Source: an uncultured Candidatus Saccharibacteria bacterium (lineage in GTDB: Bacteria; Patescibacteriota; UBA1384; VFKW01). Taken from it: a DNA stretch of 54,161 nt. The position numbers and the translations under genes are program-made. Location of the stretch: assembly GCA_964482785.1 (NCBI GenBank), contig CAYZYR010000002.1, positions 1 to 54,161 of the forward strand, read 5' to 3'. Shown in pieces: positions 1 to 54,161 of this stretch; the stretch's first letter is position 1, and the number at the start of each line of letters is the position of its first letter. The notes beneath the pieces are model-generated. The model made no database searches, was not told the origin of the DNA, and saw only the letters and a list, made by a program, of their open reading frames with translations.

Positions 1-1029
1 CGGTGCCTCATTTTTCAGCTGCCCTCCATTGCTCAGTTTCGTCACAAATTCAACAATCTCATCATCACTCAGATTATTCCTCGACACAAACTGAAACTGT
101 TTCCCGTTTCTCGCCTCAACCCAATACTTATACGGCCCACGATCCGCCACAATAACCAACAAAATATTATTAGACTTCTCACTCGCTAGCTCATCAAACA
201 ACTCAATACCGATCAAGTTCACCGCCCGATAATCGACCAGCATCACATTTGGCGTAATCCTTCTCATATATTCCAACAACTCATCCAAATTATGCGGCAA
301 AATCACATTCCACTTTTTCCTAAAGAAAATCTTTTTGAAATTAGGATTCGGATCGTAAATCAAAGCCGATTTAGCAAAAAGTTTACTTTTACCCCCAGCC
401 ATCAATATTAATATCCAGCTAAACCATACTCCAAAAAGTAACGAGAAAACATGCGAAGAATACGCCACAGTCACTCCTTCGCCATTCGATCGGATCATGC
501 TTATCAAATCATTCGCCAAATAATATAAAATCACCAGCCATGCCGACCACGCCCACCAGAAAATAAAGATTAAAGTCATCCCTATCTTATCCTTTGGCAA
601 AAGCACCAAATACGCCCCCATCACCGCCGAAATCGCCGCCGACGCTCCCAAAAGCGCCGTCCCATAATCATTAGTCATTCGCGATGTCACAATAAAAGCC
701 AGCGCTCCTATCATTCCACCAACCAGATAAATCAAAGCAAATTTAAGATGACCAACCATACTTTCCACCCTATCCCCAAAAATCCAAAAAAAGTACATAT
801 TACTAAAAACATGATAAACGTCCAAGTGCATAAACATCGATGTAAAAATCGTCTTATAATTTCCCCGACCAAGATCATTGATTCTAAAGATGACATTATC
901 CGCATTCAAGTCAGGAATAACCTGCAAATTATAGATAGCAAAAAATACCAAGTTAACAAAAACAATTAACCAAGTTAACCATGGCAAGCGAAAACATTTT
1001 AATCTTGACTCAGTTTTAAATGGAAACAT
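1..1029 (-). CDS. Rhomboid-family intramembrane serine protease fused to a C-terminal receiver-like (pseudo-REC) domain; the C-terminus runs off the left window edge
   Basis: Absent from the ORF track because there is no stop inside the window. My translation from ATG 1029..1027 gives MFPFKTESRLKCFRLPWLTWLIVFVNLVFF...HLDVYHVFSNMYFFWIFG...LLGASAAISAVMGAYL...AYSSHVFSLLFG, which carries the rhomboid HxxxN, GxSxxxxG and TM6 His motifs. It continues ...PNVMLVDYRAVNLIGIELFDEL...ILLVIVADRG. Track ORF 748..969(+) is antisense to it. Confidence 0.8.
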   Translation of the reverse strand, partial: MFPFKTESRLKCFRLPWLTWLIVFVNLVFFAIYNLQVIPDLNADNVIFRINDLGRGNYKTIFTSMFMHLDVYHVFSNMYFFWIFGDRVESMVGHLKFALIYLVGGMIGALAFIVTSRMTNDYGTALLGASAAISAVMGAYLVLLPKDKIGMTLIFIFWWAWSAWLVILYYLANDLISMIRSNGEGVTVAYSSHVFSLLFGVWFSWILILMAGGKSKLFAKSALIYDPNPNFKKIFFRKKWNVILPHNLDELLEYMRRITPNVMLVDYRAVNLIGIELFDELASEKSNNILLVIVADRGPYKYWVEARNGKQFQFVSRNNLSDDEIVEFVTKLSNGGQLKNEAP

Positions 1030-1046
1030 TTCCCTCCGGAACTCGA

Positions 1047-1397
1047 CTATCCACAGACAGCATTTTTATAATACTCAATCTCGCACTTCAAAAAAAAATC
1101 ATTCACTGCTACAACGTCGATCCTAATATCATGATCGCAATATTTAATACTCAATTCTTTGGCCAATGTTAACAATTTCGTCTTCTTTTTCTTATCAACC
1201 ATCTCTTCTGCTCTGCCAAATCTAAAAGAATTTTTTGTTTTCACCTCAACAATAACTATACAATCCCGATCTTTCGCCAGAATATCAATCTCTCCCAATT
1301 TCATTCTAACATTCGTATCCAATATTTCCATGCCGAGCTCTCGCAAAAAGCGGCAAGCTAATTGCTCACCGCTTTGCCCCGTTCTCTTATTATCCAT
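1047..1397 (-). CDS. YraN-family (UPF0102) endonuclease-like protein
   Basis: 116-aa ORF with GEQLACRFLRELGMEILDTNVR...GEIDILAKD...IVIVEVKT, the pattern typical of UPF0102/YraN. Confidence 0.8.
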   Translation of the reverse strand: MDNKRTGQSGEQLACRFLRELGMEILDTNVRMKLGEIDILAKDRDCIVIVEVKTKNSFRFGRAEEMVDKKKKTKLLTLAKELSIKYCDHDIRIDVVAVNDFFLKCEIEYYKNAVCG

Positions 1398-1402
1398 TTT
1401 AT

Positions 1403-2017
1403 TTATTCAGCTGACTTTTCGTCAGGTTTTGTTTCTTTATCTGTTTCTCCATCCACTGGAGTTTCAGTTTCTTCTGCAGAAGACTCGCCCTCAGTCGCAG
1501 TTACCGATCCCTCAGTCTCTTCAGAAATTTCATTCTCTGCTACAGTTTCAAAATCTTCTGTCTGGGGAGCTTCAACTTCTTCTTCGCTTTCAACAATATC
1601 TTCTACCGTTTCAGGAGTAACAGCCTCGTCGGCAGCAGTATTCTCATCCCAAATCTCACCCTCGATTTGCTCACCCTTCAAGCGCGCTTTTCTGCCAGTT
1701 AATTCGCGGATGTAATAAAGTTTTGCTCGTCTTACTTTACTTGCTTTTACTCTTTCAATCTTAGCAACTTTCGGCGAGTGCAAAGGATAAGTCCTTTCAA
1801 CGCCGACACCCGAAGCAATACGTCTTACTTTAAAAGTTCCATTAATTCCCATATCACCCTTAATCGAAATAACCAAGCCTTCAAAAACCTGAATTCTCTC
1901 TTTACCAGCCTCAATAATTCTCTGATGAACGCGAACAACATCACCTGGCCTTAAAGATGGAACAGCCTTTTTTAAATGTTTTGATTCAATTAATTCAATC
2001 GCTGGATGCTTGCTCAT
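1403..2017 (-). CDS. rplS: 50S ribosomal protein L19 with an ~85-aa acidic C-terminal tail
   Basis: The N-terminal ~115 aa read [32 protein letters not shown]...[13 protein letters not shown]...[12 protein letters not shown], which is L19. The tail is E/T/S/D-rich low complexity. Confidence 0.95.
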
Positions 2018-2101
2018 AAAAATATTCCTTTCTATAGAAAGTTTGTTAGCAAGATATTAGGTAAAAATATATTTACCGATAAATCTAAATACATATTAAC
2101 A

Positions 2102-2162
2102 TAAAAAAGTCCCCGAGGCAAGACCATCTGCGATGACGCAGTGTCTTGTCTCAAGGGACTTT
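2102..2162 (-). terminator. Rho-independent terminator of the GC-rich three-gene operon
   Basis: On the minus strand, AAGTCCC..CAAGAC-loop-GTCTTG..GGGACTT forms an imperfect ~17-bp stem followed by TTTTTTAT. It lies ~75 nt after the stop at 2240. Confidence 0.6.
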
Positions 2163-2239
2163 CCTTTGATCGCTCTATTCGCTCTTGGACCCTAGCAGGT
2201 CTCTGTTGAGCGTCAGCGTTGTTTGCGTGGTAATCACCC

Positions 2240-2626
2240 TTAGCAATCACTCACCCAAGCTCGTGCAAAACTGCACTTGTATCGATCTACCGAGGTGTCT
2301 TGGATGACACCTTCTCCTTCTTCCGTAATGTTGTACAGCGCCGTTACAGTCACGCCATATCCATCACGCAGGTTGGTCTTGCAAGCATTCGCAACCCGAT
2401 CAAACATGACCATGATCTGATCGCGTGTCACTCGCAATCCATAGTCTCTCGCTTTTTGCAGAGACTTCTTGATGAACTCATCTAACGTAGGTACGTATGG
2501 AGACTCGATAATGACTAGTATCATCATATTTGATCTCCTTACATAGATAGAAAGCTGCCGTCTGACGACTACCGCACCTTCACCCTCGCCCAGGGTTACG
2601 GTGCTACCTCTGCCCAGCTCACTCAT
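2240..2626 (-). CDS. Hypothetical protein (third gene of the GC-rich operon)
   Basis: ATG at 2626 has GGGGAGG 7 nt upstream. An alternative ATGATG at 2527 has AAGGAG 7 nt upstream. The track ORF start at 2695 overlaps the upstream gene and is unlikely. I recognise no family. Confidence 0.5.
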   Translation of the reverse strand: MSELGRGSTVTLGEGEGAVVVRRQLSIYVRRSNMMILVIIESPYVPTLDEFIKKSLQKARDYGLRVTRDQIMVMFDRVANACKTNLRDGYGVTVTALYNITEEGEGVIQDTSVDRYKCSFARAWVSDC

Positions 2627-2639
2627 GATGCGACCTCCC

Positions 2640-2960
2640 CTATAACGACGCTGCGACAGGTACTCGCCCAGCACCAGTCGTAGCCATAGTAGCATTGGTC
2701 CACTTGCGGACAGCCCCTCTGACCATGTTGATCAGAGTCCTCTCGTCCATCCGCCCTTCCTTAGGCAGATTGCAGCCGAGAGCATCGCCCGAAAAACGGA
2801 CTCTAAGAGGTTTTCTGCCTCCGCGCAACTCGATATAAACATCTACATTCATACCAGCTCTGTGGAACATATCGTGAACCTCTCCTGCGATATGCCCGAC
2901 GCTTACCGTCTTTGCATTTCTTGTCTTACTATTCTTCATCAGTCGCTCCTCCTTGATCAT
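2640..2960 (-). CDS. Hypothetical small protein, paralog-like to the 2957..3313 product
   Basis: ATG 2960 overlaps the upstream stop (ATGA). An alternative ATG at 2939 has AAGGAGGAG 6 nt upstream. The core FHRAGMNVDVYIELRGGRKPLRVRF..ALGCNLP...LINMVRGAVRKW aligns by eye with the upstream gene. Confidence 0.55.
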   Translation of the reverse strand: MIKEERLMKNSKTRNAKTVSVGHIAGEVHDMFHRAGMNVDVYIELRGGRKPLRVRFSGDALGCNLPKEGRMDERTLINMVRGAVRKWTNATMATTGAGRVPVAASL

Positions 2961-3313
2961 TCAGCAAATCGTGCAGTCATTGCAGAATCTTGACCAACCA
3001 CGGTCAGTCCGCGAGCTGCCACCCAAGCAGCATCCTCAAGTCGCCGCCTCTCCAGACCCTCAACTGCCAGTTTTATAACCGCAGTAATACTCTCCGGAGT
3101 TGCATCCATATAGACAGGAAGCCTCAGGTCATTAGCCGCTTTCGCATCCAACGACACCCAGACTTTTCCTCTACCATGGAAACGCTCCACCTCAATAGGC
3201 TGAAGCCCAACACGATAGAGAAAGTTGTTCACACAGCCCTCCCAGTCTGTCAATTCTCCGACAGACATCCTGCTTTCCTCAAAATCCCGTTTTAATCTTG
3301 GCACATCTTTCAC
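2957..3313 (-). CDS. Hypothetical small protein (first gene of the GC-rich operon)
   Basis: GTG start preceded by GAGGTGA. The core FLYRVGLQPIEVERFHGRGKVWVSL..ANDLRLP...ITAVIKLAVEG resembles the next gene. GC content is much higher than in the flanking rplS and rpmA. Confidence 0.55.
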   Translation of the reverse strand: MKDVPRLKRDFEESRMSVGELTDWEGCVNNFLYRVGLQPIEVERFHGRGKVWVSLDAKAANDLRLPVYMDATPESITAVIKLAVEGLERRRLEDAAWVAARGLTVVGQDSAMTARFAE

Positions 3314-3453
3314 TTTTTCACCTCTTCCATGAGATTTCCTAAGCTCTGAGCAAAAATGATTTTACCCACAGCCGTAGGCAGCATCCATTTTTGAAAAAAT
3401 AAATACTGCCTACAACCGTAGATTATTTTAAATGTTCGAAAAAATATGGCTAT

Positions 3454-3482
3454 AGAATACAGCTAATTCAAGCATTTGTCAA
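3454..3482 (-). promoter_or_regulatory. Sigma70-like promoter for the three-gene operon
   Basis: Minus strand reads TTGACA (3482..3477), a 17-nt spacer, then TATTCT (3459..3454). It lies between the rpmA stop and the hairpin at ~3370-3425. Confidence 0.4.
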
Positions 3483-3561
3483 GACCTCGATTAGTATCAA
3501 CATTCAACATAAATAAAAACGACCCCTTAAGGAACCATTTTTCTATTCAATACAATTCTAT

Positions 3562-3840
3562 TTATTCCGCATCAACATTTACAAACCGAGTCTTCTCAAG
3601 ATTGCCATTAAATTTCTTAATATGTTTAACTTCAAACTTAACTACACCGTTGCATTTAGCGTAAATCGTATCATCAACACCCATAGCAGTATTTCTTCCA
3701 GCGTAAAACTTGCTTCCACGCTGACGAATTATGATATTACCGGCTACAACTTTTTGTCCGCCAAAAAGTTTAACGCCTAAGCGCTTCGCAATCGAATCTC
3801 TACCTAACTTACTTGTACCCTTCGCTTTTGTATGGGCCAT
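3562..3840 (-). CDS. rpmA: 50S ribosomal protein L27
   Basis: [48 protein letters not shown] is canonical L27. Confidence 0.95.
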
Positions 3841-4005
3841 AATTACTCCTTATCACACTGTCGATCGTGATCAAAATTTCCCAATAATTTCAATAAAATT
3901 TTCCGACAATGACGATAAAATAAAAATCTAACATCAAATCCTAAACTCAATCTCCAAACCTGAAAATTTGGCTTTTGACATTTGGCATTCACAACTTGTG
4001 AATTA

Positions 4006-4034
4006 ATTGTACCTAATATATTTGCAAATGTCAA
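4006..4034 (-). promoter_or_regulatory. Sigma70-like promoter ~165 nt upstream of rpmA
   Basis: Minus strand reads TTGACA (4034..4029), 17 nt, then TACAAT (4011..4006). Confidence 0.5.
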
Positions 4035-4380
4035 CGCACATGCTACATTGAATTTAGCCCAATATCAGCAATTTTTACAAGCACGCCAAAAGCGACAATA
4101 TGCTTCCCGATAAAAAATCTCAGAAACTAAATTATGCTCATAGGTAGATTATATGTCCGCCTGCTAAGGCCATTTTAACCCGTAATCTACCAAGAGAATA
4201 ATTTAATTTCAAGGTTCCGATTTTAGCTTGCTTCGAAGCTGGTTTTCGCGGCGAATGAATAAGATTTGTAAATAAAGAGAAAACACATGCTAACATCTCC
4301 TCCCTTTACAGACAAAACAAATATAATTAATAAGCTAAAAATCAATAAAAGCTATTGCCAATAAATCAATTTTAAAAAAT

Positions 4381-7300
4381 ATGTCAAATTTCATTCACTT
4401 ACACGTTCACAGTCATTATTCATTACTAGACGGATTGGGGAAAATTCCTGATCTTGTTGCCCGTGCTAAAAAATACGGCATGGATTCACTTGCTCTTACC
4501 GATCACGGCGTCATGTATGGAGCTATCGAATTTTATCAAGAATGTATTAAACAAGGCATTAAACCAATAATCGGCGTCGAAACTTACGTCGCTCCCCGGA
4601 CTATCAACGACCGTGTCCCAAAGATCGACACCACCCCATATCACCTAGTATTATTAGCAAAAAACTATCAAGGCTACGAAAATCTTCTAAAATTAATCTC
4701 CATCGCTCATCTCGACGGCTACTATTACAAACCCAGGATAGACAAGGAAATCCTCAAACAGCACAAAGAAGGTCTGATCGCTCTAAGCGCTTGTTTAGGA
4801 GGAGAAGTCGCCTCGCACGCCGGACATAGCAACAAAACAGCCGCCGAAAAATCCCTCCAAGACTACATCGACATATTCGGCAAAGAAAATTTCTATCTTG
4901 AACTCCAACATCATCCCAATCTCGAGCGTCAAAACATCGCCAACCAAATCCTTATAGAATTGGCTAGAAAGCACAATATTGGACTAGTAGCTACCAATGA
5001 TGTCCATTATATCGATAAAGGCGATGCAGAGGCTCAGGACGTCTTGCTGTGTGTCCAAACGGGCAAACTCATGACTGACATAGACCGCATGTCCATGAAA
5101 GAGGGTGGAGAATATTTAGATATCTCATTCCGCTCCCCTGAAGAAATGTCTCAAGCCTTCTCGCATGTACCAGACGCCATCGAAAACACCCAAAAAATCG
5201 CTGACCAATGTCAAATCGAAATAGAGATAGGCAAATTCCGCTTTCCCGAGTTCGCTCTGCCTGAAGGATATAATTACGAAACATACGTCAGAAAATTAAT
5301 CGACGAAAGATTGCCTCAAAAAGTCCCGACAGTTACAGAAGAAATGAAAAAACGCATTGATTACGAATTTGATGTTATCAAAGAAAAAGGCTATCTTGGC
5401 TACTTCCTAATTGTTCAGGATTTAGTCCACTGGGCCAGAGAAAGAGGTATCCCGACCAACACCAGGGGCTCTGCTGCCGGCTGTCTTGTCTCTTACGCTC
5501 TTGGTATTACCCCCTCTAAATTAAACCCATTAGACTACAACTTGCCCTTCGAAAGATTCCTAAATCCATTTCGTCCTTCCGCTCCCGATATCGATATCGA
5601 CATCGCCGACGCTGGCCGCAACGCTCTCATCGCCTACGTCTCCGAAAAATACGGTGCCGACCGTGTCGCTCAGATCTGTACCTTCGGAACCATGGCTGCC
5701 AAAGCCGCTATCCGCGACGTTACCAGAGCGCTAGGTTTTCCTTATGCCTTCGGCGATATGCTTTCCAAGCTCATCCCGACAGGTTCGCAAACCCAAGCTA
5801 TGAGCATTAAAAAGGCTCTCGACACCGCTCCCGAATTTAAAGAACAATATGACAATGACCCCAACGCCAAACGAGTCATCGACCTCGCCGTCAGACTGGA
5901 AGGTTGTGCCCGCCATGCCTCCGTCCACGCTGCCGGCGTTGTCATCGCTCCTGATGAAATCATCAAATTCACTCCTGTAATGCGCGACAACAAAGGCGAC
6001 CGCATGGTTACTCAGTATGAAATGCACGCCGTCGGAGAAGATGGCATCGGATTAATCAAAATGGACTTCTTAGGCCTAGCCAATCTGACGATCATCCAAG
6101 ACGTCTTGAGAATTATCAAAAAAACCAGAAACATCGATATAAAATTAGACGAACTAGAATTAGACGATCCCAAAACCTTCGAGCTTCTTGCCAATGCCGA
6201 AACCATCGGCGTCTTTCAGCTTGAATCAGAAGGCATGCGCAAGTATATCAAAGAACTAAAACCAACCAACATCAACGATATCATGGCCATGGTTGCCCTC
6301 TATCGTCCCGGCCCCATGAACTTCATCCCTCAGTACATCGAGCGAAAACACAATTCCTCCAAAATCCAATATCTCGATCCGCGCATGTCCAAAATTCTCG
6401 ACAAATCTCTCGGTCTGATCGTTTACCAAGACGACGTTTTAATGATTGCCATCGAACTAGCTGGATACAACTGGCAGGAAGTCGATAAATTCAGAAAAGC
6501 CATCGGTAAAAAAATAGTCAAAGAAATGGTTGCCCAAAAAGAAAAATTCTTCAAACAAATCATCGAAAGAGGCATGAAGAAGGATGTGGCCCAGGAACTC
6601 TGGAACCAAATCGAAACATTTGCCGGTTACGGATTCAACAAAGCCCATGCCGCCTCTTATGGTCTAGTCGCCTATCAGACAGCTTACCTCAAATCCCACT
6701 TCCCCTCCGAATTTATGGCCGCCTGGCTCACTTCAGAACAACACCGAGATATCGAAAAAGTCGCCTTCGCCCTCCAAGAAGCCGAAAGAATGAAAATCAA
6801 AGTCCTACCACCAGACATAAATTCTTCATTCGTCGACTTTGGCGTTATACCTGGAACATGGGAAATCAGCTACGCTCTCGCTTCCATCAAAAACGTCGGT
6901 AGAGGTGCCGCTGAAGAAATAACAGAAGAACGAAAAAATAACGGCCGATTCAAATCGCTTGAAGACTTCATCGAGAGACTAGGTCCCACAGTCATCAACA
7001 AAAAAATTCTCGAAAACCTTGCCAAAGCCGGTGCCCTCGATTCGCTCGCAGAAAGAAATTTAATAATCAATAATATGGAAGAAATCCTAAAATTTTCCGA
7101 CAGCGTCGCCAAATCAAAGCAATCTACCCAGATAAATCTTTTCGGGCTTCAAGAGCAATCTACCAAACATACCCTAAAACTCGAAGGCGCCAAACCCGCA
7201 GATAAAAAACAATGTCTCGCCTGGGAAAAAGAACTGCTCGGCATCTATCTCTCAGATCATCCATTAAAGACCATACAAAATATATTACCCAAGATTTCTA

Positions 7301-8013
7301 CCCCCATAGCCTACCTCGGAGCAAAAGTCGGCACCACCCAAAGAATTGCCGGCATCGTCACCCAATCAAAAAAAATTCTCACTAAAAACAATGAAAATAT
7401 GATCTTCATGAGACTTGAAGATCTATCAGGCAATTTAGAAGTTGTAGTTTTTCCCAGAGCCTACGATATCTGCAAAGACTGCACTCAAATAGACAGGCTT
7501 GTTGTAGTCGAAGGCAGAGTTCAAAACAAAGACGACGAAATAAAATTTATCGCCGAGACAATAGAAGAAATTCCTCAAGACGCCGAGGATCTTATCAGGA
7601 TGGAAATAAAGCTTCAAAAAAACAGCAAAGAAGTCGAAAAAAAATCTAAAAAAACATCCTCCCGAAGCTTCTGCTCATCAGGAGAAAATTTACCAAAAAG
7701 TCAAACTGTAAAAGAAAACTCTCTTCCCAAGCCGCCGAAACCAGAAAAACCGGCCCTCACCCTAAAACTAGAACACAAACATACCCAAAAAACTCTCCTT
7801 GAACTAAAAGAAATCTTTGCCAAATATCCAGGTCAAACACCTGTCAAGCTTCAAGTGCCCATAAACTCTCACCACAAAGAAGTTAAAACCAAAATCACCG
7901 TCAGCCCCTCAGGTGACCTTATAAACGAATTATCTCATTTAATAGACCCAATCAACATCCATGTCCCAGTCGCAAATTTACCCATAGATTCTACAACCGA
8001 CTTACTACCATGA
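4381..8013 (+). CDS. dnaE: DNA polymerase III alpha subunit with a ~170-aa K/P/S-rich C-terminal extension
   Basis: PHP domain start FIHLHVHSHYSLLDG, followed by the polymerase core and an OB-fold region. 1210-aa ORF ending in TGA. Confidence 0.95.
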   Translation: MSNFIHLHVHSHYSLLDGLGKIPDLVARAKKYGMDSLALTDHGVMYGAIEFYQECIKQGIKPIIGVETYVAPRTINDRVPKIDTTPYHLVLLAKNYQGYENLLKLISIAHLDGYYYKPRIDKEILKQHKEGLIALSACLGGEVASHAGHSNKTAAEKSLQDYIDIFGKENFYLELQHHPNLERQNIANQILIELARKHNIGLVATNDVHYIDKGDAEAQDVLLCVQTGKLMTDIDRMSMKEGGEYLDISFRSPEEMSQAFSHVPDAIENTQKIADQCQIEIEIGKFRFPEFALPEGYNYETYVRKLIDERLPQKVPTVTEEMKKRIDYEFDVIKEKGYLGYFLIVQDLVHWARERGIPTNTRGSAAGCLVSYALGITPSKLNPLDYNLPFERFLNPFRPSAPDIDIDIADAGRNALIAYVSEKYGADRVAQICTFGTMAAKAAIRDVTRALGFPYAFGDMLSKLIPTGSQTQAMSIKKALDTAPEFKEQYDNDPNAKRVIDLAVRLEGCARHASVHAAGVVIAPDEIIKFTPVMRDNKGDRMVTQYEMHAVGEDGIGLIKMDFLGLANLTIIQDVLRIIKKTRNIDIKLDELELDDPKTFELLANAETIGVFQLESEGMRKYIKELKPTNINDIMAMVALYRPGPMNFIPQYIERKHNSSKIQYLDPRMSKILDKSLGLIVYQDDVLMIAIELAGYNWQEVDKFRKAIGKKIVKEMVAQKEKFFKQIIERGMKKDVAQELWNQIETFAGYGFNKAHAASYGLVAYQTAYLKSHFPSEFMAAWLTSEQHRDIEKVAFALQEAERMKIKVLPPDINSSFVDFGVIPGTWEISYALASIKNVGRGAAEEITEERKNNGRFKSLEDFIERLGPTVINKKILENLAKAGALDSLAERNLIINNMEEILKFSDSVAKSKQSTQINLFGLQEQSTKHTLKLEGAKPADKKQCLAWEKELLGIYLSDHPLKTIQNILPKISTPIAYLGAKVGTTQRIAGIVTQSKKILTKNNENMIFMRLEDLSGNLEVVVFPRAYDICKDCTQIDRLVVVEGRVQNKDDEIKFIAETIEEIPQDAEDLIRMEIKLQKNSKEVEKKSKKTSSRSFCSSGENLPKSQTVKENSLPKPPKPEKPALTLKLEHKHTQKTLLELKEIFAKYPGQTPVKLQVPINSHHKEVKTKITVSPSGDLINELSHLIDPINIHVPVANLPIDSTTDLLP

Positions 8014-8164
8014 CCCTTCAAAGAGAAACTTAAACTCATTATCCTGCTTTACCAGAAGCAAAGTCAAAGATCTTCTATCTTAAATAACTCTTCATGTAAC
8101 GAAAAATACCTCAGATACAAATCTGACTTTTCCGAATATATTTATTTATGATCAGATTTATAAT

Positions 8165-9628
8165 TTAAATATCAGGTCGTTCCAATCTAGTATATATTTG
8201 TTGAGAGCTATTATCTGCCGCATCGTAAGCCTCAATTACTACATACAAATACCAGCAGCAATATTCTCCTTCAGGATCAAAATAAGGTAAATAATCCGCT
8301 CGATTTATCGAAATAGGGGTATTAGTCTCTACATCACTCCTCAATATCTCAACCCACAAATCTCCTTGAATACTTACACGATAGCCTACAACTCCCACAT
8401 TATCATTTGCTGCATCCCAACTTATAGTCAGCTTTTCATTCGTTTTTGCTATCTTCGGACTGGCGTTCATAGGAAAAACCGGCGCATAATGATCCTTATC
8501 TCCTGTGCCAACGGTAAAAGGCTGTTCCCAATCCACCCAAGTTCCTGAAACATTTTTCTTAAAGTAGCTATGATTTCCTGCTTGATCAACTGCTTTAACC
8601 CTTGCTATATAATCTCCGGCCGGAATATTATTTTCTGTAGCGCTAATACCCACAAAACTAGTAGAATAATAGTTCGAATTTACCGCAACAGTTTTTAAGT
8701 CATTCCAACTGTCACTTGATTTTTTGTATTCGTAAACAAAACCGCTTATACCGCTAGCATCTTGTGCGTAAGGACCATAAAAATGCACGGTATTCTGTTC
8801 AATATCTACATAAAAATTATACTCCCATCCACTAGTCGCCCAAGTCGGCGCTTGAGTATCAGTCGAAGAAAAGTTGATAAAACTAGATACCTTTGTCGTA
8901 CTCACATTCCCTTCGGGATCATGTGCAAAAACATTAAATCTATAGCCTGTCGATGCAAAATTAATCCCCAAACTACTTAAATTCAAAAAACTATCTTTCG
9001 TGTCAGTAGAAACTCTAGTCCACGTTCCGGTTTCATCTGTTTCACTGCTCGATTGTTTGTACCATACCACATACTTAAGATTATCATAAGAATCATCTAT
9101 CGCTTTCGGCCAATAAACTATCACGTTTGTTGGCGTTCCTCCGGAACGCGTGGACTGTATAAAAGATTTATGTTCCGCTCGCCAATAAGGTATAAAATTA
9201 TTAGTTGACTTCGAGGCAAAAGCAACACCATTCTCATATCCCCGTCCAAAAAAGCTATTATCATTAAGCTTTCCCCGTATTTCATAATTATCGGCGTTTA
9301 TACACTTTATTTTAAAATACTGATCATCCCCTGTTTTCCCATTTATCTTAGGAATTTTTCCAAGCAATTCCTCAAACATATTTCCGATAGCAGAACCATC
9401 TGTTATATCCTGCAATCCCTCTTCCATCCCAGGAGGACATTTCTCCCCATTCTCTGCCATATACGAAGTCAAAGCTGTATCAAGCGACCTCAGATCAGAT
9501 TTTGTTTGCACGTCCTGCGCCTTCTGTCTTACTGACCTCATCCCAACCAAAACAATGCTGGCAAGAACGCCTATTATCGAAACAACAACCATCAGCTCTA
9601 TCAACGTAAAAGCAAGTCTTTTTCTCAT
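8165..9628 (-). CDS. Large type IV pilin-like protein with repeated Ig/FN3-like modules (putative pilus-tip or adhesin pilin)
   Basis: The N-terminus MRKRLAFTLIELMVVVSIIGVLASIVLV is a prepilin methylation-type motif with Ala at -1. The C-terminus has three modules ending in D-x-x-G/D-N-x-S (HDPEGNVS, VDQAGNHS, YDAADNSS). Confidence 0.75.
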   Translation of the reverse strand: MRKRLAFTLIELMVVVSIIGVLASIVLVGMRSVRQKAQDVQTKSDLRSLDTALTSYMAENGEKCPPGMEEGLQDITDGSAIGNMFEELLGKIPKINGKTGDDQYFKIKCINADNYEIRGKLNDNSFFGRGYENGVAFASKSTNNFIPYWRAEHKSFIQSTRSGGTPTNVIVYWPKAIDDSYDNLKYVVWYKQSSSETDETGTWTRVSTDTKDSFLNLSSLGINFASTGYRFNVFAHDPEGNVSTTKVSSFINFSSTDTQAPTWATSGWEYNFYVDIEQNTVHFYGPYAQDASGISGFVYEYKKSSDSWNDLKTVAVNSNYYSTSFVGISATENNIPAGDYIARVKAVDQAGNHSYFKKNVSGTWVDWEQPFTVGTGDKDHYAPVFPMNASPKIAKTNEKLTISWDAANDNVGVVGYRVSIQGDLWVEILRSDVETNTPISINRADYLPYFDPEGEYCCWYLYVVIEAYDAADNSSQQIYTRLERPDI

Positions 9629-9656
9629 ATTTTACTCCTCTCAAGCTAAGGCCAAT

Positions 9657-10367
9657 CTATAAGTATATATTAGCAGTACCTGCAGCATCATCTACACTTA
9701 CAAGTAATATATATTCATAGCCCCCGGTTCTATCAATGTCAAAGGCTTCTGTCTCTATCTTCAACCCGTAATCTTTTTCAAAGATAGTTGTAGCCTCATA
9801 ACCATTTGTACGCGCCACCTCAATATGATAATTAGTCACCCCTATATTATCTCCCCAATGAACCCATGTAAATTCATGCTGAGAACTGATCGCCCTTGTC
9901 GGTCTATTAGGCGGGGAAATAGGTAGTTCAATGTCCTCTCCTTCTTTACCTATAACAACAATACTGGGAATATAATATTCATCGCTAACATTGCCAGCTC
10001 TATCAAAACAATACAGTTCTAACTCATACTCTCCAGCAGGAACACGACTAAACGTAGAGGGAATCAAATCATATATATCATAGCCAAAAACCCATGGTCT
10101 ATCAAAGTCATCTTTATACGAGTCAAAACCAAGCAACTCCCCCAAACTAACCGGATGCTTTTCCCCATGTTCAGCCCTGTAGCTGATCAAAGCACGATTT
10201 AAAGACGTTATATCTGATTTACGCTGCACATCTTGCGCTCGATACCTCATTGTCCTCAATCCAACCAACATCAAAACCGCCAAAACCCCGATAATTGAGA
10301 TTACGACCATTAGTTCGATTAATGTAAAGCCCCTCCTATCCGAACGCATAAATCTCCTTAATACCAA
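9657..10367 (-). CDS. Type IV pilin-like protein, paralog of the 8165..9628 product
   Basis: RRGFTLIELMVVISIIGVLAVLMLVGL, and a shared QDVQ.KSD..SL..AL.SY.AE.GEK.P segment. The C-terminus has FDRAGNVS and VDDAAGTAN modules. The true start may be M7 (10349). Confidence 0.75.
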   Translation of the reverse strand: MVLRRFMRSDRRGFTLIELMVVISIIGVLAVLMLVGLRTMRYRAQDVQRKSDITSLNRALISYRAEHGEKHPVSLGELLGFDSYKDDFDRPWVFGYDIYDLIPSTFSRVPAGEYELELYCFDRAGNVSDEYYIPSIVVIGKEGEDIELPISPPNRPTRAISSQHEFTWVHWGDNIGVTNYHIEVARTNGYEATTIFEKDYGLKIETEAFDIDRTGGYEYILLVSVDDAAGTANIYL

Positions 10368-10391
10368 TATAGCAAATCAAATATCAAAAAA

Positions 10392-10922
10392 CTAGAAGCT
10401 GTCTTTAAATTCAACTTTACCGCCTATATCTTGCTTAACATACTTCAAAGCCTTCACTATTTTTTGTTGCGCATCATAAGGATCCGGTACCCAGAGTAAA
10501 TCCAATCCGGAATTAGAGCTAGCTGTAGCTATATGTAGCGTACCGAAATTCAAAAACATTTGTAAAGGACCTCTCATTTCTGACGAAATATCCTGAATTC
10601 TATCCAATTCTATCTCAGTAATTGTCCTATGAAATAAACCATCTTGACCAATTTTTATAAGGCGTTGATTAGTAATAATATAGATCCCATTAGACCAGAT
10701 AAACCACTTATATCCCACCATCAAACCCGCACCCAACACAAAAGCAAAAAGCGCGTAAGAAAAATACCCGCTCGCCCCCGCAAACATCAGCATCAAAACC
10801 ACCAGATTTGCCAGAAGCAATATTATAAAACCTGTTTTGGCAAATACCCAAACATGCTGTTTGATCATAAGAAGAATTTCCTCGTCTTCTCTTTGCCCTC
10901 TAAAATGAAAATCATCGTACAT
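10392..10922 (-). CDS. Membrane protein with a bacterial PH (bPH_2/YdbT-like) domain
   Basis: Two TM helices followed by YIITNQRLIKI...ITEIELDRIQDIS...GTLHI, typical of bPH_2. Confidence 0.7.
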   Translation of the reverse strand: MYDDFHFRGQREDEEILLMIKQHVWVFAKTGFIILLLANLVVLMLMFAGASGYFSYALFAFVLGAGLMVGYKWFIWSNGIYIITNQRLIKIGQDGLFHRTITEIELDRIQDISSEMRGPLQMFLNFGTLHIATASSNSGLDLLWVPDPYDAQQKIVKALKYVKQDIGGKVEFKDSF

Positions 10923-12018
10923 TTTTTACCCTATTTTTAGTATGCCACCATTCCAGTAAAAATAAAACAATCGATATCCCTACCATCACCAGCGCCAACC
11001 AGATCCCAGCCCAAAATTTACCTTCTGGCCCCATACTAAGCGCCATATAACCCAGCACCATACTCACCACATAAAGCAAGATCACAGTCTGTCTCGAAGA
11101 CAATCCCGCCTTCATCAGCCGATGATGAATATGATTTCTATCTGGTTCAAACGGCGACTTTTTATGAATTAGACGATTTCCGATCACCCAAAGCCCGTCC
11201 AAAATCGGCAGTCCCATCACCAAAGAAGCAGTTGCCACCTTTCCGCCTGAAATAATCGCTAAAATTGCGATCATATAACCAATAAACATACTTCCAGTAT
11301 CACCCAAAAATATCTTTGAAGAACTAAAGTTAAACGGCATAAAACCCAAGATACTTCCAATTAAAATTATTGCCACAAATGCCGTCGCCGGCTGATCAAT
11401 CCTCGGACTAACTGAAAGTAAAAATAATGCCGCCACTGTAATAATCGCAATTCCTCCAGCCAATCCATCGAGCCCATCCAACCAGTTTACCACATTCATA
11501 ACCAACACAATCCACAAAACAACCACCAGAGACCCCCAGCTCACCGCAAAATCACCAATACTAAACACCGTCGACTGTAAATTATAAAGATCGCCAAACG
11601 GATTATTAAACCAAGGAACACTAATTCCAAAACCAGTCACCACACAAGCCGCTGCGATTTGCGAAAAGAGCTTAGTTCCCCATTTCATCCCTTTAATATC
11701 ATCATAAAACATCGTCGCGATGATGATAATCGCTCCAACAATCACCCCAATTAAATTTTGATCAATCCCAATGATCTTCTCCTCGCTAAATTCCAACCTT
11801 GACCCATCAAAAACCGCAAAAATCAGCATGTTCAGCCAAAAAGCGATCGTAATCGCCACACCGCCCAGCCTGGGAGTTGGATTTTTATGACTATCACGAT
11901 CGCGAATTTTCGGCACAAATTTATGCCCAATCGCCCATTTCCTAACCCAATAAGTCAGTCCCAAAGCCACCATACAAGATATCACAAGCGGGATTATATA
12001 TAACTTGAATGCATCCAT
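10912..12018 (-). CDS. Polyprenyl-phosphate sugar-1-phosphate transferase (GT4, WecA/TagO/MraY family)
   Basis: Polytopic membrane protein with NVVNWLDGLDGLAGG, GDTGSMFIGYMIA and DRNHIHHRL motifs. Confidence 0.85.
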   Translation of the reverse strand: MDAFKLYIIPLVISCMVALGLTYWVRKWAIGHKFVPKIRDRDSHKNPTPRLGGVAITIAFWLNMLIFAVFDGSRLEFSEEKIIGIDQNLIGVIVGAIIIIATMFYDDIKGMKWGTKLFSQIAAACVVTGFGISVPWFNNPFGDLYNLQSTVFSIGDFAVSWGSLVVVLWIVLVMNVVNWLDGLDGLAGGIAIITVAALFLLSVSPRIDQPATAFVAIILIGSILGFMPFNFSSSKIFLGDTGSMFIGYMIAILAIISGGKVATASLVMGLPILDGLWVIGNRLIHKKSPFEPDRNHIHHRLMKAGLSSRQTVILLYVVSMVLGYMALSMGPEGKFWAGIWLALVMVGISIVLFLLEWWHTKNRVKNVR

Positions 12019-12085
12019 TTTTTAACTCTTAAACAACTTATCTTTTGTCACAATAACAACTCATCCAAATTCCACAACTTTCAGC

Positions 12086-12694
12086 TCAAGATTCTTTTTT
12101 ATTTTTCCTTACCTTGCCCCACTCCTGAGTATAAATAACCGTTTCAGTAATAAGATCGTAATCTAAAATCTCATCCGATTTAAACCAAATTTTGATCTCG
12201 CGCTCCGCCTCTTCCGGCGAACCTGAAGCATGAACTAAAGTATGAATAGTTCTATCAAGATCATCAGCCATTTCATAACTTTCAGTACTATAATCTCCCC
12301 TTATCGAACCAATATCAGCCGCAAGAGGATTAGTCGCGCCAGCCGTTTTTCTCCCCAGCGCGCAAGCATGCGGCCCTTCCCAAACCATCATCATCATCGG
12401 CCGATCCAAAAAATGATCAATGCAACGGCGCCTGGTTCTTTTAGCCAGATCGATCGGTCCCACATCTGGTTCAATCCCGCGCGCTTTATAATTTTCATAA
12501 GTTTTTGTACCTGAAGAAATATACCACTCCTCATCATCAGGATAATGTTCTTCCATCTGCTTCCTAGTCGGCACAGCCAATTTGCAGGCTATCAGTTTCA
12601 ACCCTCGTCTTTCAAATTTGGACATAATTTCACCAATCAAGTGTCTCTGAATAGATTCCGGCTTAATCGCTACAAATGTTCTTTCCTTAATCAT
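12086..12694 (-). CDS. ndk: Nucleoside diphosphate kinase (long form with an insertion)
   Basis: ERTFVAIKPESIQRHLIGEIMSKFERRGLKL...GATNP...IRGDY...HASGSPEEAEREIKIWF. Confidence 0.85.
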   Translation of the reverse strand: MIKERTFVAIKPESIQRHLIGEIMSKFERRGLKLIACKLAVPTRKQMEEHYPDDEEWYISSGTKTYENYKARGIEPDVGPIDLAKRTRRRCIDHFLDRPMMMMVWEGPHACALGRKTAGATNPLAADIGSIRGDYSTESYEMADDLDRTIHTLVHASGSPEEAEREIKIWFKSDEILDYDLITETVIYTQEWGKVRKNKKES

Positions 12695-12767
12695 AAAAAC
12701 TCCTTAGTTTAGTCTATTTTAATACCAAACCACGTTTTTTCCAATACAGAATATATAAACAGAGTAT

Positions 12768-14036
12768 CTAGACCTTAAGCAAACCCTTCAACTGTCCCTC
12801 GTCTCCATTCGGCGCAATCACAGCTAGATTAAGATTATCTTCGCGAAATATTTTACCAGCCACCCTCTTTATATCTTCAACAGTTACTCTTTCAATCTTA
12901 TCTATCACCTGGTCCGGACTCAACACCTCAGTCATCAGCAGTTCCTGTCGCCCATACCAATTAGACACATTATCAGTATCATCCATTGAAAGATTAATCA
13001 TTCCCTTAGTAAAATCTTTGGCTTTTCGAAGTTCATCTTCCGGCACATCAATATTTTTAAATTTCGAAAACTCCTCGCAAATCGCCTTTACCGCCTCCTC
13101 CAGCTTACCAAGATTTAAGCCCGCATGAACAATAGTCGCCCCCGTCTCCTGCAAACTCTCATTAAAAGAATAAATATTATAAGCCAACCCTTTTTCTTCC
13201 CGGATAGTAAGAAACAATCGCGAGCTCATCCCCTGTCCCAAGATAGTATTAATCAAATTCCAAACATACCTATCTGGATCGCTATAAGACAATGCTCTCA
13301 CTCCTAACGCCAGATGAGCTTGATCCGTTTTTTTCTCAAATAAAGTCACCTGAGCCCCACTTTGCTCATAATCCGTTAGTTCAGGTTTATTCTGCTCGCC
13401 GATTTTAGCCTCAGAAAATAACTTCCGAACCCTAGAAACCACCTCTTCATGCCGAATATTCCCCGCCACAGACACAACCAGTGATTTAGAATTATACAAG
13501 TTACTCATATAATTTCTAAAATCTTCCACTTGAAAAGACGACACATTCTCTCGGGTTCCCAATATCGGCCTACCAAGAGGATGCCCAGGCCACATCAAGC
13601 CGATCAAATGCTCAAAAACATAAGTCGCCGGATCATCATTTCTTCGATTAATTTCCTCTAAAATAACTCCCTTTTCCCTCTCAATAGCATCCGCTCCAAG
13701 CAAAGAATTAAATATCATCTCGCTTAGCACATCAAAACTTCTGTCGCTAAATTCGCTCGGTAACACACTATAATAAGCAGTATGATCTTGATCCGTCCAC
13801 GCATTAATCTGCCCTCCCACTCCTTCGATCGCTTTAGCGATTTCCGCCTGGTTAGGATATTTTTTAGTTCCCTTAAACAGCATATGTTCCAAAAAATGCG
13901 AAATTCCCCCCTGCTCTACCGTTTCATATCTACTTCCAGCTTTTACATAAACCGTTGTCGCCACGCTTTTCATCTGAGGCATTTCGCTTGTGATCACTCG
14001 CACACCGTTTGACAAAACTGATTTCTTAAAACCCAT
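12768..14036 (-). CDS. M16-family (pitrilysin/insulinase-like) zinc peptidase
   Basis: HFLEHMLFKGT zinc-binding HxxEH motif; 422 aa with a two-domain M16 layout. Confidence 0.9.
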   Translation of the reverse strand: MGFKKSVLSNGVRVITSEMPQMKSVATTVYVKAGSRYETVEQGGISHFLEHMLFKGTKKYPNQAEIAKAIEGVGGQINAWTDQDHTAYYSVLPSEFSDRSFDVLSEMIFNSLLGADAIEREKGVILEEINRRNDDPATYVFEHLIGLMWPGHPLGRPILGTRENVSSFQVEDFRNYMSNLYNSKSLVVSVAGNIRHEEVVSRVRKLFSEAKIGEQNKPELTDYEQSGAQVTLFEKKTDQAHLALGVRALSYSDPDRYVWNLINTILGQGMSSRLFLTIREEKGLAYNIYSFNESLQETGATIVHAGLNLGKLEEAVKAICEEFSKFKNIDVPEDELRKAKDFTKGMINLSMDDTDNVSNWYGRQELLMTEVLSPDQVIDKIERVTVEDIKRVAGKIFREDNLNLAVIAPNGDEGQLKGLLKV

Positions 14037-14107
14037 TTTTCTCCTATCTTTTCCTTATTTTAAGCAATATCGCCCGCTCCATCAAGTCAAAACCCTCTAA
14101 TCTCCCT

Positions 14108-14878
14108 TCATTCGCCATTACCATCTGTTGTATGTCGTCCCGCCCCCAGCCACGCCAGCTCAAAAATCGCCCTCTGAGTTCTAACCACCTCTGCACTCTC
14201 GATAATAACTCCCATCAGATCTTTATATGAAGCAATAAACATCTTATTTCCGAATATATTTATCTGGTTTGAAAACGGAAATTTCTCCGGATCGACCATC
14301 CTGCTCTCCCTCAACTCCGCCTTATCTCTCCCGATCAAATCAATAGAATCAGCCGAATACTCAATAATGCATCTCTGAGTAATCCCCTTTTTAACCCGTC
14401 GTGGAATATAGCCCTCGATATATTTTTCAACATATTTATTATCAACCGAAAACGAAGAATACGCCAGCGTCTCCGAACCCCGCGGCAAATCCAGCGTCTC
14501 TTCGAACATTTGTTTAATTCCATCGATCCCCTCGTAAAATCTCACCCTCGGCTTCACTGAACCTGAATTTTCAATCGACATCAGCTCCGGCAAAGCCTTC
14601 TTAACCTGGCTCAATCTAGCCTCAGCCATAGACTCAAGCCTTTTTGGACTTTGCGCCACAAAAATCGTCACATTATCCCTCGTTGCGCTATAAACTAACC
14701 CCTTCCGCGACAACTGCTCAAGGATATAATAAGTATTCGCCCGCTCTACTCCCGCCTTCTGAGCAATCGTCGAGGCTGCTTCTCCGCCCAGTTCCAAACA
14801 AGCCAAATAAACATTGGCAAACTTTCGATCCAGACCCAAATCATCCAAAATTTGATATACATTTTCATCCATTTTCAC
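14108..14878 (-). CDS. TrmB-like transcriptional regulator, paralog 1
   Basis: N-terminal wHTH (L..LGL......VYLA.LELG..TA..IA.K.G..R...Y.IL..L...GLV) plus a conserved C-terminal domain ending INIFGNK...IIES.E...TQRAIFELAW. Shared with the genes at 29628, 43769 and 53331. Confidence 0.75.
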   Translation of the reverse strand: MKMDENVYQILDDLGLDRKFANVYLACLELGGEAASTIAQKAGVERANTYYILEQLSRKGLVYSATRDNVTIFVAQSPKRLESMAEARLSQVKKALPELMSIENSGSVKPRVRFYEGIDGIKQMFEETLDLPRGSETLAYSSFSVDNKYVEKYIEGYIPRRVKKGITQRCIIEYSADSIDLIGRDKAELRESRMVDPEKFPFSNQINIFGNKMFIASYKDLMGVIIESAEVVRTQRAIFELAWLGAGRHTTDGNGE

Positions 14879-14987
14879 CTCATTTTTGTTGTAAAATACT
14901 TTTTACACTATTATTTCATAAAAACAAAATATGTCAATATAAACCTATTATACACAAACAAATCATTATAATAATTGTAAAAGAGTA

Positions 14988-15016
14988 TTGACAATTAAGC
15001 TCATCCATGCTACAAT
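14988..15016 (+). promoter_or_regulatory. Consensus sigma70-like promoter of the radical SAM cassette
   Basis: TTGACA (14988..14993), 17 nt, then TACAAT (15011..15016). Confidence 0.55.
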
Positions 15017-15117
15017 GGCCAGTCAACGATGAGAAAGCCAAGGCGATCCATCGTCGCACATTAACAAGGCAATCATGCTGAAGCAGGCGGCGGACTGCGA
15101 AGACCCTGCTTGGATAA

Positions 15118-16347
15118 ATGTCAATCATTGTCCAAGAAGTGACCGTCAGGACTCCGGAATATTGGAGCCACGAAAGAAAGGAGGATACTACCATAAAAAA
15201 TTCAGACAAAGCCGTTCAGCACGGTCTCGAAAGAAAAAACACCGGCAGACTTCAATCCCTTTGGATTGAACTGCCCGGCAGGTGCAATCTGGCCTGCTCC
15301 TATTGCTACGCCTGCGGCGGAGAGAAGCTCGACGAAAGCCGGCTTCTCTCATGGTCAGACTACGAGAATATTCTCGAGTCAGCCAAAGCTATGGGCGTCG
15401 ACAGCATCGGTATTCCCGGCGCTGGCGAACCGCTTTTTGGTGAGAATTATAATCTCACCATGCGCTTCCTTCAGAAGTGCAAAAATTTGGGCCTGTTCGT
15501 GACTCTGTTCACAACTGGCCAATTCATTACTCCTGAGCTCGCCCGAGATCTTTATGATCTCCCCGTTGAGATCATGCTCAAAGGCAACTCCCTGGATCCC
15601 AAAGTTCAGGACGATTTTGCTAGCAATCCGAAGCTCGACAAGAAAAGCCTTCGCCGCGGCTACGGAAAGGCTAGAAACCGCGCTATCGAAATATTGATAG
15701 CCGCCGGTTTCACCAATGAATTAGCCTGCACAAAAATGTACGGGCGTCGTTCCCGACTTGCTCTGGTCACATCTATTATGACCAGTGAGGATGATGGGCC
15801 ATCCAACTACAAAGAGATGGCCGACATCTTGCGGTTCTGCCGCCAGAGAAACATCATCTTCGACTGCGACTCCGTCTTAAAACGGGGACGCGGTGCCGAC
15901 TGCTCCCTCTGCGCTGCCGATCAGGAGATCAAGGCTAAGCTCCTTGAACTCCAACAGATCGACCGCGCAGAGTTTCCCGAGTACCCGAAGTGGGAGCTTT
16001 CACAGTCCTACGTCGGAACCGTCTGCGACCGGTACATGCACCACATGTACATCTCGCAGTACGGTGACATCCGCCCTTGTATCGGGGCGATGGATGTCGA
16101 CCTCGGAAACGTCAAGTCCAACACGCTCGAAGAAGCGTGGAATTGCGCCGAAATGCGCATCATCCGCCGCCGCCATTTCGGCGGCGTCTGCGGAACCGAC
16201 TGCAAAAACTTCGCTGAAGGCAAGTGTAATTCCTGCCTCGGACGAAGAGCAATAAATCTTACCAACGAAACCTTGCTTAAAGAAGGTTTCGTTGACACCA
16301 TCGGCTGCTGGAATAATCAGCCGATCAAATCCAACAGGGATGTTTAG
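15118..16347 (+). CDS. Radical SAM enzyme with a C-terminal SPASM/twitch-type Cys cluster (anSME- or maturase-like)
   Basis: CNLACSYCY (CxxxCxxC), GIPGAGEPL, and C-terminal C..YGDIRPC...CGTDCKNFAEGKCNSCLGR. The start is uncertain. ATG 15118 lacks an SD, while the only strong SD (AAAGGAGG, 15177..15184) is followed 8 nt later by an in-frame ATA (15193). Confidence 0.85.
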   Translation: MSIIVQEVTVRTPEYWSHERKEDTTIKNSDKAVQHGLERKNTGRLQSLWIELPGRCNLACSYCYACGGEKLDESRLLSWSDYENILESAKAMGVDSIGIPGAGEPLFGENYNLTMRFLQKCKNLGLFVTLFTTGQFITPELARDLYDLPVEIMLKGNSLDPKVQDDFASNPKLDKKSLRRGYGKARNRAIEILIAAGFTNELACTKMYGRRSRLALVTSIMTSEDDGPSNYKEMADILRFCRQRNIIFDCDSVLKRGRGADCSLCAADQEIKAKLLELQQIDRAEFPEYPKWELSQSYVGTVCDRYMHHMYISQYGDIRPCIGAMDVDLGNVKSNTLEEAWNCAEMRIIRRRHFGGVCGTDCKNFAEGKCNSCLGRRAINLTNETLLKEGFVDTIGCWNNQPIKSNRDV

Positions 16348-16370
16348 CCATAAGCATCCCTTCTTTTTTT
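16336..16370 (+). terminator. Rho-independent terminator of the radical SAM gene
   Basis: AGGGATG-12 nt-CATCCCT followed by TCTTTTTTT; the stem overlaps the TAG stop. Confidence 0.6.
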
Positions 16371-16451
16371 ACCCAACTTTAGCAACGACCCTCTCTATAC
16401 CGAGACCGCTAAAAAGCCTTTCTATCGTCACCCTGAAACGACTTTGCCGTT

Positions 16452-16478
16452 CTCGAGCCGAACTCTGTTCGGCTCGAG
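16452..16478. repeat. Perfect 12-bp inverted repeat in a GC-rich non-coding tail
   Basis: CTCGAGCCGAAC-TCT-GTTCGGCTCGAG. It lies within ~380 nt (16371..16750) that has no convincing ORF. Confidence 0.6.
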
Positions 16479-16685
16479 GATCCATTCAGAACCCAGATAT
16501 ATGTTTAACTAGATTCCAAGTCAATCCCGAAACGACAGTTTTGAAGTGCCTTTAATTAGTTTTTCATCGGTCTCATACCACCTCTTCAGACTATCGCCAC
16601 CAAGGCGCAATTCAACCACCGGTCGCATGTCGTCAGTTATCGATTGCAGGCGTCACCCAACACGTCAGATAACCGTCCAAAATAT

Positions 16686-16714
16686 TTGACAGCCATCTCG
16701 CCACATAATAAAAT
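16686..16714 (+). promoter_or_regulatory. Sigma70-like promoter of the Phd-domain gene
   Basis: TTGACA (16686..16691), 17 nt, then TAAAAT (16709..16714). AGGAGG precedes ATG 16752. Confidence 0.5.
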
Positions 16715-16751
16715 TAATCTATAATTAAAAACAAAAACTTAGGAGGGGTAA

Positions 16752-18236
16752 ATGGCTATTAGTGCTCCATTAGATAAAATCATTCCTTTAACCGACGCTC
16801 GCGACAATTTCTCAAAAATAATCGCCGACATTGAGCGCACATCAGAAGGAATGTATGTCTTAACCAAAGGCGGCAAGCCGGCTGTTGCTATTATTAATAT
16901 CAATTATCTCGAGAGACTGACCGGTAATCCAATGATCAAACAAAATGATAACCCGGAAGAAATCAAGGAACTAGACGAATTAGAGGAAAACACCTTCGGA
17001 TCATCAGATGACAACAAAGAATCAGATACCAATAAAGAAACCCAAAAACCAGATAATTCACCTACAGATAAACCATCAAACGAATCGGCAAAGCCAGAAG
17101 GAAAACCCTTAAACGAATCTCCGAAACCAACAGATAAACCTATGCCGCCAATCCAACCCTTCAAGCCAGTCATAAATAATACCCAAGCACCTACCCCAAC
17201 CACACCGCTGCCTCCGGCTGCTCCAACCAAAATTCCTACACCGCCTGCCCCGACCCCAGCTTCCGCGCCAATCCCATCAACACCAGCACCAACACCTCCC
17301 ACTCAACCAATCCCATCTTCTATTCCCGCGCCAATCCCGCCAATACCACCAAGACCACCACTTGAAACTCCAATACCAGCCCCCGCTTCATCAGCCTCAA
17401 CACCGGCGGCCCCTAACAAACCACTATCACAACCTGGCGTGTCCTCAATAAAAACCCCTCCTGCTATCGCTGCTCTCGAAAACAAACCAAGCACTACTTC
17501 TACAAACCCAACTCCTAAACCCCAACAGTCACCTGTTCCTGCACCAGTTTCACAGCCCACTCCACAGCCAACGCCAAATCCAACACCAAATCCAACACCA
17601 GCTCAGGCGCCAACTCCACCTACACTTTCATCCACCTCGACTCCATCCTCTACCCCAGTTAAGCCACCCCCTCAACCTACCAAACCTCAGCCTATTCCCA
17701 CACTACCCCCAACCACACCGCCGCCTCCGTCTGCTCCAACCCAAGTTCCTGCATCGCCTGTCCCGACCCCAGCTTCCGCGCCAATCCCACCAACACCAGC
17801 TCCTGCGTCTGTCCCACAATCCCCTAAGATTAATCCCTCATGGTTAAATCCATCTCAACAACCCAACACTCAAACCCAAAACCAACCACAAACTACTCCA
17901 CAGCCAACACCAAGCCCAGAAGCAAAACCGCAAGTCCCAACACCTCCAACTAATCCAACGCCACAGCCAGGATCTCAAACCCCCAAACCGCAACCTGCTC
18001 CACAACCGACAATACCTTCTTCAACTCCTAATTACACTCCCCAGTTCACTTCAGGTTCCGGCGCTGTGCGAAACTTAAGCATCGGAGGAACCACAACGCC
18101 TCAAACAGCAAATACACCGCCAAACTCTACTCAGCCTGCAAATACAACCCCTACTCCGACGCCCGAAACACCTCCGACGCCCGAAACACCTCAAACCCCC
18201 AACCAGCCTGCCGACGTCAAAGATATGGAAATATAA
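16752..18236 (+). CDS. Phd/YefM-type antitoxin domain fused to a ~430-aa Pro/Thr/Gln/Ser-rich low-complexity region
   Basis: The N-terminal ~58 aa (IPLTDARDNFSKIIADIERTSEGMYVLTKGGKPAVAIININYLERL) is Phd/YefM-like. The remainder consists of PTPxP-type repeats. No toxin ORF is adjacent. Confidence 0.8.
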   Translation: MAISAPLDKIIPLTDARDNFSKIIADIERTSEGMYVLTKGGKPAVAIININYLERLTGNPMIKQNDNPEEIKELDELEENTFGSSDDNKESDTNKETQKPDNSPTDKPSNESAKPEGKPLNESPKPTDKPMPPIQPFKPVINNTQAPTPTTPLPPAAPTKIPTPPAPTPASAPIPSTPAPTPPTQPIPSSIPAPIPPIPPRPPLETPIPAPASSASTPAAPNKPLSQPGVSSIKTPPAIAALENKPSTTSTNPTPKPQQSPVPAPVSQPTPQPTPNPTPNPTPAQAPTPPTLSSTSTPSSTPVKPPPQPTKPQPIPTLPPTTPPPPSAPTQVPASPVPTPASAPIPPTPAPASVPQSPKINPSWLNPSQQPNTQTQNQPQTTPQPTPSPEAKPQVPTPPTNPTPQPGSQTPKPQPAPQPTIPSSTPNYTPQFTSGSGAVRNLSIGGTTTPQTANTPPNSTQPANTTPTPTPETPPTPETPQTPNQPADVKDMEI

Positions 18237-18266
18237 AAAATAGCCCCACCTGGGGCTATTTTTATT
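18237..18266 (+). terminator. Rho-independent terminator
   Basis: AAAATAGCCCCA-CC-TGGGGCTATTTT followed by TATT, directly after the stop. Confidence 0.65.
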
Positions 18267-18295
18267 CATACTCACCATTTCTTAATTCATAATTC

Positions 18296-18874
18296 TCACT
18301 TTGACAGATAGCCAAAAGCCAAAAATACACCGAGCGCCACTACCGCTCCCGCCACCGAACCCATAATTACCTGTAAAAGAGTATGTCTTTTACGATACAA
18401 CCTAGCCCAACCGATCGGAATCAACAAAACCATCAACCAAAGAATACACAAATCGTATAAATAAGCCAACATCGTCACAACCGAGGAATAAATCAACGCA
18501 TGCATACTGATCTTCCAAAAAAGTGTTACCACGATCACAACTACCAATTCCGAAATCAAAACCAAATTAAGAAGTATTAATTGCTTCGGCGCCTCTTTCA
18601 CCAGCAAAAATACCGCTCCGGCTACAGCTCCAGTTAAAGCCAAAACCAACGGTCGAAGTCTTTCCTCTCTTTCGCTCAAATTAATATCCGAAACCGAACC
18701 TTTTCGCAAACCATAGAGAATATATCCGCTCGCCGGCCCGACCAAAAGAAAAGTCCCTACAAAAGACCACCAAGTCAGCTTGATAAAACTGTCAGAATAG
18801 TAATAAGAAATATAAAATATCGCCAACGCCGCAATAAGCGGCGGCGTGAAAATACCAGATATAGTCAAAGCCAA
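18296..18874 (-). CDS. Divergent PAP2-like integral membrane protein
   Basis: Six predicted TM segments. Degenerate PAP2 motifs ISMHA and ARLYRKRHTLLQV (Asp replaced by Gln). Confidence 0.5.
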   Translation of the reverse strand: MALTISGIFTPPLIAALAIFYISYYYSDSFIKLTWWSFVGTFLLVGPASGYILYGLRKGSVSDINLSEREERLRPLVLALTGAVAGAVFLLVKEAPKQLILLNLVLISELVVVIVVTLFWKISMHALIYSSVVTMLAYLYDLCILWLMVLLIPIGWARLYRKRHTLLQVIMGSVAGAVVALGVFLAFGYLSK

Positions 18875-18897
18875 CCAATCTTTAAAATTCTTCTGCT

Positions 18898-19473
18898 TTA
18901 TAATTTCATTCTCCCTAAAAACTTAATAAAAGGTTCCGAAATATATTTATCAATATTTTTCCTCTGCCACCACACCAAAAGAGCACTCAAACAGCCCAGG
19001 ATCATTCCCGCCAATATATCAAACGGAAAATGAACTCCCACCCACACGCGTGCAAATCCGATCAAAGCAGCTGCAACAAACAAAATCTTACCCAGTCTCT
19101 TATATCCAAACAAATATAAAGCTAAAGCCAAACCAAAGAGCATCGTCGAGTGATCTGAAGGAAATGAAGTATCCGGCCTATGGAAAATCAATTCTCTCGC
19201 CTCTAACAATGACTGGCTTGGCCTCGGTCTCTCAACCATCACCGCGATGATTTTTGAAAACACGCACCAACCGACTAAAGCCGCTAAAGCCGCCTTGAAC
19301 ACAGCCGATTTATCCGATTTTTGCCAAAACCAAAGACCTACCAACAAAACAGGTATCGCATATACCAAATATTCCGCCAGAAATATAAAAATCCAATCAA
19401 GAAATTTACTGTTGCCAACATATTTCTGCACTTCTAAAAATAAATTGTCGTCAATCCGAAACAACTCGTTCAT
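18898..19473 (-). CDS. PAP2-family phosphatase (BcrC/PgpB-like)
   Basis: KxxxxxxRP (ERPRPS), PSDHS and ARVWVGVHFPFDILAG motifs. Confidence 0.85.
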   Translation of the reverse strand: MNELFRIDDNLFLEVQKYVGNSKFLDWIFIFLAEYLVYAIPVLLVGLWFWQKSDKSAVFKAALAALVGWCVFSKIIAVMVERPRPSQSLLEARELIFHRPDTSFPSDHSTMLFGLALALYLFGYKRLGKILFVAAALIGFARVWVGVHFPFDILAGMILGCLSALLVWWQRKNIDKYISEPFIKFLGRMKL

Positions 19474-19588
19474 ATCTTAACTATAACAAACAAATTCCCA
19501 AAAATCCAACAAATACTTCAAACATTTGCACTTCAAAAATAAACGTCGTACAATATTATTAATATTGCCAAACAACCCAAGGAGGATC

Positions 19589-20551
19589 ATGGATTTAAAA
19601 CAAGCCATCCAACAATTTTTAGAATACTGCGAACTAGAAAAAGGACACTCGCTCTTAACCATCAGAAACTATTCTCAATACCTCACTCGCTTTAGAATTT
19701 GGGGCGAAGATCAAAACATAAAAGCACCCGAAGATATCACCCTGGAAACCATCCGACAATTCCGCCTATATCTAAACCGAATTCAAGACGAAGATGGCAA
19801 AAATCTCAAAAAAATAACCATAAACTATCATCTCATCGCTCTGCGTTCATTTCTAAAATTCATCTCCAAAAAAGATCTCGCCCAAACCCTACAAGCAGAA
19901 AAAATCGAACTAGCAGATACCGACGAAAGACAAATAAATTTTCTCTCCCAAGAAGAAGTCGAATCGCTTCTATCCGCCCCAAACCAATCCACTCTCCAGG
20001 GACTTAGAGACCATGCCGTCATCGAAACCCTATTTTCTACCGGATTAAGAGTCAGCGAGCTTGTAAATCTACAAAGAGAAGAAATCAATCTTGAAAAAGG
20101 CGAATTTTCAGTTCTAGGAAAAGGCGGGAAAGCCCGAGTCGTCTTTCTTTCTGACAGAGCCAAAGACGCTCTAGAAAAATATTTAACCCGAAGAACCGAC
20201 ATCGATCCCTCTGTTTTTATTCGTTTCGGCCGTAAAAAAAATTTAGACCTAGACATAACTCAAGAAGGAAAAAAGCTCACCCCAAGGACCATTCAAAGAA
20301 TTATCCATCATTACGCCATCAAAGCCGGCATCACCAAACCTGTAACCCCCCACACCCTTCGTCACAGCTTTGCTACCGACTTGCTCTCAAACGGCGCTGA
20401 CTTAAGAAGCGTTCAAACATTATTAGGCCACTCTTCCGTCACTACTACTCAAGTTTACACCCATGTAACCGACCCGCAACTCAAAGAAATCCACAAAAAA
20501 TTCCATGGCAGAAAAAGTTCAATCGAACTAAAAGAAGCCAAAGATCTATAA
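19589..20551 (+). CDS. Tyrosine recombinase, XerC/XerD family
   Basis: ATG 19589 follows AAGGAGG (the track start 19526 is unlikely). C-terminal LRHSFATDLLSNGADLRSVQTLLGHSSVTTTQVYTHV carries the catalytic R..H..R/H..Y signature. Confidence 0.9.
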   Translation: MDLKQAIQQFLEYCELEKGHSLLTIRNYSQYLTRFRIWGEDQNIKAPEDITLETIRQFRLYLNRIQDEDGKNLKKITINYHLIALRSFLKFISKKDLAQTLQAEKIELADTDERQINFLSQEEVESLLSAPNQSTLQGLRDHAVIETLFSTGLRVSELVNLQREEINLEKGEFSVLGKGGKARVVFLSDRAKDALEKYLTRRTDIDPSVFIRFGRKKNLDLDITQEGKKLTPRTIQRIIHHYAIKAGITKPVTPHTLRHSFATDLLSNGADLRSVQTLLGHSSVTTTQVYTHVTDPQLKEIHKKFHGRKSSIELKEAKDL

Positions 20552-20574
20552 AAAGCCTTTTTAATGCACAAAAA

Positions 20575-20619
20575 AGTGGCGACTTAATCACAGATTCTAT
20601 CTATAAATCAGGCGCCACT
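20575..20619. terminator. Bidirectional hairpin between xer and the GHKL-like gene
   Basis: AGTGGCG (20575..20581) pairs with CGCCACT (20613..20619). It is flanked by an A-run on the left, which reads as TTTTTT on the minus strand. Confidence 0.45.
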
Positions 20620-20665
20620 ACAATTAGAAACAAAAACACATAAACTATTAAACTATCCTCACCCC

Positions 20666-21313
20666 CTAGGATAGCGGCTTCTTATCACAAACAAGCCACA
20701 CTACCACTTCATCGCTATCCGACCCATCAAATATCACCCGCTTACGGAAGTCCAAGCCTTTCAAAAGCTTATCACAGATCGCAATGCCTCTGCCGCTTTC
20801 GGCATAAAGATCAGCCGGAGCAATATCGAACACATTTTTGCGACCAAAATAAGGATTTGAAATACTCATCATCAAAGTCTCAGAAGAGTTAGAAATCTCA
20901 AGCACAATCGGCAGATCTACGTCATCCGAGTGCTTAAAAGCATCCGTTATCAACTCTCCAACAACTAAGGATAAGTCAGTATAGCAATCTTCATCTCTCT
21001 TCCAGTTCAGCACCGCTGTTAAAATCTCCACTCCAACTCGTTTCAGATCAGAAGCACACGCGTCCCTGTCGCACTTAGCAGCAACAAAGCTGAACCTGAT
21101 GTCGAACTCAACACCAGAACACCGAATCGACGAGTTGCCAGCATTTATCTTCCCCTTCCTTATGCAACAGTGGTCGCTAAAGGAAAAAGACATAGAAATT
21201 GACAAACCAGGGCACTGCCTAAGCTTCAAAAAGGCTTTCTGGATACGCTTCGCGCATCCAAAGCATTTATCACCCTGTGGCGACAGATCCCTAACAGCCT
21301 CATCGCTCATCAT
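20666..21313 (-). CDS. Orphan GHKL/HATPase_c-like protein (RsbW/SpoIIAB-type anti-sigma kinase-like) with a Cys-rich N-terminal region
   Basis: ATGATG at 21313 has AGGAGG 7 nt upstream. The C-terminal half reads LVVGELITDAFKHS...IVLEISN...ESGRGIAICDKLL. The N-box Asn is replaced by Asp. The gene is GC-rich relative to its neighbours. Confidence 0.55.
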   Translation of the reverse strand: MMSDEAVRDLSPQGDKCFGCAKRIQKAFLKLRQCPGLSISMSFSFSDHCCIRKGKINAGNSSIRCSGVEFDIRFSFVAAKCDRDACASDLKRVGVEILTAVLNWKRDEDCYTDLSLVVGELITDAFKHSDDVDLPIVLEISNSSETLMMSISNPYFGRKNVFDIAPADLYAESGRGIAICDKLLKGLDFRKRVIFDGSDSDEVVVWLVCDKKPLS

Positions 21314-21412
21314 TACCAACCTCCTGTCTATAAGTAAAAAGTGCTTTCTCAACTCATCTGTATCACTCCAAAAAAATTTTGTCAAACAAAAAACAAATGT
21401 TAAAATAACCAT

Positions 21413-22156
21413 ATGGAAACAAGTAGCATTCTAAATTTATATTCAAATATTCTCCATTCCGCCTCTCATATAGAAGACGAAAACATGTCATTTCTATGGG
21501 GAGAGCAGCCAGATGTCATGAATTCGCGGATTAATTTTTTATCTAAATTTGACCTCGAACCCGAAAGATCGGTCATGATGTCAGTAGTCCATGGTACAGA
21601 AGTCGCAATTATAGACGAATCCAAACTAGGCTTAGGCATGTATGAACAACAAGATGCTCTCAAAGTCGACGCCTTGATAACCAACAAACCAAAAATAAAT
21701 CTCTGCCTTCTCACCGCCGATTGCCTCCCCATATCTTTCTATGACCCAATTAAAAATATCATCGCCATCTCCCATGCCGGATGGCAAGGTATCGATAAAA
21801 AAATCATAGGCGTTGTCATAGACAAAATGATAGAGAATTTTCAAATTAACCCCGCCGATTTGTGCGTCGAAATAGGCCCTCATATCAAAAAAGATTCCTA
21901 TCAATTTGACAATCTCGTCCAACTAAATGATCCCAACTGGCGATCATATCTGGAAAGGATCACCCTAGAAAAATATTCAATCGATCTGACCGCTTACGCT
22001 CTCAATCAGTTAACCGCCAAAGGCGTCTCAAAAAACAATATTTCAATATCAAATATAGACACCGCTAAAGACGATCAATACTTCTCGCATTACCGCTCAG
22101 CAAATCAAGGCGCTCCAGAGGGAAGATTTCTATCCTTCATCACCATGCTCCAATAG
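21413..22156 (+). CDS. pgeF: PgeF/YfiH (DUF152, laccase-domain) peptidoglycan editing factor / purine nucleoside phosphorylase-like
   Basis: LLTADCLPISFYDP...ISHAGWQG...YFSHYR motifs. Confidence 0.85.
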   Translation: METSSILNLYSNILHSASHIEDENMSFLWGEQPDVMNSRINFLSKFDLEPERSVMMSVVHGTEVAIIDESKLGLGMYEQQDALKVDALITNKPKINLCLLTADCLPISFYDPIKNIIAISHAGWQGIDKKIIGVVIDKMIENFQINPADLCVEIGPHIKKDSYQFDNLVQLNDPNWRSYLERITLEKYSIDLTAYALNQLTAKGVSKNNISISNIDTAKDDQYFSHYRSANQGAPEGRFLSFITMLQ

Positions 22157-22168
22157 CTTCCCATAGGA

Positions 22169-22197
22169 TTGACAATGGCCTCAAAAAATGCTATCAT
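22169..22197 (+). promoter_or_regulatory. Sigma70-like promoter of a 230-bp GC-rich mini-cassette
   Basis: TTGACA (22169..22174), 17 nt, then TATCAT (22192..22197). Confidence 0.4.
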
Positions 22198-22200
22198 AGA

Positions 22201-22332
22201 TTGAGTGTCGAAAGCGCCAAGTCTATCGGCGCCAACAAGCTCCGTAAACTTCTCGGTCTCCCAGCCATAACACCGACCCTCGTCGAAAAGATCGAGGAAG
22301 CCGCGGACGCGCGCATACTAGCCGCCGTCTAA
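22201..22332 (+). other. Possible 43-codon ORF or gene fragment (SVESAKSIGANKLRKLLGLPAITPTLVEKIEEAADARILAAV)
   Basis: Open frame with helical, protein-like composition. The only start candidate is TTG, 3 nt after the -10 box, with no SD. The antisense frame looks like GC-rich noise. Confidence 0.25.
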
Positions 22333-22369
22333 GCATTGCCCCGCCCCACAACTAAATAGCGTTCAGAGC

Positions 22370-22398
22370 AAAGCCCCTGGGAAATTCCCAGGGGCTTT
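22370..22398. terminator. Perfect 14-bp palindrome hairpin between convergent units
   Basis: AAAGCCCCTGGGAA-A-TTCCCAGGGGCTTT. T-runs are weak on both strands. Confidence 0.5.
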
Positions 22399-22455
22399 AA
22401 CTTTCTCAACAAATCTCAAACCAAAAACATCTCGCAGCCTTTAACTTCCTACTTA

Positions 22456-24816
22456 TTAATAACCCGACAACTCCACAATCTTCTCCAAGATTTCCCTCGG
22501 ATAAACAGGCTTCTTCTCCGCCAAGGCCTGATGATAGAAAACCGTCGAAGGCGTCAACCCAGGCAAAGTATTAACTTCAATAATGATCAAATCTCCCCTT
22601 TCCAAATGCATAAAAGCATCAATTCTCGAATATCCGCTAATTCCCAGCCCTTCAGCCGTCTTCTTAATCAAATTCTTCGCCCCTCTCAAAGCTCGCCCGC
22701 AAACCAGAGATTCAGGCGGCAAAGTAATATTCACCCCTGTACCGCCCTGAAATTTTTCCTCTACCGACAGCACCTCACCGTCCGCCACAGTCAGACTCGG
22801 ATTAAAAACACAAATATCATCCTTTTCACCTACAACACCAACCGTAACCTCAAACCACCCGCTCACCGTTCTATGCTTCAGCTTCCCGTTTTTAATCCTG
22901 ATCGAATCCGTCTCTACATATTCCTCAAACATCAAGTCCTCATATTTTTCCTTCGGCATCTCAATTTCTTCGATCTGGCCAGAAAAAACGCCTTTTCTAA
23001 TGCATAATTCTCCCGATTTAACAATTTCAACATACCTTCTAAGATCACCTTCGTTCGACAATTTCACCACCCCGGACGAACAGCCGTCATTCCTCGGTTT
23101 CACGATCACAAATTTCGACCCCAAAAGACACCTCAACTCCTTCCAAGCCTCGCCATAGTCAAATCCCTCCCCAAAGTCAGATATTTTATAAATTTTATTC
23201 TTCGGCACTTTCACGCCCGGTATCCTCAACCGCTCAATCACCTTGTTTGTCAAATATTTATCAGCGCACAATCTCGACACTCGACTATCCGGTCCATTAT
23301 ATTTCACCCCATTCTTCTCCATCAGAGCTTGCAAAACCCCATTCTCCCCCATTCCGCCGTGCAAAGCATTAAACACATATTCAGACTTCCCCAAAAATTC
23401 TTCCAGCCACATTTTAACCGGCTGAAACAACTCAACTTTTTTAACATCCGCCTCCAAAAATAACCTCATTTGAGCTCGCTTTTCCAAATAACTGAGCCTC
23501 TTTTCCCTATCTAAAAAATTCTCGCAATTCTCAACAATCTCCTCAACCGTATGATTCAAAGTCAAAGCATAAGGCAAATGCCAAACCTGTCGTTTTTCAT
23601 CTAACAAATAAGGCTCGGGAGCATATTGCTTAGATTTTCGCAGCTTCAGCCAAACATTCGTCCCACTCATCAAAGAAACCTGTTTTTCCGAGGTCGCCCC
23701 GCCAAACAAAACATTCACCGGCCTTTTATCGCTTTCAACAACCTCCGGGTGGTCAGGAAATTCTATGCCATGTCTCAAACAAGCAGTCCTCACCATATAT
23801 CGTAAAAGTTCATTATGACTCAAACCCACTCGAGACGATTGCTGAAACAAAAAACTATTTTGCTCCATTCCGCTAATCGGATTAAAATCCGAAAACCAGA
23901 TATTTCCATCATCCAAAACCCACCCGTCAAACCTCGCAAAATCCCGCATCCCAAAGCCCGCAAACAATTGTTCCGCCTGAACCTGAATTCTCTCTATAAT
24001 TTCATTCGAAAACCGCGGAGGACAATGATACCTCACCTGACGAGTCGGCAAGTATTTCCTTCTAAAATCAAAAATCTGATGTTCCGTATAATCAGTTTCG
24101 ATCTCCGTCGGGATAAGCCCCACCGGCAAACCAAATTTATTCTGCAAAATAATTACCGTAAATTCTCGCCCTTGAGCAAAAGGCTCCACCACCACTCTTG
24201 TATCCATTCTTTTCGAAAACAGCAATTCCGCTTTTTCCAGCGCTTCGCGAGCAGTCGAAACAGAAAAAACCCCAATACTCGACCCGCCGCTCGCTGGCTT
24301 AACAATAGCGCGCTTAATCCTATATTTATCAAAAAATTCACTAACAACTTTCTCATGATCACCTTTAAAAATCTTCAAAACGACCGACGGCAAAGCATGA
24401 AAACCCATTTCTTTGATCGCCTCATTAGCCCGAAATTTATCAAAAACTTTTTTACAAACTGCACTCGACGTCCCGATATACGGAATTTTCAAACCCTCTA
24501 AAATCAACTGGATCTCCCCATCCTCGCCAAAAGACCCATGCATAACAGGAAAAACAATATCGACTTTCTTCAACACACTAGCCAATTCTTCCTCGCTCAA
24601 AGATCTCGAATTCGCCGCCAGCTTAAAATCAAAATCCGATGGCGTGTTTGAATAAAGCTGCGCCCGCGATATTTTGTAAGCTCTTTTCTTATGATCAAAA
24701 TAAATCGGCTCGATTTCAATATTGTCATCTTGTAAATGATCCATTACCGACCGCGCCGAATTCAGAGAAATTCCCCGCTCAAGTGAAGGCCCCCCGCACA
24801 ATAATCCAATTTTCAT
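22456..24816 (-). CDS. ddl: Tandem fusion of two D-alanine--D-alanine ligase-like (ATP-grasp) modules
   Basis: Module 1 reads MKIGLLCGGPSLERGISLNSA...VFPVMHGSFGEDGEIQ...IVKPASGGSSIGV...FSDFNPISGM. Module 2 reads VNVLFGGATSEKQVSL...FNALHGGMGENGVLQ...IVKPRNDGCSSGV...IIIEVNTLPGLT. 786 aa in total. Confidence 0.85.
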   Translation of the reverse strand: MKIGLLCGGPSLERGISLNSARSVMDHLQDDNIEIEPIYFDHKKRAYKISRAQLYSNTPSDFDFKLAANSRSLSEEELASVLKKVDIVFPVMHGSFGEDGEIQLILEGLKIPYIGTSSAVCKKVFDKFRANEAIKEMGFHALPSVVLKIFKGDHEKVVSEFFDKYRIKRAIVKPASGGSSIGVFSVSTAREALEKAELLFSKRMDTRVVVEPFAQGREFTVIILQNKFGLPVGLIPTEIETDYTEHQIFDFRRKYLPTRQVRYHCPPRFSNEIIERIQVQAEQLFAGFGMRDFARFDGWVLDDGNIWFSDFNPISGMEQNSFLFQQSSRVGLSHNELLRYMVRTACLRHGIEFPDHPEVVESDKRPVNVLFGGATSEKQVSLMSGTNVWLKLRKSKQYAPEPYLLDEKRQVWHLPYALTLNHTVEEIVENCENFLDREKRLSYLEKRAQMRLFLEADVKKVELFQPVKMWLEEFLGKSEYVFNALHGGMGENGVLQALMEKNGVKYNGPDSRVSRLCADKYLTNKVIERLRIPGVKVPKNKIYKISDFGEGFDYGEAWKELRCLLGSKFVIVKPRNDGCSSGVVKLSNEGDLRRYVEIVKSGELCIRKGVFSGQIEEIEMPKEKYEDLMFEEYVETDSIRIKNGKLKHRTVSGWFEVTVGVVGEKDDICVFNPSLTVADGEVLSVEEKFQGGTGVNITLPPESLVCGRALRGAKNLIKKTAEGLGISGYSRIDAFMHLERGDLIIIEVNTLPGLTPSTVFYHQALAEKKPVYPREILEKIVELSGY

Positions 24817-24946
24817 ATCATCCTTTGCAAAAATTAATTATAAAAAATTATCAGTAAAATAATAAATTACACAATAATTATATTCAAAATAAAAATTCTT
24901 TGCAAATTTTTTAAAATATCCAATCAAACTCTTTATTCCGCAACCC

Positions 24947-24975
24947 TGGACATAACCTGATCTATCGTATATCAT
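24947..24975 (+). promoter_or_regulatory. Sigma70-like promoter of the 25011 ORFan
   Basis: TGGACA, 17 nt, then TATCAT. CAGGAGG precedes ATG 25011. Confidence 0.4.
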
Positions 24976-25010
24976 CCTAATATCCATTATTCAGGAGGAA
25001 ACAGATATAA

Positions 25011-25466
25011 ATGAGAGACGGAGATGCGCACGTATACCTGGAGATGCAAGAACTTATACCCTGCAAGCTTTATATAGGAACCTTCGACACCGCTATTGAA
25101 TCATTGTCAATCAACAGACAATTATATTTCCAGCTTGACATCCTTGGAGAAGACCGCTTCAACTTCAAGGTTGTAAAAGATGAAGAGACCTTCATCGAAC
25201 TAAAAAACATAGGTCCAGAAATATCCGAGACAGCAACAGACAGTCTGACAGACGAGCAGCTAATGCTCGTCAGATACTTCTACCCCTCTGTATGTATAGT
25301 TGCCCAAGATATGGCAAATGATTACAGAAACTCTGGCACAATAAAGAGATTGGAGAATTGGTACAGAAGGACTTTCCGAGATGAGTTAGCCTCTCAGCCA
25401 GGAGAAATCAACTTGGTTGAAATGTCCAATGCCGAACTCTACACATTCTGCCAAATCTGCGCCTAA
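25011..25466 (+). CDS. Hypothetical protein (GC-rich ORFan)
   Basis: 151-aa ORF with a good SD and a dedicated terminator. I recognise no family. Confidence 0.6.
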   Translation: MRDGDAHVYLEMQELIPCKLYIGTFDTAIESLSINRQLYFQLDILGEDRFNFKVVKDEETFIELKNIGPEISETATDSLTDEQLMLVRYFYPSVCIVAQDMANDYRNSGTIKRLENWYRRTFRDELASQPGEINLVEMSNAELYTFCQICA

Positions 25467-25487
25467 TAACCCTTCTTCCACACATTC

Positions 25488-25517
25488 AAGCCCGCGGAAC
25501 CTCTTCCGCGGGCTTTT
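25488..25517 (+). terminator. Rho-independent terminator
   Basis: AAGCCCGCGGAA-CCTC-TTCCGCGGGCTT followed by TTA. Confidence 0.6.
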
Positions 25518-25715
25518 ACTACTCAAAATAAATACAAACCAGAAGTCCAAAAAAGCAATTTCACACAAAAAATACCTTGAGCCGATACAGCACAAACCTA
25601 ACTTTATCATAAGAAAACGCGGGATACAGCCAGTCATTCGTTAGAAAACGAAAAACCACCCCCTCCCGCAAAACAGATTCTAGAAGGATCCATGTCCTTC
25701 ATTTTTGTAGAAAAA

Positions 25716-26306
25716 TCACCGTCTCCTTCTGTACCAGCTTGCCATACCAAGCAAACCAGACACAAGAGCAACAACTCCTGACGGCTCAGGTACCGGTGAC
25801 ACCAAGAACATATTTCCCCTGGTTCGCCACTGGCTAGTAGTCGCGTGAAGAGTCTCCAGCGACCAACTGTAGTCCTCACCGGCCGCCAATATTACCGACT
25901 CAACGGCAGTCCCATCCCACCTCTGGCCCGAGATTTGGCATCCCTCCAAAGCGTAGAAGGTCACCTCATACGGCATACCGTCAGTCATCTGGTTCCCACA
26001 CCAAATCCACACCTTCCAATCGCCAACCGCGTTCGGTCCATAAGACGAATACTTCATCCCATCACCCTCAACCGCGCCTGACACGATCAAAAGATAATTC
26101 GGCTCCAAAACCAGAAGTGTGTCACTGGTGTGGTCAGAATACAGAAACACACTACTTTCCGCACCATTAGCATGCCAAATACCAAACCAGCCAGCACAAG
26201 ATCTCGCCATCACCGGACTGCCAACGAGCGCCAACCCGCTAATCAGACCAGCAACCAATACCACCAAAAACAATCTTCTCAACCATATCACCTCTTTTCC
26301 GACCAA
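25716..26306 (-). CDS. Secreted protein with a C-terminal PEP-CTERM sorting signal
   Basis: The C-terminus SPVPEPSGVVALVSGLLGMASWYRRRR has the PEP motif, a TM helix and an Arg cluster. N-terminal signal peptide RRLFLVVLVAGLISGLALVGSPVMA. The likely start is TTG 26282, with AAGAGG 8 nt upstream. Confidence 0.75.
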   Translation of the reverse strand: MVGKEVIWLRRLFLVVLVAGLISGLALVGSPVMARSCAGWFGIWHANGAESSVFLYSDHTSDTLLVLEPNYLLIVSGAVEGDGMKYSSYGPNAVGDWKVWIWCGNQMTDGMPYEVTFYALEGCQISGQRWDGTAVESVILAAGEDYSWSLETLHATTSQWRTRGNMFLVSPVPEPSGVVALVSGLLGMASWYRRRR

Positions 26307-26440
26307 GCATTCAGTCTAAATATATTATAACCAACCATCATCAATTCCAAAACCCCTTACCTCGCATCCCCAAGCTTATTGTCAGCTCTCCTGCTTTCAA
26401 TTCACGATATTTTTAGGTATAATAATCTCAAGGAGACCAG

Positions 26441-26605
26441 ATAGGTATTTCAATATTATTTTTAACTCTCTTAATAATAAGCATAATCTTACTTATTATT
26501 GGCTTTACCAAGAAAAATAAAACTCTAAAAATTTTAGGATCAGTTGGAATATTTCTATTTATTTTTTTTATAATATGGTTAGGATTATTACTCGATAAAA
26601 TGTAG
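26441..26605 (+). CDS. Possible 54-codon two-TM membrane peptide with a non-canonical (ATA/ATT) start
   Basis: AAGGAG lies 5 nt before ATA 26441. The frame IGISILFLTLLIISIILLIIGFTKKNKTLKILGSVGIFLFIFFIIWLGLLLDKM is closed upstream by TAA TAA and has no ATG/GTG/TTG near its 5' end (the only ATG is its last codon). Its stop overlaps the ychF SD. Confidence 0.35.
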   Translation: MGISILFLTLLIISIILLIIGFTKKNKTLKILGSVGIFLFIFFIIWLGLLLDKM

Positions 26606-26613
26606 GAGTAGCA

Positions 26614-27720
26614 GTGTCTTTATCGCTCGGCATCGTCGGCCTGCCAAATGTCGGCAAATCAACACTTTTTAATGCATTAGTCAGAAACGCTCAAGCAGAA
26701 GCGTCAAATTACCCTTTCTGCACCATCGACCCCAATGTCGGTATCGTTGAAGTGCCCGACGACCGCCTTCAAAAACTAACCGAGATCTCTAAAAGCCAAA
26801 AAACCGTTCCCACTGTCATCGAATTTACAGATATCGCCGGATTAGTCCGCGGTGCCCACCAAGGAGAAGGATTAGGCAATCAATTCCTCTCTCATATCCG
26901 CGAAACAGACGCCATCGCCATGGTCGTCCGCTTCTTTGAAAATAAAGACATTGTTCACGTCGCCGGTGTCATTGACCCTGTAGATGACATACACACCATC
27001 AATCTGGAGCTTGTTTTGGCAGATTTATCGATCGTTGAAAAACGCCTTCCCGCCTTCGAAAAAGACGCCAAGTCAGGTTCCACCGAAGCCAAAAAACGCC
27101 TCGCCATCATCCAAAAAATAAAAGAAGGTCTCGACAAAGAAATTCCCGTTCGCTATATTTTCCCTGACCCAACCGAACTCGAGCCAGTAAAAGAGCTTCA
27201 ATTTATAACTTCCAAACCAATTCTTTACATCGCCAACGTCTCAGAAGAGCAGACAAACATCACCCCTGAAAAACTAATTAAGCAATACGGTCTCCACTCA
27301 ATAATAAAAGACAGCCTCCTAATTCCAATCAGTGCCAAGATCGAATCTGAACTAGCCGTCCTTTCGCAGGACGATAGAGATGAATTTCTCAAAGAGCTAA
27401 ATATGACCGAAACAGGCCTGGATTACCTCGTAAAAGCCGCCTACAAGACTCTTGGTCTTATTACCTATTTTACCAGCGGCGAAAAAGAAACTCGTGCCTG
27501 GACTGTCACAAACGATTCTACTGCCCCTCAAGCTGCCGGCAAGATCCACAAAGACTTCGAAAAGGGATTTATCGCCGCCGATGTCATCAAATACGACCAT
27601 TTCGTCAAAAATAACGGCTGGCAAGGTTGCAAAGAAAAAGGTCTCATCAAAACCGAAGGTAAGACCTATCTCGTCCAAGATGGCGATATTATGTTATTTA
27701 AGTTCAACGTCGCTAAATAA
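26614..27720 (+). CDS. ychF: Ribosome-binding ATPase YchF
   Basis: GTG start. GIVGLPNVGKSTLFNAL P-loop, a TGS-like C-terminus and DGDIMLFKFNV. Confidence 0.95.
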   Translation: MSLSLGIVGLPNVGKSTLFNALVRNAQAEASNYPFCTIDPNVGIVEVPDDRLQKLTEISKSQKTVPTVIEFTDIAGLVRGAHQGEGLGNQFLSHIRETDAIAMVVRFFENKDIVHVAGVIDPVDDIHTINLELVLADLSIVEKRLPAFEKDAKSGSTEAKKRLAIIQKIKEGLDKEIPVRYIFPDPTELEPVKELQFITSKPILYIANVSEEQTNITPEKLIKQYGLHSIIKDSLLIPISAKIESELAVLSQDDRDEFLKELNMTETGLDYLVKAAYKTLGLITYFTSGEKETRAWTVTNDSTAPQAAGKIHKDFEKGFIAADVIKYDHFVKNNGWQGCKEKGLIKTEGKTYLVQDGDIMLFKFNVAK

Positions 27721-27973
27721 TTTCTAGCCACACAATATCCTGCCAGCTACTTGGCTTCCCAACAAAAATACTATATAATATTCCAAACACTGGCATGACA
27801 TTTTTTCATATGTTTACCAATAAATACACCAAAAGAGACATACTTTAGTGAAGAAAGAGCAGTATAGTTTGCTCGCCATCGCAGACATGGTAATTGCAAG
27901 CCTTGTTAAAACTTACCGTAAGTTCTTCGTCTTCAATCATAATTATCCCAATTCATATATTCACCTCCTTCAA

Positions 27974-28021
27974 TAAAAAACCAGCAAAATAAACCCCAAG
28001 TCTGTCACTCAGGGTTTATTT
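27974..28021 (-). terminator. Rho-independent terminator of the SOD gene
   Basis: Minus strand reads AAATAAACCC-15 nt-GGGTTTATTT followed by TGCTGGTTTTTT. Confidence 0.55.
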
Positions 28022-28052
28022 ATTATATTTAAGCAAAATCATATCCAAACGA

Positions 28053-28652
28053 CTAAACCTCCACAAACCTCTCATACACCTTATCCCAGTTTACAATCTC
28101 CCAAAATCTCTCCACATACTCCGCCCTCTTATTTTTATAATCCAAATAATAAGCATGTTCCCACGCATCCAAAACCATCAAAATCTTAAAATCCGGAAAA
28201 ACATTTACATTATGCTTCTCAATCTGCATGATCATAATTCTATCCGTTAGACGACATTTTGTCATAACCGCCCAACCCGATCCCTCTACCTTAACCCCCG
28301 CCTCGCTAAATTCTTGCTTAAACCTATGAACCGAGCCAAAATCTTTCTCGATAGCCACCTTCAATTCTTCGCTCATCTCTCCACCCTTGCCCACCGGCGC
28401 CAAATTTTCCCAAAATAAACTATGCAGAACATGCCCTCCGATATTAAACGACAGCGCCTTTGCCATCGCCTTCACATCAAAATCAATATCATCCGCTCGT
28501 GCCTTGTCCATCTTTTCCAAGATCTCATTTGCCCCATCAACATACGCTCTGTGATGCTTGTCGTGATGCAAAACCAACTGCTTTTCCGAAATCACTGGCT
28601 CCAACCCGGAGTTCCCATAAGGTAAATCCGGCAAAGTATAAAATTTGTCCAT
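28053..28652 (-). CDS. Fe/Mn superoxide dismutase
   Basis: [13 protein letters not shown]...[11 protein letters not shown]...[19 protein letters not shown]. Confidence 0.95.
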
Positions 28653-29536
28653 AAAAGCTCCTTTTTAAAACCACTTTACCTATTATAATTATCCAATAAT
28701 ATATTTAATTCTCCAAACATTATACCATCCTCCTGCGTCCGATCCTATCGCTCTGAAATCTCCTAAATCCATTAATCCAACAGTGTACGTCGCACATGAT
28801 CCAGATTATATTCATCACTCATTCAGACGCCACAATAGCCATTATACACTCATCTCTTCTATCAGATATTAATTACTGGATTATGTTCGTCCGCTAATTT
28901 CCCAAGCTTGACAACACTATAGAACCCGGCGACGAGCATAGTCCCCACCAGATTAACAAAATTCATAACCCCCTTCATCTTTTCGACAAAACCGCCATAA
29001 ACGAAACCGTTGTTTCCAAAACTAATACGTCCATAATCTCATCAGAGCTTCCCTTTTTATCAAACAACACCATAAAATGATGAAATACGGATACTTACAG
29101 ATGTATAAGTTCTAGGCGATAACTTACTTATTATAACTATCGAGAAAGCTACATATCGCTCCATCCACTGGCAACATTTTTTCTTCGATATATCACTTAA
29201 CCTAGCCAAAAGGGAAATATCCATATACATCCGCTCTGCTATTAACCTGATAAGCCTCAACCGCAATCATCAGACCACAACCTATTCCAAATACCACCCC
29301 GTCTCCATACCATTACAGTACTACACCGATTCCAACACAAACCACAAATACATCAACATCGTCTTTTTGTAATGACATACCGCTAATACCCGCTCGGATT
29401 TTTCAACTCCGCTCGGCTCGCCTCATAAATAGTTTTTTGTAAATATCAGTTGTCCGGCCATTTTAGAACGCCATCCATTCTAACAAACGATATTGTAATA
29501 TATATTAAAATTTATCAAAACTTTACGACATAAAAT

Positions 29537-29565
29537 TTGACAGATTTAAAAATACAAAATATTAT
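29537..29565 (+). promoter_or_regulatory. Sigma70-like promoter of TrmB-like paralog 2
   Basis: TTGACA, 17 nt, then TATTAT. It is followed by the inverted repeat TAGTCG-8 nt-CGACTA (possible operator). Confidence 0.45.
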
Positions 29566-29627
29566 TAATTTAGTCGGTATTCTACGACTATAAATTAACC
29601 GCTTAAAATTTAACATCGGAGACATTT

Positions 29628-30365
29628 ATGAACCATCTAAAATCCCTTGAGAAAATGGGCTTAAATAATAAAGAACAAGAAATCTATATAACTCTTCTCC
29701 AACTCGAAAAAGCCACCGCCAACCAAATCGCCGAAAGATCAAAACAAAAGCGCCCCACCACCTATGACATCCTCTATCGCCTCCAAGACCAGGGCTTTAT
29801 TTACGAAACAAAAGAAAACAACAAACGATATTTCATCGCCAACTCTCCCGAGACGCTCTTAAAATTAGTCGAAGACCAAAAAAGAAACCTCGAAGCCGAC
29901 CTCCCCGCCCTCCTGTCTATCTACAACACCAACCCCAAAAAACCCAAAATAGCCTATTTTGAATGGTACGAAGGCATAAAATTATTTTACGAAGACACAT
30001 TATCAACCCTTAAAAAAGGCGACGAAATAATGGCTTGCGCTACTAATGAAACCATCGAGTATCTCGAGTCATACTCCGCCAACTACGTCCAAAGACGCAT
30101 TCAAAAAGGCATTCATTTGAAAGGAATATACCAAGACACACCTGATCTAAGAAAATACCTTGAACATAATGACGACCAACTTCGAACCTCAAAAGTTGTA
30201 AAAGCCGAAAAATTTCCCCTCAAAAACGAGATAAATATCTATGGCAACAAAATCATTATTATCACCTATTCGCCTCAGCCTTACGGTATTCTTATCGAAT
30301 CAAAAGAAATCGCCGACACCCAACGTGCCATCTTCAACCTCGCCTGGAACAGTATTAAAGACTAA
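29628..30365 (+). CDS. TrmB-like transcriptional regulator, paralog 2
   Basis: Same architecture as 14108..14878. It ends INIYGNKIIIITYSPQPYGILIESKEIADTQRAIFNLAW. Confidence 0.75.
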   Translation: MNHLKSLEKMGLNNKEQEIYITLLQLEKATANQIAERSKQKRPTTYDILYRLQDQGFIYETKENNKRYFIANSPETLLKLVEDQKRNLEADLPALLSIYNTNPKKPKIAYFEWYEGIKLFYEDTLSTLKKGDEIMACATNETIEYLESYSANYVQRRIQKGIHLKGIYQDTPDLRKYLEHNDDQLRTSKVVKAEKFPLKNEINIYGNKIIIITYSPQPYGILIESKEIADTQRAIFNLAWNSIKD

Positions 30366-30553
30366 TTATCCAAATCTATCCATTTATACAATAGAGCTAT
30401 TAGTACAGCCCAATATCGATCAAAAAAATCTGGTGATTAACTCAATCAAGCTTTTTTACTATAAAATTTTTACTGTAAAAAAAGCGTCCACAGTTCCCAG
30501 ATATATTCCTGGTATTAAGCGGACGCCACAAACAAACCGACCCATTTTGCTGC

Positions 30554-30805
30554 TCACGCAGCGAGCCTAACCTCTTCATCATCAATCGCCTCCGTACGAT
30601 CCTCTATAATCTCATTCGCCTTTTCGGCAACAGCCTCCGACTGTTTTACAGAGAAAAAGCCTGATATTATAACATAGACCCCTTCACTGTCAGAATGGAT
30701 AATAGTACCAAGTCCGAGTGTTCTGACGTATCGTACCAGACGATTTCTAGCCTGATGACTAGAAACTAGAAAAGAGAGTTTTTCAGGTGGGTACAATTGA
30801 CTCAT
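30554..30805 (-). CDS. Hypothetical small protein (start uncertain)
   Basis: The track ORF extends to 30985 but would overlap the divergent gene. ATG 30805 directly abuts AAAGGAG, which is poor spacing. I recognise no family. Confidence 0.4.
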   Translation of the reverse strand: MSQLYPPEKLSFLVSSHQARNRLVRYVRTLGLGTIIHSDSEGVYVIISGFFSVKQSEAVAEKANEIIEDRTEAIDDEEVRLAA

Positions 30806-30876
30806 CTCCTTTTTTTGAAAAGTCACTCTGTTTATAACACACATTAACATATTATCAAGAGATCGTTCATATAAAG

Positions 30877-30905
30877 TTGAAAAATTACAAATAAGAACAT
30901 AAAAT
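30877..30905 (+). promoter_or_regulatory. Sigma70-like promoter of the 30938 ORFan
   Basis: TTGAAA, 17 nt, then TAAAAT. AGGGGG precedes ATG 30938. Confidence 0.4.
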
Positions 30906-30937
30906 AATTCTAACGCAAAAAGCAGGGGGTCACTGAT

Positions 30938-31345
30938 ATGTGCAAGCTTACTGCAGACAATGGAGGTTTGCTCTATTACGAGCAAGCCATCGACAAGCTA
31001 GAGGGCAATGAAGCTCCAAAGAAACTAATCGACTGGGCTACGGACACTCTCAAGACTACATCAAAATTCCTCAAAGATGTCGAGGGAGAAGAAAAGTCCA
31101 TTAATGAACAATCAACCATAGGCTTCATCGCCCGAACACTAAAGTCGAACAGCCTAACCTGGGCAGATATTGATGACTGGATCATCGTAATCAAAGCCGA
31201 TCCAAGCAGTATCATAGAGTTCCTAAAACTCCTGTTTGGAACCGAGCACAACAAAAGCGACTCGGTAGAGCCTGGGGTAACAATACCCTCTAAAAGAGCC
31301 TTAGAGCTCATAGAAGACGAGCTCAAATCACTACTCCAAAAATAA
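30938..31345 (+). CDS. Hypothetical protein (ORFan)
   Basis: 135-aa ORF with an SD and a strong terminator. Confidence 0.55.
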   Translation: MCKLTADNGGLLYYEQAIDKLEGNEAPKKLIDWATDTLKTTSKFLKDVEGEEKSINEQSTIGFIARTLKSNSLTWADIDDWIIVIKADPSSIIEFLKLLFGTEHNKSDSVEPGVTIPSKRALELIEDELKSLLQK

Positions 31346-31377
31346 CTCGCTTCAATCGACCAACCCTCACAAAGCAA

Positions 31378-31410
31378 GCCGGCGCTTTCCATAGCGCCGG
31401 CCGTTATTTT
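31378..31410 (+). terminator. Rho-independent terminator
   Basis: GCCGGCGCT-TTCCAT-AGCGCCGGC followed by CGTTATTTT. Confidence 0.6.
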
Positions 31411-31658
31411 ATATAGAAAAGCGTCTCATATTAAAGCAAGACAAATCATAAGACGTAGAAGTCTACAGAAGGTTCTGGATCAAATCCGTCCAAAAAATGT
31501 CGCCCGGCTCCATCGACTACGTCGCCGGTGCTATCGGCGCCTTATGGTTTGAGTATTTCGTTCCCCAGAACGAATAAAAAATGCCAGTAAATACGTAAAA
31601 AAAGCAAATCGTCTGGGAAAAGAACACCTTCGAGGAAACCAGCATCGAACAGAAATTA

Positions 31659-32143
31659 TTAAACCAATCCCCTAACCCTATCAAACTGGTCTTTAGCATT
31701 AGAAACATACAATTCAGGTTTGACATCGGCCTCATCTCTAAGTACAAAAACATTTCTCTCAAATGCAACTGCGCTCGCAACGTCCCAAATCCCCCTGTAG
31801 AAACCCCTATAATCCTCACAGGTTTACCTCGCCACGCATTAGACCCGTATTTATGGTCTAGAAATGCTGTCCAAAACATTCTTGAGAACACCAAAAACAG
31901 AGTAATTATGCTCCGGAGTAACAAGCATCACCTCATTGGCTAACCTAATATCCTTTTTTAATAAAACAACCGCATTCGGCTGGCTATTGTCCATATCTTG
32001 ATTATACAAAGAAATATAGAAATATCGTAAACAGATATCTCCATTTCTTCCGGCGCCAACCTAATAGCTTCATTCAGAAGCATTTTATTATAAGATTTTT
32101 CCCTTAAACTCCCAGCTATACCTATAATATTTAACATTTCCAT
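31659..32143 (-). pseudogene. NADPH-dependent FMN reductase (SsuE/flavodoxin-like fold) pseudogene with multiple frameshifts
   Basis: Homologous segments sit in three frames. They are MEMLNIIGIAGSLREKSYNKMLLNEAIRLAPEEMEISVYDIS, then LYNQDMDNSQPNAVVLLKKDIRLANEVMLVTPEHNYSVFGVLKNVLDSISRP*, then WRGKPVRIIGVSTGGFGTLRAQLHLREMFLYLEM, then KPELYVSNAKDQFDRVRGLV*. Track ORFs 31958..32143 and 31517..31924 are fragments of it. Confidence 0.7.
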
Positions 32144-32213
32144 AATAAAACCAATATCAAATAAAAGAAGTAACTTTAATAGTCAAAATGACCGTAAACT
32201 TTCCCTGTGCTAC

Positions 32214-32242
32214 TTGACAAAATAGGAATAATATACTAATAT
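32214..32242 (+). promoter_or_regulatory. Sigma70-like promoter of the 32286 cassette
   Basis: TTGACA, 17 nt, then TAATAT. Confidence 0.45.
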
Positions 32243-32285
32243 TTAATGTCGTAAATGACAAATACCGGTTCAGGATGACCTTAAA

Positions 32286-32714
32286 ATGCTATTTCTTGAA
32301 GCGAAAGTAAAGTTCGCCGTGATGGGCGGAGCTGCTGCCCTCTTCATCGTCGGAGGAACACTGTTCGGGATTCCCCTTTGGGAATCTGTCTTCAGTGGCG
32401 CTAGTTTCGCCGCCTTTATAGACATGACAACCCCTAGTATAGCCCTGGGGCGCCTTCCTACAAGGAGGCAGGAGAGAAACTATGCCGTAATACAGCTAAT
32501 ACTCGGTATAGCCTATTTCCTTGTCGCCACACTGGTAGCATCAATTTCAGCCTACCTGGGGATCATCTCAGGTATACAGGCACAACCCGGCCTCTTCGGC
32601 CACGAGCTCTTCACGGTAGTCATGGTGTCCAGCCTCGGACTCTTCGTCTTCGGCTTGACTTATCTGATCAGATCAACAAAACCGATCAAATCGGCCGTCA
32701 TCACTACGCTCTAA
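32286..32714 (+). CDS. Hypothetical integral membrane protein (4 TM)
   Basis: 142-aa hydrophobic ORF, GC-rich. Confidence 0.6.
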   Translation: MLFLEAKVKFAVMGGAAALFIVGGTLFGIPLWESVFSGASFAAFIDMTTPSIALGRLPTRRQERNYAVIQLILGIAYFLVATLVASISAYLGIISGIQAQPGLFGHELFTVVMVSSLGLFVFGLTYLIRSTKPIKSAVITTL

Positions 32715-32753
32715 GAGCCTACACAATCCAAAGGAGAACAAGGAGAGCCTGGT

Positions 32754-32807
32754 ATGAAGAAAATCAGTATTATGACTGTCCTGATCATCGTTGCTGTAAC
32801 CCTCTGA
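32754..32807 (+). other. 17-codon hydrophobic mini-ORF with a strong SD, terminated by TGA
   Basis: AAGGAGAG lies 6 nt before the ATG. The product is MKKISIMTVLIIVAVTL*. The same frame continues TVAIPAFAKASARSMAHECR*, which resembles a pilin helix. Confidence 0.35.
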
Positions 32808-32860
32808 ACGGTAGCCATACCTGCCTTCGCCAAGGCCTCAGCCAGATCTATGGCACACGA

Positions 32861-33130
32861 GTGCCGTTAGAGCCTTACAGTATCCGCGAAGATCCCTACT
32901 GTTGGATAGAAGATTGGACTAGATACACATACCAGAAGAGCATGTCCCCCTCAGACCTGCAAAAGCAGATCAAGTATGAAATATCCAAGCACCACTGCCC
33001 CTGCGGCGGTACCTACAAACTAGTTATAGTCAACGAGGAATTCGACATCGTCTGTTCCATCGGCAAGAACACCAACGGGGACACACAGTCTGTCCATGGC
33101 ATAAGCTACATAGAACTCCTCAAAAAGTAA
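32861..33130 (+). CDS. Hypothetical small Cys-containing protein
   Basis: 89-aa ORF with a GTG start and no SD. The start overlaps the TAG that ends the continued upstream frame. A terminator follows. Confidence 0.45.
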   Translation: MPLEPYSIREDPYCWIEDWTRYTYQKSMSPSDLQKQIKYEISKHHCPCGGTYKLVIVNEEFDIVCSIGKNTNGDTQSVHGISYIELLKK

Positions 33131-33152
33131 ACGAAAATCCATCAGAACTAAC

Positions 33153-33192
33153 AAAAAGCCCCTGGCGCATCAAATGCGCCGAGGGCTTTTTT
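33153..33192 (+). terminator. Rho-independent terminator
   Basis: AAAAGCCCCTGGCGCAT-CAA-ATGCGCCGAGGGCTTTT followed by TT. Confidence 0.6.
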
Positions 33193-33263
33193 CATTATAA
33201 CCACAAATATCCAAATCATCGCAATCAATCGACATTAAACCAAATAACATTAAACAGAAATTC

Positions 33264-33911
33264 CTATTTAGCCTTCCCCCGCATTTTCTTAAAAAATTCC
33301 TGATAACGCTTCACCGCTTGTGGCGCATAAGTCACGATAGCAATAAGTTTATCGCCCCAAACCAGATTAGCAACCACCTCCTTCATAATAATCATACCTA
33401 TCGGCACATCCTGATCTATCATTTTTACCTGTAAATCATGCACATTCACATAAATCTTTCGAACATCATCAATCACGCTTTCATAAACAATCGTCTTGTC
33501 CTCAACCTCATTATGAGTCAGTTCGTCATGAAAATTCGCAAAAAATTGCCTCATTTCCGCTTCTTGGCATTCTTCTCTAAAAGCAAAAGACCAGTAAAAA
33601 TCCCCCTTTTTTAGCTTCTCACGCAATTCATAAAAAAGACCAGTAAAAGCGCTCTTCCCCTGATAAACAGTTATCAGCTTATTGCCCAAGGTATCTACAA
33701 TAACATTCTCATCTTTTCTAAAATTAAAAGCCCCCTTGCCTATCCCCTGTCTTCCAATCAGATTATATAACCTAAGCCGACCGAGTGGCTGCTTCGCTGT
33801 TGGATGAGGAATATTCAAAGCCCTAGAAACCTGACCCACAGACCAATTTTCCTGCCGATCAAACAGTTTCAAAATATTCCTCTGATTGATAGAAAGTTTT
33901 TCAATCTCCAT
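33264..33911 (-). CDS. Short TrmB-like/wHTH regulator, paralog 3
   Basis: N-terminal wHTH. The middle segment YQGKSAFTGLFYELREKLKKGDFYWSFA aligns with YEGIKLFYEDTLSTLKKGDEIMACA of paralog 2. Confidence 0.6.
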   Translation of the reverse strand: MEIEKLSINQRNILKLFDRQENWSVGQVSRALNIPHPTAKQPLGRLRLYNLIGRQGIGKGAFNFRKDENVIVDTLGNKLITVYQGKSAFTGLFYELREKLKKGDFYWSFAFREECQEAEMRQFFANFHDELTHNEVEDKTIVYESVIDDVRKIYVNVHDLQVKMIDQDVPIGMIIMKEVVANLVWGDKLIAIVTYAPQAVKRYQEFFKKMRGKAK

Positions 33912-33970
33912 AAAACCTCCTTTTAAATATCCAAAAATATCCTAATACCACTATAACAAACTAAATAATA

Positions 33971-33999
33971 AAAAAATCCGGTAGTTTTCACTCTACCGG
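33971..33999 (-). terminator. Rho-independent terminator
   Basis: Minus strand reads CCGGTAG-AGTGAAAA-CTACCGG followed by ATTTTTTT. Confidence 0.6.
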
Positions 34000-34307
34000 A
34001 CTAGAGACGGAACAAAATCCCCAACAGCAATACTCCCCTCTCTACAAGCAAAATCAATAATAGACCCAACAATACCGCTACCTTTGGACATAATAATATC
34101 CGGAAACTCAACTTCGACTCTTCCATATACAGCCGCATAAGCAACAAGAACTCTTGATAAGCCAGACATATCTAATTTAGTGCACGTCCTTAGCCCTATT
34201 TCTCACCGTTCTCAGCCCAACCAAAACAATAGAAGACAATAACCCAATTATAGAAACCACAATCATAAGCTCAACCAGAGTAAAAGCCTTTTTCTATGAT
34301 TTGGCAT
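33993..34307 (-). pseudogene. Small type IV pilin gene disrupted by frameshifts
   Basis: ATG 34307 follows GAGAGAGG and gives MPNHRKR. The pilin helix FTLVELMIVVSIIGLLSSIVLVGLRTVRNRAKDVH* is offset +1 by an extra T in GGCTTTTACT. The C-terminal part (LDMSGLSRVLVAYAAVYGRVEVEFPD...) lies in a third frame. Confidence 0.55.
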
Positions 34308-34358
34308 AACCTCTCTCGAAAGTATATTTATTACATCTTACCAATTAATATACAATTA

Positions 34359-34387
34359 TTGTAAGATATTAAAATTTAGTGTATAAT
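34359..34387 (+). promoter_or_regulatory. Sigma70-like promoter of the rpsF-ssb-rpsR operon with a ~180-nt leader
   Basis: TTGTAA, 17 nt, then TATAAT. The leader contains a GCTTG-CCG-CAAGC hairpin. Confidence 0.4.
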
Positions 34388-34565
34388 TAATCTACTTTTC
34401 GCCAAAAAGTGTTCCAAAATTAACCAAAATATATAAATCCCTCGTGGATTTTATATTGGTGTAATTAAACACACAAAAAACATCTAAAGCATGCGGACAA
34501 ACTTAAATCGCTTGCCGCAAGCAGCAGCTCAGACAAGTAATAATCTAGATCAGATCGGAGTTTAA

Positions 34566-35195
34566 GTGAATCGATACGAACTAACCATTATCACCAACCA
34601 AGACGGCCAGACAGAAAACTTTACCAGCGTTATCGCCGACCTTGGCGGACGAGTCGAAGACGTTAAGGAAATAGGCAATCGCCGATTAGCATACCCTATC
34701 AAGAAACAGCATTCCGGCATCTACATTTCTTACATCTTCACCATCGAGCCTTCAAAAATACTCGAATTAAACAAAAAATTATTCGGCAATTCTCTAGTTC
34801 TTCGCCATCTCATCATTACCAAGAAAGCTGTAAAAACCGAATATATCTCTAAACCTCCCGAAGAATTAGCTAAGCCGACTAAAGAAACTAAGTCTAAAGA
34901 ATCAAAAAAAGAAGCCCCCGAAGGATTAGAAATCAAAGAAGAAAAACCAAAGAAAGAAACCAAGAAAAAGGAAGAAAAGCCAGAAGAAAAAAAAGAGAAA
35001 ACCAAGGAAGAAATAGTTGAAGTCAAAGAAGAAATAAAAGAAATCAAGGAAGAGATCAAAGAAACAAAAGAAGAAATAAAAGAAGTTAGAAAAGAAAAAA
35101 ATACTCAAAAAGCCCAAAAAACAGAAGAAAAAGGCGAAGAAGAAGATAGACTTAAAAAACTAAACGAAAAACTCGACGAACTCTTAAAAGACTAA
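34566..35195 (+). CDS. rpsF: 30S ribosomal protein S6 with a ~110-aa Lys/Glu-rich repeat tail
   Basis: GTG start. YELTIITNQDG...GRVEDVKEIGNRRLAYPIKKQHSGIYISYIF is S6. The tail has KEEIKE-type tandem repeats. Confidence 0.9.
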   Translation: MNRYELTIITNQDGQTENFTSVIADLGGRVEDVKEIGNRRLAYPIKKQHSGIYISYIFTIEPSKILELNKKLFGNSLVLRHLIITKKAVKTEYISKPPEELAKPTKETKSKESKKEAPEGLEIKEEKPKKETKKKEEKPEEKKEKTKEEIVEVKEEIKEIKEEIKETKEEIKEVRKEKNTQKAQKTEEKGEEEDRLKKLNEKLDELLKD

Positions 35196-35255
35196 TAAAA
35201 TTAAACTAGTCCATGATATAAACCTAATTGCTTTCTAAAGCAGAAAGGAGCAAAT

Positions 35256-35771
35256 ATGTTCTCCTTAAACCGAGCCATGGTTATCGGCAATCTAACCCGA
35301 GATCCGGAAATAAGATACACCCCGAACGGACAATCGGTAGCCTCATTTTCAGTCGCCACCAACAGACGATGGAAAGGCCAAAACGGCGAGATACAGGATG
35401 ACACGCAGTATCATGAAATAGTTGCCTGGGGTAAGCTCGGCGAAATAGCCGCCCAAACTCTCAAAAAAGGTAAAAGAGCTTACGTCGAAGGAAGACTCCA
35501 GACTCGCTCCTGGGAAGCTCCAGATGGATCAAAACGACAAAGGACCGAGATTATCGCTGAAAACCTTATTGCCCTCAGCCCTAAGTCTGAAGGAAGCTTC
35601 GAAACCAGCCCAGACTTCCTCGGAGGTGACACCACCAGCGCCCCCAGCCCAAGAAAGACAAGCAAAAGCCCATCTGTCCCCACTTCAAACGAAAAGAGCG
35701 CTAAAAACGATTCTGGAGACGATCTCTTCGAGAACGACAACGAAATTAAATTAGAAGATATTCCATTTTAG
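35256..35771 (+). CDS. ssb: Single-stranded DNA-binding protein
   Basis: NRAMVIGNLTRDPEIRYTPNGQSVASFSVATNRRW OB fold, with an acidic tip ending DIPF. Confidence 0.95.
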   Translation: MFSLNRAMVIGNLTRDPEIRYTPNGQSVASFSVATNRRWKGQNGEIQDDTQYHEIVAWGKLGEIAAQTLKKGKRAYVEGRLQTRSWEAPDGSKRQRTEIIAENLIALSPKSEGSFETSPDFLGGDTTSAPSPRKTSKSPSVPTSNEKSAKNDSGDDLFENDNEIKLEDIPF

Positions 35772-35831
35772 TTCCGCCGCCGCCGAGCGATCTGCAGCAA
35801 CCCGGAACAGACCAATAAGAAAGGAAAATAA

Positions 35832-36050
35832 ATGGCTAGACAACAAAGAGGTAAACAATGCAATTTCTGCAAGAAAAAAGTCGCTGAAATTGATTACAAA
35901 GACGCCGCCCTCATCCAGAAATACTTAAGCGGCTGGGCCAAAATAAAATCCGCCCGCGAATCAGGCAACTGCTCCAAACACCAACGACAGATAACCGACG
36001 CCATCAAACACGCCCGCTTCATGGCCTTATTGCCGTTCACAACCAGATAA
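35832..36050 (+). CDS. rpsR: 30S ribosomal protein S18
   Basis: CNFCKKKVAEIDYKD...LQKYLS...KI..ARESGNCSKHQRQITDAIKHARFMALLPF. Confidence 0.95.
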   Translation: MARQQRGKQCNFCKKKVAEIDYKDAALIQKYLSGWAKIKSARESGNCSKHQRQITDAIKHARFMALLPFTTR

Positions 36051-36066
36051 TCCAAAAAGGAGCGCC

Positions 36067-36627
36067 ATGTTATCAATATCAGATATCAAAGTTGGCACGA
36101 TAATTATGTGGAGAGACACTCCCCATGAAGCCGTTTTCGTCGAACACTCAAAACAAGGCCGCGGCGGCGCCATTTTGCGCACAAAGCTCCGAAATCTCGA
36201 AAACGGTGCCATTGTCGACAATACCTTCAAAGGCGCCGACAAAGTCGACCCCGCTGAGCTAAATTACCGAAAAGGCCAGTACCTCTACGCCGAAGGCGAT
36301 AACTACGTTTTTATGGACAACGACACTTTCGAGCAAACCGAACTCCCTTCTTCTATCATCGGCCCCAGCGCCAAATTCATGACCGAAGGATTGCCAATCG
36401 ATCTTGTCTTCATAAACGGTAAAGTCGTCAACGCCCGCATTCCAGTTAAAGTCGACCTAAAAGTTACCTACACCGAACCCGGATTTAAAGGCGATACTCA
36501 ATCAACCGCCTTAAAGCCGGCTACTCTTGAAACAGGCGCTGAAATAATGGTTCCTCTTTTCATCGGCAATAACGAAATGATCAGAGTAAATACCGGTACC
36601 GGCTCCTACGTCGAGCGCGTAAAATAA
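36067..36627 (+). CDS. efp: Elongation factor P
   Basis: ISDIKVGTIIMWRDTPHEAVFVEHSKQGRGGAILRTKLRNLENGA; 186 aa. Confidence 0.95.
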   Translation: MLSISDIKVGTIIMWRDTPHEAVFVEHSKQGRGGAILRTKLRNLENGAIVDNTFKGADKVDPAELNYRKGQYLYAEGDNYVFMDNDTFEQTELPSSIIGPSAKFMTEGLPIDLVFINGKVVNARIPVKVDLKVTYTEPGFKGDTQSTALKPATLETGAEIMVPLFIGNNEMIRVNTGTGSYVERVK

Positions 36628-36676
36628 GATTAAATAAACCTTAAATAATAGTTTTCTATCTATAAATTACGGAACA

Positions 36677-36812
36677 AGTAACAACATGCTTTTAAAAGAC
36701 ATCCCGGAGGTTTGCAAGCTTGGTGGTCGCCTTCGGCGACCTTGCAAACCAAGGGTAAGCGGCGGCTTTCACAGGAAAAGCCGAACGCGGTTTTTAAAAG
36801 CATGTTTTTACT
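36677..36812. repeat. 136-bp element bounded by 21-bp inverted repeats around a GC-rich multi-hairpin core (candidate ncRNA, MITE-like element or compound terminator)
   Basis: AGTAACAACATGCTTTTAAAA (36677..36697) pairs with TTTTAAAAGCATGTTTTTACT (36792..36812) with 1 mismatch. The core contains GGTTTGCAAG..GGTCGC-CTTCG-GCGACC..CTTGCAAACC and CGGCTTT-CACAGG-AAAGCCG hairpins. Confidence 0.55.
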
Positions 36813-36916
36813 AAGGTGCCTTATCCAACCCCAAACGAGTCTCACTGTTCCCTACGCATGGACCTGACTCTAAAAAGAGTCTATAAAAATAACAAATCAT
36901 TAAAGAAAGACAAAAG

Positions 36917-36944
36917 CGCGGTCATTAAAAAGCATGTTTTTACT
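36917..36944. repeat. Third (solo) copy of the repeat arm
   Basis: GCGCGGTCATTAAAAAGCATGTTTTTACT compares with ACGCGGTTTTTAAAAGCATGTTTTTACT at 36784..36812. It lies directly after the stop of the pilus operon. Confidence 0.5.
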
Positions 36945-36948
36945 CGAT

Positions 36949-37425
36949 TTACTTGCTTAAACTATACTCTCCCGCATGCTTAATCCCCGCATAGAAACCC
37001 TTAACCTTAAAAACATAATTCATTTCATCGTCTTTTCTACATACCTCAAAATACTGGTGATCTTTCCTGAACGCGCTAATCTTTTCACCCGAATCATCCA
37101 CAACGTAAAACCCTGATTTAGCCAAATTATCTGATTTATCAATATCATAATTAAAACAATGATCATCCTCCACAACAGCCTCAACGGTTTCAGAGGACAC
37201 AGGTTCTGGACTTAAAGCCGCCTTCATATACTTCATCCCATAAACCTTGGCGTTATCAGCCGTCATAGAATCAAATGATTTAGCGTTATTTTGTGTAAAC
37301 ATCAGCGTTATCTCTGAAAAACTGATAATCACCGGCACCATCACCACCAGCAAAACAATAACCACCAAGCTAGCTGACGCCTTCCTCCGCTTGTCTGTAT
37401 TAAAAATTATCTTCATCTTACTCAT
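36949..37425 (-). CDS. Membrane-anchored hypothetical protein, last gene of the pilus operon
   Basis: The start is probably ATG 37425 (MSKMKIIFNTDKRRKASASLVVIVLLVVMVPVII). The track start 37500 overlaps the upstream gene. Confidence 0.55.
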   Translation of the reverse strand: MSKMKIIFNTDKRRKASASLVVIVLLVVMVPVIISFSEITLMFTQNNAKSFDSMTADNAKVYGMKYMKAALSPEPVSSETVEAVVEDDHCFNYDIDKSDNLAKSGFYVVDDSGEKISAFRKDHQYFEVCRKDDEMNYVFKVKGFYAGIKHAGEYSLSK

Positions 37426-37432
37426 AATTATC

Positions 37433-37951
37433 TCATTTCGCCGGAGCAATCGTAGTCGAAACTGTCGTCCGATACGTATTCTTCCCCAAACTTGCCTCAA
37501 CCACGAAATTCACATCGACATATGACATATCATTACCTGCAACCGGACCAAAAACTGGCGTATCATTATCCACTTTTTCAATCTTCACCTTGGACGAATT
37601 AATTGGATTATTATTTATATCTCCATCATCAGAATATAATAATTTATTATTACTATCATCATACGAAATACTCGGATTTCCACCGAAACAACCCAAACTA
37701 ACCTTATTACCGTTATTATCTCCAGGTACATCTATCATACACCCCTCCCTCCTAATCTCCCGATAAATAAATCCCACCATATCGCTCACCTCAGCCTGAA
37801 CCTCTCTCTGTAAAGCCACCTTTCGATTAACCACCAGTAAAGCCATCAGCGACTCATAAATAGTCACGATTAAAATCGAAAAGATCGTCATCGCCACCAA
37901 AAGCTCAACCAGAGTAAAACCTTTCTTTTTATCGTTCTTAAAATTCATCAT
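37433..37951 (-). CDS. Type IV pilin/pseudopilin-like protein
   Basis: KKKGFTLVELLVAMTIFSILIV prepilin cleavage/methylation motif. Confidence 0.75.
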   Translation of the reverse strand: MMNFKNDKKKGFTLVELLVAMTIFSILIVTIYESLMALLVVNRKVALQREVQAEVSDMVGFIYREIRREGCMIDVPGDNNGNKVSLGCFGGNPSISYDDSNNKLLYSDDGDINNNPINSSKVKIEKVDNDTPVFGPVAGNDMSYVDVNFVVEASLGKNTYRTTVSTTIAPAK

Positions 37952-37954
37952 CGC

Positions 37955-38470
37955 CTACTTACTCATAAAATATTTCGAATTTACCTTCAAAAGATTATCT
38001 GCTGCTGTCGGATTATCCCAACTCACCTCAATCGTAAATTTGGCTTCATCAGTTGATCCCACATCCTCTTTGTTAATATTAACTTTATAATCTGTTAAAT
38101 CTCTCGGGAACAAACAATTATTGGGATTCCTAACTTCAATAGATCCTTCATTAGTACCAATACAGACATCCTCCGCAAAATCTCCCACAAAACTCGTCCA
38201 AGTTACGTCATTTATTTCCTCCGGAAGTATGCTGTCATCATTAACCACATCCTCTTTAACCTGGTCATAATAAGCCTGGATCCTAGCCTGTTGTTGCATC
38301 AACACCATATTGGCTTGCAATCTCTGTCCATTTAATACCGACATTCTCTGCACACTCTGCGACAACCCTAAGATCTGCGCCACTGCCGCTCCCGCCACTA
38401 TCAAGGATATCAACACCTCAACCAAAGTAAAACCCGCTCGCCTTCTCAATTTAAATCTCTTAATCAACAT
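37955..38470 (-). CDS. Type IV pilin/pseudopilin-like protein
   Basis: RRRAGFTLVEVLISLIVAGAAV motif. Confidence 0.75.
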   Translation of the reverse strand: MLIKRFKLRRRAGFTLVEVLISLIVAGAAVAQILGLSQSVQRMSVLNGQRLQANMVLMQQQARIQAYYDQVKEDVVNDDSILPEEINDVTWTSFVGDFAEDVCIGTNEGSIEVRNPNNCLFPRDLTDYKVNINKEDVGSTDEAKFTIEVSWDNPTAADNLLKVNSKYFMSK

Positions 38471-39089
38471 ACATCGCTCCAGTTACAACTTGAATCACAA
38501 TGTCCTTCGTTTTACCGTCCTCCACATTCCCAACCCTAATCACAAATTGCTGTTTATCGCTCTTATCAAGTCCATCAAGATGACCGTTATCATTCGCCCC
38601 ACTCCCAGAAAAAAATTTCATCCCGTTTCCATCCATCTCAAACTGGATTCCTGAATAACCCGCATCATCTACAGCTCGAAAATTACCCGAAAGATCTCTC
38701 CACCCCACCGCGTTGACATGGATTCCTCGAGGTAAATTTATAGCCTCATCATTGCAAGCGCCATTATCATCACTGTCTAAAAAATTCTTATATGTTCCAA
38801 AAGCAACCTTGCAAATCCTTATTTCCTGCGGGGGCGGTTGTTCCACTCTAAAAAGCACTTGATAACCATCGTCGACTTCAAACTCATCCTCTTGGCTCGG
38901 CGCTCTAGCCGAATTTTTCGCCTTCAAAATAGCCTGCCGCAAAATCTCCGTTCCATTATCCAGCGATCTTTGCCTGCCGTAATCAGAAAGCATCGGGAAA
39001 CTAACCCCCATCAAAATAGTGATTATACTGATCACAACCAACAATTCCATCAACGAATAACCAAATTTTCCTCTGTTATTTATAATCAC
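38460..39089 (-). CDS. Type IV pilin/pseudopilin-like protein
   Basis: GKFGYSLMELLVVISIITILMGV motif. Confidence 0.7.
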   Translation of the reverse strand: MIINNRGKFGYSLMELLVVISIITILMGVSFPMLSDYGRQRSLDNGTEILRQAILKAKNSARAPSQEDEFEVDDGYQVLFRVEQPPPQEIRICKVAFGTYKNFLDSDDNGACNDEAINLPRGIHVNAVGWRDLSGNFRAVDDAGYSGIQFEMDGNGMKFFSGSGANDNGHLDGLDKSDKQQFVIRVGNVEDGKTKDIVIQVVTGAMYVD

Positions 39090-39852
39090 TAAAATCCACC
39101 TTTGATATAAAATTTTTATCCTTCATTTTATAATTTATCTTGGTCCTTCTCAAAATCTTGGATTGGTCATCGACCAAAATCTCCATATTTTCAACCTGCA
39201 CACTCGTCTTAGAATCAAAAGATTTAATCATATTTTTAAAATCATTAATCGACTTGCCATCAAAATCGCTCACCAAATACCAAGTACATATCTTTTCCTC
39301 AAGATTAGTTTTCCCAATAACTTTCCCTTTCTTGGCCAACTCCAAATACGACACCGGATCAAGAAATCCATATATCGACCCTAAAAACAACTCTTTATTC
39401 TGCTTGATAGTTTCAGGATCGCTCTTAACATTTCCACCTATTCCAAACCTAATAAAATCAAAATATTGCTGATCAAAAAAACTACTCGCACTACTCTCAA
39501 TTAGTGAATTGTTATCAATTCTTATCTTAGAGTCGACTAATTGGCTATCGTTTACCCTTTTTGACGCCTCAAGATCAATCCTATCGCCAGAAACTTTCCC
39601 AACCAAAAATCCCTCTGTCTTACCCTCATCCACATACAATTTAACCTCAAAATTATAATTATTTTGCCCTCTCGTTGCCCTGATCGATTCTCTCACATCC
39701 AGCCGCTTCGAAAAATTCTTCGGCAAAATCAAGTAATTTACCGTCAAAAATATTGCGATCGTCGCCACAACCACCAGCAAAGTAGCAATTATCTTGCTGT
39801 CAGGATTAATATCGTCAATTTGTAATACAATTCTTCGCCTTCTCCTCGCCAC
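39076..39852 (-). CDS. Single-pass membrane protein of the pilus operon (no prepilin motif)
   Basis: MARRRRRIVLQ...IIATLLVVVATIAIFLTVNYLIL anchor, with overlapping stop/start on both sides. Confidence 0.6.
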   Translation of the reverse strand: MARRRRRIVLQIDDINPDSKIIATLLVVVATIAIFLTVNYLILPKNFSKRLDVRESIRATRGQNNYNFEVKLYVDEGKTEGFLVGKVSGDRIDLEASKRVNDSQLVDSKIRIDNNSLIESSASSFFDQQYFDFIRFGIGGNVKSDPETIKQNKELFLGSIYGFLDPVSYLELAKKGKVIGKTNLEEKICTWYLVSDFDGKSINDFKNMIKSFDSKTSVQVENMEILVDDQSKILRRTKINYKMKDKNFISKVDFSDYK

Positions 39853-40467
39853 TTATTCCTCCGAGTCCACATATATAGGCAAACCTTCATCAAATAAGTT
39901 AAAAACATAATTCTTTTGGGAAGAATCCACTTTTGAAACTTCCTTACCTACCTCATACCTGTCATTATCGCACTTCACATCCTCTTCAGTACAATCTCTG
40001 TACATCGCACTGCCGCCCGTCTCCAACACCGCGCTTATCTCATATTTATCGATATAATTATCAACCACATATCTCCAATTAAATTCCGGCTTGGAAATAG
40101 TCGCCTTAGGATCCTTATCCACCAGATCAGAAAAACCCATATAACTCAGGCACTTATTCACGCTCATAAAACCCATTATCTGCTGGTCATTCTCCGGACT
40201 ACATCTAAATCCATATTCTGTATCATCAATACCAGTATTATCATCTTTATTAACCCCCGGGTTCGGATAAAATTTATACTGCGTATAAAAATTCTCCACT
40301 CCCATTTTCACCTTTTGCATGCCCGTCTTTCTTTTCGCATCTCTACCTTTAGCTCTGATTTGCCCTACTCCCGCCACCGTCACCGTCGACAAAATAGCGA
40401 TAATACTGATAACAATAATTACCTCAACTATCGTAAATCCAGATTTTATCTTTCCATACTTCATCAA
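39853..40467 (-). CDS. Type IV pilin/pseudopilin-like protein
   Basis: KIKSGFTIVEVIIVISIIAILSTV motif. Confidence 0.75.
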   Translation of the reverse strand: MMKYGKIKSGFTIVEVIIVISIIAILSTVTVAGVGQIRAKGRDAKRKTGMQKVKMGVENFYTQYKFYPNPGVNKDDNTGIDDTEYGFRCSPENDQQIMGFMSVNKCLSYMGFSDLVDKDPKATISKPEFNWRYVVDNYIDKYEISAVLETGGSAMYRDCTEEDVKCDNDRYEVGKEVSKVDSSQKNYVFNLFDEGLPIYVDSEE

Positions 40468-41114
40468 TCCACCTTATTTTTCCCTTTACACGAGCCATTT
40501 CCGTTCTTTAAATTTTCAAGATTTCCTGTTTCTGCATCATCTTTAGGTGGCCTCGCATACAACGATTTATAAACATCATCGCAGGTATTTTTATCTCCAT
40601 CCGGCCCATAAGACAAAATCGCAATCTGAACATTATCATAAGGCGGCCCTAAATAGTTAAAATCCAATAAATAATCCCTGCCCCAAGGATCCTTTCCTAA
40701 ACTATCAATATAAGGCCCCTGCCAATTATAATACTCCCGCGAGTCGCAAGTATCAGACCCGCTCGGTTCCACAGAAAACCCATAAGGATTCGGCACAGTA
40801 ACAGCTTTATTAGCATCTCTCAGCCCCGCTCCCTTCGAGTTATCCAAAACAACTGCCGGCAGACTATTCCCCGCTTCCATCGCCTTCGCACCATACCCGC
40901 ATGGATACAATTTCGTATCGCCATACAATGAAGCGACTGCCGTCGCCAATTTCGCTACCGTCTTCTTTGCTGTCACAACTTTTGATTTTTCACTGGCCGT
41001 TCGCCGGTTCAAAAAAATAATCCCACTCAAAATAGCAATTATCCAAATAATAACCAGTGCTTCGATAATCGTAAAACCGGCTTTCATCCCGGTTGCCTTC
41101 TGGTTTCCAAACAT
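40464..41114 (-). CDS. GspG/PulG-like major pseudopilin/pilin
   Basis: MKAGFTIIEALVIIWIIAILSGII plus DPWGRDYLLD...SYGPDGDKN, which resembles the GspG signature. Confidence 0.75.
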   Translation of the reverse strand: MFGNQKATGMKAGFTIIEALVIIWIIAILSGIIFLNRRTASEKSKVVTAKKTVAKLATAVASLYGDTKLYPCGYGAKAMEAGNSLPAVVLDNSKGAGLRDANKAVTVPNPYGFSVEPSGSDTCDSREYYNWQGPYIDSLGKDPWGRDYLLDFNYLGPPYDNVQIAILSYGPDGDKNTCDDVYKSLYARPPKDDAETGNLENLKNGNGSCKGKNKVD

Positions 41115-41135
41115 ATAACTCCCAGCACAAATCCG

Positions 41136-42329
41136 TTAAAAAACATTTACCAAACTATAAATCGGACCCAAAATACTGATCACCACAAACCCGACTCCGC
41201 CGCCTAAAAAAACAAAAATAAAGGGCTCCAGAAGCGAAGTAAAACTCTTCAACTTATTATTCACTTCCTCTTCGTAGTAATCAGCCAAAGTATTACACAT
41301 ACCCGACAAATCACCGGTCTGCTGTCCCACATAAAGCATTTGAGACATCAGCGGCGGAAAATACGAACTTCTCCTCAAAACCAAACTAATCGACGATCCT
41401 TGTTCAAGCGATTTAGCCATCAAACCAAGCAAATCCTGGTAAATAGTATTCGTCGTTGTATTACGAACGATCCCAACAGCTTCAATAATAGGTACGCCCG
41501 CCATCAAAAGCAAAGAAAAAGTTCGAGTAAATCTAGCGTAAAACACTTCCCGTACCAAAGTCCCGAAAACCGGAAAATTAACTGATATATAACTTTTCGT
41601 CTTTTTGCCGATAGTTGTCATCAAAAACAACTTTATCCCAGCAACCAGTCCAAATGTTCCCGCCAAAATCCAAACAATATTTTTCGACATAAAAGTACTC
41701 ATCCCGATCAAAATCTGCGTCTGCAAAGGCAAATCCACATTTTGCTCCACAAATATACTTGTAATCGAAGGAATAATTTTCGTCATCACGATAAATAACA
41801 CCGCAATCATAACCACGATAATAATTATCGGATAGGCCATCGCCCCTCGAATTTTTGATACAAAAGAAGCCGACGTTGCTACCTGCCCCGACAACTCTTC
41901 CAAAACCACCTCCAGCTTACCCGTTACCTCGCCCGCTTTCAAAACCCCCGTCTCAATATGCGGGAAAACGCTAGGATAATTCTCCAGGCATTTAGAGAGA
42001 GGAAATCCATTCTCTAAACCAAGTGTAATCTCTCCCAACACTCGAGACAAAGCCCGGTTTGGTGTCTGTCTGGCGATCTCAACCGTTTGAGTAATAGAAA
42101 TACCCGCCTTCAACATTGTCGTCATCTGGCGATAAAACATCCCACGTTCTCTCGGTTTAATAGAAAACGCCAAAAACATGTCTTGAAACTTGCTTTTTTC
42201 TTTAATCGATATAACATGCAAACTGCGCTTCGTTATGTCTTTGCGAACTTGATTAATTGTAACAGAGGCAACCTTGCCGCTGACAATTTGCCCTTTATTA
42301 TTTTTCGCCTTGAATGTGAAAATTTTCAT
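41136..42329 (-). CDS. pilC: Type IV pilus / T2SS platform protein (PilC/GspF family)
   Basis: Two GspF-type repeats (FYRQMTTMLKAGISI... and FTRTFSLLLMAGVPI...) and three TM blocks. ATG 42329 follows GGAGGGGA. The track start is 42359. Confidence 0.9.
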   Translation of the reverse strand: MKIFTFKAKNNKGQIVSGKVASVTINQVRKDITKRSLHVISIKEKSKFQDMFLAFSIKPRERGMFYRQMTTMLKAGISITQTVEIARQTPNRALSRVLGEITLGLENGFPLSKCLENYPSVFPHIETGVLKAGEVTGKLEVVLEELSGQVATSASFVSKIRGAMAYPIIIIVVMIAVLFIVMTKIIPSITSIFVEQNVDLPLQTQILIGMSTFMSKNIVWILAGTFGLVAGIKLFLMTTIGKKTKSYISVNFPVFGTLVREVFYARFTRTFSLLLMAGVPIIEAVGIVRNTTTNTIYQDLLGLMAKSLEQGSSISLVLRRSSYFPPLMSQMLYVGQQTGDLSGMCNTLADYYEEEVNNKLKSFTSLLEPFIFVFLGGGVGFVVISILGPIYSLVNVF

Positions 42330-42409
42330 TCCCCTCCAGAGTTCGGTGTATACATCCAATACAAATTGCTTAATACAATACTAGCAACTGTTTCACTCGC
42401 AGTCAATCA

Positions 42410-42560
42410 ACCTTCTCCCTCATCATTCCGGTCTAAGTCCGCCCTGAAACCGCCTCCTCCCACCATCATCCTTTCACTTCCTCCTTGCCATCCTGCCTTC
42501 TCCTACTGTCGTCCTGCTTCTTCTCACTGTCATCATAAGTTGCCTCATCTTCTCTATCAT
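42410..42560 (-). promoter_or_regulatory. Purine-rich (GGA/GGAGG-dense) 5' leader region upstream of pilC
   Basis: The plus strand here is almost G-free polypyrimidine. The minus strand reads ...CAGGACGACAGTAGGAGAAGGCAGGATGGCAAGGAGGAAGTGAAAGGATGATGGTGGGAGGAGGCGG... Confidence 0.35.
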
Positions 42561-42771
42561 TATGAGATTATAGAAGGATCCCCTTTTTCTTTGTCATTCT
42601 GAGCAAAGCGAAGGATCTCATCCTTAATCACCCGCCACTTCATTATTTTGATTATTTTTATCATTTAAACTTTTAAATTTGCCATTCGTTTTAAATTCGT
42701 AAATTTTAAATTTTAAAATCTCCTCCAATACACACACCCCAAATATTCTGCTATGATATTATTGAGGTATT

Positions 42772-43266
42772 ATGTTAATACTTGCCACAAAACTTTTCCG
42801 CTCTCCTGTTGTATCGGCTGGAACCGGTAAATTGGGCGAGCTGGGCGAACCTATAGTCGATCCCCAAAATGGCCGCCTCATTGCCTTCTTTGTATCGGGT
42901 GGCATATTCGAACCCAAAAAAATCATCTCTATCGGCGACATTCTCATGCTCAATCCCCAAATAACCATCGTAAATAACCCCGATTCCGTCCTCCCGCCCA
43001 ACGAGATCGTCCGAGTAGATCAATTCATAAAAAGTCGTATAAAATTTTTAAAAAGCAAAGCCTGCACAAAAAACAAAACATATCTAGGAACAATCGAAGA
43101 TGTAGTTATCGACACCGAAACCCAAAGCATTATCAAATATTACATCAAAAACATAATTAGAGACCGTATCTTGCCGTCCGATCTTGTCGTCGAGATCCAA
43201 CCCGATAAAATAATTTTCGAAGATTCTGTCCTCGATCGCCAAACCGCCGCCGGAGCCGCCGCCTAA
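42772..43266 (+). CDS. PRC-barrel domain protein (two PRC-like repeats)
   Basis: ATKLFRSPVVS..GKLGELGEPIVDPQNGRLIAFFV and KACTKNKTYLGTIEDVVIDTETQSIIKYYI. Confidence 0.7.
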   Translation: MLILATKLFRSPVVSAGTGKLGELGEPIVDPQNGRLIAFFVSGGIFEPKKIISIGDILMLNPQITIVNNPDSVLPPNEIVRVDQFIKSRIKFLKSKACTKNKTYLGTIEDVVIDTETQSIIKYYIKNIIRDRILPSDLVVEIQPDKIIFEDSVLDRQTAAGAAA

Positions 43267-43289
43267 AAATATAAAAACAAGGAGGAAAC

Positions 43290-43559
43290 ATGTCCGAAGA
43301 AAAAAATTATGAAGAAAAAAAACATATCGAAGAATTAACCAAAGCCGTTAAAGATCTCACCCAAATACAACGCAAAGTCCTAGTTCAACACACTTTAAGC
43401 AGAAGCTTCATTCGCGGTATATTCTACGCTCTTGGCACAACTCTCGGTCTGGCTATTGTCAGTTCTCTTGCAGTCTGGATTTTAAACTCCCTCGGCATTT
43501 TCGACAATTTCAAAAATCTTTTCAATAATCTCAGACAACTCAATGAATTAATTCAATAA
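43290..43559 (+). CDS. Small membrane protein, DUF5665-like
   Basis: RSFIRGIFYALGTTLGLAIVSSLAVWILN; commonly paired with PRC-barrel genes in CPR genomes (from recollection, not searched). Confidence 0.55.
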   Translation: MSEEKNYEEKKHIEELTKAVKDLTQIQRKVLVQHTLSRSFIRGIFYALGTTLGLAIVSSLAVWILNSLGIFDNFKNLFNNLRQLNELIQ

Positions 43560-43768
43560 AGCCACTCATCATCTGCCGTCAAAATCATTTCTTAGCTGAT
43601 TGGCTTCCTCTACCTTTTTTCTAACTCCTGATTCTTAATTAAAAACCTCTCCCGCAAAAAACCACAAAATCACTCTTGTAAAAGCCCTCTTTTGGCCAAA
43701 AAATTAAATGCAATTAGAAATAAAAAATCAATAAATCTCTCTATCAAAACCAAATATTTTCAAATAAA

Positions 43769-44587
43769 CTATCTCAGAAACTGCCAAAAAAGCTCAAATA
43801 TCGTCTTCTGCGTTCCAGCAAAATCTTTTTCATCAATAATCGTCGCCATCGGGCGCTGGAATGACGCTAAAAGCACTTTATCTCCGTACACAGCGCTAAA
43901 ACGTGGCAAACTAAACCCAACCGGCAAAACCCTTGTGTCCCACGGCACCTCGCCCGCATTCTCATCGCCCCTCAATTTCTCAATAGTTTTCTGTTCGACC
44001 TGCCTAACGCTGATCCTTCGCTTCTCTATCTCTCTAACATACCAGTCAAAATGATCTGGCATCCATCTTTTCCACGCCCCTATCGAACCATAAATCATTA
44101 TCGGCTTTTTCTGCAGCAAGCAATCATTCAGCGCCTCCACCAATCCCTTCGCACCATCATAAAACTGTATTTTCGGTTTCCCGCTCACCATCTCCGACAA
44201 ACCTCGTAATTGCGGGATCAATTCCTTCAGTCCTTCCTGCCGCTCTTCGATTAATTTCCTTTGTTCCGCTAATTCCTCCGCCTGACGATCAACATGACCA
44301 ATCAGTTTCTCCGGCCCTTCCGCAAAGAACTTTTTAACCTTCCCGTCGTCATTCCCAAAAGCCACAAACCCGGATTTCTCCAGCTCCTTCAAAATATCAT
44401 AAACCGTAGTCCGTTGAAGCTTAGTATTTTTCGCGATTTCACTCGCCGTCATTTCCCCATACTGTAACAACGATAAATAAACTCGCGCCTTTTTGTCGGA
44501 AAAACCCAATTTAGATAATGCGTGACTAAATGCCACATTTCCTCCCGTCGATACACCATCAACACCAAAAAATCCCAATTTAATCAT
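43769..44587 (-). CDS. TrmB-like transcriptional regulator, paralog 4
   Basis: ALSKLGFSDKKARVYLSLLQYGEMTASEIAKNTKLQRTTVYDILKELEKSGFV plus a C-terminal domain ending DFAGTQKTIFELFW. Confidence 0.75.
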   Translation of the reverse strand: MIKLGFFGVDGVSTGGNVAFSHALSKLGFSDKKARVYLSLLQYGEMTASEIAKNTKLQRTTVYDILKELEKSGFVAFGNDDGKVKKFFAEGPEKLIGHVDRQAEELAEQRKLIEERQEGLKELIPQLRGLSEMVSGKPKIQFYDGAKGLVEALNDCLLQKKPIMIYGSIGAWKRWMPDHFDWYVREIEKRRISVRQVEQKTIEKLRGDENAGEVPWDTRVLPVGFSLPRFSAVYGDKVLLASFQRPMATIIDEKDFAGTQKTIFELFWQFLR

Positions 44588-44684
44588 TAAATTATTTCAA
44601 ATTATATTATCGTGTCGAACATTATTCGACCACCAAAATCAGTCGAAAAAACAATCATTGTAAAATAAACATTGCCTGTGTTTA

Positions 44685-45020
44685 TTAATTTAACTCACCT
44701 TTTACCAACTTTTCCAAAAAAACAATATCTTTCATACAATGAGCCAAAGCCGCATTCACAATATCAGATTTACTAACCTTAATTCTTCTTTCCATCCGTA
44801 GCCTAAATTTTGCCACCTCCAAATCTTCCAGAATTTGCGGATTAAAATAAAATGTAAACTTTACAGGCTCCAATGATACAACCTCAGCCCCTTTTCTCTC
44901 GATAGTCGGTTCCTCTTTTACAACCGGTTCCAAACTCTCAGATCTAACCGGTGTCCTGCTTTTTGTGTGCGATCCAAACAACAGATCTGCTCCTGGCAAA
45001 TCAGTTTTACCTTTAGCCAT
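44685..45020 (-). CDS. Small ParA partner: disordered N-terminus plus a ribbon-helix-helix-like C-terminus (ParG/adaptor-like, replacing ParB)
   Basis: ATG 45020 has AAGGAGG 6 nt upstream and overlaps the parA 3' end by 8 nt. MAKGKTDLPGADLLFG resembles the ParB N-terminal peptide. KFTFYFNPQILEDLEVAKFRLR...SKSDIVNAALAH fits a beta-alpha-alpha RHH pattern. Confidence 0.55.
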   Translation of the reverse strand: MAKGKTDLPGADLLFGSHTKSRTPVRSESLEPVVKEEPTIERKGAEVVSLEPVKFTFYFNPQILEDLEVAKFRLRMERRIKVSKSDIVNAALAHCMKDIVFLEKLVKGELN

Positions 45021-45819
45021 TATCAACCTCCTTGGCAACCGCTCGATATTGCTCCGCCGCCTCGGAAGTCTTCGCATGCGTCAGCACAGACTCTCCGGCC
45101 ACAGTCGCATAATCAAAGCGTACTGTTTCTTTAATAACAGTGTTAAATACCTTATCTCCAAATGCCTCCCTCGCTCGCTCCAATACCTGCCGCGAATGAT
45201 GAGTTCGGTTATTATACATCGTTAATAAAATTCCTTTCAACTCAAGATTAGCGTTCATACCGCTGTCTCGAACCTTAGAAATAGTATCCATCAGTTGACT
45301 CATTCCTCTCATTGCCCAATAAGCGCACTGCAAAGGAACAATTACTCCGTCAGCCGCCACAAGCGCGTTTAATGTCAAAAGGCCCAGTGATGGCGGACAA
45401 TCAATCAAAATATAGTCAAAACGCTTCTTATGCGGTTTCAAAATATCCGTCAGCGTTTTTTCTCGATTTTCCCGGCCAAAAAGCTGGATTTCCGCCGCCG
45501 TCAGATCTAACGTCGCCGGCGCCACCATTAGCCCGGGCACGCTTGTCTTATGAAATACCTTATGCATAGAAACACTATCAAAAAGCGCGTGGTACACGCT
45601 TCTGCCCTCTATCTCATCAACATTAATTCCCAGCCCAATAGACATATTGGACTGCGGATCAAAATCAATCAACAATACGCTCTTACCACGCTCAGCTAAT
45701 GCTACTCCCAGGTTAATAGTACTGGTTGTCTTGCCAACTCCACCCTTTTGATTTGCCACCGCAAAAATCTTCGTCTCCCGGCTTTTATCTTTAAACATAT
45801 CAAACGATCGCAACACCAA
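45013..45819 (-). CDS. parA: ParA/Soj-family partition ATPase
   Basis: KIFAVANQKGGVGKTTSTINLG deviant Walker A, followed by LLIDFDPQSN. Confidence 0.9.
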   Translation of the reverse strand: MVLRSFDMFKDKSRETKIFAVANQKGGVGKTTSTINLGVALAERGKSVLLIDFDPQSNMSIGLGINVDEIEGRSVYHALFDSVSMHKVFHKTSVPGLMVAPATLDLTAAEIQLFGRENREKTLTDILKPHKKRFDYILIDCPPSLGLLTLNALVAADGVIVPLQCAYWAMRGMSQLMDTISKVRDSGMNANLELKGILLTMYNNRTHHSRQVLERAREAFGDKVFNTVIKETVRFDYATVAGESVLTHAKTSEAAEQYRAVAKEVDNG

Positions 45820-45946
45820 ACCTCCTTGTGCTAATTAGTTACGCAAACAACCTTACCTATATACAATTATTACACCATACTTAATTGCATGTCAACATTT
45901 TTATCATTAAACACTCATTATTTTATACAATAAAATATTTAAAATT

Positions 45947-45955
45947 TTATCCACA
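45947..45955 (+). promoter_or_regulatory. Perfect DnaA-box consensus 9-mer
   Basis: TTATCCACA. Weaker relatives are TTATCCAAG (46157), TTATCCAAC (46909) and ATTTCCACA (47359). Confidence 0.3.
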
Positions 45956-46006
45956 TATAAAATAATACTTTACTACAATTATATAAGTGAAAATTTTATA
46001 CTGTAT

Positions 46007-46058
46007 TACACGTAATTAATATAATTTAACCCGCAAAATATAATTATACACGTAATTA
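46007..46058. repeat. Two TACACGTAATTA 12-mers exactly 40 bp apart upstream of parA (candidate centromere/operator iterons)
   Basis: Copies at 46007..46018 and 46047..46058. The second extends into the 12-bp palindrome ACGTAATTACGT. A related TGCACGTA lies at 46177. Confidence 0.4.
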
Positions 46059-47465
46059 CGTATTAAAATTTAAATGTATAAAATTTTAATTGCTTTTAAT
46101 GTTTAATTGTAAATATGTTATACAAGTATTTATAAAAATTAAATAAAAACATACTTTTATCCAAGTAAATATTGTATGCACGTATTTTTTACTCAATTTT
46201 TTCTCAGCAAAAATTTAAACTAACAAAATTTTTCGCTCATTTAAAGCAGCTCGCGATAAACATTAAGCAAAATTAAAAAAATAAAATCGTAGACGATTTT
46301 AAAGCCTTAACAGGTTGAAAATTGAACATTACTTAATCGCTTCAATAGACAATCTGTAATCATCCATATCGCTACTGGCCACTCCATTGCCATTACAATT
46401 CGCACAAAAACATCGACTATTATTACCGCGCCAAAATAACATATGACCACATCCGGACGCCTCGCTAAAAGTCAAAAACATAACTTAATAATTTATCAAT
46501 TTCACTCTACCCAAATTCATCGAGGCAAGATCAAATCAACTAAAGTAATTTATTCGAAATTAAAATCAAAAAACCACAACAAAAATTCATCCGAAAAACA
46601 TAACGAAATACTATCTCCAAACACTTCGTCGCTAAAACCAAAAAACACAATTTACAGTACAAAAAATCTTAGACCTACACTAGATTTACAACACAAGTAT
46701 ACAATTATTATATCAAAAACATAACCAAAAATTAAAATCATCTATTATCATTTTAATACCATAAATTATTATATTTCTTAATATCAAATCAAAAAAATAC
46801 ACAAAAAAATCTCTATAGTATTTATTAATAATTAAACAAATTTATTATTAAACTTTTCAATTTTTATAGTTCAAAATAATTTAATAATATTCTGTAATAA
46901 TTTTACAATTATCCAACTAAAAACGCCTCCAAAACATAGTGCTCAATAACATCTCAGTCATGATAATATATAAAAATATTGAACAAAAAATACAAAACCA
47001 CAACTAAAAAACCATTTCAGACCTAAAAACATATGTCGAAACAAAAAAGTCAATTTTAAAACATAAATATAAAAATTGATTAAATTAATTAGACATTAAA
47101 GTACATATAAAAACGCCTCAAAGCCATCAAAACAAACACAAATAAATTGTTCAAAAATAATCAAACTAGTATTGCTTATTACCGCATTAATCTCATATTA
47201 TAACTTCATCTTAAATGGCACAGAATTATCGTAATAATATTATAAATAATTTACAAAAACTTTAAAAATGTACAATACATATTAGACATTAAAAAGCATC
47301 TGCATTAATTCAAAAAAAATTACAAGTTGTCAAAAAAGTTAAATAAATATTGAACATAATTTCCACATAAATATTCCCGTCAAAAAAACAGCAAATATCA
47401 CAATACAAGCAAAAAATATTACTTGTATCATTTTTAAAACTGCGTGACCACCCGCAACAAAACAT

Positions 47466-47506
47466 TTAAAAAAACAGGCCCTGTGCGAGCCTGCTTTTTC
47501 TTTTTT
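47466..47506 (-). terminator. Terminator after groEL
   Basis: GCAGGC-TCGCACAGG-GCCTG hairpin flanked by A/T runs on both sides. Confidence 0.5.
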
Positions 47507-47517
47507 AACAGTTCAAT

Positions 47518-49179
<1,662 letters not shown>

Positions 49180-49204
49180 CTAAGTTATTAAATACCTATT
49201 TTAA

Positions 49205-49489
49205 CTATTCGATAACACCTAAAATATCTTCTTCTTTAAGAATTTTATATTCTTTACCTTCAAATTTGATCGACTCGGCCCATTTGTTAAAAAGAACCTT
49301 GTCGCCCTCTTTAACACCAAGAGAAATCTGCTTCCCGTCAACCCACTTACCCGTTCCAATAGCCACTACTTTGCCTTCCTGCCTCTCTTCTCTTGCCGAA
49401 TCAGGTAAAAAAATCCCCGATTTCGTCTTTTCCTCTTTTTCCAGAGGTAATACTAAAACGCGATCACCCAATGGACGCAATTTTGCCAT
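49205..49489 (-). CDS. groS: Co-chaperonin GroES
   Basis: LRPLGDRVLV...EEKTKSGIFLPDSA...GKVVAIG. Confidence 0.95.
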   Translation of the reverse strand: MAKLRPLGDRVLVLPLEKEEKTKSGIFLPDSAREERQEGKVVAIGTGKWVDGKQISLGVKEGDKVLFNKWAESIKFEGKEYKILKEEDILGVIE

Positions 49490-49632
49490 TTCGGACTCCT
49501 TTCCTATTTAATCTGGCCTCAAACCAGCCTTTCAATACTGCTTTAACTTTATACCAAATTATTACCTTAAAATCTACAGTCTAATTTAGCAATAAAATTC
49601 CGCCGAACTCTTTATAATGTATTTTACAAAAA

Positions 49633-49662
49633 AATTGTAAAGCTTCCTTTACAATTTGTCAA
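49633..49662 (-). promoter_or_regulatory. groESL promoter with an embedded perfect 10-bp inverted repeat (operator candidate)
   Basis: Minus strand reads TTGACA (49662..49657), 17 nt, then TACAAT (49639..49634). AATTGTAAAG (49633..49642) and CTTTACAATT (49647..49656) span the spacer and the -10 box. Confidence 0.5.
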
Positions 49663-49788
49663 TATCTACTTTGTCCGCTTATCGTCATAACGATAAAACG
49701 CTTGGTCTACACCATATTTATATCTTATAATGTTGCGGAACATTTCTTCGATATCTAGAGGAGTGTTGATTACTCATGGAAGAGATAC

Positions 49789-50204
49789 TTGAAGTTGAAA
49801 CCTGAACAACTATTCGCTTTAAGAGTAAAAGCAGTAACTGCTTTCCTTGTTGCCCTGATCGCCACCGACATCGCAATCATCTAGACATCAAATTTATGGC
49901 AGATACTAGCTGTACTTGTTCTGTTTGAGACAGCGGCCTATCTCTTGCCATTATTAACCCCAAAAACTACGGGAGAGGCACCGCAGTTTATATGCACTCT
50001 TATCGTAGGCATAAGCATTATGCCATCAAGAGTCTCAACCACCCCGCCGCCATTCTCCCCATGACAATCTGGACAATAGCAATGATTTGTTTCGAGAAGG
50101 CCATGCAAGTGTACAAGATAGTACCCCTTAGCCTAAACGAAGCCATCGAAATACCAGCCAAAAGCGAAGACAGTAGTTACTCGGTTCAAAACAAGTCAAA
50201 ATAG
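49789..50204 (+). pseudogene. Decayed small membrane-protein gene (in-frame TAG plus a frameshift)
   Basis: One frame reads KLKPEQLFALRVKAVTAFLVALIATDIAII-TAG(49882)-TSNLWQILAVLVLFETAAYLLPLL...FICTLIVGISIM...*. The hydrophobic continuation ILPMTIWTIAMICFEK lies in the frame of track ORF 49992..50204. Confidence 0.4.
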
Positions 50205-50212
50205 GGTTTCGC

Positions 50213-50428
50213 TTGTTTTCTAAGCGAGATGAGGTTCTCTGCAGAATTCTAGACAACCACCCAAGTCAAAACGGAGATACTTTTATAATCTTCGATGATT
50301 CCCCACAATATCTGTTTAAACTGCTAAACAGAAAGAATTGCTTCGATCCGGAAAACCCGTGTATAGTTGAAGCCAAAAACAACCTCATCCAGGATACTGG
50401 ATACAGGTTTGAGATCAGCTTCAGCTAA
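50213..50428 (+). CDS. Hypothetical protein (weak)
   Basis: 71-aa ORF with a TTG start and no SD. A terminator-like hairpin follows at ~50463..50500. Confidence 0.3.
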   Translation: MFSKRDEVLCRILDNHPSQNGDTFIIFDDSPQYLFKLLNRKNCFDPENPCIVEAKNNLIQDTGYRFEISFS

Positions 50429-50901
50429 TCATTTACGCTACACCCAACTCTCCATCAAGTTCGGCCAAGTGAGAAATCATCTGGCCAACACTTTTTATAT
50501 TGTATACAAGTATACTTACTTACCAACTAAACCTATAATTTTTCAATTAAAATAGCAGTGACAGCGTGAAGGGGGTTGCACGCATTGCCACTGCTAAAGG
50601 ATACAATATCAAACCCCAAATAACGTGTCAAGTCTCATTTACAATTTTTAAACCTGATTGAACTAACCCCAGCCAATTCTCAGCTATTTACAATTTACAT
50701 ACCTGATATCATAATAAAAATATCTCTAAATTATTTTTGAGCTCCTCATACCAAGGATGGGGGTTAAATAAACTGAAACGATTTTTTGAGGAGGGGAGTG
50801 CTGTCTGAAAAGACCGTTAATATAATTCGAAACGGTTCCTACACCAGCTAGTTTAAAGTACACTACTAGCAAACGAAAGCTTATTTTAGTGTTAATAAAA
50901 T

Positions 50902-50910
50902 TGTGGATAA
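50902..50910 (-). promoter_or_regulatory. Second perfect DnaA-box 9-mer (reverse orientation) upstream of trpS
   Basis: TGTGGATAA on the plus strand. Confidence 0.25.
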
Positions 50911-51025
50911 ACTGTGAATTACTTAATTAATTGAAATCTTCATATACCTATGCTAACCTTAAAATATACGATTATTATTACAAAACACATACAATAACTT
51001 TTATATACAAGCAAAAAGGATTATT

Positions 51026-52009
51026 ATGAAAAGAATTTTTTCAGGCATACAGCCAACAGGTATAATTCACCTCGGCAATTACCTCGGTGCCATCAAGCAA
51101 TGGGTGGATCTCCAAGATCAAGCTGATGATGCCATATTTTGCGTTGTAGACCTCCATGCCATCACTGTTCGCCAAGATCCTGCCGAACTTCACCAAAACA
51201 TCCTCTCCACGGCCGCTTGGTACATTGCATGTGGGATTAATCCCCAAAAATCACATATTTTCATCCAATCCTCCCGTCCCGAACACACCGAGCTTGCCTG
51301 GATCTTAAATACTTTTACCCAAATGGGAGAGCTTGAAAGGATGACCCAGTACAAAGAAAAAAACGCCAAACATGGCGAAAACGTCGGCCTTTTCACCTAT
51401 CCCGTCCTTATGTCTGCCGATATTTTACTTTACCAGACAACCCAAGTTCCCGTCGGCGAAGATCAGGTTCAACACGTTGAGCTAGCCCGCGATATCGCCA
51501 AACGCCTCAACGGCATTTATGGCCAGACTCTCACTATTCCCGAATACAAGACCAAAATCGGCGGCAAACGCATCATGGGCCTCGACGATCCGACCAAAAA
51601 AATGTCCAAATCAGCCACCTCCACCTACAACTACATCGCTCTCTCCGACAACGCCGACACCATCCACCAAAAGATCAAAAAAGCCGTTACCGACTCTGGT
51701 AATCAAGTCAAATATAAGATCGACCAGCCAGCTATTTCCAATCTACTAAATATCTACTCAGAAATCACCGGCAAAGAAATCGCCGAATTAGAAGAACAAT
51801 ATCAAGGCAAAGGCTACGGCATTTTCAAATCCGATCTCGCCGACGTCATCGCCGATCATCTTGCCCCGATCAGAGTAAAACACAATCAATTAATGGCCAA
51901 TCAAGATGAATTAACCATTATTCTCCAAAAAAGCGCCAATTCCCTCGCCCCATTAGCCCAAGAAACCCTAAAAAAAGTCCGCTCCCAAATCGGCCTCCTG
52001 AATCTATAA
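51026..52009 (+). CDS. trpS: Tryptophan--tRNA ligase
   Basis: IFSGIQPTGIIHLGNYLGA (HIGH region), KMSKS (KKMSKS) motif; 327 aa. Confidence 0.95.
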   Translation: MKRIFSGIQPTGIIHLGNYLGAIKQWVDLQDQADDAIFCVVDLHAITVRQDPAELHQNILSTAAWYIACGINPQKSHIFIQSSRPEHTELAWILNTFTQMGELERMTQYKEKNAKHGENVGLFTYPVLMSADILLYQTTQVPVGEDQVQHVELARDIAKRLNGIYGQTLTIPEYKTKIGGKRIMGLDDPTKKMSKSATSTYNYIALSDNADTIHQKIKKAVTDSGNQVKYKIDQPAISNLLNIYSEITGKEIAELEEQYQGKGYGIFKSDLADVIADHLAPIRVKHNQLMANQDELTIILQKSANSLAPLAQETLKKVRSQIGLLNL

Positions 52010-52039
52010 AATTCTTAGCAAAAAATCCCTTATAGTCGC

Positions 52040-52067
52040 TTGACAAACAAGGCTTTTTTGTTATAAT
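52040..52067 (+). promoter_or_regulatory. Sigma70-like promoter of the 52128 cassette
   Basis: TTGACA, 16 nt, then TATAAT. Confidence 0.5.
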
Positions 52068-52127
52068 TCTAAGTTTTCTCTCAAAAAGCCCGCCTTTTAA
52101 GGGGGTTAATACAAGGAGGATAGAGAA

Positions 52128-52418
52128 TTGAGAACATTAATATTTTGTATACTGTCCTTCGCCCTGCTTACAATTTCTTACCACAAAGTCATCGCCGGCA
52201 CCTGCCAAGATCCGGCCCAAACTCAGGATCCAACCGCCTGCGCTACTCAAGCTCCATGGACGGTCATCTGTGTTCCCGCGCAAGCAGATCCGACCACCAT
52301 CGCTTCCCCCGCTCTCATCAAAGAAGTATCTCTCAAGCTGATAATCTCATCGAACGACAAGATATGGCCGGAAAACTGCGAGTTTATCGTCGTTTACCCG
52401 GTTTTGAACCCCGACTGA
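52128..52418 (+). CDS. Secreted hypothetical protein, N-terminal part up to an in-frame TGA
   Basis: TTG start 8 nt after AAGGAGG. Signal peptide RTLIFCILSFALLTISYHKVIAG. The frame stays open after TGA 52416..52418. Confidence 0.6.
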   Translation: MRTLIFCILSFALLTISYHKVIAGTCQDPAQTQDPTACATQAPWTVICVPAQADPTTIASPALIKEVSLKLIISSNDKIWPENCEFIVVYPVLNPD

Positions 52419-52419
52419 C

Positions 52420-52467
52420 AACTGACGCCGTGCAACCAACAACTTGCATGGCTGAGCATGGTCAGTT
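52420..52467 (+). other. Strong stem-loop immediately 3' of the in-frame TGA
   Basis: The outer stem pairs AACTGAC (52420..52426) with GTCAGTT (52461..52467). The inner stem pairs GCCGTGCAA (52427..52435) with TTGCATGGC (52444..52452), including one G-U pair. The loop is CCAACAAC. Confidence 0.6.
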
Positions 52468-52721
52468 ATGATCGACCCTACCTGATCGGCCCGAACATTC
52501 TCGAGCCTATCAGCAAGATCATTATCGTGACTGACAAGGGGTGTCGGTATGAGGCAAATATCTGCCCCAAGCCAGTCCAAACCGGCTCGCGTATTCTAAC
52601 CGACGAAGAAGCCTCCAGAATTGATGGCGTCTGCCGCGGTAATCCGCTACTGGAAAAGCCTGTTCCTCTAACCGGCAAAGAGACCAAAGGAGCCACCAAA
52701 GACTCCAAAAGTCTGCGGTAA
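52458..52721 (+). CDS. Same-frame continuation of the 52128 ORF (track ORF; no SD of its own)
   Basis: 52128 and 52458 are in the same frame. The sequence between the TGA and ATG 52458 is open (QLTPCNQQLAWLS). GC-rich, protein-like composition continues to 52721. Confidence 0.4.
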   Translation: MVSYDRPYLIGPNILEPISKIIIVTDKGCRYEANICPKPVQTGSRILTDEEASRIDGVCRGNPLLEKPVPLTGKETKGATKDSKSLR

Positions 52722-52786
52722 AGCCGTCAAGAAAATCATACACAATCTGTTTGTAATCGATCTACATCCACGAACACTCTCCCAAC

Positions 52787-52822
52787 AAAAGCCCTGTGAG
52801 GTTCAAACCGCACAGGGCTTTT
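52787..52822 (+). terminator. Rho-independent terminator
   Basis: AAAAGCCCTGTG-12 nt-CACAGGGCTTTT. Confidence 0.6.
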
Positions 52823-53038
52823 AAAATACAATCACTGCCTCTCTAGCAATCTCTCCGAGAACGTAAATCACACTCATAGATAAAAATAGAAATCCCTCCC
52901 TATCTCTTCTTTACTCTTACCCCCCAAGTATTCAACATTATCACAATTTTAAGCATTTTTTCAGACATTTTTTATATATTTCTTACAAAGTCAGAGCTCA
53001 ATCTCTGCGCTAATATCAAATTAAAAGAAAGGAGTCCT

Positions 53039-53209
53039 ATGAGCAAGAAAAGACCCAACAATATCTCAAAAATAAAGGAGAGGTCGTATCTAAGAAAAAA
53101 GTTCCGGGACAGCTTCGCTCTAGATTATTACAGAGATCTTAAGACAGAAATGAGAGAATCATTTGGATACATGATCAAGATTCCTTTTAAACGCCACCGG
53201 TATATTTAA
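53039..53209 (+). CDS. Possible 56-aa basic protein
   Basis: ATG lies 4 nt after AAAGGAG. The product is MSKKRPNNISKIKERSYLRKKFRDSFALDYYRDLKTEMRESFGYMIKIPFKRHRYI. A terminator follows. The ORF is below the track size cut-off. Confidence 0.45.
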   Translation: MSKKRPNNISKIKERSYLRKKFRDSFALDYYRDLKTEMRESFGYMIKIPFKRHRYI

Positions 53210-53235
53210 TTACAACAACTAAATATTTTATTTTC

Positions 53236-53262
53236 AAAACAGGGCGCTCGCCGCCCTGTTTT
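53236..53262 (+). terminator. Rho-independent terminator
   Basis: AAAACAGGGCG-CTCGC-CGCCCTGTTTT. Confidence 0.6.
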
Positions 53263-53330
53263 CGTTCTTCAAATTTTTATAATTCATGCTATCAAATCTA
53301 CCATCACAAACAAATCGCCCCTTTGCCGAC

Positions 53331-54068
53331 TTATTTCCCAGCCGCCCGCCACATAAATTCAAACATCATCTTCATAGAACTCGCGATCTCCGAGCTCTCG
53401 ATCACTACTGCGTGGACATTTTTCCCATAAGAAACCAAAGCCAAATTATCGCCGAAAATCACCATATCCGTTCCCAAATACATCCATTCCGGCAACTCCC
53501 GCGCCTCCTGCAAACCCGCCGCATACTTCCTGATATATTCCGCCGCAAACCCGCCTTTCACCACCAATTCTCTCACTTTCATCTTTTTTTTCATCGTATA
53601 CTCAAAGTATTTCTTAAAGTAATCTCCTAAAAAAGCCTCTATCTTCCCTGAATCAGCCACCGCCTGGATCTCCCGCGATCGCTTCACCATCTCGTAAACC
53701 TCGATCAACCCTCTGCGCCCCTCAAAATACCTCACCTTCGGCTTTTCCTCAGCCTTGTTGTAAACCGAACGCAAATCCGGCAATATCTCCTGAAATTCCC
53801 TCAGCTTATCTCTAAGTCCCAGCTCTAAATTCTTCGGGTCTTGCGCAAAATACCGCCTGCGATTGTTCTTTTCCCCATATGAAACCAGCTTTAAATTAAG
53901 CAATTCATCTAAAATATTATAACAATGCGCTCTTTTTATCCCCGCTTTTCGCGCGATCGGCTGTACCGTCGATTCTCCCAATTCCAAGCCCGCCAGATAA
54001 ACGCTTGTCTGTTTGTCGTTCAGACCCATCGATTTTAATATCAGGTTTATCTTATCCATTTTCGTCAT
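53331..54068 (-). CDS. TrmB-like transcriptional regulator, paralog 5
   Basis: LKSMGLNDKQTSVYLAGLELGESTVQPIARKAGIKRAHCYNILDELLNLKLV plus a C-terminal domain ending VVIESSEIASSMKMMFEFMW. Confidence 0.75.
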   Translation of the reverse strand: MTKMDKINLILKSMGLNDKQTSVYLAGLELGESTVQPIARKAGIKRAHCYNILDELLNLKLVSYGEKNNRRRYFAQDPKNLELGLRDKLREFQEILPDLRSVYNKAEEKPKVRYFEGRRGLIEVYEMVKRSREIQAVADSGKIEAFLGDYFKKYFEYTMKKKMKVRELVVKGGFAAEYIRKYAAGLQEARELPEWMYLGTDMVIFGDNLALVSYGKNVHAVVIESSEIASSMKMMFEFMWRAAGK

Positions 54069-54082
54069 TATTTATTAACGAT

Positions 54083-54111
54083 ATATTAAAATATAATCTC
54101 GCATTTGTCAA
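54083..54111 (-). promoter_or_regulatory. Sigma70-like promoter giving a nearly leaderless TrmB-like mRNA
   Basis: Minus strand reads TTGACA (54111..54106), 17 nt, then TAATAT (54088..54083). ATG 54068 lies only 14 nt after the -10 box, with no SD. Confidence 0.45.
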
Positions 54112-54161
54112 TAATATAAGATTTATATTTATATACATTATTAATAAAAAATAGACACTAA

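Follow-up and report, generated by a model that had tools for sequence, protein, structure and literature searches.

Genes and signals in the nine blocks

The window studied here (54,161 nucleotides) is a chromosomal part from a tiny-genome Patescibacteria/CPR bacterium of anaerobic digesters. In an earlier note, nine blocks in this 54-kb stretch (b1 to b9) were described as GC-rich cassettes of foreign composition set in a low-GC housekeeping backbone. Their contents are listed below, all promoters and terminators being pattern matches only.

b1, 2102-3482, minus strand: promoter-to-terminator unit between rpmA (L27, 3562-3840) and rplS (L19, 1403-2017); -35 TTGACA at 3482-3477; three ORFan genes at 2957-3313 (118 aa), 2640-2939 (99 aa) and 2240-2626 (128 aa), each preceded by a Shine-Dalgarno (SD) sequence; terminator (long hairpin and T-run) at 2102-2160
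TrmB-family regulator, 14108-14878, minus strand: divergent conserved partner of the radical SAM gene of b2
b2, 14988-16361, plus strand: radical SAM/SPASM enzyme at 15118-16347 (409 aa; Pfam Radical_SAM, SPASM); promoter 14988-15016; terminator 16336-16361
b3, 20666-21412, minus strand: HATPase_c_2-like (RsbW/anti-sigma kinase-like) protein
b4, 22169-22398, plus strand: unit of about 190 nt; extended -10 promoter 22169-22197; possible 43-aa ORF 22201-22332; hairpin 22369-22398 (13-bp stem), common to the convergent Ddl gene
b5a, 24947-25516, plus strand: 151-aa ORFan (25011-25466); promoter 24947-24975 (TGGACA); terminator about 25489-25516
b5b, 25716-26306, minus strand: secreted PEP-CTERM-domain protein (188-196 aa)
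b6, 30554-31401, both strands: divergent pair of a minus-strand ORF (30554-30805, about 83 aa; weak Cas2-like match, PADLOC Cas2 E = 1e-4) and a plus-strand 135-aa ORFan (b6b, 30938-31345); terminator 31378-31401
b7, 32214-33192, plus strand: promoter 32214-32242; 142-aa membrane protein 32286-32714; terminator 33157-33190
b8, 49740-50560, plus strand: decayed gene of a membrane protein, interrupted in frame by TAG at 49882-49884 and further on by a TGA and a frameshift; 71-aa ORF 50213-50428
b9, 52040-52822, plus strand: 197-codon secreted Cys-rich ORF 52128-52721 with an SD sequence; perfect promoter TTGACA-16-TATAAT with TG (52040-52067, 12/12); terminator 52791-52822

TTGACA-type promoter matches are found at the starts of b1, b2, b4, b5, b7 and b9, and terminator hairpins end b1, b2, b4, b5a, b6b, b7 and b9. 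At the level of such pattern matches, most blocks do read as separate transcription units, as had been proposed. The end previously assigned to b2 (16750) takes in about 390 nt of extra non-coding DNA. The native-looking promoters had been offered as a clue to the nature of the blocks. They are uninformative in this regard: a sigma-70 consensus is nothing specific, and matching promoter and hairpin signals equally border housekeeping genes here.

The products are mostly ORFans, in agreement with their description as non-housekeeping. The b3 protein scores 24.1 bits against Pfam HATPase_c_2, under the 27.4 cut-off, whereas the PEP-CTERM domain of b5b exceeds its own (TIGR02595, 18.6 bits against 16). 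The b1 proteins gave no Pfam, NCBIfam, PHROG, PADLOC, IMG/VR or phage match, and neither an IMG/VR relative of b5a nor a phage or IMG/VR relative of b9 was found. The absence of integrase, transposase and border repeats also held: the blocks showed no mobility genes, no repeats at their borders or shared between them, no att-like repeats and no tRNA. A XerC/D-like tyrosine recombinase (19526-20551) adjoins b3; its domains are arranged as in XerC/D and its composition is that of the backbone. Outside the blocks, an FMN reductase gene (31517-32143) is split into three ORFs.

In AT-rich genomes, structured non-coding RNAs typically stand out by higher GC, and they might account for blocks that have no convincing ORF, b4 above all and perhaps the tail of b2 (16362-16750). 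For b4, a strong promoter, a transcript of about 190 nt with 54% GC and an RNA fold z of -3.8 are in line with this notion. The z-score is, however, dominated by the terminator hairpin, the 43-codon ORF begins at the predicted transcription start, and no Rfam match (even at E <= 5) or Pfam match was obtained; the larger blocks, moreover, carry SD-preceded ORFs. As an explanation of such blocks, non-coding RNA is highly improbable; b4 itself is either a small protein gene or an sRNA.

In-frame stops and frameshifts, reported for several blocks, are present in b7, b8 and b9. The reading of b1 as a frameshifted gene was rejected in favor of its three SD-preceded ORFs. In b7, an in-frame TGA (32805-32807) interrupts a signal-peptide ORF that starts at 32754 and lies out of frame with an 89-aa Cys-containing ORF (32861-33130), and the b9 ORF has one in-frame TGA (52416-52418). 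The in-frame stops of plus-strand cassette ORFs are TGA or TAG in 4/4 cases, whereas TAA is the terminal stop in 16/20 plus-strand genes (Fisher p=0.0066). TGA is also the normal terminal stop of seven backbone genes. The stops in b7-b9 fit decay of tryptophan codons (TGG to TGA or TAG), which would be their probable origin.

Base composition and strand disparity

The hand counts that had accompanied the claim of GC-richness are exact on recount (39/60 at 2581-2640 and 18/60 at 1201-1260). Compared with the window outside the blocks (GC 0.403), block GC is 0.484 (b1), 0.500 (b2), 0.430 (b3), 0.539 (b4), 0.460 (b5), 0.426 (b6), 0.480 (b7), 0.409 (b8) and 0.487 (b9). An empirical P, defined as the fraction of all same-length non-block windows with GC at least that of the block, is low for b1 (0.02), b2 (0), b4 (0.013), b7 (0.047) and b9 (0.037). 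It is 0.09 for b5, where the GC-rich part is the PEP-CTERM half only (b5b, GC 0.52; b5a, just 0.43), and b3 (0.27), b6 (0.30) and b8 (0.46) are unelevated. A window scan at GC >= 0.49 picks up b1, b2, b4, b5b, b7 and b9, and also five backbone segments: DnaE (5513-5980), a Pro/Thr-rich gene (17164-18140), SSB, EF-P and TrpRS. The description as GC-rich is thus borne out for b1, b2, b4, b5b, b7 and b9 and fails for b3, b6 and b8; nor is GC-richness specific to the cassettes, since the five housekeeping segments match them.

The earlier note overlooked the dominant feature of the window: in the backbone, G and C are distributed extremely unequally between the strands. The window overall has 14.5% G and 26.9% C and more A than T (AT skew +0.10), and the backbone plus strand has 13.5% G and 27% C; third-codon GC skew in backbone genes is about -0.6 in either orientation. 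The non-coding DNA at 45.8-47.4 kb is strongly skewed and only about 21% GC, which indicates an AT-rich mutational equilibrium from which the blocks are far removed. Whole-strand disparity of this size is already known from some CPR lineages (PMC7143001). In the Microgenomates order UBA1400 it extends over the whole chromosome, that of Ch65 having 14.97% G and 29.83% C (Kadnikov et al. 2020, PMC7143001). As there, one strand here carries about 15% G and 27-30% C whatever the gene orientation; our view covers 54 kb only, as opposed to the chromosome-wide monotonic skew of UBA1400, and the A>T excess of the window is not reported for Ch65.

Pooled cassette ORFs and backbone genes are set apart by GC3 (0.51 vs 0.42, p=1.5e-4) and, more markedly, by plus-strand third-position GC skew (-0.30 vs -0.605, p=5e-7), and the skew gap persists within each orientation (plus-strand genes p=9e-4, minus-strand genes p=8e-4). 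Plus-strand G is 0.193 in the blocks and 0.135 in the backbone, with C near equal (0.274 vs 0.268); the excess GC of the blocks is almost entirely plus-strand G. For b7, no same-length non-block window reaches the observed plus-strand G (P = 0), and b6 is not GC-elevated but has weak skew (P 0.03). b3 (GC 0.43, GC3 skew -0.29) is compositionally near-native, and no single block is individually significant in dinucleotide signature. As a class, the blocks are atypical in GC3 and skew. The skew of the blocks is still negative, of the same sign as in the host.

Independent assemblies and relatives

The window is of metagenome origin (Logan assembly of SRR8925826, anaerobic digesters) and its composition changes close to the block borders, as expected if GC-rich fragments of other organisms had been joined into an AT-rich contig during assembly or binning. 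The chimera check, however, came out in favor of real junctions. Five contigs of strain-level similarity, assembled from four further runs (SRR27197510, SRR29243440, SRR29243441 and SRR8925716), carry b1, b6, b7, b8 and b9 gap-free at 99.3-100% identity: the three b1 genes are also called in L085-L087, b6 is identical in L093, and both b8 and b9 are in L090 and L091. In addition, the blocks keep the negative skew of the host's sign and their borders lie within normal promoter/terminator spacers. An artefact is effectively refuted for these five blocks, and its overall probability is negligible. No presence/absence polymorphism of b1 and b6-b9 was seen among the five independent contigs.

With YchF at most 75% and Ddl at most 62% identical, the available relatives are too distant for comparing gene order around b3-b9. 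In one relative (L072), L27, L19 and UPF0102 are contiguous and the b1 unit is absent; b1 therefore interrupts an L27-L19 adjacency that is intact in the relative. Apart from the radical SAM gene, cassette ORFs had no homologue in 75+ Patescibacteria loci, and their clusters at 90% identity, that of b5a included, contain this organism alone. The b5b protein has homologues in about ten clusters (28-36% identity, all with the PEP-CTERM tail), and these are found in non-CPR-looking contexts only, one with an AcrB-type RND pump and one with PlsX and AckA.

The b2 block proved to be no import. Homologues of the radical SAM enzyme, 60-79% identical, are spread over Patescibacteria and DPANN archaea, and this conservation means that b2 is no accessory cassette. 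The TrmB-radical SAM pair is conserved in five related Patescibacteria loci (L072, L078-L081); in L072, the TrmB protein beside the radical SAM gene is 69% identical to that of the window, with DnaE, L19 and L27 at 46-60%. The radical SAM gene (GC 0.52, GC3 0.63) is GC-richer than its flanks in 5/5 other hosts, so that high GC3 belongs to this gene family as such, while the TrmB gene is backbone-like (GC3 0.47, GC3 skew -0.69). Import of b2 was thus rejected, the module being syntenic and conserved in relatives. Since b2 is GC-rich and weakly skewed yet conserved, composition alone is no proof of recent import for the ORFans either. With its Radical_SAM and SPASM domains and its adjacent dedicated regulator, b2 resembles radical SAM/SPASM maturases of RiPPs or cofactors; it differs in lying below every curated equivalog cut-off (best NCBIfam 55 bits vs 500) and in that no gene for a precursor peptide was found.

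The example of b2 raises the question of whether the other blocks, too, are long-resident lineage-specific genes whose GC3 and skew are kept by gene-specific selection (on codon usage, mRNA structure or expression level) or by transcription-coupled effects. In this direction point the GC elevation of EF-P, SSB, TrpRS and the DnaE segment, the weaker GC3 skew of ribosomal protein genes and GroEL (-0.17 to -0.38), and the retention of the blocks in all strain-level contigs. However, GC-raised housekeeping genes stay strongly skewed (EF-P -0.66; TrpRS -0.65), unlike the cassettes, and the stops and frameshifts of b7, b8 and b9 mean that composition there cannot be selection-held. The missing b1 in L072 and the non-CPR-like contexts of the PEP-CTERM homologues further count against long residence, which we consider unlikely.

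Probable origin and resemblance to known systems

Our findings lean toward scattered, mostly ORFan islets that were horizontally acquired and are partly ameliorated and partly decaying, an explanation we hold with moderate confidence. On this view, strand-specific composition would have been pushed to an extreme in the resident genes, and small accessory units (one to three genes each), with their own sigma-70-type promoter and intrinsic terminator, would have settled in the intergenic spacers. The islets would comprise b1, b5a, b5b, b6, b7, b8, b9 and possibly b4, with b2 and b3 as exceptions. They may have arrived with a more balanced, GC-richer composition and be about half ameliorated toward the G-poor equilibrium of the host, looking GC-rich mainly because G is still retained. 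Islets lacking selective upkeep (b7-b9) would then be inactivated by the same G-to-A pressure. Foreign DNA may have been taken up, for example, through a type IV pilus/competence apparatus whose genes lie in the window, and would have entered spacers by illegitimate or homology-facilitated recombination rather than by element-encoded transposition or integration. Direction and timing of transfer, the donors and this route of entry are what we infer.

The layout had been called non-standard, which is overstated: gene acquisition is known to leave scattered single-gene islets free of mobility genes, and the architecture agrees with that of phage morons (PMC2920897). With genomic islets, the blocks have in common a composition atypical of the resident genome, genes that are accessory or ORFan, a site between conserved genes (b1) and signs of partial amelioration and pseudogenization. 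They differ in their tiny size (0.2-1.4 kb, each one transcription unit), in having no tRNA target, integrase or direct repeats, and in an atypical signal that is a weaker G/C strand disparity more than GC% itself. Integron cassettes are likewise single-gene units of small size, mostly ORFan and foreign in composition, but the blocks are unarrayed, have their own promoters and show neither an attC-like shared repeat nor intI.

Phage morons, as described by Hendrix and colleagues, are extra genes between adjacent conserved genes, with their own promoter and terminator and deviating GC (PMC2920897). The blocks have this architecture, as could be expected if larger islands, prophages or integrated plasmids had lost their integrases, att sites and other genes in genome reduction and only remnants were left. 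Frequent pseudogenes (the split FMN reductase and the decayed b7-b9) and the recombinase adjoining b3 are consistent with such an origin. However, the surroundings are chromosomal (ribosomal proteins, Ddl, YchF, TrpRS, GroES/EL) rather than phage or prophage, housekeeping genes flank every block, and the recombinase is XerC/D in layout and backbone in composition. There are no phage-family matches or viral-collection relatives: the PHROG search of the cassettes gave nothing beyond one weak regulator match, and six cassette proteins have no IMG/VR, phage or plasmid relatives. Together with the missing att-like repeats, this makes remnants a rather improbable source. Scattered acquisition thus remains our preferred reading, as ordinary gene acquisition and decay and no new kind of mobile element. 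The same two-class composition recurs in a relative with 75% identical YchF (L076), which is in keeping with this reading; the long runs of GC-rich, low-skew genes in L076, which resemble full islands, speak for the remnant origin.

Strand disparity as the compositional signal

The window is a chromosome fragment of a member of the Patescibacteria (CPR). Its genes are those usual in this group: DnaE, L19/L27, S6-SSB-S18-EF-P, YchF, GroES/EL, TrpRS, ParA, a Ddl-Ddl fusion, PilC together with some eight pilins, and five or six TrmB-family regulators. No tRNAs or Rfam families were found in the window. A 57.9-kb Logan contig assembled from SRR8925826 contains the identical sequence; this run is part of an anaerobic-digester gene-catalogue study (PMC7842101).

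With 17472 A, 14568 C, 14279 T and 7842 G, the forward strand holds 14.5% G against 26.9% C over 54 kb. The GC skew (-0.30) is negative in every 400-nt window and changes sign nowhere, and A exceeds T on the same strand (AT skew +0.10). Backbone genes of either strand, read on the forward strand, have a third-position GC (GC3) skew of -0.5 to -0.8, about -0.6. Forward-strand genes contain Trp codons at 0.57%, half the frequency of reverse-strand genes (1.22%), so that the bias reaches protein composition. In this regard, the CPR Microgenomates order UBA1400 has been reported with 14.97% G and 29.83% C, independently of gene strand and monotonically around the chromosome (PMC7143001). Both cases thus present about 15% G against 26-30% C on one strand, whatever the gene orientation; the monotonic cumulative skew of UBA1400 is, however, a feature of a whole chromosome, whereas the window is one contig of 54-58 kb. 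Since a disparity of this size has been published, the backbone trait is already known.

An earlier note on this DNA had distinguished about nine GC-rich, self-contained cassettes in an AT-rich backbone.

Blocks b1 to b9, with coordinates, G+C fraction (over the block as delimited in the note; remainder of the window, 0.403) and content
b1, 2102-3482, 0.484: three ORFan genes (b1a, b1b, b1c), each preceded by an SD, of 118, 99 and 128 aa
b2, 14988-16361, 0.500: radical SAM/SPASM gene
b3, 20666-21412, 0.430: HATPase_c_2 protein, sub-threshold Pfam match
b4, 22169-22398, 0.539: unit of about 190 nt, either a 43-aa ORF or an sRNA
b5, 24947-25516 (b5a) and 25716-26306 (b5b), 0.460: 151-aa ORFan (b5a), convergent with a PEP-CTERM gene (b5b)
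b6, 30554-31401, 0.426: divergent pair; ORF of about 83 aa with a weak Cas2-like match (30554-30805, reverse strand) and a forward-strand ORFan (b6b)
b7, 32214-33192, 0.480: membrane protein, then a signal-peptide ORF with an in-frame TGA, out of frame with an 89-aa Cys-containing ORF
b8, 49740-50560, 0.409: decayed gene for a membrane protein, carrying TAG, TGA and a frameshift
b9, 52040-52822, 0.487: secreted protein, 197 codons, one in-frame TGA

Two G+C counts of single 60-nt lines in that note proved exact, and the cassette description holds in part. When each block was compared with all non-block windows of the same length, b1, b2, b4, b7 and b9 fell within the top 5% by GC, b3, b6 and b8 were ordinary, and b5 was marginal because it is GC-rich only in its PEP-CTERM half. 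An unbiased scan at a GC of at least 0.49 recovered six blocks (b1, b2, b4, b5b, b7 and b9), but caught equally five segments of the backbone, namely DnaE (5513-5980), a Pro/Thr-rich gene (17164-18140), SSB, EF-P and TrpRS. The dinucleotide signature gave no individually decisive deviation for any block.

The forward strand of the blocks contains G at 0.193, against 0.135 in the backbone, and C at 0.274 against 0.268; C being equal and G higher, the strand-specific depletion of G is only about half developed in the blocks. The median GC3 skew is -0.30 for cassette ORFs and -0.605 for backbone genes (p = 5e-7), and GC3 is 0.51 against 0.42 (p = 1.5e-4). The difference in GC3 skew is found for forward-strand genes alone (-0.33 cassette vs -0.65 backbone, p = 9e-4) and for reverse-strand genes alone (-0.245 vs -0.585, p = 8e-4), and b3, b6 and b8 also deviate when measured in this way. 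Deviating composition, as expected of islets, is therefore found for the class by GC3 and GC3 skew, and by GC alone for the six blocks of the scan. In a skewed genome, caution is needed with GC-rich patches, which should be taken as missing G depletion and not as raised GC.

Organization, decay and reproducibility of the blocks

The note had also credited most blocks with a promoter and a terminator of their own, and sequence matches bear this out for most of them. Near-perfect promoter matches are found at b1 (3482, reverse strand), b2 (14988), b4 (22169), b5 (24947) and b7 (32214), the match of b9 at 52040 is 12/12 with TG, and A-tract/hairpin/T-tract terminators end b1, b2, b4, b5a, b6b, b7 and b9. 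These signals are, however, shared with backbone genes: promoters equally good belong to L27 (4034), three TrmB genes (14937, 29537 and 54111), GroES (49662), ParA (45895) and an antitoxin-like gene (16686), and similar terminators end GroEL, YchF/SOD and others. Promoter-like matches are enriched, with 56-58 per segment against 35-41 expected. Judged from sequence, the units are plausibly self-contained, and their signals are the normal ones of the genome.

In-frame stops or frameshifts, claimed earlier for several blocks, were seen in b7, b8 and b9. A frameshift in b1 was ruled out by its three SD-preceded ORFs, and its gene calls are identical in independent contigs. An alternative code (TGA as Gly or Trp) was rejected as well: TGA is the terminal stop of seven backbone genes and thus an ordinary stop, which makes recoding unlikely, and the in-frame stops include one TAG. 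Forward-strand cassette ORFs hold four in-frame stops, every one TGA or TAG, while the terminal stops of forward-strand genes are mostly TAA (16 of 20; Fisher p = 0.0066 vs in-frame stops); decay would therefore follow the direction of the genome's bias. TGA and TAG are each one G-to-A step from TGG, and we infer that the in-frame stops would derive from Trp codons under a G-to-A bias.

Searches of the cassette proteins against PHROGs, PADLOC, NCBIfam and Pfam returned only rSAM/SPASM, PEP-CTERM, the sub-threshold HATPase_c_2 and the weak Cas2-like families, PHROGs giving nothing except one weak regulator match. The Cas2 match in b6 (PADLOC, E = 1e-4, 20.9 bits) comes with no CRISPR array or other cas genes in the window. 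No relatives of six cassette proteins searched were found in IMG/VR, GenBank phages or PLSDB plasmids, and the 90% clusters of cassette proteins other than b5b are restricted to this organism. For the large blocks, known structured RNAs were dismissed by Rfam searches at gathering thresholds and at E <= 5, where the sole match was a chance one to ar14. Paralogy of b1a and b1b was not significant (pairwise E = 0.19), and a single-sequence AlphaFold model of b1c (pLDDT 40) was unusable.

Strain-level contigs from four other runs (SRR27197510, SRR29243440, SRR29243441 and SRR8925716), found by exact-protein look-up, are 99.3-100% identical to the window and gap-free over 20.5 kb, spanning b1, b6, b7, b8 and b9 together with their borders. 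Chimeric assembly, a check that the earlier note had called for, is therefore excluded for these five blocks. Among these strains, 99.3-100% identical, the blocks show no presence/absence polymorphism; the 59 SNPs, of which 55 are transitions, are not enriched in the blocks and are unpolarised without an outgroup.

Comparison with more distant relatives bears mainly on b1. In another CPR bacterium (L072), whose DnaE, L19 and L27 are 46%, 52% and 60% identical to those of the window, L27, L19 and UPF0102 are contiguous, with 77 nt between L27 and L19, and b1 is absent; in the window, the triplet is split by b1. No homologues of b3-b9 were found in the fetched relatives, where synteny is not kept; L076 and L077, the relatives available for these blocks, are too rearranged for scoring. 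L076 (Logan SRR21362460, 1-21104) is the nearest relative by YchF, the 75% identity being that of the closest YchF among 5.8 billion proteins. Along its 21 kb, six TrmB genes are interspersed with mostly ORFan genes that are GC-rich (0.49-0.57) and weakly skewed. Seven of its genes (YchF, TrmBs and a methyltransferase) form a low class with GC below 0.47 and a median GC3 skew of -0.53, and eighteen mostly ORFan genes form a high class, here the majority, with GC of at least 0.47 and a median skew of -0.175. As L076 shows the two-class mosaic at other loci, the mosaic is a property of the lineage.

The radical SAM and PEP-CTERM genes

The product of b2 matches Radical_SAM at 40.5 bits (cut-off 29.5) and SPASM at 32.2 bits (cut-off 21.5), and resembles radical SAM/SPASM maturases in having a CxxxCxxC radical SAM core and a SPASM auxiliary-cluster domain. 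Its best NCBIfam equivalog matches reach at most 55 bits against cut-offs of 300-650, and no conserved small ORF that could encode a precursor peptide was identified beside the gene. Patescibacteria and DPANN archaea both contain homologues, 60-79% identical, and a metagenome scan with the protein yielded only five true relatives. In all five relatives' loci (L072 and L078-L081), the gene is divergent to a TrmB regulator, as in the pair at 14108-16347 of the window, and its GC lies above that of the flanks (0.45-0.555 vs 0.38-0.43), its GC3 being 0.62-0.71 where host GC is 38-43%. The rSAM protein of the window (79%) and its TrmB partner (69%) are closer to their L072 counterparts than are DnaE, L19 and L27. 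The TrmB partner in the window is fully backbone-like in composition.

The earlier note had read b2 as a foreign cassette and had itself taken conserved synteny in relatives as grounds for abandoning such a reading; b2 is found in five relatives, with its synteny kept. We therefore regard it as a conserved, core-like module whose GC-richness is either intrinsic to the gene or renewed by repeated replacement; in the latter case, the high GC3 that the module shows in all hosts could stem from its having been replaced repeatedly between CPR and DPANN lineages. Since b2 is conserved yet GC-rich, composition alone cannot prove recent import, and atypical GC by itself misclassifies conserved genes as foreign. 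The main rival explanation for the remaining blocks, a gene-specific compositional constraint acting on resident genes, draws on this very case; we consider it unlikely.

A different picture emerges for b5b, the only cassette protein submitted to an exhaustive homologue search. It scores 18.6 bits against TIGR02595 (curated cut-off 16) and ends in a PEP motif, a TM helix and a basic tail. Its homologues form about ten clusters at 28-36% identity, all secreted proteins of about 185 aa ending in PEP-CTERM. Two of their neighbourhoods could be inspected, one with AckA-HtpX-PlsX-transglutaminase and the other with an AcrB-type RND pump, gene sets that we would expect in diderm bacteria rather than in CPR; this would point to a cross-phylum origin of b5b. 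No exosortase was found within the 54-kb window.

Proposed origin of the blocks, and their resident neighbours

Together, our findings incline us, with some hesitation, to regard most blocks other than b2 as horizontally acquired islets, scattered and mostly ORFan. The phenomenon is real but ordinary, as ameliorating, decaying scattered islets are already well established, and it is the extreme strand disparity of the resident genome that makes these visible.

Concerning mechanism, no transposases, tRNA targets, att-like sequences, or border or shared repeats were found in the window or at block ends, and the sole recombinase (19526-20551) is a tyrosine recombinase of XerC/D layout and native composition, in agreement with the earlier observation that integrases, transposases and flanking repeats are missing at the borders. 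The blocks thus differ from a classical genomic island or integrative element, with its integrase, tRNA/att target and direct repeats. Phage morons are likewise units with their own promoter and terminator and a differing GC, inserted between conserved genes (PMC2920897); morons, however, sit in phages or prophages and recur across phages, whereas the flanks here are housekeeping genes, and the blocks, lying outside a phage context, are not members of that class. Neither are they integron cassettes, which are promoterless ORFs with attC, arrayed by intI/attI: the blocks are spread across 50 kb, each with its own promoter, and no attC-like repeat family is common to their ends.

The most likely route of entry would be uptake of foreign DNA and its recombination into intergenic spacers, after which the insert would ameliorate and, where the gene is useless, decay by nonsense mutation. 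Entry through pili is plausible, since the window has a large complement of pilus/competence genes and DNA uptake has been proposed for pili of this kind (PMC7143001), but it is unproven.

A wider reading, which we hold to be doubtful though worth stating, is that CPR under one-directional, chromosome-wide G-to-A pressure continuously gain single promoter-to-terminator units that this pressure then erases. Donors would be unrelated, possibly host, bacteria, and gain would proceed without an element-encoded recombinase, likely by competence pili and illegitimate recombination into spacers. If so, the time for which each unit has been resident would be readable from the third-position skew that it retains, as from a built-in clock, and the flux of gene gain and decay would be measurable in an ultra-small genome. 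CPR genomes are tiny and streamlined, and routes of new-gene gain in them are, to our knowledge, poorly documented. Strand disparity exposes newcomers, in principle datable, even when they are single ORFans devoid of a mobility signature, and the approach could be extended to other genomes with such disparity.

Several resident features lie beside the blocks.

Resident features of the window
14108-14878, 29628-30365, 43769-44587 and 53331-54068: four clear TrmB-family regulators
33264-33911: TrmB-like HTH protein
16752-18236, forward: 494-aa protein; Phd/YefM antitoxin domain at the N-terminus (32 bits), then about 400 Pro/Thr/Ala/Ser-rich low-complexity residues
22456-24816, reverse: tandem D-Ala-D-Ala ligase fusion, 786 aa, two Ddl units
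31517-32143, reverse: NADPH-dependent FMN reductase, broken into three ORFs of 61, 52 and 135 aa that overlap
45820-47470: non-coding stretch of 1.65 kb, about 21-30% GC, flanked by ParA (45013-45819) and the terminator of GroEL
28653-29627 and 33912-34565: spacers of 0.65-1 kb with no ORF of at least 60 aa

The TrmB-like genes, all those listed except 43769-44587, adjoin b2, b6, b7 and b9; with six TrmB-like genes in the window, a rough hand estimate places this adjacency not beyond chance. A striking expansion of TrmB paralogues is seen in relatives too. The antitoxin-like gene, which owes its rank as the GC-richest stretch of the backbone (0.55) to CCN/ACN codons, contains a 97-nt direct repeat (17194-17290 vs 17707-17803, 91% identical).

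Used as an anchor across 185,579 GTDB species genomes, the Ddl fusion retrieved 70 loci with full-length relatives at 47-62% identity, mostly in Patescibacteria and some labelled Opitutales/Verrucomicrobia. None of the 70 shares neighbouring genes with the window, which made them unusable for presence/absence scoring.

The 1.65-kb stretch contains one perfect DnaA box (45947-45955) and shows no switch in GC skew. It was rejected as oriC, as DnaA-box matches are unenriched in the window (15 observed vs 16 expected); were it an origin, the missing switch would fit the idea of unidirectional replication (PMC7143001).

Decay also reaches resident genes. The FMN reductase is a frameshifted pseudogene of backbone-like composition, identical in an independent strain-level contig (L093). 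The two spacers are probably further decayed genes, and within 33912-34565 the segment 34181-34293 resembles the 5' ends of pilin genes (compared with 9507-9619).

Follow-up and report, generated by a model that had tools for sequence, protein, structure and literature searches.

A stretch of 54,161 nucleotides from an uncultured Candidatus Saccharibacteria bacterium (the window, by which we mean the whole stretch that was analyzed) carries a radical SAM gene with a long leader, an uncertain start codon and no evident substrate gene. What kind of enzyme does this gene encode, what does it work with and how is it controlled? In the reading that we favor, at a probability of about 0.55, the locus is a self-contained, probably mobile two-gene module that pairs a TrmBL2-type regulator with a divergent, stand-alone radical SAM/SPASM enzyme from a family found only in CPR bacteria and DPANN archaea:

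14108..14872, minus strand: TrmBL2-type winged-helix regulator gene (254 aa from ATG 14872; reading frame open from GTG 14878)
15193..16347, plus strand: radical SAM/SPASM enzyme gene (384 aa; reading frame open from ATG 15118, 409 aa)

The sequence-only reading had taken positions 15118-16347 for a 409-codon radical SAM gene with a SPASM domain, and Pfam recovers both domains above cutoff (Radical_SAM PF04055, 40.5 bits against 29.5; SPASM PF13186, 32.2 bits against 21.5). The AF2 model of the protein matches radical SAM structures, placing it in this superfamily. In an alignment of 29 sequences the CX3CX2C motif (C56/C60/C63 on the 409-aa frame) is invariant, and so, among 29 homologs, are seven C-terminal cysteines (C303, C321, C358, C362, C370, C373 and C397), which is the number, about seven, expected of the SPASM subfamily with its two auxiliary clusters. 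Canonical SPASM spacing is CX9-15GX4C ... CX2CX5CX3C ... C; the enzyme has G316-x4-C321 and a variant central block, C358-x3-C362-x7-C370-x2-C373. As had been read from the letters, there is no RRE: Pfam finds no RRE/PqqD-like domain at the N-terminus, and the first strand of the AF2 model lies at residue 47, with only ~20 conserved residues ahead of it.

The family is small, highly conserved and sharply bounded, being restricted to CPR/Patescibacteria and DPANN archaea. All 158 homologs (46-79% identity) come from Patescibacteria or DPANN metagenomes, and when 1.84 billion representatives were searched exhaustively, only 63 matched at E<=1e-30. Identity between CPR and DPANN enzymes is 55-60%, and mean column identity in the alignment is 58%. 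Classification with radical SAM subfamily HMMs, proposed earlier as a check, reached no curated family: nothing in NCBIfam comes near its cutoff for this enzyme (best score 55 bits against 500), and the best yet weak matches are NirJ2, AhbD and a tungsten-cofactor maturase. A structure search returned only generic SPASM/twitch enzymes at TM ~0.5, headed by SkfB, SuiB, PqqE and sactisynthases (E 6e-12 to 1e-8). We found no description of the enzyme family, the cassette or the leader in the literature.

Several known families were considered and set aside. AhbC, AhbD and NirJ, enzymes of alternative heme and heme d1 synthesis, score 50-55 bits against cutoffs of 500, and siroheme decarboxylase genes do not adjoin the enzyme gene. 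As for an anaerobic sulfatase-maturating enzyme, TIGR03942 is not within the best 25 of 42 NCBIfam matches, and no sulfatase gene is a conserved neighbor in the homologous loci. Prokaryotic viperin (pVip) matches the radical SAM core only (residues 29-124, 30 bits), and the enzyme has a SPASM domain; membership in a defense system was rejected, PADLOC reporting weak viperin-core similarity only. Nothing speaks for kinship with the lipid enzymes Gms and Tes; as described in papers, Gms carries an additional helical domain at its N-terminus and is >420 aa long (PMC11186832).

The enzyme had been described as lacking an obvious partner, a claim overturned by the divergent TrmB-like gene, its conserved neighbor in CPR loci. 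Regulator-enzyme adjacency is conserved: orthologs of the TrmBL2-like regulator (30-71% identity) stand divergently beside the enzyme gene in nearly all CPR loci, and in DPANN loci a tandem Lrp/AsnC regulator occupies the same position. This archaeal neighbor was rejected as a siroheme decarboxylase of the heme pathway (AhbA/B, NirDL), as the AhbA model gives 35.7 bits against a cutoff of 140 and the top PDB matches are the Lrp/AsnC proteins FL11/LrpA, not AhbA/B. The window's regulator belongs to the TrmB family by its HTH domain (PF01978, 41.6 bits against a cutoff of 25.6), and its AF2 model (pLDDT 92) has TrmBL2 (5bpd) as its top PDB match, over the full length, followed by TrmB. Structure comparison identifies the C-terminal domain as PLD-like. 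Residues 76-256 have no Pfam match even at E<=10, that of a sugar-binding subdomain included, and TrmBL2, the best full-length structural match, is not known to have this TrmB subdomain either. Some orthologous regulators carry a fused C-terminal Nudix domain, and the 54-kb window holds four TrmB-like paralogs.

The genes flanking the module differ in every homologous locus, and in these loci no sulfatase, tetrapyrrole or cofactor gene is conserved beside the enzyme. The enzyme gene has 52.4% GC against a window mean of 41.4%; this contrast and the changing flanks suggest that the two-gene module is probably horizontally mobile.

Control of the two genes can be approached through the region between them:

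14988..15016, plus strand: near-consensus sigma-70-type promoter of the enzyme gene (TTGACA-17-TACAAT, TG-extended -10, 11/12)
14910..14937, minus strand: promoter-like site of the regulator gene (TTGACA-16-AATAAT with TG; 11/12, a consensus match only)
14890..14907, no strand: O1, perfect palindrome TGTAAAA-tact-TTTTACA, between the regulator start codon and its -10
14972..14997, no strand: O2, imperfect palindrome TAATTGTAA-aagagtat-TGACAATTA with a TGTAAAA half-site, overlapping the enzyme -35

The enzyme promoter that had been read from the letters is in place and matches the consensus at 11 of 12 positions; an automated scan gave best promoter-like sites of 11-12/12 in 15 of 22 homologous intergenic regions. 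TrmB regulators associate with palindromic sites. From its palindrome and position, we assign O1 as a candidate autoregulatory operator. Relatives have analogous palindromes at this position, and the O1 pattern, with up to two mismatches, is found at 5 places in the window, where 0.57 would be expected. At O2, the block TTGTAAAATAGTATTGACA is conserved in an alignment of the closest relatives. With O1 at the regulator's promoter and the related palindrome O2 over the enzyme -35, the arrangement suggests repression of the enzyme promoter. As the window holds four TrmB-like paralogs, any of them could be the binder of these candidate sites, and the automated operator search over 22 loci was noisy and only partly informative. 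A similar palindrome is found in the groES promoter.

The start of the enzyme had been called ambiguous, and one of the candidate sites matches the N-terminus of the family:

15177-84 and 15193-95, plus strand: SD AAAGGAGG and probable non-AUG start ATA, where the N-termini of 28 homologs align

The positions first given for the SD (15177-15184) ahead of an in-frame ATA are correct, ATA 15193 lying 8 nt past it. By alignment, the family N-terminus coincides with this SD-preceded ATA; close relatives have ATG where the window has ATA, which is unique among the homologs examined. Because homologs begin exactly here, 8 nt after the SD, the product is most likely a protein of 384 aa made from a non-AUG codon. 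In model bacteria ATA is a very poor initiator, and its occurrence in a single contig leaves room for a sequencing error or for a recent mutation that inactivated the gene.

A start at ATG 15118, giving the enzyme a lineage-specific N-terminal extension of 25 residues, is an unlikely though respectable alternative. It is the first canonical start in frame and the gene caller's choice (P0001, 409 aa), and extensions are also called in a few homologs; these, however, have an internal SD and ATG at the family position. ATG 15118 has no SD, as had been noted (it is preceded by ...cctgcttggataaATG), and sits inside a 12-nt inverted repeat, between the arms 15106-15117 and 15128-15139. Residues 1-25 of the 409-aa frame have pLDDT <50 in the AF2 model, and the extension is predicted to be disordered and is not conserved, whereas the strong SD stands 8 nt ahead of ATA at exactly the family start position. 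The preferred start, ATA 15193, would then be one mis-assigned by automatic gene calling.

The ATA could also be read as decay, an ATG-to-ATA mutation having silenced the enzyme and the insertion-laden leader reflecting relaxed selection. Its uniqueness among homologs fits this, as do a leader insertion of ~80 nt that relatives lack and further long ORF-free stretches in the window. The enzyme reading frame is intact, however, as is the regulator gene, and promoter, SD and terminator are all near-ideal, which makes decay clearly improbable. At the 3' end of the enzyme gene, the locus shows:

16336..16371, plus strand: intrinsic terminator of the enzyme gene (11-pair stem, 16336-16361, then TCTTTTTTTA), overlapping the stop codon
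16372..16685, no strand: ORF-free spacer containing a perfect 12-bp palindrome at 16452-16478

The terminator agrees with the earlier reading, in its stem at 16336-16361 and in its T run. The DNA downstream had been called ORF-free and GC-rich; it is free of ORFs, and its GC content is ordinary (43.6% in 16348-16751 against the window mean of 41.4%). The perfect palindrome that had been seen there was confirmed; the window has a single copy, chance predicts 0, and the spacer has a significant fold energy (z = -5.6). No T run follows the spacer hairpin on either strand, and the spacer has no homolog in any related locus compared and no Rfam match. The palindrome was rejected as a repeated element (one copy in the window, none in viral contigs). 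Close relatives have a UPF0102/NERD gene 3' of the enzyme, and the window's copy lies at 1053-1403; the spacer itself was rejected as a decayed copy of this gene, as tblastn gives no signal there and its six frames are full of stops.

The leader between promoter and start codon includes:

15022..15068, plus strand: P1, a 5'-terminal hairpin (core ACGATG 15026-31 / CATCGT 15049-54), and the junction CACATTAACAAG (15057-68)
15070..15150, plus strand: window-specific insertion (stems 15081-87/15105-11 and 15106-17/15128-39), missing in all aligned relatives
15152..15167, plus strand: pre-SD hairpin CTCCGG-aata-TTGGAG, its CTCC being the sole anti-SD-like element in the window leader

Both stems that had been read from the letters, ACGATG/CATCGT and AAGCAGG/CCTGCTT, are real; their true positions (15026-31/15049-54 and 15081-87/15105-11) are one base off those first given. 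The description of the leader as structured is supported by the 5' hairpin and junction, which are conserved, and not by the second stem, which lies in the stretch missing from relatives. In alignment A3, the P1 region has an invariant A-GATGAG and a conserved CACATTAACAA, and the junction past P1 (CACATTAAC, then AAG) is kept in homologous loci. Folding predictions give a P1 hairpin for the majority of 25 leaders; the helix comes in five different sequences, and the loop spans 3-58 nt. By these alignments and predictions, P1 and the junction that follows are conserved across homologous loci. Since the spacing of the P1 arms varies from 3 to 58 nt across loci, we take P1 for an RNA hairpin and reject it as an operator for a dimeric DNA-binding protein.

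The insertion has no similarity in any homologous locus compared. The peptide ORF that had been suggested at 15075-15269 exists as a mechanical 64-aa frame; as it spans the insertion, it has no conserved counterpart in relatives and was rejected. So was a leader mini-ORF starting from the conserved GATGA, which ranges over 3-31 aa without conservation and sometimes lacks its ATG.

A related, type A leader is found in a sister clade. In it, the foot of a long hairpin immediately 5' of the start codon is formed by pairing of an anti-SD with the SD; 95% of alignment cells are paired, compensatory changes occur in 8 of 15 pairs, and none of 500 shuffles reaches the observed value. This leader precedes three different radical SAM genes as well as genes for a Tpt1/ART-like mini-protein and an SDR-like protein, and among the genes with a type A leader that were examined, most are accompanied by a TrmBL2-like regulator gene. 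To our knowledge, no known class has a hairpin like the conserved apical one, UGUGCUnUCC-GGCC-GGAAGCAUAA. We rejected this GGCC hairpin as a TrmB operator: clades with different regulator-proximal palindromes all share it unchanged. A cmsearch with model R1, built of the anti-SD block, the GGCC-loop hairpin and the SD, found 21 sites of at least 64 bits in related loci and none at E<=1 in the window. The window's pre-SD hairpin may be a diverged counterpart of the GGCC-loop hairpin; the homologous hairpin of locus L008, GCCAGA-aca-TCTGG, shows compensating changes.

An enzyme of a well-characterized housekeeping subfamily, together with a leader showing neither conservation nor covariation in homologous loci, would have counted against the sequence-only reading. 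P1 and the junction are conserved and the sister clade's leader covaries and is absent from Rfam, so that outcome did not arise. Of the two mechanisms that had been proposed for the leader, an attenuator is unlikely, as there is no terminator-like site between 15017 and 15192. The other, a ligand-binding riboswitch or other sensor RNA controlling translation of the enzyme, did not stand up well for the window and seems to us quite doubtful. The conserved P1 and junction would fit a sensor, as would the GC content of the leader (50% against 36% in the adjoining promoter DNA) and the sister clade's leader, which sequesters the SD, covaries and stands 5' of three unrelated radical SAM genes. The window leader, however, has neither the anti-SD block nor the GGCC-loop hairpin and does not match the sister-clade model, both the MFE and the centroid fold leave its SD unpaired, its fold energy (z = -1.63) is not significant alone, and about half of it is lineage-specific insertion. 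Rfam 15 gives nothing at gathering score in the window and chance-level matches only at E<=10 in 14850-16800, and nothing relevant at gathering or lax thresholds in nine plus five related loci.

A broader proposal, which we think unlikely, is that the leaders of the family form a new riboswitch-like class of cis-regulatory RNA for CPR radical SAM genes, exerting two-layer control with the repressor, and that the window holds a diverged member. If true, the leader RNA would sense a radical SAM-linked metabolite (SAM, 5'-deoxyadenosine) or redox or Fe-S status, RNA and repressor together would restrain an enzyme that is a cost or a danger when it is not required, and this enzyme may modify nucleotides in conflict or salvage and have been exchanged between CPR and DPANN.

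As to the substrate, we propose with low confidence that it is not a peptide but a conserved small molecule, either a nucleotide or a nucleotide sugar in type, because there is no RRE or precursor, some orthologous regulators are fused to Nudix domains and an ATP-type adenosine deaminase is fused to distant relatives. The relative P0254 (38% identity to the window's enzyme) has a fused Cad1-type adenosine deaminase and adjoins an ABC importer; of the seven large relatives searched with Pfam, only this one had the deaminase fusion. Peptides and proteins are the most frequent substrates of full SPASM enzymes that have two auxiliary clusters, and this preference, with RiPP maturases as the top structural matches, argues against a small molecule.

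We nonetheless give very little credence to the idea that the enzyme matures a RiPP from a precursor encoded by a small ORF in or near the leader (ORF 15075-15269 or a tiny ORF from ATG 15029). The structural ranking of SkfB, SuiB, PqqE and sactisynthases speaks for it, and a 31-aa ORF is called in the leader of one homologous contig. However, the enzyme is without an RRE, the leader mini-ORFs of different loci share neither length (3-31 aa) nor sequence and are missing from some, and ORF 15075-15269 covers a stretch that relatives lack. The enzyme is highly conserved (58% mean column identity), and no peptide gene is conserved with it: in ~35 loci there is no conserved small ORF beside it, and neither of the marks of a RiPP locus, precursor and RRE, is present. 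The earlier description of the enzyme as stand-alone, with no adjacent precursor gene, is borne out by these ~35 loci.

For the two-gene module that we favor, we propose the following mechanism. The regulator would bind candidate operators O1 and O2 and repress both genes until a signal releases it. The mRNA would begin at ~15023, its 5' end folded into a hairpin that protects or regulates it, and translation would begin inefficiently at ATA 15193 to give the 384-aa enzyme. The CX3CX2C cluster and two auxiliary clusters (7 conserved Cys) would then serve in hydrogen-atom abstraction from a substrate that has no adjacent gene.

Members of CPR and DPANN live as symbionts with a minimal metabolism; they are ultra-small and for the most part uncultured. 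With 55-60% identity between its bacterial and archaeal forms and a dedicated regulator, the enzyme must matter to this lifestyle. The locus offers three handles: an orphan enzyme family small enough for characterization, a bacterial TrmBL2-type putative repressor with clear candidate operators and, from related genomes, a structured leader not described before, which goes with a set of radical SAM genes and may represent a new class of riboswitch.

Compared with known systems, the enzyme is like anSME/AtsB, AhbD/NirJ, BtrN and MoaA in being a single polypeptide with a CX3CX2C core, a C-terminal Cys-rich auxiliary-cluster domain and no RRE, yet it scores about ten-fold under every family cutoff. 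Its cysteine spacing, CX3C-X7-CX2C, departs from the canonical CX2CX5CX3C of SPASM/twitch enzymes, and its family differs from theirs in being confined to CPR and DPANN, with no sulfatase, tetrapyrrole or cofactor genes conserved nearby. SkfB, SuiB, PqqE and the sactisynthases have the closest folds and, like the enzyme, a full SPASM domain with 7 Cys; unlike these RiPP maturases, it has no RRE/PqqD-like domain and no precursor gene, and its cross-domain sequence conservation is far above that of usual RiPP tailoring enzymes. The sister-clade leader resembles SAM-III/SMK box and SAM-VI riboswitches and ROSE/fourU thermometers in sequestering the SD, but matches no Rfam family and has a distinct apical hairpin; the window's own leader lacks these SD-sequestering blocks. 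The regulator shares with TrmBL2 of Thermococcales (PDB 5BPD) the TrmB winged helix, the long dimerization helix and the PLD-like C-terminal domain, and differs from TrmB in having no sugar-binding subdomain. Unlike TrmBL2, it is bacterial (CPR), has four paralogs within 54 kb and a C-terminal Nudix domain in some orthologs, and, whereas TrmBL2 is a chromatin-like global binder, the divergent gene pair and the candidate operators make it appear gene-specific.

The 409-codon frame from ATG 15118 to TAG 16347 encodes, as the sequence-only reading had it, a radical SAM enzyme of the SPASM type: the Pfam Radical_SAM (40.5 bits) and SPASM (32.2 bits) models both pass their cutoffs, and Pfam finds no domain at the N-terminus, in agreement with the proposed absence of an RRE. 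Screening 5.8 billion proteins yielded 158 relatives with identities of 46-79% and typical lengths of 372-384 aa; any named source is either Patescibacteria/CPR or the DPANN archaea (Nanoarchaeota, Pacearchaeota, Woesearchaeota). The alignment of 29 sequences has a mean column identity of 58% and dozens of invariant residues, including C56, C60, C63 and seven C-terminal cysteines, and identity between bacterial and archaeal members is still 55-60%. When 1.84 billion cluster representatives were scanned exhaustively with HMMER, only 63 proteins reached E<=1e-30, which makes this a small, sharply bounded family. Two other loci, L031 and L034, of which one is labelled Saccharibacteria and the other Woesearchaeota, show tblastn similarity to the enzyme with no intact ORF under a crude gene call; they may be pseudogenes or frameshifted, or may use another genetic code.

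We infer ATA 15193, a codon read in one contig, to be the most likely functional start, giving a protein of 384 aa. ATG 15118 has no upstream Shine-Dalgarno (SD) sequence, as first noted, and is flanked by the two arms of an inverted repeat (15106-17/15128-39); the sole strong SD, AAAGGAGG (15177-84), is indeed followed 8 nt later by the in-frame ATA. Homologues begin M-x-x-(I/V)-S-x-K-(A/S)-V-Q-H-G-L-E-R, and the ATA aligns exactly with this family methionine (window, GGAGGatactaccATA AAA AAT TCA GAC AAA GCC GTT CAG CAC; homologous locus L059, GGAGaatagaATG TCT ATC TCA AAG AAG TCC GTA CAG CAC). Since, in addition, the 25 preceding residues are unconserved (pLDDT <50) and the frame has no further ATG, GTG or TTG ahead of the conserved core, the 409-aa call is likely to be artefactual. 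The ATA would reflect either genuine non-AUG initiation at low efficiency or a recent mutation of ATG to ATA.

Elements between the regulator gene and the SD of the enzyme gene
14890-14907, candidate operator O1, perfect palindrome TGTAAAA-tact-TTTTACA between the regulator start codon and its -10 box
14972-14997, candidate operator O2, imperfect copy TAATTGTAA-aagagtat-TGACAATTA covering the -35 of the enzyme promoter
14988-15016, enzyme promoter TTGACA-17-TACAAT
15022-15059, 5'-terminal leader hairpin P1
15057-68, junction after P1
15152-67, short hairpin CTCCGG-aata-TTGGAG ahead of the SD

The leader RNA is partly conserved. Both stems proposed from the sequence are present (15026-31/15049-54 and 15081-87/15105-11), and the folding energy is by itself not unusual (z = -1.63). 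P1 is conserved, as seen when the leader is aligned with those of its closest relatives and when 25 leaders are folded: it begins a few bases past the -10 box, carries GAUGA(G) in its 5' arm and is followed by a junction ...UUAAC|AAG. Its helix of 5-11 bp occurs in five sequence versions, which amounts to compensatory change, and its loop ranges from 3 to 58 nt, which argues for an RNA element and against a DNA operator. The hairpin ahead of the SD has a compensated counterpart in locus L008. Relatives lack window positions 15070-15150 (~80 nt), which hold the second stem and are spanned by the suggested peptide ORF (15075-15269), a suggestion that loses its footing here. The window leader is a diverged, partly rebuilt version of the family leader. 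No terminator was found within it and the SD is free in the predicted fold.

A sister clade carries an SD-sequestering leader of far clearer definition, which we call type A, ordered as P1, a UCAUUGAAAA block, an anti-SD (UCUCCUUU), a hairpin, the SD and the start codon. The hairpin, UGUGCUnUCC-GGCC-GGAAGCAUAA, is almost invariant, and RNAalifold predicts both this GGCC-loop hairpin and the anti-SD:SD helix. Across 19 aligned copies, in an alignment that was fitted to the model and so favours the structure, pairing holds in 95.4% of cells and compensatory changes mark 8 of 15 pairs; none of 500 shuffles reached this pairing and slid controls gave ~50%. The covariance model recovers 21 copies at >=64 bits, every one ending at a start codon, and has no match in the window. 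The riboswitch idea therefore gains real support at the level of the family, and the window leader itself, with no type A match and a free SD, does not share it. Neither Rfam nor a literature search yielded a counterpart or a paper on this leader.

Type A leader copies in related loci
L025 3842-3952
L003 5878-6003
L010 3394-3521 and 3895-4012
L016 1398-1503, minus strand
L054 6966-7067, minus strand
L007 1860-1969, minus strand

In these CPR genomes the ~110-nt leader precedes three unrelated radical SAM genes, namely this enzyme family, a 764-aa B12-type protein (L054) and a 430-aa protein (L007), and some small proteins; an ART-like ORF and an SDR-like protein also follow copies of it. A TrmBL2-like paralogue stands head-to-head with both the B12-type and the 430-aa gene. 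L054 4674-8032 belongs to a synteny block of IF-2, RbfA, DHH and AP-endonuclease genes, and the B12-type gene lies there at the place taken in L003 by the radical SAM/SPASM gene; the regulatory cassette of leader and divergent TrmB-like gene is retained and the enzyme exchanged. The ART-like ORF (100 aa; L010 3519-3821, L014 3088-3390, L050 2916-3215) resembles the NAD-binding ART domain of the RNA 2'-phosphotransferase Tpt1/KptA (NCBIfam E 9e-6; Pfam PARP E 0.013).

The enzyme had been thought to lack a partner, and comparative context supplies one: across about 35 homologous loci, the head-to-head regulator gene is the only conserved neighbour, while the genes flanking the pair vary. Orthologues of the window regulator (14108-14872, minus strand; 30-71% identity) occur in nearly all CPR loci whose upstream sequence is available, some with a C-terminal Nudix domain, and a tandem Lrp/AsnC protein of 315-329 aa takes this place in 7 of 7 such DPANN loci. 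The closest PDB relatives of the latter are FL11/LrpA regulators rather than siroheme decarboxylase. The regulator model (pLDDT 92) comprises a winged helix, a long helix and a PLD-like domain, with no recognisable sugar-binding subdomain, and matches TrmBL2 over its full length. With three more TrmBL2-like paralogues (28-37% identity), the window holds four copies within 54 kb, indicating that the regulator family is expanded in this genome.

TrmBL2-like paralogues in the window
29628-30365, plus strand
43769-44587, minus strand
53331-54068, minus strand

The promoter described for the enzyme stands, near-consensus and with a TG-extended -10. Sites of the O1 type (<=2 mismatches) number 5 in the window against 0.57 expected. 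The O1 and O2 blocks are both kept in the closest relatives, and distant clades have other palindromes at the same regulator-proximal position, a pattern that co-evolution of operator and regulator would produce. Of 22 homologous intergenic regions scanned automatically, 15 have a top promoter-like site of 11-12/12, which fits control by repression; judging from the placement of these candidate operators, the regulator would repress both promoters. Upstream of groES-groEL (49611-49653, minus strand), a TTGACA -35 and a TACAAT -10 flank a perfect palindrome, TTGTAAAG-gaag-CTTTACAA; as its half-site is identical to that of O1, a TrmBL2-like repressor may also control the chaperonin operon. The GC content of the enzyme gene (15193-16347, 52.4%) and its leader (50%) exceeds that of the window (41.4%), which, together with the variable neighbourhoods and the CPR-DPANN identity, points to horizontal spread of the regulator-plus-enzyme cassette.

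Elements downstream of the enzyme gene
16336-16361, terminator hairpin followed by a T run
16452-78, perfect 12-bp palindrome
16686-16714, promoter of the next gene

Both the terminator and the palindrome had been read correctly; the latter is unique in the window and, with no T run on either side, is not itself a terminator. The spacer is not GC-rich as described (43.6%), the GC-rich parts being the enzyme gene and leader. In positions 16372-16685 neither strand has an ORF, Rfam gives no match, and none of the fetched loci shows similarity, not even in the gene 3' of the enzyme in close relatives. The spacer folds more stably than shuffles (z = -5.6), partly owing to the terminator and palindrome. 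The next gene (16752-18236, plus strand) encodes a 494-aa protein with a Phd/YefM-antitoxin-like N-terminus (27.9 bits, just under the Pfam cutoff of 29.8) followed by ~430 residues of Pro/Thr/Gln/Ser/Ala-rich low complexity. Elsewhere, ~1 kb between a superoxide dismutase gene (28053-28652, minus strand) and a TrmB-like paralogue has no ORF >68 aa (28653-29627), an unusual length of non-coding sequence for a genome of small size.

Because peptides or proteins are the usual substrates of full SPASM enzymes, we favour only weakly a small-molecule substrate, of nucleotide or nucleotide-sugar type. A role in RiPP maturation is counted against by the lack of an RRE, the lack of a conserved precursor and the unusually high conservation across two domains of life. 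Chemistry of nucleotide type is weakly suggested by the Nudix fusions on the regulator, the co-regulated, NAD-utilising ART-like mini-protein in related loci, and the presence of the enzyme module in large multidomain relatives, one with an adenosine deaminase. These next relatives (P0254, P0265, P0251, P0261 and others), 35-43% identical over the whole enzyme, carry it as the N-terminal module of ~940-1780-aa proteins and make up 33 of the best 150 representatives in the HMMER scan. By local BLAST most of them share similarity past this module, and their C-termini differ; P0254 (L065 6001-11031) ends in a Cad1-type adenosine deaminase, and an ABC importer precedes its gene.

No NCBIfam model comes near its cutoff (380-500) on the enzyme, the best scores being NirJ2 (55 bits), AhbD (50) and a tungsten-cofactor maturase (49.5). 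The AlphaFold model derived from the alignment (pLDDT 81) resembles generic SPASM/twitch enzymes only, with a fold likeness of TM ~0.5 to SkfB, SuiB, MoaA, PqqE and anSME. The family belongs genuinely among the SPASM radical SAM enzymes, and the locus is an orphan of this kind that comes with a regulator of TrmBL2 type, a structured leader conserved in part and a probable ATA start. Overall, what was read from the sequence alone is borne out, and its interpretation stands in part. Both the enzyme family and the leader motif related to it are undescribed additions, open to testing, that leave the known categories intact.
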